Shown one piece after another: positions 1 through 64,000 of a DNA stretch of 64,000 nucleotides. The DNA lies in NCBI GenBank assembly GCA_903870365.1, contig CAIQCQ010000034.1, positions 2,665 through 66,664 of the forward strand, written 5' to 3'. The position numbers and the translations under genes were made by a program. This stretch comes from an uncultured bacterium (GTDB lineage: Bacteria > Patescibacteriota > Minisyncoccia > Phycocordibacterales > DATDWN01). Each line of letters opens with the position of its first letter. Position 1 is the first letter of the stretch. The notes under the pieces are model-generated. The model was given only the letters and a program-made list of their open reading frames with translations, ran no database searches and was not told the origin of the DNA.

Positions 1-532
1 AACAGTCTGATCAGGGGCGGTAGTATGTGCCCCATAACTTCACACCCCTGATCAGAATCACAAGTATCACCTCCTTTTATGCCTCGCCGTGGCAGACTTC
101 CTAAGCTGGATCGCCCCCTTTCAAGGACTTGGTCATGGCAAAGTAATAATTACATATAAAACACAAAATCCACAGTAGGAGCTGTGGACAAGATACAAAC
201 AAAAAATGATTACGCGGTGAGGGATCCAGGGAGGAATCTGGTTTATACTCTCCCTCCCGCGTATTTTGGAGGAATTTTAAGCGATAGGCACCTCCTTTCA
301 GATGTCTGTGGATACCCTATCATCTATATACAAAAAAACAACTCCCGCAGGAGCTGTTGTACGAAAGAAATCATCTCGGGGGTGGGAGGAGGCCCAACAA
401 TTACACCACCCCCGAGACACAGACCTAGGGTCTCTCAGCTCTACCAAAAAGAGGAATAGAAAAAATAGAGCCGGATCCGTCTCAAGTCCAAAATCAATAT
501 AGCACACTCATTCTATTTAGTAAAGTAAAAAA

Positions 533-563
533 ATACAGCTCCATAGCCGGAGCTGTTCGCGCA
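533..563 (-). terminator. rho-independent terminator (ACAGCTCC-ggctat-GGAGCTGT-ATTTTTTT)
   Basis: About 110 nt downstream of the tgt stop, on the minus strand. Confidence 0.65.
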
Positions 564-670
564 GGGGACCACAAAGAAAGCTGCTCTTAGTGGCTGAGTG
601 GACGCGTCTAGTCGCGTTCTCATGATACTCAGAGATTTTGCCCTCCTTCGTATCCCCCCCTGCGCTCACT

Positions 671-1951
671 TTAAGATACCATGGTATATCGTTTCAAAAA
701 AGATTCTTTGTATTCAAAAAATTTTCCATCATATATAGACTGACGTATCGTATCTACAAGATGAATAATAAAATACAAATTATGAATGGATGATAATGTT
801 GACCCAAGCATTTCTTTGGATCGAAAAAGATGACAAATATATGCCCTCGTGTAATGTTGGCATGTATAACAACCACAATCAGATTCAATAGGAGTAACAT
901 CTGTTCGATAGCTATTATTTACAATATTCATCCGACCATCTTTGGTATACAACGTGCCATTTCTCCCCTGTCGAGTAGCGGCAACACAGTCAAATAAATC
1001 ACACCCATTTTCTACCGCACCAAACAAGTCGGCTGGCTCACCAATACCAAGTAAATGCCTCGGTTTATCTTCAGGTAAGATTTCATTGCACCACCGCACT
1101 GCGTGCATCATATCTTCTTTTTCAAACGAACCCCCAATACCAAAACCATCAAATCCCATTAGAGAGCTGTGTAATGTATCACCAGCCTCTAACGGGACAG
1201 GTCCTCTTGCTACCATTTCTGAAATTGTTTGTGCGGATTCTTTACGCAATCGTTCGGACCGGCCACCTTGGACAATACCAAACAGAGCCTGCTGTTCTGC
1301 GTGTCCACTATTTTTATGATAATCAAGTGATCTTTGAGCCCAGCGATGTGTTCGATCCAAAGCTTCGGCTTGATAGTGATCACTTTCATCTGGTGCAGTA
1401 CATTCATCAAATGCAAAAATAATGTCAGCACCAAGGTTGTGTTGAATATCGATTGATTTCTCTGGGGTAAAATAATGTGCTGAACCATCAACATGAGATC
1501 GAAAAGTCACACCGTTTGGATCGATCGTCGCTTTTCCGGGTCGCAACTCCACGTCCTCATCAATGGCATGCGTTTCAGGTAATAACAATTCCTTACGACT
1601 ATCTGAAATTTTACCGATCTTACGGTTGAATGCCGCGCCGAGAGAAAAAACCTGAAAGCCACCAGAGTCTGTCATAGTTGGGCCCGACCAGTTCATGAAC
1701 TTTCCCAATCCACCAGCGTCACGAACAATTTCATCTCCTGGCTGAAGGTACAGGTGATATGTATTGGCCAAGACCACCTGAGCACCCAAATCTTTGGTTT
1801 GTTCTGGTGTCAAAGCTTTGACAGTGGCTTTGGTCCCCACCGTCACAAATGCAGGCGTCTGAATGTCACCGTGAGATGTCTTCAAAATACCTGCGCGACC
1901 TAACGCATTTGGTAATTTTTTATTAATTTGAAATGAAATAGGTTTTTTCAA
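671..1951 (-). CDS. tgt: queuine tRNA-ribosyltransferase
   Basis: 426-aa ORF with TGT-family sequence throughout; C-terminal Zn site CGCYTCQHYTRAYICHL. Confidence 0.9.
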   Translation of the reverse strand: MKKPISFQINKKLPNALGRAGILKTSHGDIQTPAFVTVGTKATVKALTPEQTKDLGAQVVLANTYHLYLQPGDEIVRDAGGLGKFMNWSGPTMTDSGGFQVFSLGAAFNRKIGKISDSRKELLLPETHAIDEDVELRPGKATIDPNGVTFRSHVDGSAHYFTPEKSIDIQHNLGADIIFAFDECTAPDESDHYQAEALDRTHRWAQRSLDYHKNSGHAEQQALFGIVQGGRSERLRKESAQTISEMVARGPVPLEAGDTLHSSLMGFDGFGIGGSFEKEDMMHAVRWCNEILPEDKPRHLLGIGEPADLFGAVENGCDLFDCVAATRQGRNGTLYTKDGRMNIVNNSYRTDVTPIESDCGCYTCQHYTRAYICHLFRSKEMLGSTLSSIHNLYFIIHLVDTIRQSIYDGKFFEYKESFLKRYTMVS

Positions 1952-2122
1952 TTTTGAATTTTGAATTTTGAAACAATTTTTAATGATCCAATTTTTAACA
2001 AAACCTATCTAACTATTACTGTATCAAAATACTGTTCTTGAAAAGAAATTGTTTAGCTAGTTCGAAAGATTTTGAAGATTCAGTTATCTTTTCCATATAA
2101 TTTTATTTTTTAAAATAGATAC

Positions 2123-2185
2123 TGGATTCCGGATCCCTAGTAGTAGAGCAAAGCTCACTACGGGACAGGCAAGCTCGGAATGACG
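2123..2185 (+). repeat. REP-like unit with a long central hairpin
   Basis: CTGGATTCC...GCTCACTACGGGAC...GGAATGACG; paralog at 38055-38115. Confidence 0.7.
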
Positions 2186-2222
2186 AAAAAAATATTTTAT
2201 CTTTATGAATAAAGATCGGAAG

Positions 2223-2342
2223 CTTTCATAATTTCGCCAAGATCGCTTATAAAATTTAAAAAAGTGAGGAGGCGTACTTAGCAGTACGATGACGAGGATT
2301 TTTAAATTTTAGAAGATGAGATTGGTGAAATTTGGAAGTTTC
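2223..2342. repeat. Repeat-C copy 1
   Basis: See copy 2; it abuts the 3' end of the FKBP gene. Confidence 0.8.
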
Positions 2343-2345
2343 CAG

Positions 2346-2819
2346 CTATTTTTGGACACTTACAAGCTCAACTTGAAAAACCAATGTAGACCCTCCAGGA
2401 ATGGGGCCGTAGTCGGTTGGGCCATACCCCAACTCCGGCGGTACAGTCAATATACGTGTTCCACCCACCTTCATCCCAATCAAACCCTGATCCCATCCAG
2501 AAATTACTTTTCCTGCACCAAGCACAAAAGTAAATGGTACACCTCGAGCAATAGAACTATCAAATACTTTTCCATCTGTAAATGCACCGACATAATTGAC
2601 CGTAAGCGTCTCGCCCGGAGCAGCCACATCACCGGTACCAAGGACAGTATCCTGAACAACAACTTGTGGAGTGGTTGATGCTACGACGACAGTCTCACCG
2701 CCTGGCAACATACCTGTTCTAAAGATAGACACGAGTAATCCACCAAAGACAAAGAAAAAACCAACAACGACAATACCAACGACCACTGCTATTTTTTCAT
2801 TTCTATTCAAAGTTTTCAT
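2346..2819 (-). CDS. FKBP-type peptidyl-prolyl cis-trans isomerase, membrane-anchored
   Basis: FKBP domain (GETLTVNYVGAFTDGKVFDSS...GVPFTFVLGAGKVISGWDQGLIGMKVGGTRIL); N-terminal TM helix; start taken at the second Met (MKTLNR); ORF track extends to 2852. Confidence 0.8.
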   Translation of the reverse strand: MKTLNRNEKIAVVVGIVVVGFFFVFGGLLVSIFRTGMLPGGETVVVASTTPQVVVQDTVLGTGDVAAPGETLTVNYVGAFTDGKVFDSSIARGVPFTFVLGAGKVISGWDQGLIGMKVGGTRILTVPPELGYGPTDYGPIPGGSTLVFQVELVSVQK

Positions 2820-2834
2820 ATAAAATATTTTAAT

Positions 2835-2866
2835 TCTGGATTGAGGGCTCAAGCCCGGAATGACAG
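2835..2866 (+). repeat. REP-like unit (TCTGGATTG-AGGGCTCAAGCCC-GGAATGACAG)
   Basis: Same flanks, different hairpin. Confidence 0.6.
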
Positions 2867-3067
2867 AAAGGGTTGGTTAATACAAATGTTTTTCGAGAGC
2901 CTATTGACAATCCCATGTCTGAATCAAACTCCAAAATTTTGATCAAAAATCACACAATTCGAGGAAACATATCGAGATACGTTGACGAGAAGTGGACGAT
3001 TTGTAGCCGAAATTTTGGAATTTGAGCAGACAAGCATTAGCCTAAGTCTTGTAAGATGTGTTGAGAT

Positions 3068-3859
3068 TTGAATAGGCTCTCAGTAATTATATATGATATA
3101 GTACAAGACACAAGTAACAAAAAATATATGGATGAACACAATCTTAATGTACCTGGTAAAGATTTACCTGTCCGACCGCTGACAAAAGCCGAACTCCAAG
3201 AAACTGCACAGGAACGTGTGCACCTTATTTCAAAAGAATTTACCGAGGGATTTGAGTTTTTAGAGGATTATCCAAAATCTGTCACTTTTTTTGGTAGTGC
3301 TCGCAATGTAGAGGGTGATCCGATGTATGAAAAAGCAAGAAGTTTGGCAAAACGTATTACAACAGAACTCAAATACTCTATCGTTTCAGGTGGCGGTCCA
3401 GGTATCATGGAGGGTGCAAACCGCGGAGCCTTTGAAAATGCTGGTGAGTCTGTTGGTTTAACTATTGAATTGCCTGACAAAGGCCAAGCAACAAACCCAT
3501 ACATCAATAAAGGTGTTGATTTTTACTATTTCTTTGTTCGTAAAGTCTGTCTTGCATTTTCTGCCGAAGCCTATATCTTTTTCCCTGGTGGTTTTGGCAC
3601 CTTTGACGAAATGTTTGAGATCCTGACACTGGTGCAAACACACAAAATCGAACGTATACCCATTATCCTCGTTGGTAGTGAATTTTGGAGTGCGCTCGAC
3701 ACTCTGATGAAAAAAGAATTGCTTGGTCGAGGATTGATCGACCCAGAAGATACATCTCTCTATACTATTACAGACGACGAGAACGAGATCATAAATATTA
3801 TCAAAAACGCACCGGTCAGAAATGGCGAAGAGTTCAAAGGGCAAAAGTATGCGGGGTAA
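3068..3859 (+). CDS. LOG family protein (Rossmann-fold nucleotide-binding, TIGR00730-like)
   Basis: Motifs GGGPGIMEGANRGA and PGGFGTFDE; true start may be the Met at 3127. Confidence 0.75.
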   Translation: MNRLSVIIYDIVQDTSNKKYMDEHNLNVPGKDLPVRPLTKAELQETAQERVHLISKEFTEGFEFLEDYPKSVTFFGSARNVEGDPMYEKARSLAKRITTELKYSIVSGGGPGIMEGANRGAFENAGESVGLTIELPDKGQATNPYINKGVDFYYFFVRKVCLAFSAEAYIFFPGGFGTFDEMFEILTLVQTHKIERIPIILVGSEFWSALDTLMKKELLGRGLIDPEDTSLYTITDDENEIINIIKNAPVRNGEEFKGQKYAG

Positions 3860-3923
3860 TTTTGTACACATCTAATTGTGGTAAAAACTTTTTCTCTGGT
3901 ATCATTCTCCTGGAGATGATCTT

Positions 3924-4151
3924 TTGACTACACGCTACGCAGTAAACTACTGTTCACATGGTGAACACGAAAATGAGTTGGTAAGTTTCAAGGTTCGTAC
4001 TCTACTTGGCCGAACCACGAAAACTTGTCCAACCTGTCAGTATCGAAAACGAGAACGTCGTCGTGAACAAAAAAGAGCGCTTGTAGCTTCACTTATGCTC
4101 TTAATAACAACACTTGTCGCTTTCACACGACGAGTACTCGCAACCACGTAA
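3924..4151 (+). CDS. small hypothetical protein, zinc-ribbon-like (CxxH..CPTC) plus C-terminal TM
   Basis: 75-aa ORF with TTG start, followed by a strong terminator hairpin at 4158-4185. Confidence 0.25.
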   Translation: MTTRYAVNYCSHGEHENELVSFKVRTLLGRTTKTCPTCQYRKRERRREQKRALVASLMLLITTLVAFTRRVLATT

Positions 4152-4157
4152 CACAAA

Positions 4158-4185
4158 AGGAGACCTCCGGGTCTCCTTTGCTTTA
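4158..4185 (+). terminator. rho-independent terminator (GGAGACC-tccg-GGTCTCC followed by a T-run)
   Basis: Perfect 7-bp stem followed by TTTGCTTT. Confidence 0.6.
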
Positions 4186-4227
4186 TAATTACTTATGAAA
4201 ACCGTATATTTTCACTTCCCCTCTGTC

Positions 4228-4252
4228 TTTCCCGCGAAAGCGGGAATTCAGG
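4228..4252 (-). repeat. REP-like unit (GNRA-loop variant TTCCCGC-GAAA-GCGGGAA)
   Basis: Partner of the 4318 unit; BIME-like inverted pair. Confidence 0.7.
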
Positions 4253-4317
4253 ATCTTAATTTTAAATTTCGAATTTCTAATTTCGAAACAATGATTGAAT
4301 GTTTTAATTTTTGAAAC

Positions 4318-4346
4318 ACTGGATTCCCGTCTGCACGGGAATGACG
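4318..4346 (+). repeat. REP-like unit CTGGATTCC-CGTCTGCACGG-GAATGACGG (stem ATTCCCG / CGGGAAT)
   Basis: Identical copy at 35326-35355; inverted partner unit at 4228-4252. Confidence 0.8.
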
Positions 4347-4353
4347 GGGAGGG

Positions 4354-4575
4354 TTACTTATCCGCCAGCTCTTTTTTGATCTCAGTAAACTCATTCTCTA
4401 TCTCTTTGAGGCGTTCCTTTGAATCCTTTATCAACACTGCACCTTCTTTAATTAGTTCCAGACCCTTCTCGACATCAATCTCTTCTTGATTTTCAAACCA
4501 CGAAACAATTTTTCCCAACTGACTGAGTTTCTCACTGAGATCACCTTTATTTTCTTTGTGTGTTTCTTTTGTCAT
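4354..4575 (-). CDS. xseB: exodeoxyribonuclease VII small subunit
   Basis: 73-aa coiled-coil protein (EKLSQLGKIVSWFENQEE...LELIKEGAVLIK) immediately downstream of xseA. Confidence 0.8.
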   Translation of the reverse strand: MTKETHKENKGDLSEKLSQLGKIVSWFENQEEIDVEKGLELIKEGAVLIKDSKERLKEIENEFTEIKKELADK

Positions 4576-4673
4576 CCCGTTAAAGTTTTAATGAAATTTT
4601 TTAATAATTTAATAGTCTCTGTGATATGCAAATACGTCTACAATAACAATCCTATAGATACAACTCTCATGGG
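4576..4673 (-). mobile_element. MITE-like 98-nt element, copy 1 (TIR CCCGTTARAGTTTTA), inserted at the xseB start codon
   Basis: 15-bp terminal inverted repeats; flanked by direct repeat ATGA(T/C); one of 5 copies. Confidence 0.7.
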
Positions 4674-4674
4674 A

Positions 4675-6012
4675 TCATGTACGTTTCGCATCTATCGTAC
4701 CATCTGCGACCAAAATCTGAAAATCCTCCCCCTCCTTTACATCACTCACCGAACGAACAACCTTGCCACCAGCCCGTGTAATAGACCAGCCAAGCTTGAG
4801 CTGCCGTTCTGGTGAGCGAGCTTCTAGTATTTTTTCATAATTCTCAATCTTATTCTGTACTGTCGTAACCAGTCGGGACGCTGCGGTAAACATGAGCCTG
4901 GTGTCCCGCTCTATATCCACCGTATAGCGAGCAATACTATGAGCGATTCTTTCTTCTGCACGACTCATGTACTGAAAATAATAATTAAACTTTTCAAAAA
5001 TGAGTCGAAAACTTTTTTCCATAATTTGTTCACCTTCTTCAAGCAGATAGATGCTGTCTCGCAGTGCATGTTCAAACGTAGACAATATACTTTGTTCGGC
5101 CAGCCTGACTTGCGATACAGCCTCGCGAAAACCAGCCGACAAAAGATTTGCCACCGCAGTTGGGGTAGAAACATTTTTATCTGAGACCATTCCCACCAGT
5201 GAAATGTCTTTATCATGACCAATACCAGTCAGGACTGGTGCGGGAAACGTGGCCACCGCTCGGACAAGCATCTCATTGTTGAATGCTTGAAATGATTCGA
5301 GCGAACCACCTCCACGCATCATGACCAGGACATCAACTTTTTTTGTGGCGAGTGTTTTAACTGCAGCCAGCAAATCTTTGATCGCTGCATCGCCCTCCAC
5401 TTTTGAATCAACAAAAATAATTTCAAACCCACATTTACCAATATTAGACAAAAAGTCGTTTATAACTGCACCAGATTTGGAAGTAATGACACCGATAGTA
5501 TGTGGGAACTCTGGGATTGGTCGTTTACGAGCCTCATCAAATAAACCTTCGGCTGATAACTTGGCTTTTAATTTCTCATAGGCTATTTGTAATGCACCCT
5601 CACCCACCAGTTCAATACTTTCCACCTGCAGACTAATAGTACCGTTTGGTTTGTATATACTCGGGTAAGCCGTGACAATAACCTCGAGACCGTCCTGTAG
5701 ATCAACTCCTGAAAGACTAAAATCCCGTTTCCACATAAAACAATTCAAGGTACTCTGGTCTACTTTATCCTTAATAGAATAATACAAATAACTCCGACCT
5801 TCGTACATTTTGACACCAGTCACTTCACCAATGATGCGAGCTTTTTGAGATTTCAGATTTTTATTAACCGAGTCAACATATTCTGACACCGACACAATCT
5901 CCTGCCCTACGACTGTCGTAGGCAGTTTCGATGAGAGTGGTTTTTTCACACTCCGTGTGGAAATATCTTTCTCGTTCTGTATGTTATTTTCAATTTCATC
6001 AAATAAATTCAT
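4675..6012 (-). CDS. xseA: exodeoxyribonuclease VII large subunit
   Basis: 445 aa; N-terminal OB-fold; catalytic core motifs MMRGGGSLESFQAFNNE and GIGHDKD. Confidence 0.9.
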   Translation of the reverse strand: MNLFDEIENNIQNEKDISTRSVKKPLSSKLPTTVVGQEIVSVSEYVDSVNKNLKSQKARIIGEVTGVKMYEGRSYLYYSIKDKVDQSTLNCFMWKRDFSLSGVDLQDGLEVIVTAYPSIYKPNGTISLQVESIELVGEGALQIAYEKLKAKLSAEGLFDEARKRPIPEFPHTIGVITSKSGAVINDFLSNIGKCGFEIIFVDSKVEGDAAIKDLLAAVKTLATKKVDVLVMMRGGGSLESFQAFNNEMLVRAVATFPAPVLTGIGHDKDISLVGMVSDKNVSTPTAVANLLSAGFREAVSQVRLAEQSILSTFEHALRDSIYLLEEGEQIMEKSFRLIFEKFNYYFQYMSRAEERIAHSIARYTVDIERDTRLMFTAASRLVTTVQNKIENYEKILEARSPERQLKLGWSITRAGGKVVRSVSDVKEGEDFQILVADGTIDAKRT

Positions 6013-6102
6013 AATGAAATTATACTTTGAAACGGTAGTTCAAAATACTTGACTTTTTTGTATTAAGTGTGTTATTTTTCACCATAGGTAAGGAGACCCG
6101 AT

Positions 6103-6324
6103 ATGGAAGCACCATCAGAAAAATGGACCGAGGATGAAAGAAAAAGTGTTGTTTTAGCGGTTACAGAAATAATGCTCCAGAGCATAAGAGAACCTCAGCG
6201 ATCCATTGTGGGAGCATCGGAAGTGCAAGAATGGGCAGAAACAATAGATTTTGTTCTTACAAAAGATGCCCATTTTCTTCAGGTAAACCGGGGAAGAATT
6301 TTGAGAACAATTGGAATCAGATAA
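6103..6324 (+). CDS. hypothetical protein
   Basis: 73-aa ORF followed by a long hairpin plus T-run at 6326-6372. Confidence 0.3.
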   Translation: MEAPSEKWTEDERKSVVLAVTEIMLQSIREPQRSIVGASEVQEWAETIDFVLTKDAHFLQVNRGRILRTIGIR

Positions 6325-6393
6325 CCCCCGCCACGTCGTCACAAAAAGTCCGACGGGCGGGCTTTTTGTTTATACAGATTCTCCTTCTCGCGC

Positions 6394-6418
6394 CATTCCC
6401 GTGCAGACGGGAATCCAG
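6394..6418 (-). repeat. REP-like unit (CATTCCCGTGCAGACGGGAATCCAG)
   Basis: Same family. Confidence 0.8.
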
Positions 6419-6445
6419 TGTATCCAATCATACTTATTATTACAT

Positions 6446-6511
6446 CCTGGATCCCCGCCTTCGCGAGGATGACAAGAATGGGTGGATTCCAGGTCAAGAC
6501 GGGAATGACAG
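6446..6511 (+). repeat. two degenerate REP-like units
   Basis: CCTGGATCCCCGCCTTCGCGAGGATGAC and TGGATTCCAGGTCAAGACGGGAATGACAG. Confidence 0.6.
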
Positions 6512-6560
6512 AGAAGGAAAAGTTTCCACTTTCTAACTTGCACCTTTCAAAACTTTTAAA

Positions 6561-6941
6561 CTACTTCACTTCCAAATCAAGACACACACTATTCAAACAA
6601 TACCGTTTACCCGTTGGAGTTGGTCCATCAGTAAATACATGTCCTAAATGGCTCCTACACTTTGAACACGTGATTTCAGTCCGATGCATTCCCATTTCAT
6701 CATCACTTTTTTCTATGACACTTCCGGCAATTGCTTGGTCAAAACTCGGCCAACCAGTACCCGAATCAAACTTGGCGTCTGACATGAACAAGCCTTGTCC
6801 ACAAACCTTGCACTTATACATACCATCACGATCATCATGCAGTAGCTTGCCGCTAAATGGGGCTTCGGTCCCCTTTTCACGGAGAACTTTGTATTCTTCT
6901 GGTGTTAATTTTGCTTTTAACTCTTGTTCGTTTATGTCCAT
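6561..6941 (-). CDS. msrB: peptide methionine sulfoxide reductase MsrB
   Basis: SelR motifs CxxC...CxxC and [12 protein letters not shown]. Confidence 0.9.
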
Positions 6942-6947
6942 ATTGTA

Positions 6948-7484
6948 TTAGTTATTTTTTAGTAAATTTGCAAACTGTTTCTGTACCTTCTCCAACTTTG
7001 GATTGATAATCACCTGGCAATACGGAGCGTAGCTGTGATTAGAAAAATAATCTTTATGATAATCCTCTGCCGGGTAAAAGACAGTGAGCATCTCTACCTC
7101 GGTCACAATTGGCGCACCTTCTTTGGTACTATTGAGATCTGCAATAAATTGCTCCGCCTCAGTCTTTTGCTCTGCCGTCGCACAAAAGATAGACGATCGA
7201 TACTGTGGACCAATATCCGCACCCTGTCTGTTTTTAGTAGTCGGATCATGGCTACCAAAAAACACCGTCAACAAGTCATGCAGTTTGACTTGTTCTGGAT
7301 CATAGACGATAGAGACTGCTTCAGCATGACCGGTGTCCCCTGTACACACTTGCTCATATGTTGGGTTCGGTACGTGACCACCAGTATACCCAGGTGTCAC
7401 AGACTCGACACCTTTCAACATTTTAAAGATAGCCTCTGTGCACCAGAAACAGCCACCGCCAAAAACAATTTGTTGTTTATTCAT
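6948..7484 (-). CDS. msrA: peptide methionine sulfoxide reductase MsrA
   Basis: GGCFWC active-site motif near the N-terminus. Confidence 0.9.
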   Translation of the reverse strand: MNKQQIVFGGGCFWCTEAIFKMLKGVESVTPGYTGGHVPNPTYEQVCTGDTGHAEAVSIVYDPEQVKLHDLLTVFFGSHDPTTKNRQGADIGPQYRSSIFCATAEQKTEAEQFIADLNSTKEGAPIVTEVEMLTVFYPAEDYHKDYFSNHSYAPYCQVIINPKLEKVQKQFANLLKNN

Positions 7485-7521
7485 CCCTCTATTATATCAG
7501 ACGTGTCAAGCGATACTACTT

Positions 7522-7710
7522 AATTTCGAATTTTGAATTTTGAATTTCCAATTTTGACATTGTTTTTTACGAACACAGTGAGTTAGAACTACAAGAAGTA
7601 CCCTTGTGGTAGAAACAAATTAAAATTTCTGAATGATTGGAAACAGCATCTAATTCAAAATTAAATCATTGAAACATTGTTTCAAAATTGGAAATTCGAA
7701 ATTTTACTTT
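7522..7710. repeat. AT-rich intergenic palindromic block: ~40-bp imperfect inverted arms of (AATTTYGAA)-type repeats around a GAGTTAGAACTACAAGAAGTACCCTTGTGG hairpin
   Basis: Arms 7522-7566 vs 7667-7710; the central 30-mer recurs at 13921-13955. Confidence 0.6.
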
Positions 7711-8444
7711 GCCGGTACCAGCTTGCCAGCACACGTAGCACTCGCCCACAATCCAATTCCTCCCTCTCGGGCATATTTTTCTGTTGACCGAAATTCCGCT
7801 TGAAACTGATACGGTTTTTTATATGTGTACTCAAACCCATAGCCTTCTTGAATAATTTCTTCATCCACTAACACATCACCTAAATACACATACCGGAGCC
7901 AGCGACCATATTTATCAACATCATTTTGTGTTGGGTCTGTTTCTAGTCGCACAACGGTATCAGCTGGTAACATATGTTTGAGATATTCTGAGGCTTCTTT
8001 ACCAAAACACTGCACTGGTTTACGAGGATCAACTGTCTCCGGAGTATTCACCCCTATCAAACGGACCGTATGATCACCTCCAACATCACTATGGACGACA
8101 ACAGTATCGCCATCCACCACCCTGGTGACATAGTAACTATGCTCCGGCAATACCGTCTCCTGACTTTGTATGACCGCAGCACTTTGTTCACTCGTAAATG
8201 GTGTATGTGACGACGTATGTACTGCAACAATACTACAAATAAACACAAGGAGTGGGATCGCTATCATCAAAAAATATTTTTTATTCGAGAAATACCCCGT
8301 CAGCTTTGCTGCGGGGATTGGTATAACAGTATCGGCGGAGGCCGATTCTTCTTCAAACACAAAAGCCTGGTCCCGTCCCGCGGATACCTCGTCCCTTGTA
8401 GGGTGAGAATCAACGGGACGAGCTTTTTTATTTTGTCTCATCAT
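7704..8444 (-). CDS. thermonuclease (SNase / micrococcal-nuclease family), membrane-anchored
   Basis: VVDGDTVVVH...VRLIGVNTPE...YGRWLRYVY; the N-terminal 60 aa are encoded by Repeat-B, so the real start may be the Met at ~8265 (MIAIPLL). Confidence 0.75.
   Translation of the reverse strand: MMRQNKKARPVDSHPTRDEVSAGRDQAFVFEEESASADTVIPIPAAKLTGYFSNKKYFLMIAIPLLVFICSIVAVHTSSHTPFTSEQSAAVIQSQETVLPEHSYYVTRVVDGDTVVVHSDVGGDHTVRLIGVNTPETVDPRKPVQCFGKEASEYLKHMLPADTVVRLETDPTQNDVDKYGRWLRYVYLGDVLVDEEIIQEGYGFEYTYKKPYQFQAEFRSTEKYAREGGIGLWASATCAGKLVPAK
8272..8424 (-). repeat. Repeat-B copy 1
   Basis: See copy 2; it overlaps the annotated 5' end of the nuclease ORF. Confidence 0.8.
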
Positions 8445-8475
8445 AGCGTATAGTATAGCTTCTCAGAGCAGTTTT

Positions 8476-9060
8476 TTGCTGTGTACAACCACAATTATGA
8501 ACAAAAGTGACCAAGACATCATCACCGAATACTTGTCTGGCAATGAAATAGCGTTTAATGAGCTCATCCAGCGATATATGACCTCAGTGTACACTTTTAC
8601 CTATGGATTAACTCATTCTGTCCAAGATGCCGAAGACATCACTCAAGATACCTTTGTTAAAGCCTGGAAAAATATCAAAAAATACGACAAAAAATACACA
8701 TTTAAAACGTGGGTACTGACCATTGCTCGAAATACCACATATGACTTTTTTCGTAAGAAAAAAAACATTCCTTTTTCGGCTTTTGATAATACAGATGGAG
8801 ATAATGTTCTGACAGCTCAGCTTGCAGACGAGCAACCACTTGCTCTGGAAATCAGCGTACTGGCTGAAGACAAGGATATACTCGACACCGCCATCGAACA
8901 ATTACCTCCAGTCTACAAAGAAGTCATCTCCTTGCGATATGGTCAAGATTTGACGTTTGAAGAAATGAGTGTAGTTGTTAAACGCCCACTCAATACAGTC
9001 AAAAGCCAAGTTCGCCGAGGATTAATTGCACTCAAAGAAGTCCTTCGCGCACCAAAATAA
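8476..9060 (+). CDS. ECF-type RNA polymerase sigma factor (sigma-70 family)
   Basis: Region 2 (ITQDTFVKAWKNIKKYD) and region 4 HTH (LTFEEMSVVVKRPLNTVKSQVRRGL). Confidence 0.85.
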   Translation: MLCTTTIMNKSDQDIITEYLSGNEIAFNELIQRYMTSVYTFTYGLTHSVQDAEDITQDTFVKAWKNIKKYDKKYTFKTWVLTIARNTTYDFFRKKKNIPFSAFDNTDGDNVLTAQLADEQPLALEISVLAEDKDILDTAIEQLPPVYKEVISLRYGQDLTFEEMSVVVKRPLNTVKSQVRRGLIALKEVLRAPK

Positions 9061-9078
9061 GCATTATTCACGTAATAT

Positions 9079-9498
9079 TTGATACACTTTACACACATGA
9101 AACATACACTCTCAGACAACCTCTCAGTCACCCCTCGAGAAAGTCTCTATGCCACTATAGTAGCTCGTATTGATATGGAAAAAGTTCGACACGCACGACG
9201 TCAATTTGGACGGCTCGTTTCAGGTGCAATCGCTTCTTTTGTACTTTTTATTGGAGCAGTACAATACGCTACACTCCAATTTACTCAATCAGAATTTCCA
9301 CAATATCTTTCTCTCATACTATCTGAAAAAACAGACCTTTTTAACTATTGGCGAGAATTTCTTTATGCCCTGACTGAGTCTTTGCCACTCCTTAGTATCA
9401 CCATATTCTTGGGAGCATTTGGAGTCATGCTTTTCTTTATACAAAAAACATTGAAAAACTTTGGATCGGTATTACCACACGCCACACTTATCTCTTAA
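9079..9498 (+). CDS. putative anti-sigma factor / membrane protein
   Basis: 139 aa with two TM helices, immediately downstream of the ECF sigma gene. Confidence 0.35.
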   Translation: MIHFTHMKHTLSDNLSVTPRESLYATIVARIDMEKVRHARRQFGRLVSGAIASFVLFIGAVQYATLQFTQSEFPQYLSLILSEKTDLFNYWREFLYALTESLPLLSITIFLGAFGVMLFFIQKTLKNFGSVLPHATLIS

Positions 9499-9507
9499 TA
9501 TATTTTT

Positions 9508-10020
9508 ATGCAAGAACAAAACCACACACCATCACATATACGAAGTTTTTTTGAGTCACCATTAATACGTACGGTAATCTCAAAAATACTGATTGTGATT
9601 GTTGGCGTCATTATTGTCGCTTGTATATTTTTGGTTGGCGAAACAGTCGGTTATCACAAAGTTGAAACTTCATATCGTTTTGGCGAAAATTACAACCGTA
9701 TTTTTGAAGGCCAACAGGGTATGCACAATATATTTCTCATGCCTATAGATAATATGTTTTCTGGTACACATGGAGCGTTTGGTAAAATTGTCAAAATAAC
9801 ACTTCCTCAAGTTGTCATTGTCGGACAAGATGGATTAGAAAAAATTATTGTTCTCAATGATGATTCAATTATTAAAGAATTTCGTGGTGATGTCTCTTCA
9901 TCTAGTTTGAGTGTCGGAGACACGATTACTGTCCTCGGGTCTCCTGATGACACTGGGCAAATAACTGCAAAACTGATCCGCGTCGTTCCGAGTACTGCAA
10001 CATCAACTAACATCAAATAA
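9508..10020 (+). CDS. hypothetical membrane-anchored protein
   Basis: 170 aa with an N-terminal TM helix; in the same operon as the sigma/anti-sigma pair. Confidence 0.4.
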   Translation: MQEQNHTPSHIRSFFESPLIRTVISKILIVIVGVIIVACIFLVGETVGYHKVETSYRFGENYNRIFEGQQGMHNIFLMPIDNMFSGTHGAFGKIVKITLPQVVIVGQDGLEKIIVLNDDSIIKEFRGDVSSSSLSVGDTITVLGSPDDTGQITAKLIRVVPSTATSTNIK

Positions 10021-10047
10021 CACAACACACTAATATCACACATCACC

Positions 10048-11826
10048 ATGAAAAATATCTTTGATGCAGTAAAAAAATATGCTCTCGCTCACAAAATAAT
10101 CAGCACGATTGTTATCTTGGTGGTGATATACGGCGGATACAAAATATATGTGAGCGCTCACACCACCACAGGAGTGACTCGCTATGTCCTTGGTACCGTA
10201 CAAAAAGGCCTTGTTATTTCTAGTCTGTCAGAAAGTGGTCAAGTATCAACCACAAACCAGATTGATGTTGCATCAAAAGTTTCTGGGAATATTACGTGGG
10301 TTGGAGTCAAAGTTGGTGACACTGTCTATGCTGGCCAAGCACTTGCAAGTATTGATAATACAACAGCCAAACAAGCCGTAACTGATGCTGAAGCTTCTCT
10401 TGCCGGAGCCCAATTGCAATATCAACAAGATCAAGCATCCGCACCAATCAACTATCAAAATACACTCACTGCTTTAACAACCGCTCAAGACAACCTTGCT
10501 ACAGAATACAACAATACATTTAATGATCTTTCTAATACATATCTGGATCTCCCGACGGTGATCAATGGTGCACAAAATATTTTATACGGTTTTGATTTGA
10601 GTCCAAGTAAAACACAGGCCAATGCTGACGTATTGATCAATACATTTAACAATGATCTTCAGACGACCGTACGAACGTCGGCAACACAAGCAGAAAGTGA
10701 TTATACAACAGCTCGGTCTTCATATGACCCCGCTCTTGCCCAATATCAAATTACTCAAAGAAATTCTGCAACCAGTACCATCGAAACACTCTTGACGACA
10801 TCAATTCAAACGACTACAAATATTGCGCAAGCACTACAAAGTGAACTTAACTTCCTCGCTCTTGTCAGTGATGTGGCTACCCAAAACAATATTCATATAC
10901 CGACCACAATTACCACACTGCAAACAAATGCAAGAAATTATCTCACCACAACAAACAACGATCTCAGTCTCTTACTTTCAGAAAAGAAAGCCTTACAATC
11001 AGCAAAACAAACAATTACAACTGATCAACAAAACATCGTACTTCTCCAGGTTGGCAACCCAACTCAAGACAACCCCATCACGCTCCAAATTGAAAAAAAT
11101 AACTTGGCCAAACAACAACAAGATTTAGATAATCTCAAAACTACACTCGGATACTATACGATCACCGCTCCTTTTGCCGGCACCATATCTGCTGTGCCTG
11201 CAAAAGTTGGTCTCAATGCGGGAACCATTGCCACTGTGGTCACCAACCAACAAATTGCTCAACTTTCTGTCAACGAAGTAGACGCAGCAAAAATTGCTCT
11301 CGGAGACAAAGCGGTTATTACTTTTGATGCGTTGAGTGACTTGAGTATTACGGGAACTATTAATGAAATTGATCCTGTCGGTACCGTCAGTCAAGGTGTG
11401 GTGAGCTATATCGTCAAAATAACGTTTGATACCCAAGACCCACGTGTCAAACCAGGCATGACAGTCAACGCTTCGATCCAAACAGCAGCACATCCAGATG
11501 TACTGTACGTACCAAGCAGTGCAGTCAAAACAACTGCTGGTGCAAGTTATGTTCAAGCTTTTACTCCCCCACTCGTTGATACCAGTAATGGTGCCGGCAT
11601 GACATCAGCAACACCACCAGTACAAACACCAGTTACTGTTGGTATATCAAACAGCACCAGTGTTGAAATCCTTTCTGGAGTGACCGAAGGACAACAAATT
11701 GTCACACGAACTACGACTGGCACAACAGCCACAAAAACAACAACTACTCCAACTGCCACATCACTCCTTGGGGGTGGTGCCGGAGGACGTCCTGGAGCAA
11801 CTGGTGGGGTAAGAATTGGAGGATAA
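10048..11826 (+). CDS. efflux transporter periplasmic adaptor (HlyD/MacA family) with an extended Q/T/N-rich coiled coil and a Gly-rich tail
   Basis: N-terminal TM; biotinyl-lipoyl-like and beta-barrel segments (ITAPFAGTISAV...GTINEIDPVG); upstream of the MacB-type ABC pair. Confidence 0.7.
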   Translation: MKNIFDAVKKYALAHKIISTIVILVVIYGGYKIYVSAHTTTGVTRYVLGTVQKGLVISSLSESGQVSTTNQIDVASKVSGNITWVGVKVGDTVYAGQALASIDNTTAKQAVTDAEASLAGAQLQYQQDQASAPINYQNTLTALTTAQDNLATEYNNTFNDLSNTYLDLPTVINGAQNILYGFDLSPSKTQANADVLINTFNNDLQTTVRTSATQAESDYTTARSSYDPALAQYQITQRNSATSTIETLLTTSIQTTTNIAQALQSELNFLALVSDVATQNNIHIPTTITTLQTNARNYLTTTNNDLSLLLSEKKALQSAKQTITTDQQNIVLLQVGNPTQDNPITLQIEKNNLAKQQQDLDNLKTTLGYYTITAPFAGTISAVPAKVGLNAGTIATVVTNQQIAQLSVNEVDAAKIALGDKAVITFDALSDLSITGTINEIDPVGTVSQGVVSYIVKITFDTQDPRVKPGMTVNASIQTAAHPDVLYVPSSAVKTTAGASYVQAFTPPLVDTSNGAGMTSATPPVQTPVTVGISNSTSVEILSGVTEGQQIVTRTTTGTTATKTTTTPTATSLLGGGAGGRPGATGGVRIGG

Positions 11827-11928
11827 CGCAAGCCGAAATAAGAATAACGAATTAAGAATTACGAATAATTTTTCCATCGTTTTCTATCCATCGTATTTCA
11901 TAATTCATACTTCGTAATTCTACCCAAC

Positions 11929-12639
11929 ATGATTGAAATTAAAAATATCACAAAAACATACGGTACTGGTGATACAGCCTTCCAGGCATTAAAAGGTGTT
12001 TCTTTTACCATCGAAGACGGTGATTTTGTAGCCATCATGGGTCCATCTGGTTCTGGTAAATCGACCTTGATGCATATCCTTGGTTGTCTCGATACACCAA
12101 CCAGTGGAACATACCTACTCGACAAACACGATGTCTCTACATTTTCTGATGACGAACTGGCTGACATACGCAAAGATAAAATTGGTTTTGTGTTTCAATC
12201 GTTCAATCTTCTGCCTCGTACCACCGTGTTACGTAATGTCATGCTTCCACTCATTTACGCTGGTGTTGATGAAGAGACGCGAGAAAAACGCGCCAAAGAT
12301 GCACTCCTTGCTGCCGGCCTTGCCGAAACGCACTTTGAACACCGCTCAAATGAAATATCTGGTGGACAGATCCAACGTGTGGCAATTGCCCGAGCACTGG
12401 TCAATGATCCATCACTAATACTCGCCGATGAACCAACAGGAAATCTTGATACAAAAACGGGAGACATTGTTCTTGGCACATTTGAGCGTCTCAATCGTGA
12501 ACGTGGACGTACTATTATCCTCATCACTCATGAACCTGATGTAGCAGAACATGCACGTAGAATTATTACTATTCGTGATGGACTCATTGTCAGTGATAGT
12601 ACAGCGCATAAACGAATACATGCAAAAATAGAAAACTAA
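11929..12639 (+). CDS. ABC transporter ATP-binding protein (MacB/LolD type)
   Basis: Walker A GPSGSGKST, signature ISGGQIQRVAIARAL, Walker B ILADEPTGNLD. Confidence 0.9.
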   Translation: MIEIKNITKTYGTGDTAFQALKGVSFTIEDGDFVAIMGPSGSGKSTLMHILGCLDTPTSGTYLLDKHDVSTFSDDELADIRKDKIGFVFQSFNLLPRTTVLRNVMLPLIYAGVDEETREKRAKDALLAAGLAETHFEHRSNEISGGQIQRVAIARALVNDPSLILADEPTGNLDTKTGDIVLGTFERLNRERGRTIILITHEPDVAEHARRIITIRDGLIVSDSTAHKRIHAKIEN

Positions 12640-12644
12640 CATTT

Positions 12645-13877
12645 ATGAACATTACCGACATCTTACAGGAGACTTATACGGCACTATCAGCGAACAAGGT
12701 TCGTAGCAGTCTTACTGTGCTCGGTATTGTCATCGGTATCTCTTCGGTTATCGCTATGGTAGCTATTGGAAACGGTGCCTCTGCATCCATCTCTTCACGT
12801 ATTTCATCACTTGGATCAAACCTCATCATGATCTCCCCTGGTGCGCAACGTTCACAGGGTTTTGGAGTCAGTTCTGGCCGAGGCGCAGCTAAAAGTCTGA
12901 CCCAAGGAGACGCTGATGCTATATCCGCACAAGTTTCAAATGTTGTGGCAGTTGCTTCAGAAGTCTCTGGTCGATATCAAATTACGGCAAAAGGTACAAA
13001 TACAAATACCACCGTTGACGGGGTAACTTCCGCATATGCATCTATCCGTAACGTAGCAATAGATCAAGGCTCATTTATCTCTGACAATGATGACCAATCA
13101 GTCTCAAAAGTAGCTGTCATTGGACCAACCGTCGTAACTGATTTGTTTGGAACGACAGCCGTACCTTCTGATGCAATTGGTCAGACAATCCGCATCAATG
13201 GTATGGAGTTTACAGTCATTGGTGTCACAGTAGCAAAAGGTGGTACTGGTTTTGGAAATCAAGATGACATGATCTATATTCCCGCACAAAGTGCTATGCG
13301 TTACCTCAGTGGTAGTCAATATGTCACGTCGATTGATGTCCAAGCCTCTGATCCCAACGCCATGACTCAAGCACAGTCAGATATCACCAACCTCCTGCTC
13401 CAACGTCACAATATCAGTGACCCGACCCAAGCAGACTTTAGTGTTCTCAATCAAAATGATATTCTTGCTACCGCTTCAAGTGTAACAAATACTTTGACTT
13501 ACCTCCTGGCAGCAGTGGCTGGTATTTCGCTCGTCGTCGGTGGTATTGGTATCATGAACATGATGCTCACCACAGTGACTGAACGTACTCGAGAAATTGG
13601 TCTACGAAAAGCTATTGGTGCAAAAAAAGAAGATATCAGTAAACAATTTTTGATTGAAGCCACTGCTCTGACCCTCATTGGTGGTACCATCGGTATCAGC
13701 CTCGGGTGGCTCATTGCGTATGGAGTCAATGCACTGGGCATCATTAGCGCCACAGTGTCGCTGTCTTCAGTGTTATTGGCTTTTGGGGTGAGTGCGGTGA
13801 TTGGGATTACCTTTGGGTATTACCCAGCCCGCCGAGCTTCTGCTTTAAATCCCATTGAGGCTCTGAGGTATGAGTAA
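12645..13877 (+). CDS. ABC transporter permease (FtsX/MacB family)
   Basis: 410 aa; MacB periplasmic domain and C-terminal FtsX 4-TM region (LTTVTERTREIGLRKAIGA). Confidence 0.85.
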   Translation: MNITDILQETYTALSANKVRSSLTVLGIVIGISSVIAMVAIGNGASASISSRISSLGSNLIMISPGAQRSQGFGVSSGRGAAKSLTQGDADAISAQVSNVVAVASEVSGRYQITAKGTNTNTTVDGVTSAYASIRNVAIDQGSFISDNDDQSVSKVAVIGPTVVTDLFGTTAVPSDAIGQTIRINGMEFTVIGVTVAKGGTGFGNQDDMIYIPAQSAMRYLSGSQYVTSIDVQASDPNAMTQAQSDITNLLLQRHNISDPTQADFSVLNQNDILATASSVTNTLTYLLAAVAGISLVVGGIGIMNMMLTTVTERTREIGLRKAIGAKKEDISKQFLIEATALTLIGGTIGISLGWLIAYGVNALGIISATVSLSSVLLAFGVSAVIGITFGYYPARRASALNPIEALRYE

Positions 13878-14147
13878 TGCTTTGGTCTTTTTGTCCGATT
13901 TCATCTTCCGACTTTGTTTTCTTACGAGCAAAGCGAGTTAGAAACACAAGAAGTACCCTTGTGGTGAAATTTTAAAAATGCTCGTCACCGTACGACAGGT
14001 ACGGCTTCTCACATTTTTAAATTTTCCCATTATGAATACATAATGAGTAAGTGTTCCCTTATAAGCGAACTCGAACAAAAATCCTCAAAGTGTGGTTAAC
14101 CTTTAGAAATTAGAAATTTTATTTAAAAAAATAATTTAATTACACAT

Positions 14148-14552
14148 ATGAATAAAACAACTGGCATCATATTAGGTTTGGTTCTCATAATTCTCTCTTT
14201 CTACGGTGGTATGAAATACGATCAGAGTAAGGTCGCTTCCACACAAACAGCTCGCACAGGTCAATTTGCTGGACGTGCTGGTGGTGCACGTGGTGGAGTT
14301 TTTGGTGGTGGTGCCATGGGTCAAATTCTTTCCAAAGACGCTCAGAGTATTACCATTGCCCTCATGAGCACATCATCTACTGTCTCCACAGGTTCTGCTA
14401 TTGTCTACGTATCTGCCAGTACCACCATCGCTAAAACAACTACCATACCATTATCTGCTTTGAATATTGGTGACACTGTTATTGTTGCAGGATCAAAGGA
14501 TGCGAGTGGGGCTATCAGTGCAACCTCCATCCAAATTCGCCCTTTACGTTAG
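14148..14552 (+). CDS. hypothetical membrane-anchored Gly-rich protein
   Basis: 134 aa; signal/TM then GRAGGARGGVFGGGAMGQ. Confidence 0.4.
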   Translation: MNKTTGIILGLVLIILSFYGGMKYDQSKVASTQTARTGQFAGRAGGARGGVFGGGAMGQILSKDAQSITIALMSTSSTVSTGSAIVYVSASTTIAKTTTIPLSALNIGDTVIVAGSKDASGAISATSIQIRPLR

Positions 14553-14741
14553 TAAGATAAACAACAGAACTTCCAAATCTGGCGCATTTCGTTGTCAGAC
14601 TTCAAAAAATATTCCTCACCGTACGTCTAGTACGGCTCGAAACATTTTTATCGTCTTCCTAGAACTGCATCCAGATTTGAAAGTTGAGCTTAACCTAACC
14701 TCTAGTTTTGATACAATCATGCAAAATGCTATGATTTTGTA

Positions 14742-15515
14742 ATGGAAATAGACAAACACAAAAAGCAGTTCGGCAATCAAGCTGAAAATTACACAAAATA
14801 TAGAAAGCCTTATACAGAGAAGTTGTATGAGCTTCTTTTTTCGCTTGCGCCACAAGGACAAAAGAAAATCCTTGATATTGCTTGTGGAACAGGAAAATCA
14901 ACAGAACCATTAGTAAAAGACGTTGTTGAAGTATTTGGCTGTGATCACGATCCGCTAATGATTACTGAGGCTCAAAAGCAGGCTGAAATAAAAAATCTTT
15001 CCATTCACTACAGTGTTGCTGATGTTGAACATTTACCATTTGCTGATGCAAGTTTTGATGTTGTCACTGTTGGTACTGCTTTTCACTGGTTTGTAAATGA
15101 AAAATCTGCAACAGAGATTAAGCGTGTTTTGAAAGATAAAGGCTTGTTATTTGTATTTTGGACATTAACCGTAAAAGATGTACCAGAAGAAGACTCCCTC
15201 CCGAGAAGTTTTTTCCAGTCGTTTAATTGGGAAAAAGTCCCACAAAAATTGAGAGATTTGAATTATATTTCCACTTTCTTTAAAGAACAGGGTTTTGAGA
15301 ATATTGAAACATCACGAATTTCAGTGAGTCACAATGATACTGTTGAGGAGCAAGTTGGACTCATGAAGACTGCTTCCAGTTATGAGCTTCTTTCAGAAAG
15401 CGAAAAAGAACGATTTGTAAAAGAGATGACTGAAACTTTGACTAAAAAATTAGGTACCAGACTATACTTTACTTTTGAAGAGGAAGTACAGGTATGTTAC
15501 GGATTTAAAATTTAA
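14742..15515 (+). CDS. class I SAM-dependent methyltransferase
   Basis: Motif I ILDIACGTGKST; post-I DVVE.FGCD. Confidence 0.8.
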   Translation: MEIDKHKKQFGNQAENYTKYRKPYTEKLYELLFSLAPQGQKKILDIACGTGKSTEPLVKDVVEVFGCDHDPLMITEAQKQAEIKNLSIHYSVADVEHLPFADASFDVVTVGTAFHWFVNEKSATEIKRVLKDKGLLFVFWTLTVKDVPEEDSLPRSFFQSFNWEKVPQKLRDLNYISTFFKEQGFENIETSRISVSHNDTVEEQVGLMKTASSYELLSESEKERFVKEMTETLTKKLGTRLYFTFEEEVQVCYGFKI

Positions 15516-15522
15516 CAATCAC

Positions 15523-16077
15523 ATGGAACAACCTAAAAAAGTTTTTATCTACGGCGTTCCGGGCTCTGGGAAAACCACATTTTCTTTGTATCTAAATAAT
15601 ACACTGAATTATCCACTTATTGAGGGAGATACCTTGAGGACTCTTGCTCAGAAAGATAAAACCAGAGAAAAAGATCCTTTTGCGTATATAGGAATTAGTG
15701 GTGCATTCCGAAAATTTGGTGACCCAACAGAAGAAAATGTCATCAAAGGACTCAAAGCTGTAAGACAAAATATGGTTCCCTATATACAAGAAGAGATAGA
15801 AAAATATCCCAATGAATTAATACTGGAATGCGCTTTTTTAGATCCGGAGCAAGTAATGGGTAAAGGTAAAATAATTCTATTAACTAAAGAAGACGAAGAA
15901 GCTCATCGAAAACAGTTTTTTGATCACAGAGAAGAAAACGAAAAAAGTCTGGAACATTTTAAAGCAGCCCGAATCATTCAAAATTACTTAATTAAAGAAG
16001 CAACAAAATATATTGTGGAAACAGTAGAAAATAATTTCGATTTCAAACCATCAGAGCACAATCAAAATATAAGTTAA
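15523..16077 (+). CDS. P-loop NTPase / putative nucleoside(-monophosphate) kinase
   Basis: Walker A GVPGSGKTT; start taken at MEQPKK (ORF track starts at 15475). Confidence 0.5.
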   Translation: MEQPKKVFIYGVPGSGKTTFSLYLNNTLNYPLIEGDTLRTLAQKDKTREKDPFAYIGISGAFRKFGDPTEENVIKGLKAVRQNMVPYIQEEIEKYPNELILECAFLDPEQVMGKGKIILLTKEDEEAHRKQFFDHREENEKSLEHFKAARIIQNYLIKEATKYIVETVENNFDFKPSEHNQNIS

Positions 16078-16088
16078 TACCCTATATA

Positions 16089-16667
16089 TTACACCACCTC
16101 AACACTCTTCCTTTTCTCCCGTATCTTCACCAAAACATACACTAATGGCACAATGAGTACGACGGCGATGGTGTAATAGGCAATGTATGTCGGACCAAGG
16201 CGGAGGGCGTAGCGGCCAAAGTAATAGCCGATAGCAAGCAGGATGAGTGAACGGATGGCATTGAGGACACCGGCAAAGGTCAAAAAGTTTTTGAACGACA
16301 TTTTTGACACACCACTCGCCACCATAAAAGCCATACCGAGACCGTATGATGCTTTTGCTACGATCATAGTCTTCCACGGTGAACGCTCATACTGTTCCTC
16401 TATCTTTGCAATACGTTCATCAGTCATTCGTAAAAATTTCCATCGTCGAATAGCGGTCTTTCCTCCCCTTCCTAAAAAGTAAAAAAATGAATCTGATATA
16501 AGATCACCAAAAAAGACCACGAGAAATGCCCCTAAAAAAGTCAGCACTCCACGCGAGACTAAAAAACCAGAAATGATGGTGATAATCGGTCCTTCGAGTA
16601 CCGCAATAGGAAAAATCGCTTGGTACTTGTACATTCGAAAAAAACTGATGAGTGCACGCATGGTCAT
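16089..16667 (-). CDS. DedA family membrane protein
   Basis: DedA/SNARE-associated pattern (FPIAVLEGPIITIISGFLVSRG...FFGDLISDSFFYFLGR). Confidence 0.8.
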   Translation of the reverse strand: MTMRALISFFRMYKYQAIFPIAVLEGPIITIISGFLVSRGVLTFLGAFLVVFFGDLISDSFFYFLGRGGKTAIRRWKFLRMTDERIAKIEEQYERSPWKTMIVAKASYGLGMAFMVASGVSKMSFKNFLTFAGVLNAIRSLILLAIGYYFGRYALRLGPTYIAYYTIAVVLIVPLVYVLVKIREKRKSVEVV

Positions 16668-16676
16668 ATGTATATA

Positions 16677-16841
16677 TTATTGGCTGATTTTATACCCTAC
16701 ATAAATTCCCAAGATACCGCCGACCGCTCCCCACACCATAGCTGACATAGATAATTCGCTCGCGCCCCACAGAAGTGGCAAAAAACTTCCTACGAGAGAT
16801 CCTACCATCATCCCTCCCCAAATCAACTGTTTTGCTTCCAT
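16677..16841 (-). CDS. small glycine-zipper membrane protein (GlsB/YeaQ/YmgE-like), 54 aa
   Basis: Unlisted ORF read from the sequence: MEAKQLIWGGMMVGSLVGSF...GAVGGILGIYVGYKISQ. Confidence 0.4.
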   Translation of the reverse strand: MEAKQLIWGGMMVGSLVGSFLPLLWGASELSMSAMVWGAVGGILGIYVGYKISQ

Positions 16842-16846
16842 AAAAA

Positions 16847-17272
16847 TTAATTTTGTATATTCGTATTAACCTGTTCTTGAACCAAACTCATGTTTTGTTT
16901 TCCTTGTAACCAGATTGTATCAAGAGACCAATCATCTCTGCCATTCAAAAATATAGAGACTGCAGACAGTGCCAAACCAACATCACGCACTGCCACGTCC
17001 CCATACCCCACCGTATAGGCAATATCAAACAAATGAAGAGCAATGATCAGTGCTGTGTACCGAGTGGCTATACCTGCAATCAGAGCGGTGCCAACGACAA
17101 GTTCAAATGCACCATTGAGATATATAAGTACTGTTGGACTAAGGCCAAGCATAGTAGTCCATGTAGGGAGCAAAAACACCCACATCTCTGGATGCAATAT
17201 CTGTTCCACACCAAACCACAGCACAACTAAGGCAATACCGACTCGCACAACGACAGGGGCGTATTTTTTCAT
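16847..17272 (-). CDS. DoxX family membrane protein
   Basis: 141 aa, 4 TM helices, DoxX-like. Confidence 0.7.
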   Translation of the reverse strand: MKKYAPVVVRVGIALVVLWFGVEQILHPEMWVFLLPTWTTMLGLSPTVLIYLNGAFELVVGTALIAGIATRYTALIIALHLFDIAYTVGYGDVAVRDVGLALSAVSIFLNGRDDWSLDTIWLQGKQNMSLVQEQVNTNIQN

Positions 17273-17369
17273 CCCGTTAGAGTTTTAATAAGAATTTTTT
17301 AATAATTAAACAGTCTACAGAGTAAATATACCTGTACTATATTAACCCCTTAGATAAAACTCTAACGGG
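17273..17369 (-). mobile_element. MITE-like 98-nt element, copy 2, inserted at the doxX start codon
   Basis: TIR CCCGTTAGAGTTTTA / TAAAACTCTAACGGG; flanking direct repeat ATGA. Confidence 0.7.
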
Positions 17370-17429
17370 ATCATATGAATATATTATACGCAATATACGT
17401 ATGTAAGTACATTTTGTATGCACACACAT

Positions 17430-18314
17430 TTACCTCTTTTCAAGAAACAATTCTCCAGGAAAACCGTCTGATTTTTCACATGAATAATCACTTTTTATGA
17501 TGACGTATTCAAATGTAAAGTGATGACGTAATATATCTGGCGACACAAAAAACAAACCCGTGGTCAAGGCATCTGCGACGATGGTGCTATCAGCCACCAC
17601 CCATACAGCCAAAATATCTTGTGGCGAGGTTAATGTCTCTGGACTAATAACATGATGGAAGTTCTGCCACACTCGACGATTACCGGCAGAGCCACACAAA
17701 CTCGCATTGGACAAAGTAACTGTACCAATAACTTGAGTTGTATCCTCTGGATGTTCCAAGCCTACCGTCAATGCGGGACCCGCGACATGACGATGACGCA
17801 TATCTCCTCCTGCATCTACACAATACGCATGAATCCCATATCCTTCTATCACTTGCGATACAACATCAACACAATATCCTTTACCCGCTGCTCCAAAATC
17901 AAGCAGTGCTGGTACGCGCATGTGTATCTGTGGGGCTGTATATGAAAACACCTCGTCCCACCCAAGAGGTTTTGTCAGTGGTTTCTTTTGTATCAAAGAA
18001 TATTTCGCATCATACCCTGCATCCACAAGTACCTGGCCAATAAGTGGTGTGACTAGACCATGCGTCACATCGTACATTTTTTTGTAGACAGCAAATAATT
18101 CTTTTGCATCATCTGGTAGTACATAGTCACCAGCAGTCCGAGCCATTTCTGATACTACCGAATCATCTCGAAAACGCGAATAGGTTTTATCAAAGATTGC
18201 AATACGCTCAAGGATCTTGTGGTACACCAAATCGACTTGTTCAGCTGTGTATTCGCCGTACAAGTCGATGACCCAATGAGTGCCAATAGCCTCGAAAATA
18301 AGTTGAGAGGACAT
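17430..18314 (-). CDS. apbE: FAD:protein FMN transferase
   Basis: ApbE-family sequence (DFGAAGKGYCVD...VDAGGD). Confidence 0.85.
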   Translation of the reverse strand: MSSQLIFEAIGTHWVIDLYGEYTAEQVDLVYHKILERIAIFDKTYSRFRDDSVVSEMARTAGDYVLPDDAKELFAVYKKMYDVTHGLVTPLIGQVLVDAGYDAKYSLIQKKPLTKPLGWDEVFSYTAPQIHMRVPALLDFGAAGKGYCVDVVSQVIEGYGIHAYCVDAGGDMRHRHVAGPALTVGLEHPEDTTQVIGTVTLSNASLCGSAGNRRVWQNFHHVISPETLTSPQDILAVWVVADSTIVADALTTGLFFVSPDILRHHFTFEYVIIKSDYSCEKSDGFPGELFLEKR

Positions 18315-18353
18315 ATGAACGGAAATGCAAATTCCTATTGTTTAATTAGAAAA

Positions 18354-18508
18354 ACTTTCATAATTTGATTGAGATCGCGTATAAGGGCACACTTACTCAT
18401 TATGTATTCATAATGGGAAATTTTCGGAAGATTCGTAGACGTATTAGACATACGGCGGAGAATATTTTTTAGAATTTAGACGATGAGATCGGTCAAATTT
18501 GGAAGTTT
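18354..18508. repeat. Repeat-C copy 3 (divergent, with an insertion)
   Basis: Shares CTTTCATAATTT...CGATGAGATCGGTCAAATTTGGAAGTT with 2223-2342 and 38776-38895. Confidence 0.6.
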
Positions 18509-18515
18509 TAAAAGT

Positions 18516-19025
18516 TTACGCTGTTGCCTGAGTTTTAATTTTGGAAACCGCATCATTAAACCCTCGTGGTGTCAGTGATGAACCAGATACTTTAGTAAGA
18601 TTCAATGTACTGATATCCTGACCGACAACATACGCTTTATATCCTCCAATAAACATTGCTTGATAGCGGGCTGATGTTCCATCACCAGCTCCAGAGGTTA
18701 CTGTAGCGTCTGTCACAATATCATTTTTCAAAACCAACGTGACGTGTACTGCATCATTACCACCAGGTGATGAATAATATCCATCCGCAGAATATGTACC
18801 ATCTTTATATTTTGATGTTGGTGCGACATCTGCTGGTGTCGTAGAAGAAGCTGGTGTTGTCACGGGGGCAGTATTAGTCGTATCTACTGGTGCCACTGCT
18901 ACAGGCTGACTGTTTGACTGGTTATTTTTTACTGCAAAAATAACTGCTCCAGCAATAACAACGACCCCAACAATACCTGCAATGAGACTTGTGTTTGATT
19001 TTTTTATTGGTTGAATAGGATCCAT
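18516..19025 (-). CDS. FMN-binding domain protein (probable ApbE flavinylation substrate), membrane-anchored
   Basis: N-terminal TM; FMN_bind-like C-terminus with VSGSSLT (cf. SGATLT flavinylation motif); adjacent to apbE. Confidence 0.55.
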   Translation of the reverse strand: MDPIQPIKKSNTSLIAGIVGVVVIAGAVIFAVKNNQSNSQPVAVAPVDTTNTAPVTTPASSTTPADVAPTSKYKDGTYSADGYYSSPGGNDAVHVTLVLKNDIVTDATVTSGAGDGTSARYQAMFIGGYKAYVVGQDISTLNLTKVSGSSLTPRGFNDAVSKIKTQATA

Positions 19026-19226
19026 ATGTGAAAAATTAAATTATAATCGACTATTATAGCATACGTATATACCCGAGCAAAAAGATTCAAATACCAAGAT
19101 ACTCCACCATTTCATATTCACTTCTGTCTTTATAGACTTTAGATTTTTCACCTCAGGAGTACCTGATGTATAAGTGTTCATTTCATTCCGTTATGGACTT
19201 TTAATTGTGGTGCTATACTTATTCCC

Positions 19227-19850
19227 ATGCGGCCATTTCCCTATAAACAAGACTCTCGATTTGCCCTATTCAAAAAGCTCAATTCCCCTGCAAAAATACA
19301 GGATTTTCTCAATACCATCCCATTTAACTTTGAAACAAACGGCGACACCTGCAAATCCCCGCTTCGCACCCTTACAGAACACTCTGCCCAGTGCATGGAA
19401 GGTGCTATGCTTGCTGCTGCCATACTCTGGTACCACGGCGAGAGACCTTTGATCCTCGACCTTCGTACCAACAAACATGATTTTGATCATGTTGTCACTC
19501 TCTTTACACGCAATGGCCTGTGGGGTGCAATCAGCAAAACAAACCACGCCGTCCTCCGCTATCGTGATCCAGTCTATACCAGCGTACGTGAACTGGTCAT
19601 GTCATATTTTCATGAATACTTTACTGATGATGGTAAAAAAACGCTAGTGAGTTATTCTGCGCCATATAGTCTACTCTGTTTTAGTAATGACTGGCTGATC
19701 GCAGACGAAGACATCTGGTATATCCCCACTCAGCTCGATGATTCCAAACACATTCCCATCGCTCCACTATCAATTATGAAAAACCTCCGTCCCACTGACC
19801 AAGTCGAGAGAGAATATGGAAAGATTGTTGAATGGAAGAAAAAATCTTGA
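19227..19850 (+). CDS. hypothetical protein, possible transglutaminase-like Cys/His/Asp papain-fold
   Basis: 207 aa; SAQCMEGAMLAAAIL...DFDHVV arrangement. Confidence 0.3.
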   Translation: MRPFPYKQDSRFALFKKLNSPAKIQDFLNTIPFNFETNGDTCKSPLRTLTEHSAQCMEGAMLAAAILWYHGERPLILDLRTNKHDFDHVVTLFTRNGLWGAISKTNHAVLRYRDPVYTSVRELVMSYFHEYFTDDGKKTLVSYSAPYSLLCFSNDWLIADEDIWYIPTQLDDSKHIPIAPLSIMKNLRPTDQVEREYGKIVEWKKKS

Positions 19851-19856
19851 ATAAAC

Positions 19857-19881
19857 AAAAAACCGCCGAAGCGGTTTTTTA
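19857..19881. terminator. bidirectional rho-independent terminator
   Basis: AAAAAACCGC-cgaa-GCGGTTTTTT between convergent genes. Confidence 0.7.
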
Positions 19882-19920
19882 TTTATCAATAGGACATGTA
19901 TCCTACAGAAAAAATTACAA

Positions 19921-20178
19921 TTATGATAGATGCTTTGAAACAAGCTTAGTCATTTCAAACATGTTGACCACAGCCTTACCACCAAACACTTTCTTCAAAG
20001 GTTCATCTGCGACAATGTTTCGCTTGTTCTTTGGATCCTGGAGGTCCTTACCCTTGATGTATACCCAAAGCTTCTTTACAACCTCTGATCGAGGCATTGG
20101 ACCCTTTCCTACGACAACAGCCAAATCAGGACTGATGGTCATTGGCTTCATAAATGCAGAATTTACTTTTTTTTCCAT
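19921..20178 (-). CDS. SWIB/MDM2 domain protein
   Basis: ISPDLAVVVGKGPMPRSEVVKKLWVYIKGKDLQDPKNKRNIVADEPLKKVFGG...MFEMTKLVSKHL matches the SWIB fold consensus. Confidence 0.7.
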   Translation of the reverse strand: MEKKVNSAFMKPMTISPDLAVVVGKGPMPRSEVVKKLWVYIKGKDLQDPKNKRNIVADEPLKKVFGGKAVVNMFEMTKLVSKHLS

Positions 20179-20295
20179 AATATTTGTCGGACTTTCACAA
20201 AGTCCCTCTTAATTCTAATTATTATTAACTGTCCCACTACTATACCATAGGCTCTCCCTAGGGGGAAATACCTTGTCCACTGTACAGAATCACTC

Positions 20296-20388
20296 GGATT
20301 GTTTTTAAAAGAGCACGCATAAAACTTTGCTAAGTTTTTGCTCAGTCTCGCGCCGCCGCGCTTGCGAAGCCTCTTTTAAAAACAATCC
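20296..20388. repeat. 18-bp perfect inverted repeat (GGATTGTTTTTAAAAGAG / CTCTTTTAAAAACAATCC) around a 57-nt loop
   Basis: Read directly from the sequence; intergenic. Confidence 0.8.
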
Positions 20389-20425
20389 TCATTCCAGCTA
20401 AATAAAACAAAAAATACGAGTGATT

Positions 20426-21556
20426 TCACTTTACTTCGCTAACGAGTGTACCTATTGGTGTCCCCACCACCGTAAATCGTATAGTACCGATAATCTGTCC
20501 ACTTTCCGTCTCGACATTCACCCGCCACTTTCCTGGAGAGAGATCATTTCTCATGGAATATGTTCGGAAACCTCCATCGCGCCCACCAGCTACATACAGA
20601 GGCACGGTGCCTTTATCTAGCCATGCTTCTGCCACAGGATCATAGACTTGATAGTGATGTTCGATAGTCAAGTTGAGTAATGGTGGCGAAAAGATCGCAC
20701 TGTATATGAACACTGGTGTGCCCGTCGCCACATGTACGTCATCATACAAAATAAAAAAATTACGCCAAGTTGTCGGCTCCGCCGTGACCACATAGTTACC
20801 AGCACCATCCTTTTCGATTGAGTGATACACACCAGAATCTTTTAATGAAAGTGGTATTGGTGGAATAAGATTAAAAAAATATAACAAATTGAAAGTCAGA
20901 AACAACATACAAATAGACGCCAAAACCTTATTACGTTCATATCGCAGTTTTCGCTCGGTCACATATGACAATACAGCCAAAAACATAAATAACACAACCA
21001 AACTCAATAGACCGGATAATAGAAATATACTATAGCCGATTTTGTGCAATACCACTGGCACAAGGAACACAGAGAAAGCAAAAAGTGAGACATACAACAA
21101 CACAATTTGAAATGTCAGTCGGACATATTCTCGTTTCAATGATTCATTTGCCCAAAAAGCCAAACCGAGTATACAAAGGAACGGCCAGTTGGAGGCAAGT
21201 GACGCACTACGGAAATAAAAAACAAGATAGGTAGACAAAATACCTCCAAAGAAAAACTGCATCACATTAACCAGCCAAAAATGCAACGTGGCTGGATTCT
21301 GAACACGACTTCGAGCAAGTGTCCGCCGGCTCGCTTGATCTTCTGCCATCTTCACATCTTCACGATTGATCAAAATAATACAGACCGCCACGATGAGCAG
21401 GTGGGCTACAACCCAGACATTGTCCCACAAGGCATCGACACGCTGGAGGGTCACCGCATCAAAAATAAATCCACCGACAAGAGACAGCGACGAGATCGGT
21501 CGTTCAAACCGTCCGTAAAAATTCCGTATATGAGTAAAAATATTCCACTCGTTCAT
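20426..21556 (-). CDS. hypothetical polytopic membrane protein with a C-terminal extracytoplasmic domain
   Basis: 376 aa; about 8 TM helices then a ~150-aa soluble domain. Confidence 0.5.
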   Translation of the reverse strand: MNEWNIFTHIRNFYGRFERPISSLSLVGGFIFDAVTLQRVDALWDNVWVVAHLLIVAVCIILINREDVKMAEDQASRRTLARSRVQNPATLHFWLVNVMQFFFGGILSTYLVFYFRSASLASNWPFLCILGLAFWANESLKREYVRLTFQIVLLYVSLFAFSVFLVPVVLHKIGYSIFLLSGLLSLVVLFMFLAVLSYVTERKLRYERNKVLASICMLFLTFNLLYFFNLIPPIPLSLKDSGVYHSIEKDGAGNYVVTAEPTTWRNFFILYDDVHVATGTPVFIYSAIFSPPLLNLTIEHHYQVYDPVAEAWLDKGTVPLYVAGGRDGGFRTYSMRNDLSPGKWRVNVETESGQIIGTIRFTVVGTPIGTLVSEVK

Positions 21557-21583
21557 TGTGTATAGTATACAGGATTACAAAGA

Positions 21584-21997
21584 CTATTTTAATCTTTCAA
21601 TTATCGTCTGTTTAATTTTTTGTACGAGTACTTCTGAAATTTTAAAATCTGGGTTTGTTAGATAATTCTTGCCCCACCGATCATCCACAAAAGTGACGTT
21701 ATCAAATTCTATTGGTTTTGAATATCTTGGTATAATATGACCATGAAGATGATGCGTTATGTTACCCAAAAAAGCATAATTTAACATATCAGCTCCGAAT
21801 ATATCTATTAAATTCCCTTCAAGTTCACGTAAAATCTCAAATACTTCTATTTGTTCATCAGGGGTAGCGTCGGGTAAATCAAAAGCATCTTTCCTTTTAC
21901 ACCACACGTAGCATCGTCCAAGATAACTTTGATTCTCATGTAGGTACGTACTCCAATATACATATTCTTTTATTTTAAAATTCTGATATGGATCCAT
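21584..21997 (-). CDS. HIT family protein (histidine triad)
   Basis: CYVWCK (CxxC) and THHLHGHIIPRY, cf. HIT HxHxHxx. Confidence 0.65.
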   Translation of the reverse strand: MDPYQNFKIKEYVYWSTYLHENQSYLGRCYVWCKRKDAFDLPDATPDEQIEVFEILRELEGNLIDIFGADMLNYAFLGNITHHLHGHIIPRYSKPIEFDNVTFVDDRWGKNYLTNPDFKISEVLVQKIKQTIIERLK

Positions 21998-22506
21998 TAT
22001 TTTTGATATTTATCCAACAACCACGTAGACGTATATTTTTTATACTTTTTTCTTACCACACCAGGCATATTACCGTATGCTCCAATCACTTTTCTACACG
22101 AGCCTGTCCCACAACTACAAGCCATACGCCAATACGGATGATCCTCTGTCATCTCATAGTCCCAGGTTATTTCTTCACCTAGCAGTATATTCCGCATGGC
22201 CACAATTTGAAATAAATTTTGTATGCCACAGTTTGGTTCACATGAATGATTGATCAGTCGAGCTATGCCAGTAGAGTCCCGCCATTTTTTCTCTTCAAAT
22301 TGAATACAGTGATTGTATAAATCTTCATTCCATTTGGTCGAACGAGAACTGTATACCCGGCCATCAAAAGCCGCAATAACCTCCCCTTTCTTGATCATAT
22401 CAATAGCAAATATCCCCTTGCCATGGTGCGTAGTCTTACGTATTTCTACTTTTGTATTATCCATATAAACAAGTGTAGCATACCGAATATCTAACAAAAT
22501 TGACAA
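21997..22506 (-). CDS. SET domain protein (putative protein-lysine methyltransferase)
   Basis: RLINHSCEPNC signature; Y.EL; post-SET CSCGTGSC. Confidence 0.8.
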   Translation of the reverse strand: MSILLDIRYATLVYMDNTKVEIRKTTHHGKGIFAIDMIKKGEVIAAFDGRVYSSRSTKWNEDLYNHCIQFEEKKWRDSTGIARLINHSCEPNCGIQNLFQIVAMRNILLGEEITWDYEMTEDHPYWRMACSCGTGSCRKVIGAYGNMPGVVRKKYKKYTSTWLLDKYQK

Positions 22507-22531
22507 CTATCAACAAAAAAGTGAGCAGACA

Positions 22532-22813
22532 TTATGACATCTGCCCACTCACAACCTCTCTGAGAATCCGTTGAAACTCTTCAAATGAAATCTCGCCAAA
22601 AGTATAACATTCATCGCCTTCTTCATCGTGACATACACAATCCGGATCACAATCACAGTCAGTCTTCCAACGTATATACTGTCCTTCTGGAGTCAGCAAT
22701 ACATGGGGACCCCAGTGTTCCGGCAAAATACACTCTCCCATGTAGTCATCATCTCTGTGACCAATGATATCCTCTCTGCGCGGTGGAATCGTCAAGCACA
22801 TTCTCATACACAC
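22532..22813 (-). CDS. hypothetical Cys-rich small protein
   Basis: 93 aa (CDCDPDCVCHDEEGDEC). Confidence 0.3.
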   Translation of the reverse strand: MCMRMCLTIPPRREDIIGHRDDDYMGECILPEHWGPHVLLTPEGQYIRWKTDCDCDPDCVCHDEEGDECYTFGEISFEEFQRILREVVSGQMS

Positions 22814-23054
22814 CTCCTTCCCATAAAATACGGTCTTTTGTATAAAAAGTAAACTGTCAAATCTCCACCTTTATCTTTGGCCATTTTTCTAACCACTTCT
22901 TTTGTGTCATTCGCTCTCTTACTCTCTCAATCCCGTCTGGAAACTGTGGGCTTGGTCTGACGATCATACCCACAAGATCATCAATTCCATATGGAGCAAC
23001 AAATCGCAAACTTCCATTTTCAAGTCGGACACCAACTGCTGTTGCGGTTTCTGG

Positions 23055-23441
23055 CTAATGAGCAATAGCATCCTGAGTTGATGTATACGGAAGTATACCA
23101 TTCCATATATGAGCATAAAATTCATTTACCACTTCCCATTCAATACCAGTTTCCTTTTTTAATTTTTCTGACAATTCATCATCTGCTTTTTCATCATTAC
23201 CATCTGGATCAAAATAAACCAAATCAACATCACTTCCTCTATGCAGATTATTTGTGTACCCAGAGATATGGTTCCATACCTTATTCCGTACAAATCCCGC
23301 ACCAATCAACCAATCTTTTAACTGTAAACTTTCTGCGGTACGTAAAATATCCATCATCCATTTATCTTGTTCTATTACATTGAGAATGTCTTGTTCGATC
23401 ATAATTCCAATAATTTCTTTCGTATCTCTTTCCTCAACCAT
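23055..23441 (-). CDS. nucleotidyltransferase-fold protein; an in-frame TAG is followed by 68 more sense codons (possible pseudogene or readthrough)
   Basis: GAGFVRNKVW...GSDVDLVYFD NTase motif; the same frame continues PETATAVGVRLENGSL... down to ~22852. Confidence 0.5.
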   Translation of the reverse strand: MVEERDTKEIIGIMIEQDILNVIEQDKWMMDILRTAESLQLKDWLIGAGFVRNKVWNHISGYTNNLHRGSDVDLVYFDPDGNDEKADDELSEKLKKETGIEWEVVNEFYAHIWNGILPYTSTQDAIAH

Positions 23442-24325
23442 AGTTTATCTGTTACCCCAACATCACCATCAAAACTAATAGTAATAATCTTTGATAATAA
23501 CTCTTTCACCTTTTTACTTTCCGTATACATATAATTTTTCTTTTCAGAAATAGACGGTATACTCAAAAACCAATCCGGGTGCCCAAATTTTTCTAGTGCA
23601 GCTTGAGCTTCCACCTTATGTTTATCCAGAAATGTATTCGCACTCCACAGCTCCAACTGCCCCATAACAACAGGGAAAGGAACTGTTTCCAGGTTTAGTG
23701 TTTTAGTATCGCTCGTTATCGCATGACCTATATCTGTATATATACTTTGTTCAACCTCTTCAAAATATTGCTCGGTCCAATTTAGCGGCAAATCTATATA
23801 TTTTTTAAGTTCTTCAAAAGCAGTAACATCCCTATCTGTAGTAACTGAAGCTCCAAAATTAAGAGTGTTTGAAAGGATGGCAATAGTAAGAAGATTCGCA
23901 CTCAGTTTTGATACCTTATCTGCAAAACCTCTCTTTTTATATTCTTCCCAAATCAAAGTGGCACAAGCGCCAACAAGTTCCACATGAGCATGTTCACTCA
24001 ACTTTTCCTTCCAAAAATCTTGAAAACCAAAACGATGATCGTACACTTCTACAACATGTTCCATTTGTATAAATTTTGAAATATAAGTCAGTTCAGATAC
24101 ATCAACAATTACAATATCACTTTCAATATCTGTCGGCTGTGTTACATAGTTTATATTCCATGAGCGAATAGTAGATGTGATACTACTATTAAACACACCT
24201 GGTAACACAATCTCATTCTTTTTATTCTCTAGAGTAAGCAACTCAGAATATGCAACAGCGCACGCCAAAACATCAATATCTGTAAATGCTTCTCCTGCTG
24301 TAATAACGGTAGTTTTCATAATCAA
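23399..24325 (-). CDS. DHH-family phosphoesterase homolog (family II pyrophosphatase PpaC-like) with degenerate catalytic motifs
   Basis: Collinear similarity to PpaC, but HQNPDTD is GEAFTDID, DHN is DVS, DHH is DHR. Confidence 0.55.
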   Translation of the reverse strand: MIMKTTVITAGEAFTDIDVLACAVAYSELLTLENKKNEIVLPGVFNSSITSTIRSWNINYVTQPTDIESDIVIVDVSELTYISKFIQMEHVVEVYDHRFGFQDFWKEKLSEHAHVELVGACATLIWEEYKKRGFADKVSKLSANLLTIAILSNTLNFGASVTTDRDVTAFEELKKYIDLPLNWTEQYFEEVEQSIYTDIGHAITSDTKTLNLETVPFPVVMGQLELWSANTFLDKHKVEAQAALEKFGHPDWFLSIPSISEKKNYMYTESKKVKELLSKIITISFDGDVGVTDKLWLRKEIRKKLLEL

Positions 24326-24331
24326 TATTTT

Positions 24332-24802
24332 CTATACACCTCGCTTTCCTTTCGCCAGCATTACACACACTTTCGCAATTCGCACGCCGCGCTTTTCTAG
24401 ATCTCTACCTGCATCTATCCAGTCGACCAGATCCCGTCGTTCGTCTGCAGTCAGACTACTCCACATAGCCTTTGACCGTGGGCTGGCATTGAGCGCTGTA
24501 TACAAACTCATCGGTACCACCGCATAACAGCATGGGCGTCGTTTGCCAGAGGCAAGCATCGAACTCACTCGGTCAACCCGACGCTTTCGTGTCTCTGGTT
24601 GTTTGGCTGATTCTATCCATCGTATAAAATCTCGATGCGCAATCGGAGTCAAATCTTTCCACAGTGTTTGTACGTGCGAACCACCCAGAGCCAGGGCTTT
24701 ACGGAGGTCTGTTGGCACCTCCCTCGATTCCACACCCTCTCTACTCACAGTTTGATTCGTCTTTTTCATATGTCTGATTATACTGCTATTATCTAAAAGC
24801 AA
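24332..24802 (-). CDS. YdeI/OmpD-associated family protein (DUF1801-like)
   Basis: Tandem-repeat architecture; real start is probably MKKTNQ at 24769. Confidence 0.45.
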   Translation of the reverse strand: MLLDNSSIIRHMKKTNQTVSREGVESREVPTDLRKALALGGSHVQTLWKDLTPIAHRDFIRWIESAKQPETRKRRVDRVSSMLASGKRRPCCYAVVPMSLYTALNASPRSKAMWSSLTADERRDLVDWIDAGRDLEKRGVRIAKVCVMLAKGKRGV

Positions 24803-25071
24803 AAGCCATTAGTACAATAGTCAAGGCATTGAGAACAACCAATACACCAACAAATGTTGTTTTTGAAGTCACAATTCTAGGATTCATTAAAAGATATACC
24901 GTGTAGATGATCGCCACAATCGCCGCACCAAGAAAATTTCCTTGTATCATATATGTATAGTTAAGTTAGTTGAGTAAAATGATCCTTTGATAAGTATACT
25001 CCTTTTAAAGGTCTATGCTGCTATGTAGATATGTAAGGATAGCACTTACAAACTATCCGAAACACGGACCG

Positions 25072-25545
25072 CTACGCAGATGTCTTTAACTCATCCCTCA
25101 TTTTCATCCATATTCTACCGATGTGATTTAACCCACTTCCATCTTCCCCATCATCCCAAAACCCATCACCTGGAGGTGGTGTAACGATATGTTTAACAAT
25201 CATAACATCTCCCGAGTTTACAAGTGCCGTACGGACATCTTCATGTTGTTCAACCTTGAGCCTCATCATCTTCTCCATTATTTCTAGTTTATATGATTCT
25301 TGTTTAAATTCTGGAATTTGTTCATGTTTATATTTTGAAGATACCTCCCAAGCCTTAACAGCACTGCGCGCGTTTCGTATTTCTTCAATAATCTGCGTAT
25401 CAGTATACCGTGCACACTGATATGCATGTTCAACCGTAGGATACACCAAACCACCTATCTCGATAGCATGAGCAGTATATGGAGAAAAATAAATATAAAA
25501 AATTTCCAGAGGAAGTGTATCTTTCATCGCGTATAAGTATATCAA
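25072..25545 (-). CDS. NADAR domain protein (YbiA-like N-glycosidase)
   Basis: FYSPYTAHAIEIGGLVYPTVEHAYQ...GLNHIGRIWMKMR. Confidence 0.65.
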   Translation of the reverse strand: MIYLYAMKDTLPLEIFYIYFSPYTAHAIEIGGLVYPTVEHAYQCARYTDTQIIEEIRNARSAVKAWEVSSKYKHEQIPEFKQESYKLEIMEKMMRLKVEQHEDVRTALVNSGDVMIVKHIVTPPPGDGFWDDGEDGSGLNHIGRIWMKMRDELKTSA

Positions 25546-25638
25546 ACTTTACGAACTACAGCTCTGGTACAAAGCTGGACTCACACAACACAAAACCCAC
25601 TATCTCTCGACAGAAAGTCCTGTGGTAAATAGTGGGTC

Positions 25639-26112
25639 CTAAAATGGCAGAAACGGAAGTTGATCCATGCCAGTAGCATGTATCACCACACACACTGCAG
25701 TTTCTCCAAGAACTTTTGAAACAAATTCTTTGGGGTGATGTTTTCCCACAAGAATCAAGTACTCCGGATGCTTCTCGCTCTGCCACACTCCTTCTTCGAA
25801 ATGTCCCGTGAGACAGTCCACTTCTTTAGTAGACCAATTTCCACCCTTTCGGAAAAGTACTGTTGAGTTGATACTTTTGGTCTTTTTCTCAAACTGCCTC
25901 TTGTAAAACTCACTGGCTTCCTTGCACTTTATCTTCTTGCAAGGATCGCAGTAATAGCCGGGGATGCCTGGAGGCATATCTCCTGACAACTGATTGGATG
26001 CATTTTCTGCACCACAGAGCCCACAGCGAACCCCAAAGCCATCGAACTTTGAACCAAAACTCATACTTCCAATTCCAGACATTCTAAAATCAATTTTTCC
26101 GACTTCCATCAT
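25639..26112 (-). CDS. hypothetical Cys-rich protein
   Basis: 157-aa ORF, no recognised motif. Confidence 0.35.
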   Translation of the reverse strand: MMEVGKIDFRMSGIGSMSFGSKFDGFGVRCGLCGAENASNQLSGDMPPGIPGYYCDPCKKIKCKEASEFYKRQFEKKTKSINSTVLFRKGGNWSTKEVDCLTGHFEEGVWQSEKHPEYLILVGKHHPKEFVSKVLGETAVCVVIHATGMDQLPFLPF

Positions 26113-26187
26113 GCCTCACCTCTATATAGATACAAACATATGTATAAATAAAAATCAAGCGCTGGCCGTCTGGGAGAGTTGCCTAAA

Positions 26188-26400
26188 TTTTATTTTGACT
26201 AGCATTGAATGAAGTGGAAAAGTACTCTTTTCCACTTCTGAGATGTGACGTCAAAACAAACGACAGTTTGTTTTGCGAATAACCCACTGCGTGAGCGTGG
26301 GGATGAAACAAAAGTTTCCTGAAGCTTTGCTTCAGGATGAATTGGCTTCGCCAATTCATCTCAGGAATACCCCGGGCATGAGCCCGCGGGTCGTTTATTT
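26188..26400. repeat. Repeat-E copy A (213 bp, multi-hairpin)
   Basis: About 95% identical to the reverse complement of 50301-50514. Confidence 0.85.
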
Positions 26401-26901
26401 AAAAGTATTATCGTCAGCTGATGGACCATAGATAGACGGCACGGGTATATTGTTTAGACGCATATACACAGTCAATTGCCCCCTGTGATGCACCCAATGT
26501 CTGAGCTGAGAAGCAACACTTTCATCTTTTGCAGATTTCATCAATTCCTTATCACCCATTTTTAAATAAAACATTTTTGTGGTCAATTCTTCGTCCGAAA
26601 TCTTCTTAAGAGAGTTCTTTGCTAATTCAATATTGTCATCAAAATATTTTAATAAATCAGCATTGGTACTCAATGTATACTTTTTCCAGGTCGCAAAATC
26701 AATTTCACCTTTTTCTATTGTAATACTAATCCATTTTGGAACCTCTGCTACGATAGTAGACAAATAACCCATCTGCATAGATTTCTCATGAGGTTTGTAA
26801 TCGTATAGACTTTCTGGAATTCTCTCTAAACATTTCCTGGTAGCCGCCACCTCCTCTTCCAATTCTTTTAAAAACATGTGAGCGATTATATTTTTATTCA
26901 T
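26395..26901 (-). CDS. DinB/YfiT-like metal-dependent hydrolase superfamily protein
   Basis: HWVHHRGQ motif; about 168 aa. Confidence 0.6.
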   Translation of the reverse strand: MNKNIIAHMFLKELEEEVAATRKCLERIPESLYDYKPHEKSMQMGYLSTIVAEVPKWISITIEKGEIDFATWKKYTLSTNADLLKYFDDNIELAKNSLKKISDEELTTKMFYLKMGDKELMKSAKDESVASQLRHWVHHRGQLTVYMRLNNIPVPSIYGPSADDNTFK

Positions 26902-26987
26902 AAATATATGATAATAATTTTATTTAAATAATAACTATGTGTCCTGCACGAAATCCAAACTTTTTAAATATCCCTGATGATCAAAAA

Positions 26988-27224
26988 TTAATCGTTTTCT
27001 TTTTTGTCCCATTCACTCTGAAACCACGCAAACCACTTTTTTCGGTCTTCTTCTGTATGATTTGGATTCAACATCATTTCTCGCATTGTTGCATGTACCT
27101 CATCTGTTGAACTAGAAACATGCTTACTACATTGACTTGCAACATTCACAGGATCTGCTCCGATAAACTTCATCTCACACCCTCCTTCGTTATTCATAAT
27201 TTCTTTACATGTAAATGTTTTCAT
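26988..27224 (-). CDS. DUF1059-like small metal-binding protein
   Basis: MKTFTCKEI...GGCEMKF...H pattern. Confidence 0.4.
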   Translation of the reverse strand: MKTFTCKEIMNNEGGCEMKFIGADPVNVASQCSKHVSSSTDEVHATMREMMLNPNHTEEDRKKWFAWFQSEWDKKEND

Positions 27225-27286
27225 AAATATACTTTGTTATTTATAAATTTATAATTCGACACAACCTGAGCATCACTCGACTTGGC

Positions 27287-27355
27287 TGGGAGACTAGGAA
27301 TCGAACCTAAATTAAAGGCTTCAAAGGCCTCTGTCCTGCCGTTAGACGATCTCCC
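27287..27355 (-). tRNA. tRNA-Gln(TTG)
   Basis: Hand-folded cloverleaf; anticodon loop CTTTGAA; T-loop TTCGATT. Confidence 0.65.
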
Positions 27356-27468
27356 AATGTTTTCTACTGTATCAGATTTTTTATTATTTTTCTATATAGC
27401 ACTATAGAAAAATGCCCTTGCAGAGTCCACTGGTGGTGAACATTCTGCAAGGGCATGACGACTCAAAA

Positions 27469-27684
27469 CTATACATCTTGTAAGGTCATCGGAAAAATTT
27501 GTTTAATAGCAGAAGTCACAGGGTTCTCATCTCCCTCATCACACTTTTGAAAAGCGAGTGTAACAACCTCCATCCTTTTTTCAGCCGATACTTCTATTCC
27601 TTTCAAATGTACTTCTAGTTCCCCAAACACGAGCCTTCTTACTTCTCGTGCATACGCTTCAGTATCATTTAGTGTCGGTGGCAC
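27469..27684 (-). CDS. hypothetical protein
   Basis: 71-aa ORF downstream of dnaX (the usual ybaB position, but the sequence is not YbaB-like). Confidence 0.3.
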   Translation of the reverse strand: MPPTLNDTEAYAREVRRLVFGELEVHLKGIEVSAEKRMEVVTLAFQKCDEGDENPVTSAIKQIFPMTLQDV

Positions 27685-27733
27685 AAAGCTCTCCTTCCCT
27701 CTCTTTTATACCACACCACAAAAAATCAGTCTA

Positions 27734-28759
27734 CTATTTATCTCCTACTATCTCCATCAACGCCAATTCGAGTGGCAGAGACGCAATATATGCTCGAGTA
27801 GTGGCTGTGTACGCATCAAGCAGTTTAACGATCGTATCAGAGCCGACCGTTACATTTGTATCGAGAGCGATTTTTGAGATAAATGCAAAATCATCTTCAG
27901 ACATATCCCCTTTGACCAAATCCTCGGATCCAAAGCGAACAAGCAGCACCGCTCGCATTTTTTGCAACAATAATTTTAATAACACCGACATGTCGAGGTT
28001 GGCTTGTGACGCCTCACGCACAGCATTCAGTCCTTTATGCAAATCCTTTTCAGTAATAGCAGAGACGATAGCGTTGACCAGTTCCCCTTTTGGCGCACCC
28101 GTGACGGTCAAGACGTCTTCATCTGATATTTTTTTCGCCACTGCGGCTGACAACACTTTTTGCAACGTCCCCAATGTATCCCGAAATGATCCATCGCCAA
28201 TGAGGGCGACCAAATCTGCTGACACATCAGACAGCGTATACCCTTCTTTCTTGGCCACACTCAAGACTACTTTTTTTAAAGTCTCTTGGTTTGGTTTACG
28301 AAAAGTATGAACTTCACAACGAGAAAGTATGGTCTCGGGGATCTTGTGTGTCTCGGTCGTAGCCAGGATAAAGATGACATGTTCTGGTGGCTCTTCGAGG
28401 GTCTTCAAAAACGCATTGCTCGCCGACTTGGACAACATATGGACTTCGTCCAGTATGTATACTTTATATTTTGAATCAAATGGCAGTGTGTTGACTGATT
28501 CATTGAGCTCACGAATATCGTCCACCGATGTTTTTGACGCAGCATCTATCTCATAAATGTCGTTTGGTGAGGTGCCCAGCTCTCGAGCCAGGATACGAGC
28601 GATCGAGGTCTTACCGATGCCCCGAGAACCAGCAAACAAATAGGCGTGCCCGACAGTGCCGTTTGTGATCTGAGCTTGTAGTGTTTTAACAATGGCATCT
28701 TGGCCAACAACATCAGTAAATGTATGTGGACGATATTTTCGATAGAGAACTTCTGACAT
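27734..28759 (-). CDS. dnaX: DNA polymerase III subunit gamma/tau (short form)
   Basis: Walker A GSRGIGKTS; LDEVHMLS...EEPPEHVIFILATTE. Confidence 0.85.
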   Translation of the reverse strand: MSEVLYRKYRPHTFTDVVGQDAIVKTLQAQITNGTVGHAYLFAGSRGIGKTSIARILARELGTSPNDIYEIDAASKTSVDDIRELNESVNTLPFDSKYKVYILDEVHMLSKSASNAFLKTLEEPPEHVIFILATTETHKIPETILSRCEVHTFRKPNQETLKKVVLSVAKKEGYTLSDVSADLVALIGDGSFRDTLGTLQKVLSAAVAKKISDEDVLTVTGAPKGELVNAIVSAITEKDLHKGLNAVREASQANLDMSVLLKLLLQKMRAVLLVRFGSEDLVKGDMSEDDFAFISKIALDTNVTVGSDTIVKLLDAYTATTRAYIASLPLELALMEIVGDK

Positions 28760-28814
28760 GAGGATAGTTTAGCATACGAATATCCGAATTGGGAATTTCC
28801 GAATAGTTTTGAAT

Positions 28815-28967
28815 AAAAGCAGCCCTGCCGTCCATCCTCGCAGTAGAACTGACGAGGTATTAGCGGCAGGAACCAGGGCTCTTATATTCGTAGAAGAATC
28901 GGCCTCCGCCGATACTGTTATACCAATCCTCGCTGCAGAGCAGACGAGGTATTTCTCGAATAAAAAA
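28815..28967 (+). repeat. Repeat-B copy 2 (structured ~150-nt element)
   Basis: Reverse-complement match to 8272-8424, with an identical 40-nt core and covarying stems. Confidence 0.8.
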
Positions 28968-28979
28968 AATTTGATTAAA

Positions 28980-29700
28980 AAAAGACCCCCCGCCCGCGTA
29001 CGAGACGCGAGCGAGGGTTTGAGGGAGAAGACTACTGGCAACGAGAGACCGGGGGAGCACCCGGACCACATAGGAGGTTAAACATCAATCGTCCGGGACA
29101 AATATCCCGGACCCGACGAGGTTAGACTTTGCCGGCACCCTGCAGTGCCGCAAACTGATTCGTGTTCGTGCGCTTTGTCATGGTTGTAGGCCCTCCTAAG
29201 AGCCATTCCATTTGTTAGAATATCAAATCAATACATCCTGTCAAATATTTTTTTACAAACTTGTGAACAACTTTTTGCAAAAAGAAAACCGCACTCTTGT
29301 GGAGTGGGTTGTATAGGGCGCCGCATGGAGGAATCATCCAGCGCCCGTATTTGAGAATTCTTCCAAGGGGTTCTTATTCCCTTCTGATCCACTGATTGAT
29401 GTGACCAGATTTGGCAACTTTGCGAAAATTAAAACCGATTGTTCCTGTCGCCAAGGTATCATGGAAAGATTTTGTTGTCAAGTAAATTTTTGCAACAGAA
29501 AACCCCACGTCTTAGGTGGGGGTACTACTCGCTGGCCGGCGACTGTTACCAGGTGATGGTTGTGGTCGCTTGCCCGCGGCCGTCAGGTCGTCGCCGTGGC
29601 GCCGGTGGTGAAGGAAATGAACGTTGTCATATTATGGGTGCCTAGGCGGAGCGTGCGTGCGGACGTGGTCGGCGGACTGTGAAGTCGTATGTATTTCTCC
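28980..29700. ncRNA. ORF-free GC-rich region, candidate large structured RNA(s); identity unresolved
   Basis: About 1.2 kb between dnaX and dus with no ORF over 100 aa; local GC well above the genome background; many stable hairpins; internal repeat TTTTTGCAAnAGAAAACC plus hairpin at ~29270 and ~29487. Confidence 0.4.
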
Positions 29701-29932
29701 TTGTTGTTGACTCGGTACTCTCTTGGTAGCAAAAACAAACAAATGAAAAATGAATCTGGATAGTAGGTTAGCAAACTTCACAGAAATAGTCAAGTGTCAA
29801 ATGCAGAAAAATCAATTTTCTTTTTTATATTTGAAAAATATGGCTTACAATATGGATGCTTTTGGATGGTGGAAAAAATAAGATTTTTTGAGAGTCTCTT
29901 TTTTTCACTTTTGACTTTACGGACTTTCGACT

Positions 29933-30961
29933 TTATAGACTACTCAAGTATTCCCGAATCACCCCCTCCACCTCCCCCGCATTATTACATTCCATCAGTC
30001 TCACCCGCAATTCCTTTGCCCCATCCCACCCATTCACATATGCTTTGAAATGTTTTTTCATCACCGAGAAATTTTTATATGCACACAATTCTTCAAATGC
30101 TTTGGTATGTTCAACCAATACCAATAATCGTTCTTCTGGGGTTCTACTTTTTCTATCACTTGCAAACAACCACGGGTTTCCAAAAATAGCACGGCCAAGC
30201 ATGGCACCGTCGGCCCCCGTTTCTGCACACAGTCTTTTTCCATGTTCAATATCGGTCACGTCGCCATTACCGAGTATCAAGGTTTTTGATTTTAGTTCAT
30301 CACGAATCTCCACTGCACGTTTGATATGTTCCCATCTAGCAGGTACTAATGACATTTCCTTTCGTGTTCGTGCATGTACCGTGATCGCTGCTGGCTCCGC
30401 AGATAATAGTATGGGTAACCATGTTTCAAGTTCATTCTTGTTGTATCCAATGCGAGTTTTAACAGAGACAGGGATCTCTTTCTCCTGCCATTCTTTAATT
30501 TCTTTTTCACTTGTATTTTCCTCTCTTAATTTTTCTATTTTTCTATTTTTATATTCTTCTATACCTCGCTGTGCAGCTTTAATAAGCTCGACAGCGAGAG
30601 GCGGATTTTTGATCAACCCCGCACCAGCACCCTGCTTCTCCACCGACTTATCTGGACAACCCATATTGATATCGATCCCATCAAAACCAAGCTCTACTGC
30701 AAGTTGTGCCGCGCGCTCCATCATATCTGGACGACTGGTGAAAAATTGTGCCACGATCGGTCGCTCACTTTCGGAATATGCAAGATCTTTGATGAGAGAA
30801 TCGTATCCACCCATAAACAGACCATCAGCCGACACAAACTCTGTCCACATCACGTCTGGTTTACCATACGTGGCAATGATACGTCGAAAAGCTGGATCAG
30901 TCACATCTGCCATGGGGGCTAACACAAGTATAGGGTGCTGTAATTTTTTCCAAAAACTCAT
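29933..30961 (-). CDS. dus: tRNA-dihydrouridine synthase
   Basis: VLAPMADVTD...DINMGCP... Confidence 0.85.
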   Translation of the reverse strand: MSFWKKLQHPILVLAPMADVTDPAFRRIIATYGKPDVMWTEFVSADGLFMGGYDSLIKDLAYSESERPIVAQFFTSRPDMMERAAQLAVELGFDGIDINMGCPDKSVEKQGAGAGLIKNPPLAVELIKAAQRGIEEYKNRKIEKLREENTSEKEIKEWQEKEIPVSVKTRIGYNKNELETWLPILLSAEPAAITVHARTRKEMSLVPARWEHIKRAVEIRDELKSKTLILGNGDVTDIEHGKRLCAETGADGAMLGRAIFGNPWLFASDRKSRTPEERLLVLVEHTKAFEELCAYKNFSVMKKHFKAYVNGWDGAKELRVRLMECNNAGEVEGVIREYLSSL

Positions 30962-31090
30962 ATCCGTTAGAGTAACTTAATTCATCCAGTAAGTCTAACG
31001 TGTAAATTTCTACCTCAGGAGTACCTGATGTGTAAGTGTTCCCTTATAATTAACCTAATTACTAATTTCTAAAGGAGACCGTTTAAAGAA

Positions 31091-31441
31091 CTAACATTTT
31101 TTATATATTGCATTGAATATAAGATTTAATTCTTTTGCTTCGGTCCAAAGTTTTCTTGCCTCTATTTTTACTTCTGGAACTGCAACAACAGACATTCGTA
31201 AAAAATGCTTTGTTTCTCTAGATTCTTTTTTACAAATACCTATTTTATGTTGAAAATCTTTCCGAGACTCAGCGTCATCAGCTTCACAATAGTTTGCACC
31301 CACACTTGTGCCGCATTTTACTAATTGATTTATAAGAGGTCGTGTAATTTCATTTTTTGGTAAATTTTTACAAAATATAATAATATCTTCACCAAATTTA
31401 GCAGTTCTTTCCTCTAGGTTAAAACGTGACGTACTATCCAT
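31091..31441 (-). CDS. four-helix-bundle protein (TIGR02436; 23S rRNA intervening-sequence protein family)
   Basis: KFGEDIIIFCKNLPK...GTSVGANYCEA...KDFQHKIGICKKESRETKHFLRM. Confidence 0.8.
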   Translation of the reverse strand: MDSTSRFNLEERTAKFGEDIIIFCKNLPKNEITRPLINQLVKCGTSVGANYCEADDAESRKDFQHKIGICKKESRETKHFLRMSVVAVPEVKIEARKLWTEAKELNLIFNAIYKKC

Positions 31442-31477
31442 TTGAATTTTTAGAAATTAGAAATTAGAAATTTTTTC

Positions 31478-32335
31478 TCATCTCACTTTGTAATATACTT
31501 TATTACCGTATCGTAGATCAATATAATCGACAAGTAACTCTCCATCTTTTTCTGGCACAAGATTTGCTGTCTGTAACAACTTTTGCAGATTAGATGCCGT
31601 TTCAGCGAGTGGAGACTTGGCATCAAAAATAATATAGCCACCACCGTACAAATACATTTCAAAATCATCCTGTGTAGTCGCTACTATATATAGTGGGGTG
31701 ATATTGAGGGCCTTCACGGCTTCAACAAATTGCGACAATTGTCCAAAGGTATCTGATGATGACAAATATGATGAACCAATAGCTGATTCAAATGGCACCA
31801 ACCCATAATATTTAAAATAAGCATCACCAGAAAAGTCTGGGGCTTGAGAAAAAACAAAACCTGTCTTGTCGAGGAAATAACACTGTGGGGCTATAGTCGG
31901 GTCGGTACTCGAAGCAATTTGTTCCGGAGAGAGATTGCACCACAAAGCAGATGGTTGGCGTTCGGTCACAGTCACGCCGATAGTATGATAATTAACCAAA
32001 CTCACAGAGACAGTCTGTATGCGTGGAAATTGCTGTTGGAGAAAAATAGTCAGGCCTTTTCGTGGGTACAATAGCGCATTTTTCTTGCTCAAGACATATA
32101 TATAGTTACCCGAAATATACTGCGAGACAGACTGTTTAATTTGGTCAGGTGACAAGATGACTGTACCAGTCACCTGAACCATATCAATGGATACTTTTGA
32201 CCAGTGAGTTAGGCCAGCAAAGCCAGCAATGAGTATCACGAGTACCACACACCAGAAAGAAACATGTTGAATAAGACGCTTTTTCTTTTTCTCCAAATAA
32301 TCAGGGTTATGATACGTTTGTGATTTTTGAATCAT
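31478..32335 (-). CDS. putative cell division protein FtsQ/DivIB-like (TM plus POTRA-like)
   Basis: N-terminal TM and overall size/architecture; weak. Confidence 0.35.
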   Translation of the reverse strand: MIQKSQTYHNPDYLEKKKKRLIQHVSFWCVVLVILIAGFAGLTHWSKVSIDMVQVTGTVILSPDQIKQSVSQYISGNYIYVLSKKNALLYPRKGLTIFLQQQFPRIQTVSVSLVNYHTIGVTVTERQPSALWCNLSPEQIASSTDPTIAPQCYFLDKTGFVFSQAPDFSGDAYFKYYGLVPFESAIGSSYLSSSDTFGQLSQFVEAVKALNITPLYIVATTQDDFEMYLYGGGYIIFDAKSPLAETASNLQKLLQTANLVPEKDGELLVDYIDLRYGNKVYYKVR

Positions 32336-32433
32336 CCCGTTAGAGTTTTATTGAGGGTCTTCTAATAATCAAATAGTCTACGTGCCAAGAATATATCCAT
32401 ATCATAACAAACTATAGCTAAAACTCTAACGGG
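32336..32433 (-). mobile_element. MITE-like 98-nt element, copy 3, inserted at the start codon of the ftsQ-like gene
   Basis: Perfect 15-bp TIRs; 5-bp direct repeat ATGAT on both sides. Confidence 0.75.
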
Positions 32434-32507
32434 ATCATCTGCTTATTGTATCAAAAATCTCTACTTTCGTAGAGATTTTTGTACTTTCTTCTTCGTAATT
32501 CTTACTT

Positions 32508-33812
32508 CTAGTTTCTTTTTTCTATCTTTGTCTGTCCACCCATATATGGCACGAGCGCGTCAGGGATTTTGATTGAACCATCTGATTGCTGGTAGTTTTC
32601 CATAATCATGATCAGCGGTCGACCAGACAATGCAGTGTTGTTCAGAGAGTGTACAAATTTTAACTTTCCGTCATCATCTCGATAGCGAATATTCAATCGA
32701 CGTGTTTGGAAATCATGAAAATATGACGCTGAGCCAGTCTCTCTGTATGCATTCTCAGATGGCAACCAGACTTCGATATCATATTTTTTGACTTGGCCGA
32801 GACCAAGGTCACCACCACAATTGACCACCACGTGATATGGCAAACCAAGAGCTTCGGTAATCTCCTCAGTATTTCTCTGCACTTCTTCGTGATAGGTGAC
32901 TGACTCAGTATGTGAAGCTTCACACAAGACAACTTGTTCTAGTTTATAAAATTCATGCACACGCAAAATACCACGGGTATCCTTGCCATGACTACCTGCT
33001 TCACGCCGAAAGGCAGATGAAAACGACAGCATCTTTAATGGTAAATCTTTCTTATCCAAAATTTCATCCATATAATATCCCATGGTCGCTACCTCTGCAG
33101 TACCTGACAAATACTCACCGTCCTGTGTTTTATACAAATCATCTTCACCTTGTGGAATATAGCCAGTCCCGAGCAACAATTCGCGTTTTAACAAACTGGG
33201 CACAATCATTGGATTCCATTGTACTGTCCGTTCTGATCCTTCGGAAACGGTTGCACTTTTTTTATGAAAAAAATCTTGGACAAACTGCCACAATGCAAAC
33301 TCTAATCGAACAGCGTCACCTTTCAAAAAATAGCCACGAAAACCGGCAACCTTTGTACCACGTTCGAGGTCGAGCATTCCCAAGTTAGTCATCAACTCAA
33401 TATGATCCTTTGGCGTAAAATCAAATTTCGGAATCGTCCCCCATGTTTTGATTTCCATATTTTCACTATCGTCCACTCCATCTGGTACAGACATATCTGG
33501 TACGTTTGGCACAGCAATCATCAATGTCTGCCATTCTTTCATCACATCTTTCAATGTCTCTTCTTGTTTTTGTAGTGTTTCCTTGAGCAACTTCATCTCT
33601 TCGAGCAAGATACCCCGACGACTTTCGTCTGCTGTGGGGATCTCCTTACTGACCTCGTTTTGTCGGGCACGTGCAGTCTCCACACTGGCCATGAGCTCAC
33701 GGCGTTTGTCGTCTACTGCAATGAGGGCTTCGACGTCAAAATCAATGTGCTTTTTCTTGGCACCTAGGGCAACAATATCTTTGTTCTCGCGGATGAATTT
33801 AATGTCGAGCAT
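32508..33812 (-). CDS. serS: seryl-tRNA synthetase
   Basis: N-terminal coiled coil; class II motifs (FRREAGSHGKDTRGILRVHEF...GSASYFHDFQTRR). Confidence 0.9.
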   Translation of the reverse strand: MLDIKFIRENKDIVALGAKKKHIDFDVEALIAVDDKRRELMASVETARARQNEVSKEIPTADESRRGILLEEMKLLKETLQKQEETLKDVMKEWQTLMIAVPNVPDMSVPDGVDDSENMEIKTWGTIPKFDFTPKDHIELMTNLGMLDLERGTKVAGFRGYFLKGDAVRLEFALWQFVQDFFHKKSATVSEGSERTVQWNPMIVPSLLKRELLLGTGYIPQGEDDLYKTQDGEYLSGTAEVATMGYYMDEILDKKDLPLKMLSFSSAFRREAGSHGKDTRGILRVHEFYKLEQVVLCEASHTESVTYHEEVQRNTEEITEALGLPYHVVVNCGGDLGLGQVKKYDIEVWLPSENAYRETGSASYFHDFQTRRLNIRYRDDDGKLKFVHSLNNTALSGRPLIMIMENYQQSDGSIKIPDALVPYMGGQTKIEKRN

Positions 33813-33841
33813 TGTGTATGTATAGTAACAATAAAATTAAC

Positions 33842-33877
33842 AAAAGAAAATCGGCTAGCGTCCAAAGACAGCTAGCC
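33842..33877 (-). promoter_or_regulatory. terminator-type hairpin in the serS 5' leader (candidate attenuator / T-box-like leader)
   Basis: CGGCTAGC-loop-GCTAGCCG followed by ATTTTCTTTT on the minus strand, ~35 nt upstream of the serS ATG; no upstream co-directional gene. Confidence 0.4.
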
Positions 33878-34001
33878 GGAGGAGTTGGTCTCTTGAGCAA
33901 AGCTCATTGTAGGCGTCCCACAAACGCCTCGTTCTTCGGTCTCCATAGACCTACACCAAACGTTGCTCATATAGTAATAAAAGCTGTATTATTAGTCAAA
34001 C

Positions 34002-34889
34002 ATGATCGACAAGACTATTCGCACAGTCAAAACTACTGACTTTTCCCCACTCCTGGCAGAGATCTACCACTGTCCAGAAACTTTTCGCATGCAAGGCACT
34101 TTTCCAGTTGACGAAAATGGTGATGTGAAATACCTGACCGTCGTCGGCTCACGCAAATACAGCGACTACGGCAAAGCGGTCTGTGAATACCTTATTACTG
34201 GGTTGCGTGGATATCCTATCGTAGTCATCTCTGGCCTCGCACTTGGTATGGATGGTATTGCACTCCGTTCAGCACTGAACGCTGGTTTGAAAACCGTGGC
34301 TGTACCTGGATCAGGACTGTCTGACATGGCCATACACCCAAAAACAAACATTGGTATACGGGATGCAATATTGAACGCCGGTGGGTGCATCCTCTCAGAA
34401 TTCCCCGATGATTTTCGTGCGACACTCTACAGCTTTCCCCAACGCAATCGCATCATGGCGGGTCTGGCTCATGCCACACTGATCATCGAAGCAGAAATTA
34501 AATCAGGCACACTGATCACTTCAAAATACGCCACCGAATACAACCGCGATGTGTTTACCGTGCCACACCCCATTTTTTCGAGCACCTCCGAAGGTCCACA
34601 TATGCTCCTCCGTCTCGGCGCCACACCGATCACCAAGCCAGAAGATATTTTAGATGCCTTTGGTTTTGCGCCGCGCGAAGGATTGTTCGGCGGTAATAAT
34701 TCTTTGCGTGACTACAGTGACTGTTCCGAAGATGAACTGCTCGTGGTCAACCTCCTGACCCAGCCACTCGAGCGGGATACTATTATACGGGAGTTGGGCA
34801 AGCCAGTACATGTGACTCAGGCAATATTGTCGATCATGGAGATTAAGGGACTTATCAAGGAAGAGCTCGGCGAAATACGCCTCGTGTAA
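34002..34889 (+). CDS. dprA: DNA processing protein DprA (Smf)
   Basis: Rossmann DprA core (VVISGLALGMDGIALRSAL...). Confidence 0.85.
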   Translation: MIDKTIRTVKTTDFSPLLAEIYHCPETFRMQGTFPVDENGDVKYLTVVGSRKYSDYGKAVCEYLITGLRGYPIVVISGLALGMDGIALRSALNAGLKTVAVPGSGLSDMAIHPKTNIGIRDAILNAGGCILSEFPDDFRATLYSFPQRNRIMAGLAHATLIIEAEIKSGTLITSKYATEYNRDVFTVPHPIFSSTSEGPHMLLRLGATPITKPEDILDAFGFAPREGLFGGNNSLRDYSDCSEDELLVVNLLTQPLERDTIIRELGKPVHVTQAILSIMEIKGLIKEELGEIRLV

Positions 34890-34985
34890 TTACTAATTGA
34901 CCTAATTATTCTAATTTCTAAAGAATTTTGATATACTTGACATATCAATAAAAATACAATACATTATTCTCTAGGAGAAAACTTT

Positions 34986-35180
34986 GTGCAAACAATTGTA
35001 GTCAAACGACATCCAAACGGAAGGGTTAAGACAATCCATATGCAATCAGAAAACCCTGACGAACACACTACCCTTTCGGAAATTCACGTGCAGTTAGCAA
35101 ATCGTTGCTTCGGAGATCATCCCAGCATCAAGTCTACAGATTTTTCTCAGGGAAAAATCACACTTGAGATCGACGCTTGA
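34986..35180 (+). CDS. hypothetical small protein
   Basis: 64-aa ORF followed by a terminator hairpin at 35219-35250. Confidence 0.35.
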   Translation: MQTIVVKRHPNGRVKTIHMQSENPDEHTTLSEIHVQLANRCFGDHPSIKSTDFSQGKITLEIDA

Positions 35181-35270
35181 AAATACTTTGCCACTAATCA
35201 ATCCCGCCACCACGGCAACGGAAATCCGTTCGCTTCGGTGTGCGGATTTTTTGTATTAATTAATTTTTCT

Positions 35271-35298
35271 GTCATTCCCGCGAAAGCGGGGATCCAGG
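35271..35298 (-). repeat. REP-like unit (GTCATTCCCGCGAAAGCGGGGATCCAGG)
   Basis: Same family. Confidence 0.8.
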
Positions 35299-35325
35299 AT
35301 GTAAAGATGAATATGATTGGATACA

Positions 35326-35355
35326 CTGGATTCCCGTCTGCACGGGAATGACGGG
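35326..35355 (+). repeat. REP-like unit, identical to the 4318 copy
   Basis: Same family. Confidence 0.8.
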
Positions 35356-35461
35356 AAAAAATATTTAGAAATTAGAAATTAGTAATTAGGAATTTTTTAA
35401 ATAAAAAAATATCACTTATTTGCAAAAAGTTTAAAATACGGTAATACTAGACGAATATGAT

Positions 35462-35559
35462 CCCGTTAGAGTTTTTATACGACTCAGTACGGGCAAATAA
35501 CGTTTTTCATAAAATGAACAACTTGTAAGCACATACTTTAATCAAAAAACTCTAACGGG
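35462..35559 (+). mobile_element. MITE-like 98-nt element, copy 5 (divergent interior), inserted at the topA start codon
   Basis: TIR CCCGTTAGAGTTTTT...AAAAACTCTAACGGG; flanks ATGAT / ATGAA. Confidence 0.7.
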
Positions 35560-37818
35560 ATGAAAAAATTACTAATAGTAGAAAGTCCAGCCAAAGCCAA
35601 AACCATTTCAAAATATTTGAGTGGTGAAAAGGACACATACACCGTCGTCGCATCTGTCGGACACGTACGTGATCTTCCAAAGTCAAACAAAAAAGCCATC
35701 GATGTGGCTGCTGGTTTTGTGCCTCACTATGAAATTTCCAAAGGTAAAGAAAAAGTAATTGATGAGATATCTGCCCTGGCAAAAAAATCTGATGAAGTCC
35801 TGCTGGCGACCGACCCCGACCGTGAAGGTGAAGCCATCGCGTGGCATATCGCTGAGCTCTTGAAGAGCTCAGCGAAGTCAAAAGTCAAAAGTCAAAAGTC
35901 GAAAGAAAATACAGGACCAAAGATACAGAGAGTGACATATCATGAGATCACCAAAGAAGCCATCGAGGAAGCACTCAAACACCCTCGAGCCATTGACCAA
36001 AACTTGCGCAAAGCCCAAGAAGCTCGGCGTGTGCTCGACCGACTGGTGGGCTACGACCTCTCTGGTATCATTTGGAAAAAAGTGCGCTACGGTCTGTCTG
36101 CTGGCCGTGTCCAGTCCCCTGCGTTGCGTATCATCATGGAACGCGAGCGAGAAATACGTGCCTTCACCTCACACGCCTTTTGGGTCATTACTGCTGACGT
36201 GGCCAACAAAGACACATTCAAATTTGTCGTCACCTGCGAAGAAGAACCGACTGATCAGAAAAAAGTTGATGCCATCCTAGCCACAGGGAAAAAAGAAAAC
36301 TGGACCGTGACTGATATCAAAGCAACTGAAGTCAAGAAAACACCTCGTGCACCGTTTATCACTTCGACACTCCAGCAGACTGCATCGACACGACTTGGCT
36401 TTGCACCATCACGTACCATGGGTATTGCGCAAAAGTTATACGAAGCTGGACACATTACCTACATGCGTACTGATTCGACTACCCTTTCCAAAACTGCCCT
36501 TGCAGAAATCTCTACCGTCATCGAAAAAAAATTTGGTAAAGAATATCTCCAGCTCCATACTTTTACGACCAAATCAAAAAATGCACAGGAAGCTCATGAA
36601 GCCATCCGTCCAACACATGTGACACTGACAAGCGCCGGTAAAAATGATGATGAGAAAAAACTCTATGACTTGATCTGGGCTCGCACTGTGGCATCACAAA
36701 TGAAAGACGCAAATACACTGCGTACAAAAATTCTCGTCCAAGTTGGTGACGGCAAGATCAGTCCTGATTTTTCTGTTAACGGTTCACGAGTATTGTTTGA
36801 CGGCTGGATGGCCTCTGACCCGATGTCACGCACAGACGATATTGAAGTCCCAAAAGTCGAACTCAACGAGAAATTAAATTTTCATGATATCCATGCGCTC
36901 GAAAAGCAAACTGAACCACCGGGTCGCTACAGTGAAGCAGGTTTGATCAAAGAACTTGAAAAACGTGGCATTGGCCGACCGAGTACATATGCATCCATCC
37001 TCCGTACCATCGAAGAGCGTGGATATGTGGACAAGGTCAACAAAGCTCTGGTGCCGACAGACACTGGTGATGTAGTCTCGTCGTTCCTCGAAGACAACTT
37101 CGCTGACTACATTAGTGATACCTTTACTGCCGAAATGGAAGACAAGCTCGACCTCATTGCTGAGGGTAAACAAGAATACGAAAAAATCCTCAAAGATTTC
37201 TATACACCGTTTAGCAAAGAGGTAAAAATTAAAGACAAGCTCGACAAAGCCACCAACATGGGTGTAGCTGATCCAAAATTTACATGTCCGATCTGTGGCG
37301 AATCCATGATCATCAAACTTTCTCGTTCTGGGAAATTTCTTTCTTGTTCAACATACCCAGACTGTGATGGAGCACTCGATATGGAAGGTCGCGAGATCAA
37401 GAAAAATGAACCGATTGGTATTGATCCGACAACAGGTCTGCAGATTTTTATGATGGACGGTAAATATGGTCCATATGTTCAACTTGGCGAACGAGCAAAA
37501 GGTAAGGGTTCAAAGAAAGCGGTTAAACCACGCATGGCTGGCGTACCAAAAACAAAAGATCCAAACACCGTGACACTGACTGATGCCCTTCTCTACTTGT
37601 CATTACCAAAAGTCCTCGGTGTACACCCAGTCACTGGCCTGCCCATCACTGCCAACATTGGTATGTTTGGTCCATATGTCGTTCATGATAAAGATTTCAG
37701 ATCGCTCAAAGTGGATGATGTATATACGATCGAGCTTCCTCGGGCACTAGAAATCTTTGCCGAAGAAAAAAAAGTAGGACGACGTGGTCGATTTGCAAAA
37801 AAGAAGAAAGAAGAGTAA
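35560..37818 (+). CDS. topA: DNA topoisomerase I
   Basis: TOPRIM, catalytic Tyr region, C4 zinc ribbon CPICGESM; a hexanucleotide SSR at 35877-35900 encodes KSKVKSQKSK. Confidence 0.9.
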   Translation: MKKLLIVESPAKAKTISKYLSGEKDTYTVVASVGHVRDLPKSNKKAIDVAAGFVPHYEISKGKEKVIDEISALAKKSDEVLLATDPDREGEAIAWHIAELLKSSAKSKVKSQKSKENTGPKIQRVTYHEITKEAIEEALKHPRAIDQNLRKAQEARRVLDRLVGYDLSGIIWKKVRYGLSAGRVQSPALRIIMEREREIRAFTSHAFWVITADVANKDTFKFVVTCEEEPTDQKKVDAILATGKKENWTVTDIKATEVKKTPRAPFITSTLQQTASTRLGFAPSRTMGIAQKLYEAGHITYMRTDSTTLSKTALAEISTVIEKKFGKEYLQLHTFTTKSKNAQEAHEAIRPTHVTLTSAGKNDDEKKLYDLIWARTVASQMKDANTLRTKILVQVGDGKISPDFSVNGSRVLFDGWMASDPMSRTDDIEVPKVELNEKLNFHDIHALEKQTEPPGRYSEAGLIKELEKRGIGRPSTYASILRTIEERGYVDKVNKALVPTDTGDVVSSFLEDNFADYISDTFTAEMEDKLDLIAEGKQEYEKILKDFYTPFSKEVKIKDKLDKATNMGVADPKFTCPICGESMIIKLSRSGKFLSCSTYPDCDGALDMEGREIKKNEPIGIDPTTGLQIFMMDGKYGPYVQLGERAKGKGSKKAVKPRMAGVPKTKDPNTVTLTDALLYLSLPKVLGVHPVTGLPITANIGMFGPYVVHDKDFRSLKVDDVYTIELPRALEIFAEEKKVGRRGRFAKKKKEE

Positions 37819-37839
37819 ATTTTTTGCAGGAGGAATTTT

Positions 37840-37998
37840 ATGGCATGTCAAAGTTGCGGTGGAAATCAATTTGATAAAAATGGTAACTGTGTACGATGTC
37901 CACTTGGACCCATAGTTGGTCCAGGACTCCGAGCTGATCAGTGGGATATAGATGAATTTGTCCCTGACATCCGAGAACTCTTTGACGCAATAGACTAA
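37840..37998 (+). CDS. small zinc-ribbon protein (52 aa)
   Basis: Unlisted ORF MACQSCGGNQFDKNGNCVRCPLGP...; GGAGG SD 7 nt upstream; terminator at 38001-38038. Confidence 0.5.
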   Translation: MACQSCGGNQFDKNGNCVRCPLGPIVGPGLRADQWDIDEFVPDIRELFDAID

Positions 37999-38000
37999 CA

Positions 38001-38038
38001 AAAAGCCACGATGCAAATCGTGGCTTTGTATTTTTGTT
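38001..38038 (+). terminator. rho-independent terminator
   Basis: GCCACGAT-gcaaa-TCGTGGC followed by TTTGTATTTTT. Confidence 0.7.
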
Positions 38039-38054
38039 AATTTCTGAAACGGTT

Positions 38055-38115
38055 GATTCAGGATTCCTAGCAGCAGAGGAAAGCTCACTACGGGACAAGC
38101 AAAATTGGAATGAAA
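38055..38115 (+). repeat. REP-like unit with a long central hairpin
   Basis: Paralog of 2123-2185. Confidence 0.7.
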
Positions 38116-38128
38116 TAAACACAAATAC

Positions 38129-38698
38129 TTGACAACTTTTTTAGAATATGTAAATATCTCCAGCGGAGAACAGCACATGCTCTATAAAAACTGGAAAGAA
38201 ATCTGCAAGATCGAAAATGCATACTTCCTTCTTGCAGTAGCACTCGCAACTGATATCAAATTCCTTGGCGACCTCGCCATTGGATTTCCTCACCTATTCA
38301 CCGACATCAAACCGGAACACCCGGGACCGTTTCCACTCTCCTTCCTCCGGAAGATTGCAGATTCTGCTCAGGATATTCATAGTCTAGATGAAATTTTTCT
38401 TGAATATGGACTTCCGGCAATTCCGTACGCTCACAGGGAGTCATTTTACTTCCGCACAATGGAAGAAAGGGATGAAAAGCCTGTACTTTGGATGGGTAGT
38501 GCCATGTCTCAAGAAGAGTACAACGTGTGGTCAGAAAAATACACAGCGGCATATCCTCTTTTCCCGTATACCCTGGAAACACTTACGATCGACGATGTTA
38601 ATTACTACGTCGGTTATGTCAATACAAACGGTCCAGACGTTGATGAGCTCAAGGATATGTACCTCTACCCTACCGACCTCGTCGACGTGAATACGTAG
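38129..38698 (+). CDS. hypothetical protein
   Basis: 189-aa ORF; terminator at 38722-38752. Confidence 0.45.
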   Translation: MTTFLEYVNISSGEQHMLYKNWKEICKIENAYFLLAVALATDIKFLGDLAIGFPHLFTDIKPEHPGPFPLSFLRKIADSAQDIHSLDEIFLEYGLPAIPYAHRESFYFRTMEERDEKPVLWMGSAMSQEEYNVWSEKYTAAYPLFPYTLETLTIDDVNYYVGYVNTNGPDVDELKDMYLYPTDLVDVNT

Positions 38699-38775
38699 AC
38701 CGGATCAGTTCACAGACGAACAACGGCCCCGAAATCGGGGCCGTTTATTTTTATACAAAATTAGTTTGCACCAGA

Positions 38776-38895
38776 ACTTTCACAATTTCGCCAAGGTCGC
38801 TTATAAAATATGAAAAGGGACCGGAGACGTAGTTAGCACTACGATGAGGACCATTTTTATATTTTAGAAGATGAGATTGGTGAAATTTGGAAGTT
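38776..38895. repeat. Repeat-C copy 2
   Basis: About 85% identical to 2223-2342; hairpin CGTAGT-tagc-ACTACG covaries with copy 1 (CGTACT-tagc-AGTACG). Confidence 0.8.
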
Positions 38896-39945
38896 CTACA
38901 GTGAGAAATTTTTTATTGAGTAAAGTTCCTCATCATCCTCCGTATTATCCGCCTTTTTGATTTCCTCTTCTGAACGATCATCGAGTATAGTCACGGGATC
39001 AGACTCTTGCTGAACAATGATCTCTTCAGATTTTATGTCCGACCCATTTGTAATTTCTAATTCGTTATTCTTAATTCCCTCTCCATTCAAGCTTCCAACT
39101 TCAAGATTCGAGCTTCGATCGTTCTTGAGTTTACTCAACAGCGATTTGAGGTCTTCCTCCGAGAAAAAGGCAATAGTCACCTTGCCACCTGGTGCTTCAT
39201 GTTTCTTTTCAATAACCACACGAGTGCCGAGGCTCTCCGTCAGTCGGTCCTCGATCTCTCGTGTCTGCATGTCGAGCATGTCGCCCTTAATACGTGCCCG
39301 GTCCAATGCAATACGTCGTGAGATCAGTTCTGCCTCGCGCACGGTCATCTTGCGGAGTATGATTTCCTTGAGCAAGGTCATCTGCTCTTCTGGTCGGTCG
39401 ATCAACATGAGCAGTGGTCGAGTGTGACCTTCACTGATCTTGCCCGCTTTCAAAGCATCAATAATTTCTGCATTCAAATTTAGTACACGAATACTGTTGG
39501 ACACATATTCACGACTCTTGCCGACTTTTTCTGCAATAGTGATGTGTTTAAAACCAAATTCATCGGCCAGACGTTTAAAGGCAATGGCTCGATCCACCAC
39601 GTTGAGATCCTCACGCTGAAGGTTTTCAATGATAGCCAACTCCAGTTTCATCTGGTCAGTCTCATCACCATCTTTGATCAAGACTGGCACGACAGATAGA
39701 CCAGCAAGTTTTGAAGCACGCAGCCGACGTTCACCCGCAATGAGTTCGTACTCTACCACCAGACCATCATCTTTTTGTACTTCTTTACGAGTCACTACCA
39801 GGGCCTGCAAGACACCATATTGACGGATCGAATCCGCCAAGCTCTGGAGCTGAGCTGGGTCAAAATCCCGTCGTGGCTGAAACGGGTTTGGTTTGATCTT
39901 TTCAACCTCTATCCAAAATATTGAATCTTTGTAGAATTGGCTCAC
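38896..39945 (-). CDS. parB: chromosome partitioning protein ParB/Spo0J
   Basis: ParB box (GERRLRASKLAGL), HTH, C-terminal dimerisation plus acidic tail. Confidence 0.85.
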   Translation of the reverse strand: MSQFYKDSIFWIEVEKIKPNPFQPRRDFDPAQLQSLADSIRQYGVLQALVVTRKEVQKDDGLVVEYELIAGERRLRASKLAGLSVVPVLIKDGDETDQMKLELAIIENLQREDLNVVDRAIAFKRLADEFGFKHITIAEKVGKSREYVSNSIRVLNLNAEIIDALKAGKISEGHTRPLLMLIDRPEEQMTLLKEIILRKMTVREAELISRRIALDRARIKGDMLDMQTREIEDRLTESLGTRVVIEKKHEAPGGKVTIAFFSEEDLKSLLSKLKNDRSSNLEVGSLNGEGIKNNELEITNGSDIKSEEIIVQQESDPVTILDDRSEEEIKKADNTEDDEELYSIKNFSL

Positions 39946-40068
39946 GAATGTTACGAATTAGATTGAATAATACAAACATTTTAGCATGGAATAGAAGGAG
40001 TTGTGAATATATAGAAAAACAGGCCCCCTCCGTGTGGAAACGAGCCTGTATTATTTTATACTTCTCAC

Positions 40069-40473
40069 TTATGGGGATGGTGCATTTTGATCCTCCAAAT
40101 TAATCATTGCCATTTTGATTGCCTGGAAAACATACTCCTCAGAAGGAACGGGTTCCATTAATTTCAGTGGACATGTAGACACTGATGACAAACCAAAGTA
40201 TAACTTCTGACCGTCATATATAACACAGGCGCACAAACGTATCATGCTAGTTTTAGTATGAGGAACAGCAACGAGTCCGTTCTCAATACCAAAACTTAAA
40301 TCGCACCCGTTAAAAACAGTTTTGGCACGATTGACCGCACCCCTAAGTATTTCTACCAGAGATTTTGGTCGCTCTGATGCCTGAGACGAAAGTTCGACTG
40401 AAGCAACTTTTACTCCATTAAAAACAAGACGTCTAGAAATAAGGTCATGAACAGCCCTCACATTAATTTTCAC
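40069..40473 (-). CDS. inosine/xanthosine triphosphatase-like (DUF84/YjjX family), possibly N-terminally short
   Basis: ASERPKSLVEILRGAVNRAK...FGIENGLV resembles the YjjX core. Confidence 0.4.
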   Translation of the reverse strand: MKINVRAVHDLISRRLVFNGVKVASVELSSQASERPKSLVEILRGAVNRAKTVFNGCDLSFGIENGLVAVPHTKTSMIRLCACVIYDGQKLYFGLSSVSTCPLKLMEPVPSEEYVFQAIKMAMINLEDQNAPSP

Positions 40474-40624
40474 AATGATCTTCTCCGCAAATAATATTAC
40501 TTAATATATATAAAAAAACAAGTAGAATTTAAAAATTTACTTAGTGATATACACATAACAGTAGAAAATGGTAAGGAAGGACTTTTCCTCAAAAAAACTC
40601 ACACCATCGTGTGAGTTTTTTCTG

Positions 40625-40688
40625 GACACCAGATTGGCGACAAACGCTACTGCGTTCGTAGACCGCTGATTCGTGCAAGTCCCTCATA
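40625..40688 (-). repeat. Repeat-D copy (tRNA-downstream palindromic element)
   Basis: CAGATTGGCGACAAAC...GTTCGTAGACC; family shared with 44551, 55031 and 63446. Confidence 0.75.
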
Positions 40689-40744
40689 CAAAGCTCCGCT
40701 TTATTCTCCGGCACAAAAAAACCGCTCACGCGGATTTTTTCTTG

Positions 40745-40827
40745 TGCCGGAGGAGGGACTTGAACCCTCATCCCTTTCGAGACACGATTTTGAGTCGTGC
40801 GCGTATACCAATTCCGCCACTCCGGCT
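40745..40827 (-). tRNA. tRNA-Leu(CAA)
   Basis: Hand-folded; anticodon loop CTCAAAA; long variable arm; T-loop TTCAAGT. Confidence 0.75.
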
Positions 40828-40848
40828 TTAGTGCTAGAATACGTCAAA

Positions 40849-41760
40849 ATGAAGCAAAAATCAACACAAAAACCCACCATCATCGTCATCCTTGGACCGA
40901 CTGCCACCGGCAAGTCTGATTTGGCCGTGGCTGTGGCAAAACAACTGCAGGGTGAGGTCATTTCCGCCGACTCACGCCAGATCTACACCGGTCTCAATAT
41001 TGGTACTGGCAAGATCACCACACGCGAGATGTGTGGTATTCCCCATCACCTGCTTGACGTGGTCAATCCCAAAAAAGTTTTCTCCGTGGCTGAATGGCAA
41101 ACCTTGGCGAATAAAAAAATAGAGGAAATACTAGCTCGTGGCCATACACCGATTATAACTGGTGGTACTGGTTTCTATATCCAATCAATCGTCGACAGCA
41201 TTGTTTTGCCAGAGGTTGCACCAAACCCCGTATTGCGTAAAAAACTGGAACAAAAAAGTCTCGAAGAACTCGTGAGTATGTTGAAAAAACTTGACCCAAA
41301 ACGTATTAAAACTATTGATACCAAAAATCCTGTTCGCCTCATCCGAGCCATCGAGATTGCCACTGAGCTCGGTGTGGTGCCCAAGATAAAAAACCTAAAA
41401 AGTCCGTACCATTTTATCCAAATCGGACTGACTGCTGACCCAGAGATTCTCAAAACACGCATCCACACTCGCCTCCTCAAACGAATGAAACAAGGTATGG
41501 TGGCCGAAGCCACACGCCTGCACACAGCCGGCCTGTCGTACAAACGCATGCGCCAGCTTGGACTGGAGTATCGATACCTGGCTGACTTCCTTGAAAAGAA
41601 AATTACACGAGCAGAACTCGTAGAAAATATATACTCAGGAAATATTGATTATGCCCGACGCCAAATGACATGGTTCAAGCGAGATAAAAAGATTCAGTGG
41701 GTTGACGTGGGCGAGAAAAAACTTTTTCAAAAAGTTATGTTGCTTCTACAACCAAACTAA
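40849..41760 (+). CDS. miaA: tRNA dimethylallyltransferase
   Basis: P-loop GPTATGKS; start moved to MKQKST because the longer ORF overlaps tRNA-Leu. Confidence 0.85.
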   Translation: MKQKSTQKPTIIVILGPTATGKSDLAVAVAKQLQGEVISADSRQIYTGLNIGTGKITTREMCGIPHHLLDVVNPKKVFSVAEWQTLANKKIEEILARGHTPIITGGTGFYIQSIVDSIVLPEVAPNPVLRKKLEQKSLEELVSMLKKLDPKRIKTIDTKNPVRLIRAIEIATELGVVPKIKNLKSPYHFIQIGLTADPEILKTRIHTRLLKRMKQGMVAEATRLHTAGLSYKRMRQLGLEYRYLADFLEKKITRAELVENIYSGNIDYARRQMTWFKRDKKIQWVDVGEKKLFQKVMLLLQPN

Positions 41761-43235
41761 GCTACAAGAAATTTTTCTGGTATATGTTCAAAATCTCCAT
41801 TACTCATAAAGACGACAACATCTCCTTCACATATCTGTTTAGACAAAACACTTAGTGCTTGATTTGGATTTTCTGCGGTGTACATGACCTTACCCATGGC
41901 TGTAATATTTTTCTGTACAACAGAAATATCTATAAAATTATCTTTACTATCACCTGGACGAAACGGTGGTACCACAATAATAGAAAGATCTGCATGTGCA
42001 AGTGCCTCTGGATACACACTTTCAAACGCTTTTCTTCTGCTGGTTATGGATCGAGGTTCAAAAACACACAGTAATCTTTTTTTTGGATAGTGTTGTCGCA
42101 AGCCCTGTAAGGTAACAGAGACCGCAGTCGGGTGATGTGCAAAATCACGAATCACGATAACATCTTTACCTGTGGTGCCTAATATTTCCTGTCGTTCACG
42201 AACACCTGGATATGTTTTGAGACCTTCTCGTATAGCCACCATATCTAGTCCTTCAAATAATGCCAGTGCAAACACAGCGCTGACATTGGCCACATTGTAT
42301 TCACCAAACAGCGGGATTTCTATATCAATATATTTCTCACCTTGTACATGTACAGAAAAAATTGTTCCCGTATTCGTCACCGAAGTGATTTCATACGACA
42401 AATCATTAGATCGTTGGACACCATACACGTACACGTTGCCTGCACACTTGGAAATATCGACATGGGCACAGACTGATTCATGCACAACAAGATGTCCGCC
42501 TGGTGGTATATCATCAACCAAAAACTGAAATGCCTGCTTGTAATCTTCGAATGTTGGATACAAGTCAACATGATCATGCTCAATCGAGGTGATTATTGCA
42601 GAAGTAGGTAGATATCGTAGAAACTTTGGTGCTTTATCAAAATATGCACAGTCATATTCATCACCTTCAAATATGGCGTGCGTGGTATGGACTCCACCGA
42701 CACTGTAACTTTCTCCAGTATGTTGAAACACACCACCAATCAAATATGCAGGATCACATTGTGCAGTCATAAATACATGCACGAGGAGAGAACTCGAGGT
42801 GGTTTTGCCATGTGTCCCCGCCACCACTAATGAACGCTTGTGAGAAATAAGTAACTCTGCCAATACTTCAGAACCAGACATCATAGGAATATCTTTGTCG
42901 CGTGCATACGTCACTTCCTCATCATGTGCCGGAAGCATATTACCTGGCACAAACAAATCAATATCACGCAAATTCTCTATAGACGGAGTTCGGCAATCAA
43001 TGTGGTGGTCACGAAGCACATCGCTCATGGGTGGATGAAAAGAAAAGTCACTACCGGTCACCATGTATCCCGCATCTACCAGCATACAGGCGATGGACGC
43101 CATTGCCTTACCACACACCGCTGATACATGAATCCGGGCACCTGCGACGAGTGTGCCAATTTTTCTTTGTCGTATATGAGCATCTGGTAGGAGATTACGT
43201 TTAGCAAGATAATACAACTCGTAAGATTTCATCAC
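41757..43235 (-). CDS. Mur ligase family protein (MurC / Mpl-like UDP-N-acetylmuramate ligase)
   Basis: GSDFSFHPPMS; AGTHGKTTSSS; EGDEYDCAYFDKAPKF. Confidence 0.7.
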   Translation of the reverse strand: MMKSYELYYLAKRNLLPDAHIRQRKIGTLVAGARIHVSAVCGKAMASIACMLVDAGYMVTGSDFSFHPPMSDVLRDHHIDCRTPSIENLRDIDLFVPGNMLPAHDEEVTYARDKDIPMMSGSEVLAELLISHKRSLVVAGTHGKTTSSSLLVHVFMTAQCDPAYLIGGVFQHTGESYSVGGVHTTHAIFEGDEYDCAYFDKAPKFLRYLPTSAIITSIEHDHVDLYPTFEDYKQAFQFLVDDIPPGGHLVVHESVCAHVDISKCAGNVYVYGVQRSNDLSYEITSVTNTGTIFSVHVQGEKYIDIEIPLFGEYNVANVSAVFALALFEGLDMVAIREGLKTYPGVRERQEILGTTGKDVIVIRDFAHHPTAVSVTLQGLRQHYPKKRLLCVFEPRSITSRRKAFESVYPEALAHADLSIIVVPPFRPGDSKDNFIDISVVQKNITAMGKVMYTAENPNQALSVLSKQICEGDVVVFMSNGDFEHIPEKFLVA

Positions 43236-43296
43236 CCGAGTATATCAAAAAAGTAAACGTAACAAAAAGGGGCAGGCCGTAGCCCACCCCCTTATT

Positions 43297-44289
43297 TTAC
43301 GAACAAAGTATCTCGCGAATTACTTCCCACGAAAAATCAGAGAACCTTTTTCGAGACACCTCGTTGTCACCACAAAAAACACGGTTAGTCAGAATACACA
43401 CAGTAACTGCCGGATCCCGAGTAAAAAACACCCGACACCCCGTCCAGCCGGCAAACAACAACGGCCTGTCTACCGAAATTCCAGTCAGATTTTTCGCGTA
43501 CGGAATATCGAACCCAAGGGCATATTCATAATCCACGATGCCCAGTTTACCAAGCTGATTACTTGATGCTCTATCGTAGAAAAGAGACCGGCGCATTGCA
43601 CCAATCGTGACGTGAAAAATATCTGCAATCATAGCTGCGTCCGAAAACAAACCGGCAGCAACAATATTGTCATGCGGATGATTTGATGACAAAGGATCGT
43701 GGACCAGTCCACGAAGACCCTCATCAGCCCGTGTTGGCACGATCAAGCCTGGTTGAACCAAACCCCGACGAACTGGGTTAAAAAGAAAATTTTCTTTATT
43801 CAAACCACCAAGTAAATGCGTGTGGAGTATATCCTCGATACCTCCAGAAAAAAAACTTTCGAGAAATAAGCCAACGTATGCACTTGCCAAATTATCGTAA
43901 TGAAACTCCTTCTCCCAGTGCGCAAAACCAGTTTTCATTAGAATTTCTTTGAAGGGCCCAAGGTTGCCGATCCGCAACATATCAAAATCAAAAGCATACG
44001 TCTGTACAACGTACGTCATGAAATGCCACAGTTGCCGACCATTACTGTTCGGTACGGACAAAAAGTCACCCAAGTCATCTTCTGGTGATATCGCCTCCTG
44101 AAAAAATAACTTCCACATCAACAGATAGGTCACCGCCTTGGTCAGACTGGATACATCAAACAGTCGTGCACCTTTCGACAAATGTTGACCACCTGAAAAC
44201 TCGATATCAATGGGACCTCTCACACACACATCAAAGTCTGTGAAGAGACCCTCCGCCACACCTCTTTCAAACAGCCTTTGTATGTTCAT
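43297..44289 (-). CDS. serine hydrolase, beta-lactamase / DD-peptidase fold
   Basis: SxxK motif (SSLTK) near the N-terminus; 330 aa. Confidence 0.6.
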   Translation of the reverse strand: MNIQRLFERGVAEGLFTDFDVCVRGPIDIEFSGGQHLSKGARLFDVSSLTKAVTYLLMWKLFFQEAISPEDDLGDFLSVPNSNGRQLWHFMTYVVQTYAFDFDMLRIGNLGPFKEILMKTGFAHWEKEFHYDNLASAYVGLFLESFFSGGIEDILHTHLLGGLNKENFLFNPVRRGLVQPGLIVPTRADEGLRGLVHDPLSSNHPHDNIVAAGLFSDAAMIADIFHVTIGAMRRSLFYDRASSNQLGKLGIVDYEYALGFDIPYAKNLTGISVDRPLLFAGWTGCRVFFTRDPAVTVCILTNRVFCGDNEVSRKRFSDFSWEVIREILCS

Positions 44290-44550
44290 CTACCAACCTC
44301 CGCAAGCAAGTATACCCACCTCGTAATTTTAAGCAAGAAGGACTTTGTGGGTACAATAGAGTGGATAGTTAAAACCACTAAAATTACTTTATCTTTCTAA
44401 TCAACTCCAAAAATTATTTTATCATGTCTCACAACAACAATGACAGGATAAATTTTTGTATTACCAATTTGTAATAGTCTTTCCATATATTTATATATTT
44501 TTTGGAGAAATCTCCCTCGAAAATTTTGCGCCGTCGCTTAAAATTTTCTG

Positions 44551-44612
44551 GTCACCAGTTTGGCGACAAACTCTGCTGAGTTCGTAGACCACCAAACTGT
44601 TCAATTCCTCGA
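44551..44612 (-). repeat. Repeat-D copy
   Basis: CAGTTTGGCGACAAAC...GTTCGTAGACCACCAAACTG downstream of tRNA-Trp. Confidence 0.75.
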
Positions 44613-44634
44613 CAAAAAAACTTCGGTTTTTCTG

Positions 44635-44705
44635 CGGGCCCACGAGGAATCGAACCCCGGTCGCTCCTTTTGGAGAGGAGTATTCTGCCACTAAACTATA
44701 AGCCC
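44635..44705 (-). tRNA. tRNA-Trp(CCA)
   Basis: Hand-folded; anticodon loop CTCCAAA. Confidence 0.7.
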
Positions 44706-44958
44706 GTAAGTTCTCATACTAACAAAAATTCGCCATTTCGGCGAATTTTTGAATACTTTTTGATTATTTCTTTGCTTCCTTGAAGGTAATCCGCTTTCTC
44801 AGCTTTTTTGAGTACTTCTTGAGCTCGATTTTTCGCTCAACTTTCTTCTTATTCTTGCGCGTCCAATACACCTCTCCGGATGCCTTGTTTTTTATTTGGA
44901 TCAATCTGTCTTGTGACATAGTAGGACCATAATAGCCTAAAATCAGCCAGAGAGCAAG

Positions 44959-45801
44959 CTAGTACTTCCGGCTATTGTTTTCAAACAATTCCATGACCTG
45001 CTTGGTCACTGGACCAACATTGCCTGTACCGATCACCGTGTCCCCCACCTTGACCACCGGTACCACGTCTTTAAAGCTCGAGCTGATAAAACACTCATCG
45101 GCATCATAGAGCTCTTCGAGCGATACGTTACATTCCAGCACTTCTAAGCCCTGTGCTCGAGCGAGATCAATGACCACTTTACGTGTCACTCCATACAAAA
45201 TACTATCTTTTGGTGTCAGAATTTTTCCTCCAGCCACCACAAAAAAGTTACTGGTGGCACATTCCAAAATCTGCCGTCGCCAGGTATACAAAGTTTCGAG
45301 TGCATGAGCTTCCTTCATCTTTTTCTGCAACGGCACCGCACTAATGTAATTGATGGTTTTGTACTCTGGATATTCCCGCAAATGTTCTTTGAGTAGGACA
45401 CTCGCTCCATGTGTATAATATTTTTCGTCAATCGGTTTCCACTCTTCAGTAAAGATATAGAATGTTGGGGTGCTCCGATCGTAATCAATACCACCAATTG
45501 CCTCTCCTCCAGTCAAGATGAACTTGATATTTGTCCGTACAAACCCATTTTTCTCTACCAATTCATACATGATCCGAACAATCTCTTCATCACTGACAGG
45601 AACAGGTATATCCAAAAACTGCGCTGACCTACGAAACCGAGCGAGGTGGTCGTCACACATAAAAACCTTCCCATTTAAAGTGGTCAGGGCTTCGTATATA
45701 CCAAAGCCACGCAACATACCAATATCAAAAATACTCACCTTGGCCTCACTCTCTGGTATGATATCTCCGTTTAAGTAGCAATATCGCATAGTGCTCATGA
45801 T
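44959..45801 (-). CDS. class IV aminotransferase (branched-chain amino acid / D-amino acid aminotransferase)
   Basis: Fold-type IV sequence; start moved to MSTMRY because the longer ORF overlaps tRNA-Tyr. Confidence 0.75.
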   Translation of the reverse strand: MMSTMRYCYLNGDIIPESEAKVSIFDIGMLRGFGIYEALTTLNGKVFMCDDHLARFRRSAQFLDIPVPVSDEEIVRIMYELVEKNGFVRTNIKFILTGGEAIGGIDYDRSTPTFYIFTEEWKPIDEKYYTHGASVLLKEHLREYPEYKTINYISAVPLQKKMKEAHALETLYTWRRQILECATSNFFVVAGGKILTPKDSILYGVTRKVVIDLARAQGLEVLECNVSLEELYDADECFISSSFKDVVPVVKVGDTVIGTGNVGPVTKQVMELFENNSRKY

Positions 45802-45849
45802 AACAGAAGAGTGAGGAACAAAAAACACCTTTGTAAGGTGTTTTTTTTG

Positions 45850-45932
45850 TGCGCCGAGTTGGACTCGAACCAACGATACCCAATGGGTGGGAGATTTACA
45901 GTCTCCTGGAATAGCCGCTATCCGATCGGCGC
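45850..45932 (-). tRNA. tRNA-Tyr(GTA)
   Basis: Hand-folded; anticodon loop CTGTAAA; long variable arm; T-loop TTCGAGT. Confidence 0.75.
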
Positions 45933-45998
45933 ATACTTCTGCATATAGGACTGTATCATATTTTTGATATCTAGTAAAAGCATTCTGTTTGCATTTAT

Positions 45999-46391
45999 TT
46001 GGCACAACATAGGAAAAATATGACCCTCGAAGCTCTTTCTGATTATTTTATCGCTGAAGTAGATCCTTGCCTATCAAATACCTTCATGCTGACGTTTCGG
46101 TATGATGAGGCCACAGTAACCATTCGCCTTAAGTTTGCTGATGAAGAAAGTGGTACCGATATGATCATCACCGGTGTCACGACTCATCCGTTTACGGAGA
46201 GAAAAAGTAATTATGCCAACATAGCGTTGCAACAAGTACTCGACTGGGCTGATGAACAAAACCTATGGAGTATCGAAGCCATACGAGTGAGCAGACGGGA
46301 TGAGTCTTTCTGGAGGAGAAATCATTTCTGGCCAATCGGTAACCCCACCAGAGATTTCAAGTTTACACATACACAAAAGAGGACCGAGTGA
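45999..46391 (+). CDS. hypothetical protein
   Basis: 130-aa ORF. Confidence 0.4.
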   Translation: MAQHRKNMTLEALSDYFIAEVDPCLSNTFMLTFRYDEATVTIRLKFADEESGTDMIITGVTTHPFTERKSNYANIALQQVLDWADEQNLWSIEAIRVSRRDESFWRRNHFWPIGNPTRDFKFTHTQKRTE

Positions 46392-46432
46392 ATATACTCA
46401 GTCCTCTTTTTTTATTAGCAACGTAAAATGTT

Positions 46433-49144
46433 TTAACCTTCCGTCACTTCACTAACCACAAAGTTTTCCGTCACCCCAGACTTGCGTGGATTCTTCACAT
46501 CAAAAGTAAACTCCATTGCACCATCACCTTTTTTATCCCCTGCTTTGACCGAGACACTCACACGACTACCCTTGCCCATCTTCTTACCCACCATGAGTGA
46601 GGCAATAGGCGTCAAGATTTTGTTTTGAATCAAACGTTTGAGTGGTCGTGCGCCATACTGTGGGTTGTATCCGTCTTTTGCCAACTGCTCCAACACACCA
46701 TCACTCAACTCTAGTCGAATTTCTTTTTCTGCTAGTCGGCGGACCACCAACTCAACCTGGATTTTCACAATATCTTTAATTATTTCTTTGCCCAATACAT
46801 CAAAGACAATAATATCATCGAGACGGTTCAAAAATTCTGGACGGAAATGGTCTTTCAGTGCTTCGAGTACTTTATTTTTTGCTTCTGTGTAATTTGTTTT
46901 TTCTGTTTGTTCACCTTCACCATGGGCATTAAAGCCAATTTTTTCCATACGATCAATGTACTGCCCACCAATGTTTGAGGTCAGGATGATTACCGTATTG
47001 CGAAAGTTCACTACTCGTCCCTTGGCATCGGTCAGTTTACCGTTGTCGAGGACTTGTAACAAAATATTAAAGACTTCTGGATGGGCCTTTTCTATCTCAT
47101 CAAAGAGAATAACTGAATATGGTCGATGACGCACGGATTCGGTAAAATTACCTGAATCATCGTGGCCAACATATCCTGGAGGTGCGCCGATCAATTTACT
47201 AACGGAATGTTTTTCCATAAATTCTGACATATCGACACGGATCAGCGCTTTGTCGTCGTCAAACATAAACTCAGCCAATGCTTTGGTTAGCTCGGTCTTG
47301 CCCACACCAGTCGGACCAAGGAAGAGGAACGAACCAATTGGTCGGTTTGGATCAGCAATACCGACACGAGAACGCTTGATAGTGTCCGAAATCTTCTTGA
47401 CTGCTTCTACTTGACCGACAATGCGTTCTCGCAAAACTTCTTCCATGCGGTGGAGCTTGTCTGCTTCTTGCTCAAGCATGCGGGAGACCGGCACACCAGT
47501 CCATTTGGAAACAATACGGGCAATATCATCTGCGGTGACTTCTTCTTTCAAGATGCGTCGTGATGACTGCAATTTCTTCAATCGCTTTACACGCAAATCC
47601 AATTCTTTTTCTGTTGCAGGAATAGTACCGTAGCGGATTTCTGCCGCCTTTGCCAAATCCACTCGCGCTTCTGCCGAGTCGGCGTCAAGGCGCAGTTCCT
47701 CCAACTTTTTTTTGATTATTTTAATCTCTACCACCACCTCTTTTTCGTTTTTCCATTTCAAATCAATCTCACCAGTCTTGTCTTTCAAATCTGCGATGGC
47801 TTTTTGAATCTCCGTCACACGAGCCTTTGATTTTAAATCAGTTTCTTTTTTCAAAGCCTCTCGTTCGATTTCAAGTTTGACCAAGGCTGAATGTGCTTCT
47901 TGCAATACTGGTGGCATATTTTCCAAAGCAATCTTTAAATACGATGATGCTTCGTCAATCAAATCCACTGCTTTATCTGGCAAAAATCTATCAGTAATAT
48001 ATCGTGCAGAGAGGTTGACCGCAGCTACAATTGCTTCGTCGGTAATGTGAACACCGTGATACAACTCGTACTTTTCTTTTAATCCACGGAGGATAGTGAC
48101 TGCATCATCAATCGATGGCTCGTTGACATAGACCGGCTGGAAACGTCGTGACAAAGCTGGATCCTTTTCAATATGTTTCTGATATTCACGTAAAGTCGTC
48201 GCGCCAATAGCTCGCAGTTCTCCGCGGGCAAGGGCTGGCTTCAACATATTTGATGCATCGAGAGATCCTTCGGCCGCACCTGCACCCACCAGGGTATGCA
48301 ATTCGTCGATAAACAAGACAATTTTACCGTCAGATTTTTCAATTTCTTTTAAAATATTTTTCAATCGTTCTTCAAATTCACCACGGTATTTGGTACCAGC
48401 TACGAGGAGGCCAAGATCAAGTGAGACCAACTCTTTATCTTTGAGTGATTCTGGTACATCGCCCATAGACATACGAATAGCCAAGCCCTCAGCAATAGCA
48501 GTCTTGCCCACACCAGCTTCACCAATCAAGATGGGATTATTTTTCGTTCGTCGAGATAATATTTGTACAATACGCGAGATCTCTTCTTCACGACCAATAA
48601 CTGGATCAAGTTTGTTCTGCTGAGCAAGCTTGGTGAGTGATCGAGTGTACTTTGATAATGCTTTAAATTTTTTGGGTGAAGATATTTCTTCGTTTTTCTT
48701 TGTTCTGATTTCTTCTACCACCTGCATGACTTGTGGTTTGGTCAATTTAAATCGAGACAGTAAATCACGAGCGACACCAGGAATTTCTAGTGCAGAGATA
48801 AACAAATGTTCTGTAGAAACAAATTCATCGTTCATTTCTCGAGCGATCTTGGCTGAGTTTTCAATCATCTGGGCCAACTCAGGAGTCAGATAAATCTGAT
48901 ACGACGGTGACAAAGTTTGTCCGGCATCAGTCCCCTCGATAGCTTCAATGAGTGAGTCAGTGAGTAAAATAGTATCTATTTCCAGTCGATCAAGCAGTGA
49001 AGGAACAATTGATTCCTCTTGCAAGACAAGGGCCGTCAACAAATGTAGTGGTGAGACGTGGTTTTGACCACGTTCAATAGCCAGCTCGTGTGCTCGGCGA
49101 ATGGCTTCTTTTGCTTTTGTGGTGAAATTATTAAATGGAGGCAT
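46433..49144 (-). CDS. clpB: ATP-dependent chaperone ClpB
   Basis: 903 aa; two AAA+ modules (GEAGVGKTA; GPTGVGKTE) with a long middle coiled coil. Confidence 0.9.
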
Positions 49145-49286
49145 ATAAATAGAGGTTAGAATCTAGAATTAAGAATTACGAATAATAAAAACTGATAAAA
49201 ACCCTTGATAATAACCAAATTATAGCTAAAAAACCAAAATGTCAAAAAAAAGGATATTATCGATAAATTCTCAAACTTCAAGATTC

Positions 49287-49320
49287 TAGCTTGTAGCTTG
49301 TAGCTTGTAGCTTGTAGCTT
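49287..49320. repeat. tandem heptamer (AGCTTGT) x ~4.7
   Basis: Read directly; immediately 3' of the 49321 ORF. Confidence 0.8.
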
Positions 49321-50148
49321 CTACTTCGCCACTTGGATCGACTGCAAATCCTGTTTAATAATGGCCGAGGGCAGATATGATTTTGTTGAAGCAAATTCCG
49401 ACAATGATATGCCGATGACATTACCTGATAATGACAAAATAGGGGCACCAGAAACAGCATCGATAGGACTGACATCCCCTTCTACTGAAGATACGGACTT
49501 GGTGGCTGGTGTGGTGCTTGAAGCTGCCGTTTCTTTCATAGTGAGATACGCCACCCGACCCACAGCTACCGCATTACTACTGTCTCCACCAATTGATATA
49601 ATAGTCTGTCCAAGCTGGGCATCATTAACATCCAAAGTAGCTGGTGTAAATGTATACGGCTTCACTGGTTTTGCTTTAAAAAAAGAAACTTGCCATTTTT
49701 TATCTCCGGCAATAGCTACCAATGGAATAGTTACTCCATCTGAAGTCAGTGCCACATAATTCATAACTGGGGAAATATATTGTTTGTCTGCTACAACAAT
49801 ACCGTCACTCGAGATAATTACGCCGAGACTGTACAAGTTGTCGACACTCCCATCTGCATTTTGTTCACGAATACGAACAATCGATGGCGTATTTTTAGCG
49901 ATAGATGAGGTGACACTGTCATCCTCGTTGACCACCACAGTGGTGGTCTGTTTTCCTGTATTTGTACCAGTCACGGCCGCTGGGGTCACAGTCTCGATAG
50001 TTTTCTCTACTACTTGATTAACGGTCTTGGTTAGCTCCACTGGTGCTTGCATGAGCAAAGAGGTGGTCATGATACCGGTAGCAATAGATACGACAAAAGA
50101 GATGAGGATACAGAGGAGAATAATTTGATGTTTGTTGAGATCGTCCAT
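49321..50148 (-). CDS. membrane-anchored trypsin-fold (HtrA/DegP-like) protein, catalytic His apparently absent
   Basis: SLGVIISSDGIVVADKQYI (cf. GSGVII..GY.VTNNHV) and VSGAPILSLSGNVIGI (cf. GNSGGPL..G.VIGI). Confidence 0.4.
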   Translation of the reverse strand: MDDLNKHQIILLCILISFVVSIATGIMTTSLLMQAPVELTKTVNQVVEKTIETVTPAAVTGTNTGKQTTTVVVNEDDSVTSSIAKNTPSIVRIREQNADGSVDNLYSLGVIISSDGIVVADKQYISPVMNYVALTSDGVTIPLVAIAGDKKWQVSFFKAKPVKPYTFTPATLDVNDAQLGQTIISIGGDSSNAVAVGRVAYLTMKETAASSTTPATKSVSSVEGDVSPIDAVSGAPILSLSGNVIGISLSEFASTKSYLPSAIIKQDLQSIQVAK

Positions 50149-50248
50149 CCCGTTAGAGTTTTAATGAAAACCTTCTAATAATAAAATAGTTTACGTAGTA
50201 AAAAATATATGTACATACTATCAATCCCATAGATAAAACTCTAACGGG
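50149..50248 (-). mobile_element. MITE-like element, copy 4, inserted at the start codon of the 49321 gene
   Basis: Perfect TIRs; both flanks are ATGG (TSD-like). Confidence 0.75.
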
Positions 50249-50300
50249 ACCATAGCGTGTTAAGTATAACAAATCTACATCTCAAAGCCCAAACGTCAAA

Positions 50301-50514
50301 AAATAAACGACCCACGGGCTCACGCCCGGGGTATTCCCGAGATGAATTGGCGAAGCCAATTCATCCTGAAGCAAAGCTTCAGGAAACTTTTGCTTCATCC
50401 CCACGCTCACGCGATGGGGTATTCGCAAAACAAACTGTCGTTTGTTTTGACGTCACATCTCAGAAGTGGAAAAGAGTACTTTTCCACTTCATTCAATGCT
50501 AGTCAAAATAAAAA
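50301..50514. repeat. Repeat-E copy B (inverted relative to copy A)
   Basis: About 95% identical to the reverse complement of 26188-26400. Confidence 0.85.
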
Positions 50515-50762
50515 TGAGGTCACTGTTTTACCAGTGACCTCCCTGCTTTCGAGATGACATTTATTAGTTGGGCCTAACCATACAACAGGTCCCGGACTGC
50601 GCCCGGAAAAGCACGGGTCCATTCCATAACCAAACGAACAAACTTTTCTTGCAAAATTACTGCAAGGTCATCTCCTAAAAGACTAACCTATACGAAAAAT
50701 AATGTCAACATCTTTTAAACACAAAACCCACCGAAGCAGGCTGTGCCATATTTGGTGGGTTG

Positions 50763-51008
50763 TCAATATTGTTCTTCTGCAAGTGGAACCCTGTAACCTT
50801 CCCGTAAAATTGCCACACACTCACTGACACACCTATCACAAATATACGTAATGACAGAAATTGACAATTTTACCGTAGCTTTTGCAGAGGACAATTTAAT
50901 ATCTTGCGTGTTGCAATCTGTATCCTCTGGACTTCTTATCATTTTTTCGACATAGCCTTGAGATTTCCCACAAAAATTACACCGTATATCGTCCATATAG
51001 ATCTCCAA
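50763..51008 (-). CDS. stand-alone ClpX-type C4 zinc-finger domain protein
   Basis: CNFCGKSQ...YICDRCVSEC, cf. the ClpX N-terminus CSFCGKSQ..YICDECV..C. Confidence 0.45.
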   Translation of the reverse strand: MEIYMDDIRCNFCGKSQGYVEKMIRSPEDTDCNTQDIKLSSAKATVKLSISVITYICDRCVSECVAILREGYRVPLAEEQY

Positions 51009-51120
51009 AAAAACATTAACATTACTTTATTTGATTTGTCAACTAAAGATGAATCAGGTAGATTCCGGGTCAAATCCGGAATGACCAAGTTGGAGACTTT
51101 TAAACGTACGACTTTATGGA

Positions 51121-52311
51121 CTACTTCCCCACCTGTTTCAACGCCTTTTCCAAAGCGTGCAGTGCGAAATCAATATCTGCCTGAGTTGTCTCACGACCAA
51201 GTGTAAAGCGGATAGATGACAGTGCACAGTCTGGCTTACCAAGCGAAGCCACCACATAGGACGACGAATCTTCTTTCAATGTTTGGCACGATGATGAATA
51301 CGACGCTGCTACTCCGTAGGTGTCCAAGGCCACTACCAGATATTCTGCATCAAGACCTTTGAAACAGATGCTTATATTATTCGGTACTCGATGTTTACGA
51401 GAACCATTGATTTCCGCACCTTCAAATCGTTTGAGAATTTCATCAATACAATAGTCTCGTAATTTTTCTAGACGAATCGATAGTTCCTTCCGTTCAACCT
51501 TTGCACACGATAAAGCTGTAGCCAGACCAAGCATCCGGGTAACATCTTCTGTACCACTGCGCAAACCCATTTCTTGTCCCCCACCAAACATAACCGGTGA
51601 CCAGTTAACTCCATGACGCACATACAAACAACCAATTCCAGCAGGTCCATACACCTTTAACCCATCCAAAGTTAACAGATCCACTCCCAACGTCGATACA
51701 TCTAATGTGTAGAACAATGGCGCCTGACACGCATCAGTGTGGAAAAGAATCTCGAAGCGAGAAGCTTGAGATTTAATTTTGACTGCGCGGACAATCTCGC
51801 GCAATGGTTGCACGACCCCAATCTCATTATTCACATACATGATCGACACCAACACCGTATTGTTTTGTATCGCATCCACAACCTGCTGTGCAGTAATCAA
51901 TCCATCGGAATCCGGTGTGAGTAATGTTACTTCACCACCTCGTCTGGTGACCTCTGCCAATACTTCCCGGACCGACGAATGTTCGGTCAATACAGAAATA
52001 ATATGTGGTCGTGCAATACCATGCTGTTGTGCATATGCAAATGTACCAAGAATAGCGAGATTGTTACTCTCCGTACCACCAGCAGTAAAAACAATCCGCT
52101 CGTGTGCTGTGTTTAAAAAACGAGCCACTTCACTGCGCGCCTGGAGCATGATTTCTTTGACCTGCCGAGCTTCGGTATACAATGCACTTGGATTGGCAAA
52201 ATGTAACTCCGCATAATCACGCATAACAACTTTAACCTCTGCACGAACAGGGGTGGCCGACGCATAGTCGAGAAATATGCGCTCTTGTTTTTTCTTCAAA
52301 AAATTAAACAT
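51121..52311 (-). CDS. cysteine desulfurase (IscS/NifS family)
   Basis: Class V aminotransferase fold; start taken at MFNFLKK. Confidence 0.8.
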   Translation of the reverse strand: MFNFLKKKQERIFLDYASATPVRAEVKVVMRDYAELHFANPSALYTEARQVKEIMLQARSEVARFLNTAHERIVFTAGGTESNNLAILGTFAYAQQHGIARPHIISVLTEHSSVREVLAEVTRRGGEVTLLTPDSDGLITAQQVVDAIQNNTVLVSIMYVNNEIGVVQPLREIVRAVKIKSQASRFEILFHTDACQAPLFYTLDVSTLGVDLLTLDGLKVYGPAGIGCLYVRHGVNWSPVMFGGGQEMGLRSGTEDVTRMLGLATALSCAKVERKELSIRLEKLRDYCIDEILKRFEGAEINGSRKHRVPNNISICFKGLDAEYLVVALDTYGVAASYSSSCQTLKEDSSSYVVASLGKPDCALSSIRFTLGRETTQADIDFALHALEKALKQVGK

Positions 52312-52373
52312 ATGTTGAGTGTACCGCAAAATGCTTCTTTGCAAAAGAGTATTTTTACTGTATAGTAAATTTC

Positions 52374-52853
52374 ATGCAAATTGACGTTTATTTGATCACA
52401 TATGCACTTGCTGGCATGAGCATCATATTGCTCGGCTGGGTCATCTACCTGCACATAAAAATCCGCCGACTACTCGTAGGTAAAGACGCAAAGTCCCTCG
52501 AAGATACACTGACTCATGCACATGCAGAGATTCGAGAATTGCGAAAATTTGAAACAGAGTGTTTGGCATATTTTACAGATGTTGAAAAACGCCTGAGCAG
52601 ATCCATCCAGGCAGTCGAGACTGTTCGCTTTAACCCTTTTCAGGGTTCAGGTGTCGGAGGAAACCAGAGTTTTTCAACAGTCCTCTTGTCTGAAAAAGGT
52701 GACGGTGTTGTCCTGTCATCTCTCTACTCGCGAGATCGTGTCAGTATTTTCTCCAAGCCACTATCAAAATTCCAAAGTGATTTTGACATGACAGAAGAAG
52801 AACTGTCTGTACTCACATCTGCAAAAGCCAAGGTAGGAATAAACCAAAAATAA
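52374..52853 (+). CDS. DUF4446-like membrane/coiled-coil protein
   Basis: N-terminal TM, coiled coil, FNPFQGSGVGGNQSF. Confidence 0.35.
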   Translation: MQIDVYLITYALAGMSIILLGWVIYLHIKIRRLLVGKDAKSLEDTLTHAHAEIRELRKFETECLAYFTDVEKRLSRSIQAVETVRFNPFQGSGVGGNQSFSTVLLSEKGDGVVLSSLYSRDRVSIFSKPLSKFQSDFDMTEEELSVLTSAKAKVGINQK

Positions 52854-52938
52854 AAATCGATACAATATTTTAATTTCGAAATTTAAAATTTACTCTGAGA
52901 CAAATCTTTACGATGCCGAAACATAATAAAAACAAACC

Positions 52939-54444
52939 ATGCCCGACACTAGCCACACTACAACAAAACGTCCTCCTGTCGTCGCCATCATGGGTCATAT
53001 TGATCATGGTAAATCAACACTCCTCTCATATATTCGTAAAAGCGCCCTCGCGTTAAACGAAGCAGGTGGTATCACTCAGCATATTTCTGCGTATGAAGTC
53101 GAACATCCTACAGCAGACGGCGTAGCGAAGATCACCTTCATCGACACACCCGGACATGCCGCTTTTTCTGGTCACCGCAACCGTGGAGCATCTATCGCTG
53201 ATGTATGTATCCTCGTGGTCTCTGCCGAAGATGGTGTCAAACCTCAAACTGTCGAAGCCCTCAATTCAATAAAAAAAAGCAACACTCCGTATATTGTCGC
53301 CATTACAAAGACAGACAAGCCTGATGCCAATATTGAGCGCACAAAACAATCACTGGCTGAACACGACATCTTTGTTGAAGGCTACGGTGGCGATATCCCT
53401 ATGGTAGCTGTTTCTGGAAAAACCGGCGCTGGTATTCCCGAACTTCTTGATATGATCCTCCTAGTGGCTGATTTGGAAAACCTCATGGGAGATCGCGGAG
53501 CTCTTGCCTCTGGTATGATTATTGAAAATAATCTCGATATCCGTAAAGGTATCTCTGCAACCTGTATCATCACTAATGGAAGTTTGGTCAAGGGTAATTT
53601 TGTTATTTCTGAACAAGCCATCACCCCTGTCCGTATGGTAGAAAATTGGAAAGGCCAACCAATACAAGACGCCACTTTTTCCATGCCGATAAAACTCATT
53701 GGTTGGGATAGTCTACCAACAGTTGGAAGTACCTTTAAAACATTTGAAACAAAAAAAGAAGCGGAAGAATATATAAAGCAAATGGAAAGTGGAAAGTCGA
53801 AAGTGGAAAGTCGAGAAGATACACAGAAAAATACAGACGTTAAAGATTTTCCACTCGTCATCAAAGCAGATACTGGTGGTAGTTTGGAGGCACTGACTCA
53901 GGAGATCATGAAGTCAGAAATGGAACGCATCCGACCACATATTGTTTTTTCTGGTATCGGCGCGGTATCTGAAAACGATATTCGTATGGCCAAAGGTAAA
54001 GACAATGCTATCGTTATCGGTTTTCATGTCAAAGTGGATCCACAAGCAAAAACTCTGGCTGAACGAGATGGTGTGACCATACAACATTTTGATGTCATTT
54101 ATACTATGTCAGAATGGCTCAAAGAAACACTCCTCGCACAAACACCAAAAAGAGAAGTTGAGGAACAAACTGGCGAAGCAAAAGTACTCAAAATGTTCAG
54201 TAAAGTCAAAGACAAACAAGTCATTGGCTGTCGTATGGAAACAGGTAGTATGCACGTCGGCGACATTGTTAAAATCATGCGTCGAGATAGTGAGATTGGT
54301 AGTGGTAAAGTACGCGAACTACAATCACAGAAATTAAAAATCTCGAGTGTCGAAGAAGGTAAAGAATTTGGCACCTTGGTCGAAGCAAAAATAGAAATCG
54401 CTCCTGGTGACAAACTACAGGTATTTACTCTTACTCAAAAATAA
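52939..54444 (+). CDS. infB: translation initiation factor IF-2 (short form)
   Basis: GTPase G1-G4 (GHIDHGKST, DTPGH, TKTD) plus C-terminal domains. Confidence 0.9.
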   Translation: MPDTSHTTTKRPPVVAIMGHIDHGKSTLLSYIRKSALALNEAGGITQHISAYEVEHPTADGVAKITFIDTPGHAAFSGHRNRGASIADVCILVVSAEDGVKPQTVEALNSIKKSNTPYIVAITKTDKPDANIERTKQSLAEHDIFVEGYGGDIPMVAVSGKTGAGIPELLDMILLVADLENLMGDRGALASGMIIENNLDIRKGISATCIITNGSLVKGNFVISEQAITPVRMVENWKGQPIQDATFSMPIKLIGWDSLPTVGSTFKTFETKKEAEEYIKQMESGKSKVESREDTQKNTDVKDFPLVIKADTGGSLEALTQEIMKSEMERIRPHIVFSGIGAVSENDIRMAKGKDNAIVIGFHVKVDPQAKTLAERDGVTIQHFDVIYTMSEWLKETLLAQTPKREVEEQTGEAKVLKMFSKVKDKQVIGCRMETGSMHVGDIVKIMRRDSEIGSGKVRELQSQKLKISSVEEGKEFGTLVEAKIEIAPGDKLQVFTLTQK

Positions 54445-54461
54445 TACAAATAACACATACC

Positions 54462-54791
54462 ATGAGCCTACGAGACGAACGTATAGAAGAACAGTTACGA
54501 GGATTGGCAGGACAGTTTTTGTCGTTGCATGGTAATACCTCATCCTTGCTAACTGTCACCAAAGTTGAGATGTCAAAAGACGCGAAAAATGCTATGATCT
54601 TTTTCACAGTATTCCCGCAAAGTTTCGAGAAAACTGCGTTGCAATTTGCCAAGCGAAAGCGAAGTGAATTTAAACATTTCATCAAAGATAACGTGAGTTT
54701 TGGCAAAATCCCTTTCATTGATTTTGCTATTGATTTGGGTGAGAAAAACCGTCAACGTATTGATGAGATATCAAACATAACCGAAGAATAA
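54462..54791 (+). CDS. rbfA: ribosome-binding factor A
   Basis: 109 aa downstream of infB; KH-like RbfA pattern. Confidence 0.8.
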   Translation: MSLRDERIEEQLRGLAGQFLSLHGNTSSLLTVTKVEMSKDAKNAMIFFTVFPQSFEKTALQFAKRKRSEFKHFIKDNVSFGKIPFIDFAIDLGEKNRQRIDEISNITEE

Positions 54792-54794
54792 TAC

Positions 54795-54869
54795 GACCTG
54801 GTGGCCAAGTGGTAAGGCGAAGCTCTGCAAAAGCTTTATACGGCGGTTCGATTCCGCCCCAGGTCTCCA
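54795..54869 (+). tRNA. tRNA-Cys(GCA), CCA encoded
   Basis: Hand-folded; anticodon loop CTGCAAA; T-loop TTCGATT. Confidence 0.8.
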
Positions 54870-54895
54870 AGAAAAAGTTTTACTTTTTCTCACAT

Positions 54896-54977
54896 GCCTG
54901 GGTGGTGGAATTGGTTTACACGCACGACTTAAAATCGTGTTCCGCAAGGAATATGGGTTCGACTCCCATCCCAGGCA
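54896..54977 (+). tRNA. tRNA-Leu(TAA)
   Basis: Hand-folded; anticodon loop CTTAAAA; long variable arm. Confidence 0.75.
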
Positions 54978-55030
54978 CTAGAAAATCACAAAGTGATTTT
55001 TAGCTGGGAAACAAAACCAATATCTTGGTT

Positions 55031-55098
55031 TTGTGTTGGGAATCGAACAGATTGTCGGTCTACGCTCACACCAGTGAGTGTCGACAATCTGGTGCCCA
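55031..55098 (+). repeat. Repeat-D copy (10-bp stem CAGATTGTCG / CGACAATCTG)
   Basis: Preceded by an A6CC..GGT6 hairpin; lies between two perfect 26-bp copies of the tRNA-Leu 3' end (54961-54986 and 55136-55161). Confidence 0.8.
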
Positions 55099-55169
55099 GA
55101 AATATTCAAGCGACGGCGAGAACATTTCGAGGGAGACTCCCATCCCAGGCACTAGAAAATACTTTCACA

Positions 55170-55201
55170 AAAAATTTCCATACGTGTATGGAAATTTTTT
55201 G
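55170..55201. terminator. bidirectional terminator hairpin
   Basis: AAAAAATTTCCATAC-g-GTATGGAAATTTTTT. Confidence 0.7.
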
Positions 55202-55207
55202 TATCTG

Positions 55208-55280
55208 TGCGCCCACCAGGGATCGAACCTGGGACCTTGTCCTTAAGAGGGACCTGCTCTACCAGCTGAGCTATAGGCGC
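55208..55280 (-). tRNA. tRNA-Lys(CTT)
   Basis: Hand-folded; anticodon loop CTCTTAA; T-loop TTCGATC. Confidence 0.75.
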
Positions 55281-55487
55281 ATATTAATTTATTCTCACAT
55301 ACCGAGCCTCTACTGTATACCGACCAAAACAGTCCCAAACCAGACAAAAAGTATTCTACCATTTTATTTATGAAAACCAAAGTACACCCCCAGAATTTTC
55401 TACATAAAAAATTATTGATAATCCCCTTTTCATCATTTTCAGAGTTGATATAATTGGTATACACTATTTGTCTTAGTTATAGAAAAA

Positions 55488-56138
55488 ATGAGTAAAAGAA
55501 AATCAAAAATAAAAATCATCTGGACAACAAATTTTGCATACGCAATAGGGCTAATTACTACAGATGGTAACCTATCCAATGATGGTAGACATATTCTCTA
55601 TACAACAAAAGATGAACAACTAGCTATTACATACAAAAAATGCCTAGATATCACAAATAAAATTGGTAAAAAATCAAGAGGATTTGGAAAAGAAAAAAAG
55701 TATTACGTAATACAGTTTGGTGATATAAATTTTTATGAATTTCTTATTACTATTGGAATAACACCCCGCAAATCAAAAACCCTTATACAAATACAAATAC
55801 CAAATAAATATTTTGCGGATTTTTTACGAGGATGTATTGATGGTGACGGTACTATTTCAATATCAGATCATCCAGAGTCACAATACAAACAATTAAAAAT
55901 TCGTTTATCTTCTGCAAGCCCGTTATTTCTTCAATGGATTGGCGAAAAAATAGCTCTTTTGATCAAAACAAAAGGTGGTCATATTTATACAGATAAAACA
56001 AAATCCGTCTCAACACTTTCTTATGCAAAAGCAGATGGTGGAAAAATCCTGAAATGTATGTATTATAAGAAGGATCTTCCTTGTTTAAAAAGAAAAGAGA
56101 AGATTGCTAAAAAATGGGCGAGTGGCGCAATTGGCTAG
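55488..56138 (+). CDS. LAGLIDADG homing endonuclease (two-motif, free-standing)
   Basis: FAYAIGLITTDGNL and FLRGCIDGDGTISI; the last 7 codons and the stop overlap tRNA-Leu(TAG). Confidence 0.8.
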   Translation: MSKRKSKIKIIWTTNFAYAIGLITTDGNLSNDGRHILYTTKDEQLAITYKKCLDITNKIGKKSRGFGKEKKYYVIQFGDINFYEFLITIGITPRKSKTLIQIQIPNKYFADFLRGCIDGDGTISISDHPESQYKQLKIRLSSASPLFLQWIGEKIALLIKTKGGHIYTDKTKSVSTLSYAKADGGKILKCMYYKKDLPCLKRKEKIAKKWASGAIG

Positions 56139-56198
56139 ACGCGCTAGTCTTAGGAACTAGTGGAGCAATCCGTGGGGGTTCAAGTCCCCCCTCGCCCA
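56116..56198 (+). tRNA. tRNA-Leu(TAG)
   Basis: Hand-folded; anticodon loop CTTAGGA; long variable arm; T-loop TTCAAGT. Confidence 0.75.
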
Positions 56199-57820
56199 CC
56201 CTTAGAGACTTTGAGGTCTTCGAGATCATCAAAGGGTGAATTAAGTGTTGTATTTACTACATTTTTTCCTTGAATGGTAAAGTTCAAGAAGATTTTGCGT
56301 ATAAAATAGTCCAATTCTTTCATATCTCTGCTTTTAGCTATATAACTAGCGGTATTATCTAGTAGTTCAAGGAACTCAGCGTAAGTCAGTATATTGACCT
56401 TGCCCTTAGCGATAAGTTTTTGAGCTTTTTGTATCTCCCCATTGATCGTAACTATTTCTGCCTTAGACTTCTGTAAATCTAATTTATACTCATCCTTTAT
56501 TTCCTTTGTCTCATCACTAATAAGCATATCCTTTATCTTGACGATCTTCTCATTTATTTTTCTTTCTTTAGCTTGCAAAGAAAGTACTTGTGTTTTTGCT
56601 TTAGAAATCCTCTGATCAGAAACTATTTTCATTTCTTTGGTGTAGTGATCGTAACTCTTTTCGGATGAAAAAGGCTTTTGATCCAAATACTTACAAATAT
56701 AATCAATCACTACTTTTGCTCTGACTGATTTCCCATACATATCACAGTCATCAGTTTCGCATCTATAATAAAAATAGTTTGTTGTACCCTCTTTCGTTTT
56801 CTTTGCAGTAATACCTGCACTCATAGGCTCACCACACTCTGCACACAAAACCATTCCTCTCAGCAGATCAGCTTTCACACCACCAGTTTTCCTATACTTT
56901 TTTGTGATAGCTATAAGTTGTTTGTCCTTAGAAAGTTTATTGATTGTCATAAACTCTGGAACGGTAATCATGGCTGAAAATCCATAATGTTCAATCAAAT
57001 TGATCACATCATTTTTCCCATAGTTGAGAATACCTGTATAGATAGGGTCTTTCATAAACTTCTCTACCCTTTGCTTGGTCATTTTTATAAATCTTGGCGT
57101 ATGATCCTTATGCCAGGTATGGTAGCCATTACTATTTAGAAAATCAGCTATTTCTGACATAATAACGCCACGCAATCTCATCTTAAATGCTTCTTTGATG
57201 AGAAGAAAATTATTGCCATCTGGCTGCAAACGCTGAAGTGCATCTTTGTAATATCCATGCTTTGCTTTATTGATATACTTGCCCTCACCCACACTTCTCT
57301 TATTACCTCTGCTCACATTATCGCTGAGCTTGTCAGAGTATTCTTTTGACAACACAAAGGTAATGCCTAAAAGCATTTTTCCACTCGTGTCATTTTGAAA
57401 AGTAAAACTGACAAACTTCAAATCTCTGATAATCTGCTTATCAACAAGATCAATAATTTCTCCCGCCTCTTTCATATTTCTAGCAAGACGATCAGGATGC
57501 CATGCTATCACCCCACCGTATTTACCCTTTTTAAGGTCATTGAGTAACTGTCTAAACTTAGGTCTCGTATCAGGCTCTTTTGCCGACTCAGCTTCTACAA
57601 TAATATCTTGCTTCTTTACAGTAATATCATTCCTCTCTGCAAACTCAGTACACTCTGCTATTTGGTCCTGCAAAGAGCGAACTTGTTTATCACTTTCATC
57701 AGTGGATTTTCTAACATAAATTGCATAGACGCAGTCTTCAGGGACAAAAACACTATCACTGCTTTTTAGCTGTTGTAGTGCATTTTTTAGTTCTTCAGGA
57801 GTTGTAATCGGATTAAGCAT
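56180..57820 (-). CDS. large serine recombinase (integrase)
   Basis: N-terminal resolvase domain (AIYVRKSTDESDKQVRSLQDQ) plus a large C-terminal recombinase / zinc-ribbon / coiled-coil region; 546 aa. Confidence 0.85.
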   Translation of the reverse strand: MLNPITTPEELKNALQQLKSSDSVFVPEDCVYAIYVRKSTDESDKQVRSLQDQIAECTEFAERNDITVKKQDIIVEAESAKEPDTRPKFRQLLNDLKKGKYGGVIAWHPDRLARNMKEAGEIIDLVDKQIIRDLKFVSFTFQNDTSGKMLLGITFVLSKEYSDKLSDNVSRGNKRSVGEGKYINKAKHGYYKDALQRLQPDGNNFLLIKEAFKMRLRGVIMSEIADFLNSNGYHTWHKDHTPRFIKMTKQRVEKFMKDPIYTGILNYGKNDVINLIEHYGFSAMITVPEFMTINKLSKDKQLIAITKKYRKTGGVKADLLRGMVLCAECGEPMSAGITAKKTKEGTTNYFYYRCETDDCDMYGKSVRAKVVIDYICKYLDQKPFSSEKSYDHYTKEMKIVSDQRISKAKTQVLSLQAKERKINEKIVKIKDMLISDETKEIKDEYKLDLQKSKAEIVTINGEIQKAQKLIAKGKVNILTYAEFLELLDNTASYIAKSRDMKELDYFIRKIFLNFTIQGKNVVNTTLNSPFDDLEDLKVSKGGRGGT

Positions 57821-57971
57821 AGTTGGCAGTATTTTATCATTTTTGCTTACTACCGCCTAAATACACTGGATTATGAAAAATGGAGTGGTTTTGAGACAAA
57901 CCATAGTATTTACTGGTTACGAGCTATAGAGAGCAGGATCCTTTGAATAGGAGCTGGTGTGGGTCTATATA

Positions 57972-58742
57972 TCAATCAGACCAGCCTAAACGCTCGTTAT
58001 TTTTAGGACGAAACATTTTGAACTTTATTCGGTATTCAACTTCTTTAGATATAAATACGGGATCGCCACCACCATATAAAGAAATCTTTGGCTTTCCATT
58101 TTTCTCATAAAAATCTTTATCGTGTTTCTCTATATCAAAAATAGTAGCTTCATATGCAAGTCGATGCTCGTATGAGAAACCTCTGTCTTTCAATTCTTTC
58201 TCGATATGATCAGGCCACTTGATAATGAGGTTATCTTCAGAGTCATCGAAACGTAGACCGAGTTCAACAAGAAACTGTACGATGCTATTCAGAGGAAAGA
58301 TCACGAGCCAATCTTCTTTCTTTCCAATCGTATCAAGTCCACCGATATATTGATCAAAACAATTATTACGGATGCTGTCTTCGGTAATAGCGACTGCATA
58401 TTTATTCTCTAGGACTCTATCAACAGTAGGTCCCATTTTAGAGCCAAACATATAACCACAGTGCATAAACTCGTCTGTTGGAAAAGTTCGTTCTATGTCT
58501 CCCGATGCTATCCTTTGAAAACGACTAGTTAGACCACTTGCTGAGTCATAATATTCAGTGAACTCGTAATATGTTCCGTATATTCCATGTCTGCCGTTTT
58601 TCTCATATTCTGCGAACATTTCTTTCAACTCCTGTGAAATTTCTGACCCAGCAATTTTCTCAGCCAATCTTTTCCAGTCGACAAACGGCGTAACATCTAA
58701 TTTGTATCCGAATTGTTTTGGGAAGATTTGTTTTCCGAACAT
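57972..58742 (-). CDS. hypothetical protein (island cargo)
   Basis: 256-aa ORF, no recognised motifs. Confidence 0.5.
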   Translation of the reverse strand: MFGKQIFPKQFGYKLDVTPFVDWKRLAEKIAGSEISQELKEMFAEYEKNGRHGIYGTYYEFTEYYDSASGLTSRFQRIASGDIERTFPTDEFMHCGYMFGSKMGPTVDRVLENKYAVAITEDSIRNNCFDQYIGGLDTIGKKEDWLVIFPLNSIVQFLVELGLRFDDSEDNLIIKWPDHIEKELKDRGFSYEHRLAYEATIFDIEKHDKDFYEKNGKPKISLYGGGDPVFISKEVEYRIKFKMFRPKNNERLGWSD

Positions 58743-58772
58743 AGTATTTTTATATAAAGATATTATAGCTTT

Positions 58773-59132
58773 TTATGCACCTATTCGTCCAAACCTTGCA
58801 TCATTGATCATTTGTTCCCACGATGAGAAATAACTTGATAATCGAGATAGATTTCCAAGAGCACCCCAAGCCATAACGGAAAAATGCTCAATTTTTACTT
58901 TCTGTTCCTTACCGTTTTCTTGGTAAAGAACATACAAATGATCTACACCAGCGCCAACGCCCTTTTGACTATTCACACTTTGAATACTTTTGACTGGTAT
59001 AGTAAACATTTTCTTACCACCTTTTGTCTCAAAATATAGATCCATCTTTGTGAGCACAAGTGCACCAGACTTTGTATTGAATAAACCACCTTTGAACTTT
59101 AGTTTATCTTCTTTCTTTATAATTTGTTCCAT
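58773..59132 (-). CDS. hypothetical protein, PH/GRAM-like (bPH-like)
   Basis: GALVLTKMDLYFETKGGKKMFTIPVKSI pattern. Confidence 0.35.
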   Translation of the reverse strand: MEQIIKKEDKLKFKGGLFNTKSGALVLTKMDLYFETKGGKKMFTIPVKSIQSVNSQKGVGAGVDHLYVLYQENGKEQKVKIEHFSVMAWGALGNLSRLSSYFSSWEQMINDARFGRIGA

Positions 59133-59367
59133 GTGTTTTCAGTTATCTAGTAAGCCACATGGAAACTTTTTGATACAAAAAGCCCACCACATGGGTGAGG
59201 GCCGAAGCCCTCCATACCAGTTTCCCGATATGACCTGTAACAGCACCCCATATGATGGGTTTTTTATCTGTTACAGGATTTTTCACCATGCCAGTGATTG
59301 CTCAGTGGTTTAGGCTACTTTTGCTTATTCAGTTGTATACTTCTATCATATCACTTTTCCAATAAAA

Positions 59368-60663
59368 TTAAACTGTTTTAAGAATACTAATAATTTTAAT
59401 GTTATTCTCTAGGACATCTTTAACTTCAGAAGCTACTGGCTCTTTGCCTTTATGGATAATTTCATTTCTAACCAAATCGTAAGATTTTAACCATTTATCC
59501 CATAAACCCTTATCTTTTTCAGCAATAGTAAAACCAATCGCTTCTTTCAATACATCTTTCAGACGGTCTTTAGTCCTCCAATTTTTATCTAGATAATCAA
59601 TTGCATCTTTTTCACTCAATCCTTTATTTTTTTTAAGTTGCTCAATCAAAAAGTTTTCAACAAAAATCTCTAGAGATTGGAAAGATTGCATAACCGCCAA
59701 AGGGTAGTTGCGTATGTTGAATGAGTTTTGCGCATCAAGTAACAAAAGATTGTAGAGATCGGGAGTTTCCCCAGTTTCAAGCATTCTTTCCATTTCTTCT
59801 ATTTCCTTTTTGGACCTATTCATAACCGCTGCTTCTGTATTTACAGGAGAAAAAACCAACCCCTCATTTAAGTCAATAAAATAAACCATGTTTAAAGTTA
59901 CTTCCCCCAATCTCGTAAGATGCTCTTGTTTTGTTACAAATCTATAAGTATCTATGAGATTATTTACGATTTTAAAACAGATTTCTTTTACTTTTTCTTC
60001 TATGAGAGTTCGTGCAGACTCCTCTTCAAGTTCTTCTTTCTTAACTGAAAGATCAAACTGAACATACAGACGAGTAAAACGAAATCGACCATTACGATCC
60101 TTCATCCTCTGAACATTAAACCCAGTGTAATTATGTTCCCACCCCTCAGTAGAGTCCAAAGGTATTTTAGGTCCTACGATGACGTACTTTTGAAAATACA
60201 AAACCTTATCTTCAGCGAAAAAATCTGTTGGATTAGAGACTTCTGTATCAGTTTGTGCTTTCTTTGTCCAAATCTTTGTAGGAATTATTAAAGCTTTTTC
60301 TCCAGTTTCTTTTGAAAATAAGACTTCAATTTCATAGTCATTAGGTATATCAATACAATAAGGGATGTGTAACTCTGCCAAAACATTTCCGTAATCAAAA
60401 TCTTTTAGAAAATCTGAGTCAACATACTTGAACGAAGTTCCTAATTTATAAATACCGCTTACAGGAGTAGGAGAAACATTTTTAAGGTCTACCATTAAAG
60501 CACTCTTTTGTTGTTCTTCTGTCATACTTAAAAATCTCTCCTTATCGACTAAAGAGTTTAATTTAAGAGTCTCCACTCTGTCTTGTATGGAAACTGTCGC
60601 ATCAATAAAGACGGACATCTTTTTTCTTCGTACTGGATCAGACATGACTTTTCCAAGCAACAA
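59368..60663 (-). CDS. hypothetical protein with a C-terminal HEPN-like domain (RNxxxH)
   Basis: LVRNEIIHKG gives the R-N-x3-H motif within the last ~40 residues of a helical C-terminal region; N-terminal 300 aa unknown. Confidence 0.5.
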   Translation of the reverse strand: MLLGKVMSDPVRRKKMSVFIDATVSIQDRVETLKLNSLVDKERFLSMTEEQQKSALMVDLKNVSPTPVSGIYKLGTSFKYVDSDFLKDFDYGNVLAELHIPYCIDIPNDYEIEVLFSKETGEKALIIPTKIWTKKAQTDTEVSNPTDFFAEDKVLYFQKYVIVGPKIPLDSTEGWEHNYTGFNVQRMKDRNGRFRFTRLYVQFDLSVKKEELEEESARTLIEEKVKEICFKIVNNLIDTYRFVTKQEHLTRLGEVTLNMVYFIDLNEGLVFSPVNTEAAVMNRSKKEIEEMERMLETGETPDLYNLLLLDAQNSFNIRNYPLAVMQSFQSLEIFVENFLIEQLKKNKGLSEKDAIDYLDKNWRTKDRLKDVLKEAIGFTIAEKDKGLWDKWLKSYDLVRNEIIHKGKEPVASEVKDVLENNIKIISILKTV

Positions 60664-60982
60664 TTATCTGTATTATTCCGACTACCACTAACGCAGCAGT
60701 TAGCCATTGCATTGCTGTAGCATGACGATCATTACTTTTAGCTAGAGTCTCATTTGATTTAATCAATTTGTCTGTTGTTTCGTGAAGTGCAACTCGATTT
60801 TCTTTTGTTGACTCGGCTACCTGCAACTGAAGTAATTGCAATGACTCCGCTACATTCAAAGAAGCAAGTGCAGTTGCATACCCAGTATGTGCATCCATTT
60901 GAGCACCTAAACCCAAGCCATTTAATTGGGAAAGTTTTTGTTCAACTTGGTCATTTCTAGTTTTGTTTGGTAATTTGTCCAT
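60638..60982 (-). CDS. small coiled-coil protein with a C-terminal TM anchor
   Basis: 114 aa; overlaps the next ORF by 26 nt (translational coupling). Confidence 0.45.
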   Translation of the reverse strand: MDKLPNKTRNDQVEQKLSQLNGLGLGAQMDAHTGYATALASLNVAESLQLLQLQVAESTKENRVALHETTDKLIKSNETLAKSNDRHATAMQWLTAALVVVGIIQIIVAWKSHV

Positions 60983-61084
60983 ATACCCAGTATGATACTC
61001 TCTTCAAAATAAAATGTCATATTCGTGGTATTTACCGTAAAATTATAGTAAACTGTGTTGTAATTAACATTAACAACAATTATC

Positions 61085-62494
61085 ATGTCGAACTCAGAGG
61101 CTACTATTATCAATGACGATCAGGATCTCATTGATGCAGGTTACAAACCACAACTAAAGCGAAAAATTGGTTTCTTTGCTTCCTTCGCAGCCTCATTCTC
61201 CATTATGTCAGTACTCATGGGAGTATTTACAAACTATGGGTATGTACTTGGTAAAGCGGGGCCGTTTGGTTTGTGGACATGGTTTATTGTTGGCTTTGGG
61301 CAGCTCATGGTAGCACTTGTTTTTGCTGAGATGGCAGGGCGTATTCCACTCACAGGAGCTTTGTATAACTGGAATGATAAACTAGGTCATCCTGCGATCA
61401 GTTCTCTTGTCGCTTGGCTCTCAATTTTTGCATACGCCATTGGAGCAGCAGGCATCATTGTCATTATGATGGCACCGCTTCAATCACTCATTGGACACAG
61501 TTTAAGTATGGGTACAATTCAAATAGTTGGACTAGCGATTATTGCTGTTCAAATGTTTATTAGCATTTACGGTATTCGTTTAGCTGCTTCAATAAACAAG
61601 TTTGCTGTTGTTGCTGAGATACTTGCTCTTATTGTTTTCGGTGGATTACTTCTTTTTGTAGTTGCAGCAAAAGGCCAGATCAATACTTCTTACCTAACAA
61701 CAATTCCTAGTACTCCAGTTCCATATTGGCCAGCTTTCCTTATTTCAATTCTTTTGGGAGCTTGGACAATTTTTGGTTTTGAGGCACCATCTGATCTTTC
61801 TGAAGAAACTCTAAATGTGAAACGTATAGTGCCGAAAAGTATTATCTCAGGCATTATCACTTCTATTGTTCTCGGTGCTTTCTTTATTGGAGTAGTAACA
61901 ATTGCCATTCCTAATCTTGCAACAGTTACTGCATCTGCTGATCCTATTTCTACAATCTTCGCTACTCATTTAGGTCAAGGGTTAACAAATGTAATGCTTC
62001 TCATGGTTCTTATTGCGATGTTTGCTACCGCACTTCTCAATCTCACAGTTGCAACTCGTGTTTTGTTTGCAATTTCTCGTGATGAAAAGTTTGTCGGACA
62101 TTCATTGCTCAAAAAAGTTTCTTCTCATGGTATCCCTGTCTATTCTGTCATTGCAATCATTGCAGTTGAAGTCATCACATTCTTAACCATGTACGGACTA
62201 TCAGCAATTTATGCTTCTGCTATTGTTTTACTTGGATTGGCTTACTTGATCACAGTAGTTAATTTTGTGTTGAACATTAAAAAATTACCACCTACAACAA
62301 ACTTTTCATTGGGCAAGTGGCACTGGCCAGTAGTAATAATCTCAATAGTTTGGTTGGTTCTTTTGCTTATTGTTCTCACAATACCGCAAGAGTTCCATCT
62401 AGCAGCAGAGATTGGTGCAGGAGTTGTTATTCTGGGATTTGTACAGTATTTTCTTCAGCGAGCTTCTAAAGGTAAAGTTGTAGCGATTTCCTAA
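61085..62494 (+). CDS. amino acid permease (APC superfamily)
   Basis: 469 aa, 12 TM, APC-type N-terminus. Confidence 0.8.
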   Translation: MSNSEATIINDDQDLIDAGYKPQLKRKIGFFASFAASFSIMSVLMGVFTNYGYVLGKAGPFGLWTWFIVGFGQLMVALVFAEMAGRIPLTGALYNWNDKLGHPAISSLVAWLSIFAYAIGAAGIIVIMMAPLQSLIGHSLSMGTIQIVGLAIIAVQMFISIYGIRLAASINKFAVVAEILALIVFGGLLLFVVAAKGQINTSYLTTIPSTPVPYWPAFLISILLGAWTIFGFEAPSDLSEETLNVKRIVPKSIISGIITSIVLGAFFIGVVTIAIPNLATVTASADPISTIFATHLGQGLTNVMLLMVLIAMFATALLNLTVATRVLFAISRDEKFVGHSLLKKVSSHGIPVYSVIAIIAVEVITFLTMYGLSAIYASAIVLLGLAYLITVVNFVLNIKKLPPTTNFSLGKWHWPVVIISIVWLVLLLIVLTIPQEFHLAAEIGAGVVILGFVQYFLQRASKGKVVAIS

Positions 62495-62958
62495 GTTGTG
62501 GCCGTCTCTTTTGAAGTCATGATCACCTTAGCTGTCGTGAAGGTTCTTCCTTTAACCCTCTTACCTTTTGGACTCCATCCTGCAACTACTTGAAGCCACA
62601 GAGCTACACTTCCTGGATCACCAGTTTGTATAGCTCTCCTGTACAAAGAAAACAAAACATTTTTAGTCAGATTGTGTCCCCACCGAGATATTTCACTTAA
62701 AGACTCATTCTGTTTGATCAGATTATTCCAGTTGGTCAGTGTAGACATTTCAACTCCATACTTTTGAGAAAACTCAGTCTGAGTACGGATTTTGAGTAAC
62801 TCACCATACTGAGCATCTTCGTCGGTAAGTTGCTGTGCTACCCTTTCAGCAATTTGACGCTTCAAAAGCACGGGAATAGTTCTCCATGTTTTATATACTT
62901 CAAACACATCTCTCCTATAGGGTTGTGCTGTATTTTTGGTATTTTTTGGTATTTCCAC
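62491..62958 (-). CDS. hypothetical HTH-containing protein
   Basis: 155 aa; FSQKYGVEMSTLTNW HTH-like. Confidence 0.35.
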   Translation of the reverse strand: MEIPKNTKNTAQPYRRDVFEVYKTWRTIPVLLKRQIAERVAQQLTDEDAQYGELLKIRTQTEFSQKYGVEMSTLTNWNNLIKQNESLSEISRWGHNLTKNVLFSLYRRAIQTGDPGSVALWLQVVAGWSPKGKRVKGRTFTTAKVIMTSKETATT

Positions 62959-63027
62959 AATACCTTAATTTTACCAAATCTCGTCAAAGAAGACAGGGAT
63001 CAGGTACAGAGTTCAAGATAAATACTC

Positions 63028-63243
63028 TTATTGTTTTGGAGGAGGATTTTGACCCAAAGTAATGATTTCTCCTGTCGGAGCGACTACTTGCTGAGGACCA
63101 GATGCTTGGGGCGGCTGAGGGTTACTGACGGGTGCAGGATTTGCTTGTGGAGCAGGAGGTGTCGGAGGAGTTGGAGGTAATACTTCGATCACATCGGTCA
63201 AATTATCTTTGTTTGTAGGTCTAAATGGGCTATTCATAAGCAT
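63028..63243 (-). CDS. hypothetical Pro-rich small protein
   Basis: 71 aa, PPTPPTPPAPQANPAP. Confidence 0.3.
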   Translation of the reverse strand: MLMNSPFRPTNKDNLTDVIEVLPPTPPTPPAPQANPAPVSNPQPPQASGPQQVVAPTGEIITLGQNPPPKQ

Positions 63244-63396
63244 ATTATATCAAATCAGAATGTTACATACAATGCAGATTTCTCTCTTTCTTTAGCCATA
63301 AACTTTCTAATATCATCATTCCACTGCTCTATAGTTTCTATGTTAGTATTTATGATATCGAAAAGTTCAAGCGTAGCATTTAAATGCCCACAAATC

Positions 63397-63420
63397 AAAA
63401 AACCGCGAAAGCGGTTTTTT
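63397..63420. terminator. bidirectional terminator
   Basis: AAAAAACCGC-gaaa-GCGGTTTTTT. Confidence 0.7.
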
Positions 63421-63445
63421 GTTTGGTGCGAGAACAAAACAAAGC

Positions 63446-63516
63446 TTTGTGTGGGAGACTTGAACAGATTGTCGGTCTACGCTCGTACCAACAAGTGTCG
63501 ACAATCTGGCGACTAG
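63446..63516 (+). repeat. Repeat-D copy
   Basis: GAACAGATTGTCGGTCTACGCTC...TGTCGACAATCTGG; same preceding-hairpin architecture as the 55031 copy. Confidence 0.8.
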
Positions 63517-63584
63517 AATTTTTTAATTTGACGAAATTAAAAAATTCGGTGGCTAGTCCCCCTCACCCCCACCCCCCACACCCA

Positions 63585-63956
63585 CTACACAAAAAGCAAC
63601 AACAAACCAAGCACGAGGACGATCACGCCACCCCATACAAAGACACTCCCTTTATTCATCTTTTTATAATATGCAACACTAGCCCGTGGAAAGATGAGAA
63701 TACACGCGCCCTTGATCAAAACAAGCCACCCTACGATAGTGACAAAAAGTGGTAGTCCAGACGTCCACATATTGTTAACCACCACGAGGACTGCTCCGAG
63801 CATGACGGCAATCAATCCAGATATCCACAAAATCCCCTGGTCTTGCACCATCTCCTCCACCACACGTGTAGTCCATTTTTTATTACAAAGCATTGATATG
63901 CCTAATATACTAAAACTGATTCCTAATATATGAGCGACAAGAATAGATGTATCCAT
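63585..63956 (-). CDS. hypothetical 4-TM membrane protein
   Basis: 123-aa ORF. Confidence 0.4.
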   Translation of the reverse strand: MDTSILVAHILGISFSILGISMLCNKKWTTRVVEEMVQDQGILWISGLIAVMLGAVLVVVNNMWTSGLPLFVTIVGWLVLIKGACILIFPRASVAYYKKMNKGSVFVWGGVIVLVLGLLLLFV

Positions 63957-64000
63957 GTATATATGATTATGTTAATAACAAATTTCTTATATACATACTA

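Follow-up and report, generated by a model that had tools for sequence, protein, structure and literature searches.

Rickettsia palindromic elements (RPEs) are interspersed repeats of about 150 bp, palindromic or otherwise structured, which do not encode a transposase. They can form in-frame, stop-free inserts in protein-coding genes, extending the protein (PMC10969869). Classical MITEs (Correia, ERIC, RUP, BOX) and SPRITE elements are, in turn, short multi-copy sequences that fold strongly and lie mostly between genes, in one orientation or the other, and some of them are occasionally intragenic or terminator-like (PMC10969869). HUH Y1 enzymes mobilise REP/REPIN sequences and elements with ends of the IS200/IS605 type (miniature derivatives, “PATEs”) in the form of single strands that have folded. 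The element analysed here, Repeat-B, occurs twice in the window (the whole 64-kb stretch of DNA under analysis) and belongs to a hitherto uncatalogued family of highly structured non-coding repeats of roughly 150-160 nt, or 145-171 nt in the wider range, in genomes of ultra-small bacteria of the CPR/Patescibacteria type, the host having been taken as Patescibacteria from the names of homologous proteins. As in MITE-, REP- and RPE-like repeats in the broad sense, its copies are dispersed, lie in unrelated contexts, have no coding capacity and are shorter than ~300 bp, and the best reading, by analogy, is that Repeat-B would be similar in behaviour to RPEs and REP sequences. With RPEs it has in common the size, the structured and interspersed character, the lack of an encoded transposase and, in a minority of copies, the in-frame insertion into ORFs (nuclease, ComEC and GGACT genes); this is an analogy only, with a different host phylum and no presumed relationship in sequence. 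Unlike RPEs, it always has three hairpins in the same arrangement and ends in AATAA, a profile search with its peptide brought up no wider set of proteins, and its in-gene share is 3 of ~27 copies, whereas nearly half of RPEs are reported in genomic ORFs. As for MITEs, their defining marks, terminal inverted repeats and variable target-site duplications, were not seen in Repeat-B, whose ends are direct AATAA repeats.

The two copies of the window (Table 1) are inverted relative to each other and ~80% identical: a repeat search gave two gap-free arms of 161 nt (8272-8432 and 28812-28972) that are 78% complementary, and a MAFFT alignment had no internal indels, both in agreement with the two inverted copies of ~150 nt with compensatory changes described in an earlier note on this DNA. 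The identical core that it reported is present, with a length of 38 nt rather than 40 (37 letters had been printed), and so are, in both copies, the hairpin ATCGGC-CTCC-GCCGAT and the common tail TATTTCTCGAATAAAAAA. The core and tail patterns each occur exactly twice in the window, against ~0.01-0.03 expected, and each copy contains two similar hairpins followed by ACGRGGTAT (4 matches in the window versus 0.45 expected). On either strand the two copies fold much better than shuffled sequences, with z-scores of -4.7/-4.9 on the strand read in the earlier note and -3.2/-5.0 on the other, and the covariance-model scores are 142.9 and 139.6 bits for copy 1 and 170.5 and 159.3 bits for copy 2. Copy 2 is intergenic and antisense to dnaX, whose start is 52 nt away, an arrangement also present in a second assembly (L051; both this locus and L006 are identical to the window).

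Table 1. Positions of the Repeat-B copies, their parts and the adjoining features in the window
Feature	Position	Strand	Description
Repeat-B copy 1, whole element with its two AATAAAAAA ends	8277..8432 (as inverted copy 8276-8432)	-	inside 5' end of SNase nuclease ORF, in frame
Copy 1, 5' domain	8358..8432	-	domain folds, family alignment; P1 AAUAAAAAAGC / GCUUUUGUG with 3'-side bulge GACCAGG; P2 UCGUCCCG / CGGGACGG
Copy 1, tip hairpin h1	8387-8408	-	
Copy 1, identical block	8315-8352	-	AGAAGAATCGGCCTCCGCCGATACTGTTATACCAATCC, 38 nt
Copy 1, central hairpin	8331..8346	-	AUCGGC-CUCC-GCCGAU, within identical block
Copy 1, h2	8295..8316	-	CCCCGCAGC-AAA-GCUG-A-CGGGG
Copy 1, tail after h2	8277-8294	-	UAUUUCUCGAAUAAAAAA
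Repeat-B copy 2, full element	28811-28968	+	intergenic
Copy 2, 5' domain	28812..28887	+	folds, family alignment; P1, bulge GAACCAG, P2 CUGCCG / CGGCAG
Copy 2, tip hairpin h1	28836-28857	+	CCUCGCAGU-AGA-ACUG-A-CGAGG
Copy 2, identical block	28892-28929	+	AGAAGAATCGGCCTCCGCCGATACTGTTATACCAATCC, 38 nt
Copy 2, central hairpin	28898..28913	+	within identical block
Copy 2, h2	28928..28949	+	CCUCGCUGC-AGA-GCAG-A-CGAGG
Copy 2, tail	28950-28967	+	
SNase-family (thermonuclease) ORF	7704..8444	-	246 aa, carries copy 1; Pfam SNase at residues 126-234
Nuclease, ancestral N-terminal part	8433-8444	-	MMRQ
Nuclease, ancestral remainder	7704-8285	-	NKKYFLMIAIPLL..., membrane anchor and SNase domain
dnaX (DNA polymerase III gamma/tau)	27734..28759	-	Pfam matches; start at 28759, on one side of copy 2
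Terminator-like hairpin	29017-28987	-	on the other side of copy 2

Repeat-B consists of three hairpins. The long 5' one (P1-P2-h1) carries a conserved ACCAGG bulge and is followed by a central one and by a 3' one (h2) that resembles h1; GGUAUU comes after both h1 and h2, and AAUAA(A) stands at both ends of the element. The two similar hairpins have the same orientation and share the pattern CCYCG-NNNN-loop-NNNN-(A)-CGRGG-UAUU. As had been claimed, two compensatory pairs (C-G to U-A and A-U to U-A) distinguish the window copies in the 9-bp stem with its bulged A. The central hairpin reads AUCGGC-CNCC-GCCGAU; its invariance in the alignment of 22 sequences is due to the search pattern, and more distant relatives show compensatory variants of the stem (AUCGCC/GGCGAU, GUCGCC/GGCGAC) while keeping the CNCC loop. 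Regarding the nested stems of the 5' half, the helices are conserved, but the pairing drawn for copy 1 (CUCGUCCC..GGGACGAG) has to be replaced, given that the family conserves UCGUCCCG paired with the downstream CGGGACGG.

Further copies were sought in metagenomes with an exact pattern and also by peptide search, which brought in about 26 beyond the two in the window. The pattern scan returned 39 loci, ~26 of them with full-length similarity and unrelated flanks. L021 and L043 have the element and a tRNA flank in common, but their left flanks are unrelated, starting exactly at the element edge. There are several copies per contig (for example, the two on the 155-kb contig Ga0209542_10000182, L018 and L048) in many unrelated genomic contexts, mostly intergenic, and with unit lengths of 134-171 nt. 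The earlier note had proposed aligning homologues for covariation and searching Rfam for riboswitch or ribozyme families. In the covariance-model alignment of 22 copies, 91.1% of the cells are paired, 27 of the 44 pairs show double changes (126 cells), and the covariation score reaches 0.376, versus 0.125 in shuffles (0/500 attaining the observed level) and 0.04-0.08 when the pairing partners are slid, so that the conserved base-paired structure is borne out by real covariation across these 22 family members. Helices 1-3, which make up the 5' domain, have 88-89% of their cells paired and two-sided changes in 22 of 29 pairs; for helix 5 (h2) the values are 92% and 5 of 9 pairs. In Rfam 15, on the other hand, the window copies match no family at the gathering threshold nor even at E<=10 with relaxed filters, and no match falls on the element in 20 related loci.

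Are these, then, independent small structured RNA genes (a trans-acting sRNA or an RNP component, with few copies per genome), the in-gene copies being accidents or annotation artefacts? The very strong covariation and the conservation of unpaired motifs would favour this, as would the U-G pair in P2, conserved in 15 of the 22 copies on the strand of the earlier note, the U-rich run after h2 in subfamily 1 (UAUUUCU / UAUUUUU), the variant L020, which ends in a GC hairpin plus UUUUU of the classical terminator type, and the proximity of some copies to tRNA and rRNA genes. However, the flanks are unconserved, and no promoter-like sequence was found at a fixed distance. Neither strand is favoured: the summed MFE values are -1117 vs -1146 kcal/mol, and the wobble pairs are balanced (G-U 41 vs A-C 37). 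Moreover, truncated and tandem copies occur (L015, L016, L023), three real coding sequences are interrupted exactly in frame and a syntenic relative has no element, all of which makes RNA genes an unlikely explanation. Three observations also count against a mobile repeat: across subfamilies, the fold and several unpaired nucleotides (ACCAGG, GGUAUU, CNCC loop) are deeply conserved, more so than is usual in selfish repeats, which would also suit a functional RNA; the conserved P2 U-G pair hints at a strand-specific molecule; and the terminator-hairpin end of L020 resembles that of an sRNA gene.

In the 5' domain itself, a long GC-rich hairpin lies between an A-tract and a U-tract (AAAUAAAACAG...CUGUUUUUUUU in L021; GUGUUUUUUUGG in L037/L031), which raises the alternative of a structural module exploited by the host, such as a bidirectional intrinsic terminator or an mRNA stabiliser, spread by duplication and comparable in function to SPRITE/REP. 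The equivalence of both strands by fold and the mostly intergenic location agree with it, and SPRITE elements with Rho-independent-terminator-like sequences are on record (PMC10969869). Nonetheless, copy 2 is directly upstream of dnaX and just past an existing terminator-like hairpin, copy 1 and the L037 copy are sense at the very start of genes, which termination there would silence, and termination needs neither the conserved central hairpin nor h2. Such a module, which is distinctly improbable, also concerns function after dispersal and leaves the spread unexplained.

The units of the three in-gene copies measure 147 nt (nuclease), 171 nt (ComEC) and 150 nt (GGACT enzyme), all multiples of 3, and in each case removal of the element and one AATAA gives back the normal protein, with an N-terminus or Pfam domain start as in homologues. 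In the nuclease, whose homologues measure 185-197 aa and span no more than 79% of the query, a segment of ~49 residues is absent from the six closest homologues, matching the AATAA-to-AATAA distance of copy 1 (147 nt, i.e., 49 codons). The 9 nt AATAAAAAA lie on both sides of this copy, one of them being needed to restore the NKK of the homologues. Once 147 nt between these two repeats are taken out, the N-terminus reads MMRQNKKYFLMIAIPLL... and lines up with those of homologues, for example MVFNGKKYLFAILGL. This alignment makes the ATG at 8444/8441 the ancestral start, with the element interrupting the coding sequence in frame, and not the Met at ~8265 that had been put forward as the true start. 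Copy 1 would lengthen the cytoplasmic N-terminal tail of this membrane-anchored SNase nuclease by 49 residues, or else force the use of the internal Met at 8265. In the other two genes, the reconstructions are ...VLYGAFLLLGITLG for ComEC (protein P0121, where the element is antisense and the match to Pfam DUF4131 picks up again at profile position 30 past it) and MANKLFIYGTL for the GGACT enzyme (L037), whose domain begins at residue 55, directly after the element.

The earlier note took copy 1 for a 5' leader, which in a cis-acting form (riboswitch, ribozyme or attenuator) would control the downstream nuclease. Copy 1 does run in the direction of the nuclease gene, immediately ahead of an alternative start codon, and h2 plus UAUUUCU resembles a weak terminator, but 26 copies show no association with any gene class or orientation, their neighbouring genes being unrelated. 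The orientation with respect to these genes is random, with the upstream gene on the same strand in 11 cases and on the opposite one in 12, and the downstream gene in 12 and 8, respectively. The element is antisense inside comEC, no coding gene was found downstream of copy 2 on its own strand, and orthologous nucleases have no element upstream: in the syntenic locus of a relative (L008; sigma factor, SNase, msrA, msrB, xseA), the 110-nt spacer between the sigma-factor and SNase genes is devoid of it. Together with the lack of an Rfam riboswitch or ribozyme match, this leaves very little credence for the leader.

Still less can be given to a translated peptide module, that is, a genuine N-terminal extension or domain common to proteins. 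A single reading frame is open through both window copies and stop codons are depleted family-wide (31/132 frames open vs 10.7 +/- 3.2 in shuffles), but most substitutions between copies alter the amino acid (58% peptide identity vs ~80% DNA identity in the window), member lengths vary by 1-2 nt and, in ComEC, the opposite strand is read. A profile search with the element peptide against 1.84 billion protein representatives returned nothing but the protein of the window itself and a single spurious ORF, hence no protein family. Since unit lengths differ by non-multiples of 3 and no protein family was found, the element is not coding. Its region is no conserved protein segment, and the likeness among the ORF peptides merely reflects the repeat, as the earlier note said.

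Repeat-B is thus probably a non-autonomous mobile DNA element integrating at A-rich AATAA(A) sites. Copies would arise by insertion, either by transposition or by site-specific integration, with the enzyme supplied in trans; this would recognise the conserved bases of the CCYCG/CGRGG-UAUU hairpins together with the central hairpin and AATAA at the ends, the DNA at that stage probably being single-stranded and folded. Insertions into genes would mostly be lost, only those in frame, stop-free and near N-termini or in tolerant loops surviving. Pfam scans of 30 window ORFs (0-29 kb) contained no transposase, the element ends have no inverted complementarity that would make terminal inverted repeats, and no site-variable target-site duplication was found, nothing being duplicated outside the AATAA(A) flanks; mobility is therefore deduced from the distribution and not from a mechanism. 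AATAA(A) flanks every copy (AGTAA in subfamily 3), which fits a fixed target or core sequence or else intrinsic ends, and the flanking “direct repeat” may be partly intrinsic to the element, because the 5' AAUAAA is also in helix P1.

Regarding the possible enzyme partners of such an element, a resemblance to IS200/IS605 and REP sequences is a lead rather than a demonstrated relationship. Like them, Repeat-B has no terminal inverted repeats, carries two similar, same-orientation imperfect hairpins with bulged bases near its ends, and has a short specific sequence at the left flank and the right end (AATAAAAGCAG... and ...CTCGAATAAAAAA, the same AATAA in direct orientation). Counted from the AATAA, the hairpin feet stand ~17 nt in on the left and ~9 nt in on the right; the IS608 values are 19 and 10 nt (PMC3201880). 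No tnpA, RAYT or tnpB gene turned up among the 30 window ORFs scanned, and no full-length element was observed. In IS608, however, the left cleavage site is outside the element, whereas the left AAUAAA of Repeat-B is inside P1, and neither the central hairpin nor the long P1-P2 helix has an IS608 counterpart. The tetranucleotides immediately 5' of the hairpin feet, where guides would lie, are CCAU/CAAU, for which convincing pairing with AATAA was not found. Each of the two hairpins is followed on its 3' side by UAUU, the complement of the AAUA at either end, but by comparison with IS608 (PMC3201880) this motif stands on the wrong side. The covariation of the stems fits recognition of structure rather than of sequence, as in REP and IS200/IS605.

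The two copies of Repeat-B in the window, compared on the strand on which the element was originally read (the R strand, i.e., minus for copy 1 and plus for copy 2), share an identical core that the earlier note had put at 40 nt and that aligns over 38 nt. The hairpin ATCGGC-CTCC-GCCGAT lies inside this block as described, the tail TATTTCTCGAATAAAAAA is identical in both copies, and their 9-bp stems with a bulged A are distinguished by exactly the two compensatory pairs first reported. The core and tail patterns occur at these two sites only in the window (0.01-0.03 expected), and the similarity between the peptides of nearby ORFs is indeed a by-product of the repeat, five ORFs being its shadows. 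An internal repeat that had gone unreported consists, in each copy, of two similar hairpins with ACGRGGTAT after each; it is also detected by BLAST, and the hairpin pattern has four matches in the window (0.45 expected). Both copies, on both strands, fold far above shuffles (z -3.2 to -5.0). A TR/VR pair of a diversity-generating retroelement was rejected, since the aligned copies show differences of every type, and not at adenines alone. Copy 2 lies directly after a strong minus-strand terminator-like hairpin, and SRP RNA, considered for this position upstream of dnaX, was rejected on three grounds: no SRP match in Rfam, a multi-copy family and the wrong orientation.

Coordinates of Repeat-B and of other features in the window and in related loci (L-numbers denote retrieved metagenome or genome loci)
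Feature	Position	Strand	Remarks
Arms of the Repeat-B pair	8272-8432 / 28812-28972	minus / plus	161 nt, 78% complementary, ungapped; repeat search of the window
Identical core	8315-8352 / 28892-28929	minus / plus	
Repeat-B copy 2	28811-28968	plus	52 nt upstream of dnaX start, antisense to dnaX
ORFs that are repeat shadows	8170-8406, 8217-8453, 28769-29071, 28809-29081, 28860-29069		
ORF-free stretch	28978-29760		~0.8 kb, from copy 2/dnaX to dus
Terminator-like hairpins	29521-29503, 29306-29292, 29017-28987	minus	in ORF-free stretch
Promoter-like site	29244-29217	minus	TTGACA-16-TATTCT, in ORF-free stretch
Folded segment	29497-29700	both	plus -87.4 kcal/mol, minus -60.4 kcal/mol
116-aa ORF	31091-31441	minus	between dus and ftsQ-like genes
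Intergenic repeats (examples)	26177-26400 / 50301-50524		
	2251-2340, 18418-18507, 38806-38895		
	6385-6474 / 35270-35359		
D1 family (90 nt)	L011:15507-15631		ComEC contig, 79-83% identity
tRNA-Leu	56115-56201		
Serine recombinase	56180-57820	minus	546 aa, Pfam Resolvase/Recombinase; abuts tRNA-Leu
LOOT RNA	59197-59316		90 bits
Recombinase region	56115-63000		
Short variants	L016:560-790	minus	two in tandem, ~103 nt each
Variant central hairpin	L021:2171-2045		GUCGCC/GGCGAC
Same element at two loci	L021:1598-1843, L043:6954-7199		~10 nt from tRNA gene 3' end
23S rRNA match	L015:330-4363		4034 nt vs 2925-position model; 5S after it

A six-frame peptide query matched a ComEC protein (P0121, NCBI assembly GCA_039740855.1), inside which lies a third copy, antisense, in frame and with 24 extra nt in the h2 loop. 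Scanning metagenome contigs with GAATCGGCCNCCGCCGATAC, a 20-mer invariant across these three copies, gave 39 loci, about 26 of them full-length relatives and the others coincidences in GC-rich coding sequence. The genome collection, scanned with ACTGTTATACCAATCC-N14-24-GGTAT, returned five matches, all of them chance and with flanks lacking similarity; since the later alignment showed this stretch to vary within the family, that negative is uninformative on distribution. Viral, phage and plasmid collections held no copies. Family copies are mostly intergenic, several adjoin tRNA genes (Rfam search of related loci), and two (L018 and L048) lie on one contig of 155 kb. Their orientation relative to the flanking genes is random (11 upstream genes on the same strand and 12 on the opposite one; for downstream genes, 12 and 8), their flanks are unrelated, and conservation ends at AATAA on either side. 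Where the same element stands near a tRNA gene in L021 and L043, the left flanks are unrelated and diverge exactly at GAAATAAAAC, so that the edge of the element coincides with a rearrangement or insertion boundary. A copy reduced to the 3' domain is found ~130 nt after the 5S rRNA gene of L015, a locus whose 23S match exceeds its model, implying ~1.1 kb of inserted sequence, the 16S gene being unlinked, ~8 kb downstream.

Per-sequence folds gave one plan for every family member. The 5' domain is a long irregular hairpin, comprising helix P1 (5' AAUAAAAGC paired with GCUCUUAUU), a 3'-strand bulge of 6-7 nt, (G)AACCAG(G), helix P2 beyond the bulge and the h1 hairpin as its tip; there follow a U-rich linker, the central hairpin AUCGGC-CNCC-GCCGAU and a 3' domain with h2 and, in some subfamilies, an extra closing helix, then UAUU...AAUAA(A). 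A third subfamily ends in AGUAAAGAAC...CCAGUAA. Eight close copies served to build a covariance model, which recovered all members; 22 were aligned. In this alignment 91.1% of cells are paired (34-50% when partners are slid), 27 of the 44 pairs change on both sides (126 cells), and the covariation score is 0.376, reached by none of 500 shuffles (0.125 ± 0.010; 0.04-0.08 with partners slid); fitting the alignment to the model favours structure, but the margin is wide, and unconstrained folding of single sequences yields the same helices. With the raw MAFFT alignment as input, RNAalifold shows the three tip hairpins only, P1 and P2 being detected by per-sequence folds and realignment to the covariance model. 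The central hairpin is invariant in the 22 copies because the search pattern required it; compensatory versions that keep the CNCC loop occur in two relatives at a greater distance, unit B of L016 (AUCGCC/GGCGAU) and the L021 variant. In each of the tandem short variants of L016, a P1-P2 hairpin with an ACCAGG bulge and the central hairpin are accompanied by a simple 3' hairpin; in the central hairpin of the second unit, a G-C pair has become C-G by compensatory change.

Three copies interrupt real genes: the window SNase (sense), the ComEC gene of L011 (antisense) and a GGACT-family gene of L037 (sense). Excision of the element plus one AATAA removes 147, 171 and 150 nt, in that order and each time a multiple of three, and the reconstructed proteins read MMRQNKKYFLMIAIPLL..., ...RFVLYGAFLLLGITLGLG... 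and MANKLFIYGTL.... In ComEC, the Pfam domain DUF4131 resumes after the insert (profile position 30, residue 108), and the GGACT domain of L037 starts at residue 55, directly after the element. Nuclease homologues, 185-197 aa long, span no more than 79% of the 246-aa ORF, and by their source names the organism belongs to the CPR/Patescibacteria; against the six closest, the window protein has an insert of ~49 residues right after MMRQ, and similarity resumes at NKKYF-LMIAIPLL, opposite, e.g., NGKKYLF-AILGLFL. The 246-aa annotation fuses gene and repeat into a chimera. The reconstruction restores the Lys-rich segment that homologues carry ahead of the membrane anchor, and therefore at least one AATAA(AAAA) is target-derived. 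Copy 1 either adds 49 residues to the cytoplasmic tail of this membrane-anchored nuclease or moves initiation to the Met at 8265.

The element had been proposed as a 5' leader of the nuclease gene, with riboswitch or ribozyme families in mind. Its random gene orientation and unrelated flanks contradict this, as does its absence from a syntenic relative (L008: HlyD-like gene, two small ORFs, sigma factor and divergent SNase-msrA-msrB-xseA), where the gap between sigma factor and nuclease is only 110 nt. Nor does any Rfam 15 family match Repeat-B, be it at gathering thresholds in the whole window, at E ≤ 10 in the surroundings of either copy, or in 20 related loci. A peptide module is likewise contradicted: unit lengths (134-171 nt across the family) differ by one or two nucleotides, and the encoded-peptide profile, searched against 1.84 billion representative proteins, matched nothing besides the protein of the window itself and a single spurious ORF, and hence the sequence is no coding module. 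There is nonetheless a depletion of stop codons (31 of 132 frames open vs 10.7 ± 3.2 in mononucleotide shuffles), and the GC-rich stems may be a partial cause.

Taken together, the evidence agrees with a structured repeat, non-autonomous and either mobile or dispersed, that integrates at AATAA-like sites and whose in-gene copies would persist only if in frame. The main rival is a family of independent structured small-RNA genes, which is favoured by the depth of conservation and by a variant ending in a terminator (L020), but against which speak genes interrupted in frame, truncated copies, flanks without conservation and the strand symmetry of the element. The R strand has 41 G-U pairs and 37 A-C oppositions (G-U on the other strand), and the summed MFE is -1117 kcal/mol on the R strand and -1146 on the other; these measures give no clear winner, the one asymmetry being a single P2 U-G pair kept on the R strand in 15 of 22 copies. 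Taken as a whole, neither strand has the advantage, as is common among DNA repeats but out of the ordinary for a dedicated RNA. The proteins at the window's edges extended its sequence by only ~1.7 kb, and exact-protein look-ups for the window gave identical strains only, and hence no empty-site polymorphism was found.

As for how a mobile repeat might move, a tentative and rather doubtful proposal is that Repeat-B is the substrate of an unrecognised CPR transposition or integration system, its fold being an ssDNA or RNA intermediate read by the enzyme and AATAA the exchanged core; the two similar subterminal hairpins and the central CNCC-loop hairpin would be what is recognised. If true, this would be a new class of non-autonomous transposon and not a relative of known MITEs. 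In an exotic variant, matched AAU-AAA codons flanking in-gene copies would allow skipping of the structured insert, either in the RNA or during translation. The in-frame, in-gene behaviour is analogous to that of Rickettsia palindromic elements (RPE; reviewed in PMC10969869), and shows that RPE-style in-frame "selfish" inserts exist beyond Rickettsia. There is also a likeness to REP sequences and to the ends of IS200/IS605, which HUH enzymes recognise in folded single-stranded form: two like-oriented subterminal hairpins without inverted repeats, one short sequence shared by left flank and right end, and spacings of ~17 and ~9 nt, against 19 and 10 nt in IS608 (PMC3201880). Unlike in IS608, the left AAUAAA belongs to helix P1; no convincing guide/cleavage-site pairing was found in the element, nor any transposase in 30 window ORFs compared with Pfam, and the resemblance is only a lead.

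Short structured interspersed repeats are well known as a kind. Full-text literature searches on MITEs, repetitive elements and RNA motifs in CPR/Patescibacteria/Parcubacteria turned up no such repeats, and the Repeat-B family appears undescribed, as do its architecture and host range, within genomes whose mobile and repetitive DNA is itself poorly described. The family covariance model corrects gene calls (the 246-aa nuclease, a 573-aa ComEC and several spurious ORFs, which contain or consist of repeat), and the element is a marker of rearrangement breakpoints. Its unusually deep structure conservation offers a good way to find the mobilising enzyme or, if the small-RNA explanation is right, points to a new structured RNA.

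The lineage is rich in small interspersed repeats besides Repeat-B, the window holding at least 17 direct and 22 inverted intergenic repeat families, with D1 also present on the ComEC contig. In the ORF-free stretch, which gave no Rfam match at E ≤ 10, the three terminator-like hairpins and the promoter-like site suggest up to three tandem small transcription units on the minus strand. The 116-aa ORF is presumably of the four-helix-bundle "23S rRNA intervening sequence protein" type. Lastly, the serine recombinase is followed by ORFs without Pfam matches and a LOOT RNA, and the whole region has the look of an element that integrated at a tRNA gene.

Follow-up and report, generated by a model that had tools for sequence, protein, structure and literature searches.

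Two small genes in the genome of an uncultured bacterium, one encoding a SWIB/MDM2-domain protein and the other a SET-domain methyltransferase, lie 1.8 kb apart, which raises the question of whether they belong to a chromatin-like system or are neighbors by chance. We addressed this question in the stretch of 64 kb of DNA that contains both genes, referred to here as the window. Judged by the names of its protein matches, the genome is of the Paceibacteria type (Parcubacteria/CPR), LOOT RNA having been considered as a taxonomic marker and set aside; the cluster-mates and matches of the SWIB, SET, and ParB proteins carry the names Zambryskibacteria, Taylorbacteria, Paceibacterota, Minisyncoccia, or Parcubacteria, and the other genes of the window have housekeeping functions (ClpB, TopA, SerRS, IF-2, Mur ligase, and ParB). 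The original prediction had portrayed them as a cluster of rare, eukaryote-like chromatin genes within a minimal genome, a framing that does not hold up. Instead, and with a probability of about 0.6 for the explanation as a whole, we consider them to be two independent, ordinary genes, of which one would encode a nucleoid factor or adaptor and the other an enzyme for protein-lysine methylation.

The SWIB gene (positions 19921 to 20178, minus strand) encodes a stand-alone SWIB/MDM2-domain protein of 85 amino acids, and the fold first proposed for it was borne out by both profile search and structural modeling. The protein matches Pfam profile PF02201 over its entire length (profile positions 1 to 74 of 74) with an E value of 2.9e-30 and a score of 104.3 bits (cutoff, 25). 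Its AF2 model (pLDDT, 87.8) superimposes on the Arabidopsis SWIB/MDM2 structure 1v31 with a TM score of 0.80 and an rmsd of 1.3 Å, with BAF60 (BAF60a, 1uhr) and MDM2 as the next structural matches. In the PDB, yeast UAF30 gives the best sequence match, through its SWIB domain (E value, 3e-15); in NCBIfam, the matches are to SWIB modules that form the C termini of fusion proteins with topoisomerase I or III. The protein is calculated to be basic, with a pI of 10.0, a net charge of +9, and 15 lysines; an alignment with 23 homologs features 48 invariant columns, including seven invariant lysines. An antisense shadow open reading frame (ORF) is present opposite the gene.

The second gene encodes a stand-alone SET and post-SET methyltransferase, which matches PF00856 over profile positions 1 to 104 of 105 (E value, 3.1e-14; 53.7 bits; cutoff, 22.4). 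A Foldseek search with its AF2 model (pLDDT, 93; pTM, 0.86) returned ASH1L, MLL1, SETD2, and NSD1 with E values of about 1e-10, a probability of 1.00, and TM scores of 0.6 to 0.72. The reading frame was initially taken to span 169 codons (21997 to 22506, with a TTG start at 22506), which is almost certainly too long. We place the coding sequence at 21997 to 22464 (minus strand; ATG at 22464; 155 amino acids), because the gene call for the identical sequence in the database (P0001) has 155 amino acids, all 30 aligned homologs start at MDN, and the TTG sits within a promoter-like TTGTCA-18-TATGCT element upstream of SET (22477 to 22506, minus strand; found by promoter scan and direct reading), immediately 3' of the terminator that ends the preceding gene.

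The SET domain, its NHSCEPNC signature, and the post-SET cysteine cluster were all confirmed by the profile match and the alignment of the 30 homologs. Invariant among these (in the 155-amino-acid numbering) are G15 of the G15xG motif, H52, N72-H-S-C-x-P-N78, and W101-D-Y103, as well as C75 of NHSC and the first two cysteines of the post-SET motif CxCx4C (C116 and C118), while the third, C123, is kept in at least 90%. The cysteines of this cluster are putative zinc ligands. The GxG, NHSCxPN, and DY motifs align with their MLL1 counterparts and the post-SET cysteines with CNCGAKKC of MLL1, the segments ARxINHSCEPNC and CxCGxxxCRK being almost the same in both proteins. As read from these motifs, every catalytic and SAM-binding element appears intact. 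The family also has features of its own, namely, an invariant tryptophan at the position of the first tyrosine of the MLL1 TYDY motif and a two-helix C-terminal tail of about 30 amino acids.

The predicted terminators, the promoter-like site, and an overlap between SET and its downstream neighbor place the SWIB and SET genes in separate predicted transcription units. SWIB is monocistronic, with an upstream region and a terminator not shared with any other gene, the latter being an intrinsic-terminator-like hairpin 3' of the gene (AAAAAACCGCttcgGCGGTTTTTT; 19850 to 19887, minus strand) that was identified by terminator scan and direct sequence reading. On the other side of the locus, the same two approaches found a terminator-like hairpin with a 14-bp stem and a T-run (22519 to 22550, minus strand), which ends an upstream gene for a 93-amino-acid Cys/Asp-rich protein and parts it from the SET transcription unit. 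SET is the first gene of a species-specific operon, followed by genes for a HIT-like and a DUF2914 protein. The start codon of the HIT gene (21584 to 21997, minus strand; 137 amino acids) overlaps the SET stop codon (TAATG), an arrangement seen only in contigs of the same species (L001 to L003) and in none of the 80 related loci. The DUF2914 gene (20426 to 21556, minus strand), which encodes a membrane protein of 376 amino acids with a C-terminal DUF2914 domain (PF11141; E value, 6.8e-12), starts 27 nucleotides downstream of HIT; this gap is devoid of a terminator-like site, and the SET operon of this genome probably ends with the DUF2914 gene.

Of the neighbors that had been named, the HIT protein stood, with a weak and partial match above threshold to PF01230 (E value, 9.6e-5; 23.4 bits; cutoff, 21.5; profile positions 33 to 97 of 98) and its HxHxHxx motif present as HLHGHII in the translation, although in none of the 80 SET loci does a HIT gene adjoin SET. 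The nucleotidyltransferase did not stand as an intact gene: it consists of two ORFs, matching positions 2 to 95 and 114 to 159 of the Pfam profile, and is therefore frameshifted or a pseudogene. Paralogs of SWIB or SET were not found within the window, nor were HU-like proteins as substrate candidates, the latter being a weak negative given the approximate HU queries.

The region between the DUF2914 stop codon and the SWIB promoter region holds a long hairpin with an 18-nucleotide perfect inverted repeat (20296 to 20388, minus strand). Its predicted minimum free energy is -43.2 kcal/mol (z score, -3.4), and none of 200 shuffled sequences folds as well. The repeat arms occur nowhere else in the window. 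The hairpin, which has no match in Rfam, may mark where the SET-HIT-DUF2914 transcript ends or may be a structured element in its own right. Closer to SWIB, scanning and sequence reading revealed a 7-bp hairpin in the 5' leader (20189 to 20205, minus strand), between an AAGAGGG motif and the ATG, that is not clearly conserved in relatives. A leader or regulatory RNA conserved in front of SWIB was considered and rejected, as the alignment of four upstream regions was poor and no Rfam family was found between positions 19700 and 22900, apart from a chance-level rsmX match (E value, 0.17).

Both domains had been described as rare in bacteria, but they are common in this lineage. SWIB is found in at least 8,000 clusters (at 90% identity) of the Paceibacteria-type (Parcubacteria/CPR) group, all 8,000 scored candidates being positive, with matches named Parcubacteria, Paceibacterota, Taylorbacteria, Zambryskibacteria, and Minisyncoccota. 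The best 120 of these at least 8,000 matches share 85 to 94% identity with the window protein, whereas ParB (38896 to 39945), the single protein used as a conservation benchmark, and SET are only 60 to 75% identical in taxa of the same names. The benchmark gene had been expected to encode RecA and turned out to encode ParB, a less stringent standard; an alternative baseline, drawn from genes common to SWIB loci, was dropped on account of paralog-level matches and the SWIB antisense shadow ORF. At the nucleotide level, synonymous sites of SWIB are saturated, with a median pS of 0.79 and a pS of 0.80 even against a homolog whose protein is 96% identical; pN is 0.11, giving a dN/dS of about 0.07 or less, with dS saturated. 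Given this saturation, we attribute the high protein identity to purifying selection over long periods rather than to a recent transfer. SWIB is among the most constrained proteins of the lineage, and the purifying selection acting on it is unusually strong, as is characteristic of a core component of the cell. It also provides a caution, in that high identity between taxa should not be taken as a sign of horizontal transfer.

The SET family comprises 588 clusters and occurs in at least 592 species-representative genomes. It is a small family common to CPR, DPANN archaea, Bdellovibrionales, and several large-genome phyla, among others: its members in Verrucomicrobiales, Hyphomonadaceae, Actinomycetes, and Chitinophagaceae reside on contigs that are 1.25 to 6.5 Mb long and thus too large for CPR. 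In a neighbor-joining tree, rooted at the midpoint, calculated without support values, and used only qualitatively, CPR and DPANN sequences are intermixed, while those of Bdellovibrionales form a coherent clade. This suggests that the Bdellovibrionales proteins were inherited vertically, and an older transfer of the family between phyla is likely.

The proximity of the two genes was evaluated against a background of unrelated single-copy window genes, which recurred in 0 to 3 of 80 loci. Of the 80 SET loci, 1 had a SWIB gene within 10 kb, and of the 80 SWIB loci, 3 (L105, L124, and L143) had a SET-like gene within the same distance. Two of the latter, L105 and L124, which share one gene arrangement, carry a different SET subfamily directly beside SWIB and may stem from one evolutionary event. 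Taken alone, these three loci might be viewed as a signal of linkage, a candidate that we rejected once all window genes were counted alike. We also searched the 80 SET loci for 12 window neighbors by tblastn and clustered their flanking ORFs de novo; neither SET-HIT-DUF2914 nor SET-SWIB synteny was conserved, and no recurrent partner emerged, the commonest neighbor being an ABC transporter of a generic family in 9 loci. The closest relatives of SET lie beside AlaRS or IF-2/RbfA genes with no SWIB nearby, and the SWIB relatives inspected have no SET nearby. Their co-occurrence, which had been regarded as unusual, is thus at background level, and the closeness of SWIB and SET is coincidental rather than a conserved module.

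These observations bear directly on the possibility that the two proteins form a functional bacterial chromatin pair, in which SET would methylate SWIB, or a nucleoid protein read or recruited by SWIB, and the proximity of their genes would reflect this link. The short distance, the three SWIB loci with a nearby SET-like gene, L105 and L124 in particular, and the lysine content of SWIB would all fit such a pair, as would the co-occurrence of SET and SWIB genes in Chlamydiae that was noted by Aravind, Abhiman, and Iyer in 2011, as cited in PMC6426960. However, the separate transcription units, the background-level counts, the lack of the partner gene near the closest relatives on either side, and the potential single origin of L105 and L124 make it unlikely. 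A functional link between the two proteins might instead act in trans. It is tempting to speculate further that in Paceibacteria-type CPR bacteria SWIB is essential and a principal architect of the nucleoid and that SET places lysine-methyl marks on it or on a nucleoid partner. The two would then constitute a bacterial chromatin system of writer and substrate, akin to the forerunners of that of eukaryotes, and the adjacency of SWIB to two different SET subfamilies (in the window and in L105 and L124) would be its weak imprint; we consider this improbable. Horizontal acquisition had been raised in the original prediction; a recent event, from a eukaryote or within CPR, would account for the eukaryote-like nature of the genes and for the high SWIB identity between taxa. 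It would agree with the patchy, cross-domain distribution of SET, with the intermixing of CPR and DPANN sequences, and with a published survey that counts SWIB/MDM2 genes among those transferred horizontally in Patescibacteria (PMC12455944). Yet eukaryotic SET proteins are just 31 to 35% identical to that of the window, compared with 45 to 75% for hundreds of prokaryotic homologs, and the synonymous divergence of SWIB argues against a recent event even at 96% protein identity. The GC content across 18 to 24 kb (0.38 to 0.40) is in line with that of most of the window (about 0.40 to 0.45), no mobile-element genes were found within about 30 kb, and close family members are rare on the viral contigs searched (one close match for SET and five matches at 55 to 61% for SWIB), so that we view a recent transfer as quite unlikely.

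Alternatively, SWIB and/or SET could be host-interaction effectors, delivered by an episymbiont to modify the chromatin or proteins of its host in the manner of chlamydial NUE or Legionella RomA. The occurrence of the SET family in CPR, DPANN archaea, and predatory Bdellovibrionales is suggestive in this respect, CPR are mostly episymbionts (PMC11665869), and the SWIB protein of Waddlia has been reported in host nuclei (PMC6426960). Nonetheless, we judge this role, which had also been proposed originally, to be very unlikely. Both N termini are free of a signal sequence or hydrophobic stretch (type III signals not being recognizable from sequence), the neighborhood is free of secretion-system genes, the same SET family is present in the large-genome groups named above, and the Bdellovibrionales clade, in a tree without support values, points to vertical inheritance. 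Moreover, the constraint on SWIB across the class is the opposite of typical effector evolution. The SET protein might also act on a small molecule instead of protein lysines, for instance converting methionine to S-methylmethionine, as does BurB, an example of a SET-fold enzyme with free methionine as its methyl acceptor (PMC12542666). BurB is indeed among the top structural matches (9l4v and 9l4t; E value, 3e-10; TM score, 0.66) and is matched at the profile level (E value, 1.5e-12). The match to the KMT2/MLL SET profile is stronger (E value, 1.8e-18) and runs through the post-SET region, where, as in the NHSCEPNC segment, the sequence is nearly that of MLL1; no biosynthetic gene recurs beside members of the family, and some relatives are located among translation genes. 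Small-molecule methylation therefore seems to us a poor bet.

Under the preferred explanation of two independent genes, SWIB would most likely act within the cell, either as an abundant factor associated with the nucleoid or as an adaptor that serves DNA enzymes, because the SWIB protein of Waddlia associates with DNA throughout the genome, SWIB-4 is a plastid-nucleoid protein, and SWIB modules are fused to topoisomerases I and III in other bacteria. We infer the association with DNA or the nucleoid from these analogies, and an adaptor role is equally possible, the SWIB/MDM2 fold being classically a protein-protein interaction module (PMC4758235). SET, in turn, would most likely transfer methyl groups from SAM to one or more lysines of an endogenous, probably basic, protein, because Go1-SET methylates MC1-alpha in Methanosarcina and a chlamydial SET protein methylates Hc1. 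We infer this class of substrate from these precedents, and any relationship between SET and SWIB would be conjectural. Given their small size, the two proteins are expected to be readily expressed, which makes these assignments directly testable.

How do the two proteins compare with known systems? Like the window protein, the chlamydial proteins Wcw_0377 (Waddlia) and CT460 (C. trachomatis) are small and consist of a SWIB/MDM2 domain alone. Wcw_0377, which binds heparin and yields 1,920 ChIP-seq peaks genome-wide (PMC6426960), is the best functional analogy. The window protein differs in that it belongs to a CPR lineage and not to Chlamydiae and is not accompanied by a SWIB-topoisomerase fusion in the window. 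Most CPR hosts, unlike those of Chlamydiae, offer no nucleus. The Chlamydia-type set of SET, SWIB, and topoisomerase-SWIB proteins, which includes the secreted SET protein NUE, features a topoisomerase I-SWIB fusion that is absent from the 64-kb window, where TopA (35560 to 37818) has Toprim, Topoisom_bac, zinc-ribbon, and C-terminal repeat domains but no SWIB domain. The eukaryotic SWIB domains of UAF30, BAF60/SMARCD, At5g14170, and SWIB-4 share the fold (TM scores, 0.75 to 0.81), yet they are embedded in larger proteins or complexes, in contrast to the stand-alone window protein. SWIB-4, which binds DNA in chloroplast nucleoids (Melonek 2012, as cited in PMC4758235), has an additional H1-like motif. 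Identity to the BAF60 and Arabidopsis structures is only about 25 to 28%, UAF30 being the stronger match by sequence.

For SET, the best matches in sequence, profile, and fold are the SET and post-SET domains of the KMT2/MLL and ASH1L/SET2 classes, with which it has the GxG, NHSCEPNC, DY, and CxCx4C motifs in common. It differs from both in its overall identity (only 26 to 35%), in lacking SET-associated accessory domains, in its short SET-I insert and C-terminal tail, and in the absence of a histone substrate in the organism, and from MLL1 also in the invariant tryptophan. BurB, the SET-domain methionine S-methyltransferase of Burkholderia, has a similarly compact fold and size but matches less well than KMT2; it works in a secondary-metabolite and DMSP pathway (PMC12542666), a context that was absent around the SET family in the 80 loci with clustered flanking ORFs. 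A mechanistic precedent, by role rather than by sequence relationship, may be provided by Go1-SET and by cpnSET of C. pneumoniae (acting on Hc1/Hc2), small stand-alone prokaryotic SET proteins that methylate DNA-associated proteins of their own cell (PMC3980110), although the findings on Hc1 in Chlamydiae are under dispute (PMC6426960). Bacterial SET proteins also occur in free-living species (PMC3980110). Set beside these systems, the SWIB and SET genes of the window are ordinary members of known families.

The two ORFs that the original prediction had read as a SWIB/MDM2 domain protein and a SET-domain methyltransferase were both found on the minus strand where it had placed them, and profile searches with both returned scores above the Pfam cut-offs. 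The SWIB protein (85 aa; 19921-20178, minus strand) holds a complete SWIB/MDM2 domain, matching PF02201 over profile positions 1 to 74 of 74 (E = 2.9e-30; 104 bits, cut-off 25). Among solved structures, its closest match by sequence is to the SWIB domain of yeast UAF30 (E = 3e-15), and an AlphaFold2 model computed with 23 homologs as input (pLDDT 87.8) superimposes on the Arabidopsis SWIB/MDM2 domain 1v31 with a TM score of 0.80 and an rmsd of 1.3 Å, followed by BAF60 subunits and MDM2. The full-length match and the superposition bear out the SWIB/MDM2 call. The SET ORF in turn matches PF00856 (E = 3.1e-14; 53.7 bits, cut-off 22.4). An alignment with 30 members of the family shows no variation in the GxG motif, in NHSCxPN, or in the Tyr of WDY, and C75, C116, C118, and C123, the expected post-SET zinc cluster, are invariant or nearly so. 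The top structural matches of the SET model (pLDDT 93, pTM 0.86) are ASH1L, MLL1, SETD2, and NSD1 (E of about 1e-10, TM 0.6 to 0.72), so that the proposed SET signature and post-SET Cys cluster hold at the levels of profile, alignment, and fold. Together, the evidence for the two proteins therefore confirms the initial observation; every domain-family membership feature that could be tested was present in both, and homologs of both are already correctly labelled in public annotation. What did not stand is the proposed SET length of 169 aa, counted from TTG 22506, which is too long. A public gene call of identical sequence (P0001) has 155 aa, the equivalent MDN starts every SET homolog in the 30-member alignment, and TTG 22506 sits within a promoter-like TTGTCA-18-TATGCT directly past the terminator that closes the preceding gene. 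We corrected the CDS to 21997-22464 (minus strand, 155 aa), in which all catalytic features are intact.

SWIB is strongly basic (pI 10.0, 15 Lys among 85 residues, net charge +9), and 48 columns are invariant in its alignment of 23 homologs, seven Lys among them. Its conservation is exceptional: the median identity to homologs is 83 to 84%, ParB and SET drop to 60 to 70% inside the same named taxa, and other window proteins share 25 to 68% identity with their homologs in the SWIB loci. Compared with 72 homologs, synonymous differences are saturated (median pS 0.79) and pN is 0.11, which sets dN/dS at about 0.07 or lower. Since pS is saturated and reaches 0.80 even for a homolog that is 96% identical at the protein level, with third codon positions just 52% identical, the high identity does not stem from recent horizontal spread. 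A published study counts the SWIB genes of Patescibacteria among those that were horizontally transferred (PMC12455944); given the saturated pS and the low dN/dS, this placement may partly mirror extreme constraint. As for function, precedents suggest an association with DNA or the nucleoid: in Waddlia, the stand-alone SWIB is a heparin binder whose ChIP-seq signal covers the entire chromosome (PMC6426960), and plant SWIB-4 is described, in a statement relayed via PMC4758235, as a DNA-binding core protein of plastid nucleoids. Because the SWIB fold classically binds proteins, an adaptor role, e.g., for topoisomerase, is equally possible; the nearest curated bacterial profiles are SWIB modules fused C-terminally to topoisomerases I and III. 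One lead left by this analysis is that, across Parcubacteria, purifying selection acts intensely on this stand-alone and functionally uncharacterised SWIB.

Both proteins had been considered rare in bacteria and seen mostly in Chlamydiae and in a small number of host-associated lineages, a view that is outdated for the present lineage, where our searches found both families to be common. The window encodes common housekeeping proteins (ClpB, topoisomerase I, SerRS, IF-2, a Mur ligase, ExoVII, and ParB), together with eight tRNAs and one LOOT RNA. Named homologs of SWIB, SET, and ParB belong overwhelmingly to Zambryskibacteria, Taylorbacteria, Paceibacterota, Minisyncoccia, and the "Parcubacteria group," and the window genome is of the Paceibacteria-type CPR/Patescibacteria. 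Exact protein matches are encoded on an 81.9-kb contig found in NCBI, ENA, and Logan. The SWIB search gave at least 8,000 significant matches (8,000 of 8,000 scored candidates), the best 120 clusters being 85 to 94% identical, and the 90%-identity cluster that contains the window protein has 202 members from several candidate phyla. The SET family comprises 588 clusters at 58 to 75% identity and occurs in at least 592 species-representative genomes; an exhaustive comparison with 1.84 billion 50%-identity representatives returned 7,155 matches at E ≤ 1e-3, 41 of them at E ≤ 1e-30. Beyond CPR, it is present in DPANN archaea and Bdellovibrionales (contigs up to 411 kb), as well as in Verrucomicrobiales (1.25 Mb), Hyphomonadaceae (3.2 Mb), Actinomycetes (a 3.5-Mb chromosome), and Chitinophagaceae (6.5 Mb). 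The SET family is not restricted to CPR; contigs this large (1.25 to 6.5 Mb) cannot be CPR genomes. The literature points the same way: free-living bacteria and archaea are known to carry SET genes (PMC3980110), and SWIB/MDM2 genes of Patescibacteria are mentioned in passing, their function left open (PMC12455944).

Eukaryotic SETs are just 31 to 35% identical to the window protein, and the GC content around SWIB and SET is unremarkable, which lends no support to a recent gain from a eukaryote. In a rough NJ tree, the window SET groups with other CPR sequences, adjoining a coherent Bdellovibrionales clade; elsewhere in the tree CPR and DPANN sequences are mixed, and older inter-phylum transfer of the SET family is therefore plausible. 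The suggestion that the two proteins act as host-interaction factors or effectors found no backing either and is unlikely, given that neither SWIB nor SET shows a signal sequence or secretion context, that the SET family is present in large free-living genomes, and that SWIB evolves extremely slowly. By analogy with Go1-SET, which acts on MC1-alpha, and with chlamydial SET, which acts on Hc1 (PMC3980110), the window enzyme would most likely methylate one or more lysines on an endogenous protein; a BurB-like activity on a small molecule is a genuine rival. This widespread small SET enzyme is the other lead.

The SET stop codon overlaps the start (TAATG) of a HIT-like gene (137 aa; PF01230, E = 9.6e-5, HLHGH motif), a gene for a DUF2914-domain membrane protein (376 aa) follows 27 bases past it, and upstream of SET a terminator with a 14-bp stem ends a gene for a 93-aa Cys/Asp-rich protein; SET, HIT, and DUF2914 therefore look like one operon. 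SWIB is separated from DUF2914 by a 247-bp spacer that holds a long hairpin (20296-20388, minus strand; MFE −43 kcal/mol, z −3.4), formed by an 18-nt perfect inverted repeat, GGATTGTTTTTAAAAGAG ... CTCTTTTAAAAACAATCC, around a GC-rich core of about 57 nt. The repeat occurs once in the window, and the hairpin has neither an Rfam match nor a U-tract after it. With this spacer and a textbook terminator 3' of SWIB (19850-19887), SWIB and SET thus belong to different transcription units; in relatives, SWIB is again flanked by intergenic spacers, with varied neighbours. Among 80 related loci collected from the SET side, each with flanks of at most 10 kb, HIT was adjacent to SET in none and SWIB lay within 10 kb in one, and de novo clustering of all flanking ORFs revealed no recurrent SET partner. 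The closest SET relatives (66 to 70% identity) are either flanked by an S41 peptidase and AlaRS or follow IF-2 and RbfA. From the SWIB side, where the flanks of 80 metagenomic loci add up to 806 kb, three loci had a SET-like gene within 10 kb. Every window gene was counted likewise in these 80 loci as a background, in which unrelated single-copy genes reached 0 to 3 loci. Against this background the clustering proposed at the outset did not hold up, none of the features tested for a conserved cluster of SET and SWIB was found, and the 1.8-kb spacing in the window is best read as chance. We consider it quite improbable that SET and SWIB form a bacterial chromatin pair of writer and substrate.

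In two of the SWIB loci, both on CPR metagenome contigs, the SET-like gene stands directly beside SWIB (L105, 10311-10769, and L124, 11132-11554, both minus strand). It belongs to a different SET subfamily, 31 to 36% identical to the window SET (140 to 152 aa; NHSCRPN, YDY, CRCxKC), whose L105 member matches Pfam SET at E = 2.9e-22 and has a Lys-rich C-terminal tail. We rejected this adjacency as a signal, as it falls within the background of 0 to 3 of 80, and the two cases may represent a single evolutionary event. In both, the gene lies divergent from a homolog of orf207, a 207-aa window protein (19227-19850, plus strand) without a Pfam family. The latter has a faint match (E = 0.21) to Vasohibin, a transglutaminase-like Cys protease, and a conserved Cys...DH arrangement. 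Its homologs lie near SWIB in 3 of 80 loci (L105, 10815-11438; L124, 11634-12263; L161, 15041-15625), a count likewise within background. An antisense ORF over SWIB (126 aa; 19832-20212, plus strand) seems conserved in 80 of 80 SWIB loci only because the SWIB frame that it shadows is so highly conserved; methods that pick ORFs by length are easily misled by it.

The nucleotidyltransferase named as a further neighbour does match NTP_transf_6, but the match is split across two minus-strand ORFs (23055-23441 and 22857-23009, covering Pfam profile positions 2 to 95 and 114 to 159); either the gene is frameshifted or decaying into a pseudogene, or the assembly is in error here. The ORF at 23055-23441 shares some sequence with the 3' end of the DHH/PPase-like gene that precedes it (308 aa; 23399-24325, minus strand), which has no Pfam match and matches the NCBIfam Mn-dependent inorganic pyrophosphatase (E = 5e-18) far under the equivalog cut-off (65.6 versus 283 bits), and so encodes a divergent DHH-family phosphoesterase. 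The 93-aa protein (22532-22813, minus strand), which matches no family and whose gene has its own terminator, is acidic (pI 4.4) with many Cys, Asp, and His residues (DCDCDPDCVCHDEEGDEC) and may bind metal. At about 54000-62000, GC is depressed (0.35 to 0.38 versus about 0.42 elsewhere), and this stretch may be an integrated mobile element. A large serine recombinase with Resolvase, Recombinase, and Zn-ribbon domains (56180-57820, minus strand) abuts and slightly overlaps a tRNA-Leu (56115-56201, plus strand), and a LOOT RNA (59197-59316, minus strand; Rfam RF03000, 90 bits, gathering score 46) lies in this low-GC part, as does a 431-aa ORF without a family match.

Genomic co-occurrence of SET and SWIB has been noted before for Chlamydiae (Aravind, Abhiman and Iyer 2011, cited in PMC6426960). 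In the features tested, the window does not match a Chlamydia-type set of SET, SWIB, and TopA-SWIB: the chlamydial fusion is the NCBIfam match of the stand-alone SWIB, whereas the window TopA (35560-37818, plus strand) carries Toprim, Topoisom_bac, Zn-ribbon, and C-terminal repeat domains and lacks this hallmark SWIB module. SET itself most closely resembles the KMT2/MLL enzymes (profile E = 1.8e-18), and the ARxINHSCEPNC and CxCGxxxCRK of MLL1 are almost identical in it. The family has three features of its own, namely, a short SET-I insert, an invariant Trp where MLL1 has the first Tyr of TYDY, which we take to be the Phe/Tyr "switch" position governing product specificity, and, at the C-terminus, a conserved tail of some 30 residues for which two helices are predicted.

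Follow-up and report, generated by a model that had tools for sequence, protein, structure and literature searches.

A 213-nt sequence occurs twice, in opposite orientations and ∼24 kb apart, in the 64-kb stretch of a Patescibacteria (Paceibacteria-like) chromosome analyzed here (the window), and core genes lie between the two copies. The locus raises the question of what kind of element this is: the arms of a composite transposon, a recombination switch, a mobilised repeat, a small RNA gene in two copies or a dispersed structured repeat.

Repeat unit, copies and neighbouring genes

The unit at 26188-26400 on the forward strand (copy A) corresponds to 50514-50301 on the reverse strand (copy B), and both copies are intergenic. 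The inverted repeat that the preliminary description had reported was recovered with a repeat search, which returned arms of 224 nt (26177-26400 and 50301-50524; 95% complementary, spacing 23,900 nt), and with blastn, which aligned copy A to copy B over 219 nt at 95.9% identity (E = 7e-98). Within the 213-nt unit the copies differ at 7 internal positions (26282, 26287, 26288, 26308, 26363, 26378 and 26387), giving ∼96.7% identity. All 7 differences fall in the 3′ half of the unit and the first ∼95 nt are identical. The edges of the unit are sharp and the sequences flanking copies A and B are unrelated. Both copies were recovered with their copy-specific SNPs in independent assemblies (type A in L002, type B in L003 and L004), so the repeat pair is not an assembly artefact. 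A genome-wide search for further copies had been suggested; the 64-kb window was searched for complete or partial ones using blastn with a word size of 7, nhmmer and a covariance model of the element, and nothing beyond the known pair and its internal palindromes was detected. In all, 35 repeat pairs occur in the window, almost all of them intergenic.

The heptamer TTTATTT is present at both edges of each copy. Because the same heptamer is found in both copies it is indistinguishable from a terminal direct repeat. T-rich words of this type are common in the intergenic DNA of this genome and the heptamer could belong to the element. At the 3′ edge of copy A it contains the stop codon (26395-26397) of a DinB-family gene.

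Copy A lies between the start of a gene encoding a 157-aa protein (25639-26112, reverse strand) and the stop codon of the DinB-family gene (26395-26901, reverse strand), and is antisense to both. Copy B is co-directional with its neighbours and is wedged between two predicted sites, the terminator of an upstream small transcription unit and the promoter of the protease-clpB genes (Table 1). The genes around the copies encode DinB, the 157-aa zinc-ribbon protein, NADAR, a ClpX-type zinc-finger ORF, the protease and a desulfurase, with a desulfurase-protease spacing of ∼970 nt. The protease gene occupies 49321-50148 and the ClpX-type zinc-finger ORF 50763-51008. The neighbouring zinc-finger ORFs were considered as a common partner of both copies; the two proteins were found to be unrelated. 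Searches against Pfam confirmed the core genes reported between the copies, identifying dnaX, dus, serS, dprA, topA, parB, miaA, a Mur ligase and clpB.

Table 1. Features of the repeat and its surroundings in window coordinates. TTTATTT positions were read from the sequence.
Feature	Position	Strand	Details
Copy A	26188-26400	+ (taken as sense)	Covariance model score 255.9 bits
Copy B	50301-50514	- (sense strand)	Covariance model score 251.7 bits; identical sequence in contig L003 from another sample
TTTATTT, copy A	26189-26195 (+), 5′ edge; 26394-26400, 3′ edge		
TTTATTT, copy B	50512-50506; 50307-50301	-	
Hairpin 1	26211-26238	+	GAAGUGGAAAAG-UACU-CUUUUCCACUUC, 12 bp; copy B 50490-50463
Hairpin 2	26252-26275	+	CAAAACAAAC-GACA-GUUUGUUUUG, 10 bp, GNRA loop; copy B 50449-50426
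Hairpin 3	26283-26301	+	CCCAC(U)GC-GUGA-GCGUGGG, GNRA loop; one pair is C-G in A, U-G in B
Hairpin 4	26305-26318	+	GAAAC-AAAA-GUUUC; one pair is A-U in A, G-U in B
Hairpin 5	26319-26335	+	CUGAAGC-UUU-GCUUCAG, 7 pairs (8-9 bp counting flanking bases)
Hairpin 6	26336-26360	+	GAUGAAUUGGC-UUC-GCCAAUUCAUC, 11 bp; copy B 50365-50341
Hairpin 7	26369-26400	+	CCCCGGGC-AUGA-GCCCG(C)GGG, then UCGUUUAUUU
Intrinsic-terminator-like hairpin	50516-50541	-	Upstream small transcription unit; T-tract forms the 5′ edge of copy B
Promoter-like site TTGACG-16-TAGATT	50272-50299	-	Directly after copy B; predicted to drive the leader of the protease gene
Large serine recombinase, 546 aa	56180-57820		Beside tRNA-Leu, 5.7 kb outside the interval; the only recombinase found

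Hairpin chain and pattern of substitution

Seven local hairpins follow one another back to back in the unit, which does not fold as one long hairpin. The hairpins named in the preliminary description were all present, although they had been quoted from a mixture of both strands. Both strands fold far more stably than shuffled sequence (z = -9.1 and -10.1). Stems are nearly perfect and unrelated to one another in sequence, with loops of 3-4 nt. Two GNRA loops, both invariant, are formed on the sense strand; the opposite strand has none. Hairpin 7 is terminator-like on the sense strand in both copies, with a bulged stem that was not called by the terminator scan, and A, G and C all occur as the first base of its loop across copies and samples. 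On the opposite strand hairpin 5 is followed by UUUUGUUU and gave a terminator-like call in both copies.

Eight substitutions were compared with this fold, the 7 between the copies and 1 population SNP. Six are located in loops, bulges or linkers; the remaining 2 lie in stems of local hairpins and both give G-U pairs on the sense strand. About 62% of the positions in the substituted (3′) half are paired, and our own binomial estimate from the 8 events gave p values of roughly 0.01-0.04. The invariant GNRA loops and the G-U-only stem changes point to an RNA-level constraint on the + strand of copy A, as judged from sequence comparison.

A protein-coding reading was rejected for both strands. 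In copy A a TGA interrupts the long antisense frame, and 5 of the 7 differences are non-synonymous in the 48-52-aa frame of the sense strand. Protein databases were searched with two frames crossing the element; the 71-aa frame returned no candidates and the 81-aa frame only three repetitive, unrelated proteins.

Relatives, public collections and orientation of the interval

A 258-kb contig of a relative is collinear with the window from outside copy B to dnaX (RbfA/IF-2, protease, clpB, miaA, parB, topA, serS, dus, dnaX), where synteny stops, and the element is absent from it at site B. In contigs L006, L007 and L008 the protease lies within ∼80 nt of the desulfurase (35 nt in L008). The covariance model was run over ∼100 kb of related genomes, including the desulfurase-protease loci of L006-L008, and no copy was found. 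Site A is in a non-syntenic variable region. Because the relative is collinear and lacks the element at site B, the window orientation was taken as ancestral and copy B, at least, as a later addition. The closest relatives compared are distant (protease ∼65% identical, DnaX ∼84%), so absence of the element there does not separate a recent insertion from ordinary turnover of small RNA genes.

Comparison with Rfam, proposed in the preliminary description, assigned the element to no family. When the whole window was scanned against Rfam 15, no family reached its gathering threshold on the element, and a search of the element at E ≤ 10 gave only sub-threshold chance matches (best 17.5 bits against a threshold of 37). 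An exact-word scan with a central 20-mer gave 0 matches in GTDB genomes and 0 in JGI metagenomes. The 20-mer from the 5′ end gave one match, close to chance expectation, inside an 832-aa ORF with no similarity in the flanks. No matches were obtained with a degenerate 30-mer from the 3′ end in public collections, with three hairpin words against viral contigs, or with blastn in 'distant' mode against phages and plasmids. The element is apparently lineage-specific and species-restricted.

It had been suggested that recombination between the copies would invert the 24-kb interval. The ∼100 nt of perfect identity in inverted orientation are physically enough for RecA-type recombination, and several assemblies break inside the repeat, although such breaks are expected of any repeat of this length. 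A population mixing two isomers in this way is nevertheless highly improbable. Gene order in the window is collinear across junction B and the entire interval with the relative that has no copy at site B. Mean GC skew (∼-0.09 within the interval, -0.09 to -0.12 beyond it) neither flips nor flattens at the repeat, and inversion would probably set clpB, serS, dnaX and other genes against the replication direction deduced from skew. Neither same-species contig spanning a junction has the inverted orientation: the DNA of L003 crosses junction B in the window orientation, and jw3um2JX, represented by its gene table only, is consistent with that orientation at junction A. No invertase was found among the neighbours of either copy. 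Inversion is thus physically possible but unsupported, on the basis of the relative's collinearity, the uniform GC skew and the spanning contigs, and the inverted arrangement of the copies is best read as incidental.

A programmed invertible segment was likewise rejected, with no site-specific invertase adjacent and a single orientation in the spanning contigs. The Hin/Gin/Fim systems and shufflons resemble the present pair in that inverted repeats bracket a DNA segment. Those systems invert a small segment carrying a promoter or alternative gene ends, by means of recombinase sites of ∼15-40 bp and an invertase encoded next to them. The present repeats, of 213 bp, enclose 24 kb of core genes and have no neighbouring invertase, and a single orientation is seen.

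Nature of the element

The preferred reading, to which we assign a probability of roughly 0.5, is a discrete, lineage-specific, dispersed intergenic repeat of ∼213 nt, composed of seven independent hairpins and copied to a second site of this chromosome. The preliminary description had left the choice between a structured repeat and a small-RNA gene. Its first part agrees with the discrete, structured, intergenic unit found here, and its second part is unproven, with no convincing promoter of the element's own and with copies oppositely related to their neighbours. The same description held that the pair is not a composite transposon, and this was upheld: the arms are 213 nt and non-coding, and no IS or transposase was found at either copy or elsewhere among the window proteins scanned.

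A trans-acting small RNA gene, present as two ∼210-nt paralogues, would be transcribed in the sense direction, end at hairpin 7 and its U-tract, and bind through its linkers, among which the single-stranded, GGA-containing GGGGAUGA, CAGGAUGA and CAGGAAUA would be putative binding sites for protein or mRNA. This is rather unlikely. It would account for substitutions that preserve the hairpins and leave only G-U changes on one strand, for the two invariant GNRA tetraloops on that same strand, for the terminator-like 3′ end, and for a discrete unit conserved at 96-97% between copies whose flanks are unrelated; other small promoter-terminator units without ORFs also seem to be present in this genome. 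Against it, the shared sequence has no acceptable promoter: 17 nt after TTGACT stands AAAAGT, whereas the intergenic sites of the window that plausibly resemble promoters follow the pattern TTGACA-16/18-TAnnnT, which is only weakly enriched over shuffles. No promoter-like site was found on the sense strand upstream of either copy; the start of copy B abuts the terminator of another unit and that of copy A is 75 nt from a divergent start codon. Near-perfect stems with 3-4-nt loops leave little accessible sequence, and the failure to match Rfam and the absence of homologues from the relatives and public collections searched also weigh against such a gene. CsrB/RsmZ RNAs are similar in being ∼200-nt chains of stem-loops with GGA-containing linkers, but carry GGA mostly in hairpin loops and have their own promoters, whereas the element has 3-4-nt loops that lack GGA and has no evident promoter. 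Still less probable is a non-autonomous transposable element (a MITE, or a palindrome-associated element derived from IS200/IS605) mobilised in trans by a transposase encoded elsewhere. The discrete unit, the intergenic sites, the abundant hairpins, the identical heptamers at both junctions and the lack of the element at the orthologous site B in relatives are in keeping with mobilisation. However, terminal inverted repeats are absent: the 5′ end, TTTTATTTTGACTAGC, does not match the 3′ end in reverse complement, AAATAAACGACCCGCG. The element folds into successive local hairpins and is known in two copies only, and neither a transposase nor a RAYT was found among the proteins scanned in the 64 kb. 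Proteins scanned for transposases, invertases and Nop/Tas were those of the neighbours of both copies and most window ORFs of at least 100 aa.

Known repeat families share some of these properties. MITEs (Correia/NEMIS, ERIC, RUP) are alike in size (∼100-250 bp), intergenic location, strong structure, possible target duplication and the assembly breaks they cause, but are defined by terminal inverted repeats and one long hairpin, neither of which the element has. REP/BIME and BOX elements are extragenic, lineage-specific sets of several juxtaposed hairpin modules, found in either orientation relative to their neighbours. Many of them are located at the ends of genes or in the space separating a terminator from the promoter that follows, and they probably act at the RNA level as stabilisers or terminators. 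The REP sequences of enterobacteria are imperfect palindromes of ∼35 nt that share a conserved head, occur in tens to hundreds of copies and are associated with RAYT transposases, and BOX of Streptococcus pneumoniae has defined A/B/C modules; the element has seven unrelated near-perfect hairpins, two known copies, no sequence similarity to these families and no RAYT in the window. Membership of REP/BIME was rejected, as the stems of the seven hairpins are unrelated and do not form ∼35-nt units of a single consensus, and as the 64 kb contain two copies without partials. The TIGR arrays of Patescibacteria and phages resemble the element as tandem series of stem-loops, palindromic but variable in sequence, in a CPR genome (PMC12045711). 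Each TIGR unit has two 8-12-nt spacers flanked by box C/D motifs in each loop and lies beside a Nop-domain Tas gene (PMC12045711). A TIGR array was rejected on anatomy: the element has loops of 3-4 nt and irregular units, and none of the window proteins scanned carries a Nop domain.

As a dispersed repeat, the element may have reached new sites by insertion or by microhomology-mediated copying, with T-rich, terminator-type sequence as the target. Copy B would then have been placed exactly between a terminator T-tract and the -35 box of the next promoter, and copy A at the stop codon of the DinB gene. An insertion that duplicated 7 bp would imply an empty site of ...CCTCATTTTTATTT/TTTGACG... 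or ...CTAAATTTTATTT/AAAAGT..., with a single TTTATTT. The element would function as folded RNA in read-through or 3′-UTR transcripts, where it would probably terminate transcription, protect RNA ends or form a stable structured spacer; it would be neither a trans-acting gene nor a recombination switch. A relative likewise carries dispersed hairpin-chain repeats. Weighed against the dispersed-repeat reading were the two known copies, the lack of terminal inverted repeats and the lack of a mobilising enzyme in the window.

On its own the element matters little, as an unclassified structured repeat without detectable effect on gene order. The repeat accounts for the breaks that metagenome assemblies of this organism show at both sites, and by the comparisons above the 24-kb block of core genes is neither misassembled nor inverted. 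It adds to the evidence that families of folded, repeated elements take up a large share of the intergenic DNA of this small Patescibacteria genome. We regard as improbable the further proposal of a new class in Patescibacteria, an expressed multi-hairpin RNA of ∼210 nt that is mobile or kept as paralogues, has its fold under selection and inserts at terminator T-tracts. If it were true, the many other structured repeat families of the genome, such as shared 5′ leaders and tRNA-linked hairpins, would belong with it to one unexplored layer at which these reduced genomes are organised through RNA.

Repeat pair and hairpin chain

The longest inverted pair located in the window by repeat search has arms at 26177-26400 and 50301-50524 (224 nt, 95% complementary, 23,900 nt apart). 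The two copies of the element, copy A (plus strand) and copy B (minus strand), were aligned by blastn over 219 nt with 95.9% identity (E=7e-98). Pairwise alignment with flanks gave sharp edges, the element starting with TTTTATTTTGAC (26188; 50514 on the minus strand) and ending with GTCGTTTATTT (26400; 50301), and the flanks of the two copies are unrelated. Both copies were also recovered in independent metagenome assemblies of the same species, where contig L002 is 99.4% type A and adjoins DinB and contigs L003 and L004 are 100% type B and adjoin the protease gene. As each copy carries its own SNPs in these assemblies, the element is not an assembly artefact, and the inverted pair of the preliminary description is real by repeat search, blastn, bounds and independent assemblies alike.

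The copies differ at 7 positions (26282, 26287, 26288, 26308, 26363, 26378 and 26387), all of them in the 3' half and none in the first ~95 nt; we estimate the chance of all seven falling within the 3' 54% of the element at ~0.01. No third or partial copy was found in the 64 kb using blastn (word size 7), nhmmer and a covariance model. The covariance model (209 positions, 76 pairs) found no match in ~100 kb of relatives' DNA. Searches for exact words (GTDB representative genomes, JGI metagenomes, IMG/VR), blastn against phage and plasmid collections and translated-ORF searches found no copy; all of these would miss diverged copies. The source genome is evidently absent from the two large DNA collections scanned by exact words. 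No Rfam family matches the element.

The element is a chain of seven local hairpins (H1-H7), written on the plus strand of copy A. Folding compared with shuffles gave z=-9.1 and -10.1 on the two strands; strong folding of both is expected because the hairpins are near-perfect palindromes. Three features favour the copy A plus strand (copy B minus strand) as the one where structure matters. The GNRA tetraloops of H2 and H3 are invariant on this strand, and their complements (UGUC, UCAC) are not among the known classes of stable loop. Two substitutions in local hairpin stems are C-G to U-G and A-U to G-U on this strand, and read as A·C mismatches on the opposite one. H7 with its U-run is terminator-like, with a bulged stem that was uncalled by the terminator scan. 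Read on the opposite strand, H5 with the UUUUGUUU after it was called terminator-like in both copies.

An eighth substitution is a population SNP: the H7 loop opens with A, G or C, depending on the copy and sample. Loops, bulges or linkers hold 6 of the 8 substitutions, while ~62% of the 3' half is paired (our binomial estimate p ~0.04; ~0.01 with wobble direction included). This suggests, from few events, that selection keeps the hairpins.

Neighbouring genes and orientation of the interval

The host was placed in the Patescibacteria (Paceibacteria/Minisyncoccia-like) by the names of homologues. Copy A is flanked by two minus-strand genes, for a zinc-ribbon protein and a DinB-family protein, so its sense strand is antisense to both. 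The DinB stop codon (26395-26397) lies inside the element's terminal TTTATTT, and the last hairpins must therefore belong to the DinB 3' UTR. Copy B runs in the same direction as its minus-strand neighbours. Just upstream of it is a unit of ~150 nt (50516-50708, minus strand) with only a 4-codon ORF, a promoter-like site (50708-50680, TTGACA-17-TAGTCT) and a strong terminator (50541-50516) whose T-tract provides the first bases of copy B. The unit is a small-RNA candidate, and transcripts running past its end would include the hairpin chain. Directly after copy B are a promoter-like TTGACG-16-TAGATT (50299-50272), a conserved leader and then the protease and clpB genes. The zinc-finger neighbours of the two copies are unrelated to one another.

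No promoter-like site common to both copies was found inside the shared sequence or upstream on the sense strand. The 5' edge of the element has TTGACT, then AAAAGT at 17 nt; plausible intergenic promoter-like sites of the window are, in our reading, TTGACA-16/18-TAnnnT, which is weakly enriched over shuffles (15 sites vs 9.6±3.5).

Inversion of the 24-kb interval, proposed earlier as a possible outcome of recombination between the copies, is unsupported by gene order, GC skew and spanning contigs. Relatives' loci L006, L007 and L008 (protease ~65% identical) have the order cysteine desulfurase, protease, clpB, with the first two genes no more than ~80 nt apart (35 nt in L008); the desulfurase-protease gap in the window is ~970 nt. 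A 258-kb JGI contig (L006 and L014) is collinear with the window through RbfA, IF-2, DUF4446, desulfurase, protease, ClpB, aminotransferase IV, miaA, ParB, TopA, DprA, SerS, Dus, a gene-free gap and DnaX. Every gene orientation agrees, and synteny stops just after dnaX. The window's gene order is therefore ancestral, both at junction B and within the interval, which argues for the window orientation; by the same comparisons the element is absent from site B in relatives and copy A lies in a variable, non-syntenic region.

GC skew was negative throughout, neither changing sign nor flattening at 26.3 or 50.4 kb; our means were ~-0.09 for the interval and -0.09 to -0.12 for the DNA outside it. 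After an inversion, most genes of the interval would run opposite to the direction of replication that the skew suggests. L003, from another sample, crosses copy B with both flanks matching the window. Contig jw3um2JX, as read from its gene table alone, crosses junction A: a partial gene of 162 residues lies on the same strand as the 157-aa gene and 283 nt upstream of it, the exact window spacing. A 40.7-kb contig begins at DinB and continues beyond topA in window order. L001, L002 and L005 break off within the element, as assemblies ordinarily do at repeats. Linkage of SNPs to flanks is uninformative on crossovers in the identical 5' half, so only the few spanning contigs count.

Other repeats and the tRNA-linked region

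In the 64-kb window 35 repeat pairs were counted, nearly all of them intergenic, vs 1.4-3 per 10 kb in relatives' loci. A conserved leader module of ~105 nt, found only in same-species loci, lies directly upstream of four unrelated genes (protease, a POTRA-like 285-aa gene, a DoxX gene and a 73-aa ORF). It contains a 17-bp long-range helix (AUCCCGUUAGAGUUUUA / UAAAACUCUAACGGGAU) that would sequester the start codon, since the AU of the AUG is within the 3' arm. The helix is nearly invariant and therefore shows no covariation, and the module had no Rfam match. The module may be a translational control element common to these genes, or else a MITE whose terminal inverted repeats form the helix.

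A structured repeat of ~80 nt folds as a two-tier hairpin whose core (GGUCUACG/UGUCG) is conserved and in which 6 of 18 pairs show compensatory changes; it had no Rfam match. Three of its four copies are just downstream of tRNA genes (Leu-CAA, Trp, Leu-UAA), following a GNRA-loop terminator-like hairpin. In relative L006 a comparable repeat of three hairpins, also with compensatory changes, directly adjoins the 3' ends of tRNAs (5118-5279, 14697-14858). The 161-nt inverted pair (~80% identity) has one copy just upstream of dnaX and the other just upstream of an ECF sigma-factor gene, the latter overlapping a nuclease ORF in its N-terminal extension, which is doubtful. The pair is possibly one more promoter module or 5' leader shared between genes. 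Further intergenic families (75-95% identity) include several directly after minus-strand stop codons.

The dus-dnaX gap (1.17 kb) has higher GC (0.46), and its only ORF of at least 100 aa is implausible (28769-29071, 100 aa). Its three promoter-like sites (TTGACA-16/17-TAnnnT), each with a terminator-like hairpin after it, look like three small non-coding transcription units; no Rfam match was found (best E=0.14). Relatives have a gene-poor gap at the same place (L014 8823-10001, L016 8631-10001).

The only recombinase among the window ORFs scanned is a large serine recombinase directly abutting tRNA-Leu(UAG). Beyond it are several ORFs without Pfam match. The stretch 56115-61000, with a full-length LOOT RNA and a GC drop to 0.35-0.37, is probably a mobile element integrated at the tRNA gene. 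In the tRNA cluster a LAGLIDADG-type homing-endonuclease-like ORF overlaps the tRNA-Leu(UAG) start; relative L007 has a LAGLIDADG ORF after clpB. A recent paper (PMC13011429) reports group I introns in Patescibacteria tRNA genes.

Positions of the hairpins, neighbouring genes and other features in the window
Feature	Position	Strand	Description
H1	26211-26238	+ (copy A)	12 bp, loop UACU
H2	26252-26275	+ (copy A)	10 bp, loop GACA
H3	26283-26301	+ (copy A)	loop GUGA
H4	26305-26318	+ (copy A)	loop AAAA
H5	26319-26335	+ (copy A)	loop UUU
H6	26336-26360	+ (copy A)	11 bp, loop UUC
H7	26369-26391	+ (copy A)	loop AUGA, then UCGUUUAUUU
Zinc-ribbon gene	25639-26112	-	157 aa
DinB-family gene	26395-26901	-	
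ClpX-zinc-finger ORF	50763-51008	-	terminator-like hairpin 50742-50725
Leader module	50146-50254, 32333-32441, 17270-17377, 4573-4678	-	4 copies
~80-nt repeat	40612-40690 (-), 44538-44616 (-), 55032-55112 (+), 63449-63529 (+)		4 copies
161-nt pair	8272-8432, 28812-28972		inverted
ECF sigma-factor gene	8476-9060		
40-120-nt repeat families	1950-2340, 13967-14079, 18364-18508, 38055-38113, 38777-38895		
40-120-nt repeat family	4222-4348 / 6385-6474 / 35268-35359		
dus-dnaX gap	28760-29932		
Promoter-like sites in gap	29793, 29481, 29244	-	
LAGLIDADG-type ORF	55488-56138		
tRNA-Leu(UAG)	56115-56201		
Large serine recombinase	56180-57820	-	546 aa
LOOT RNA	59197-59316	-	90 bits

Nature of the element

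The preliminary description had offered a structured intergenic repeat or a small-RNA gene. The former is supported. A small-RNA gene is possible but the weaker reading, a free-standing small RNA being made less likely by the missing shared promoter. That the two copies relate to their neighbours in opposite ways speaks against both a dedicated 3' module and a cis-regulatory leader.

A dispersed repeat that would have been copied into T-rich terminator-type sequence fits a discrete unit absent at site B in relatives. It also fits the wedging of copy B exactly between a terminator T-tract and a -35 box, the position of copy A on a stop codon, and TTTATTT at both edges of both copies. Excising the element with one heptamer would give a plausible compact junction (...CCTCATTTTTATTT/TTTGACG...) at site B and would leave the same DinB stop codon at site A; the heptamers may equally belong to the element itself. 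The repeat reading is further supported by the genome background, that is, the abundance of repeat pairs in the window and the hairpin-chain repeats of the relative.

Among known systems the closest in behaviour are mosaic palindromic intergenic repeats (REP/BIME, BOX), but the element has none of their defining sequence features. A MITE was rejected as the element is without terminal inverted repeats; a programmed invertible segment and a TIGR stem-loop array (anatomy compared from PMC12045711) were likewise rejected. So was a composite transposon, as the preliminary description had held. No transposase, RAYT, small invertase or Nop-domain protein was found among the window ORFs scanned. The element was filed as an unclassified addition to the general kind of dispersed structured intergenic repeat. 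Selection at the level of RNA appears to preserve its hairpins. Its most economical function, at a guess, would be to serve read-through or 3'-UTR transcripts as a stable structured spacer, perhaps with termination or 3'-end protection in either direction.
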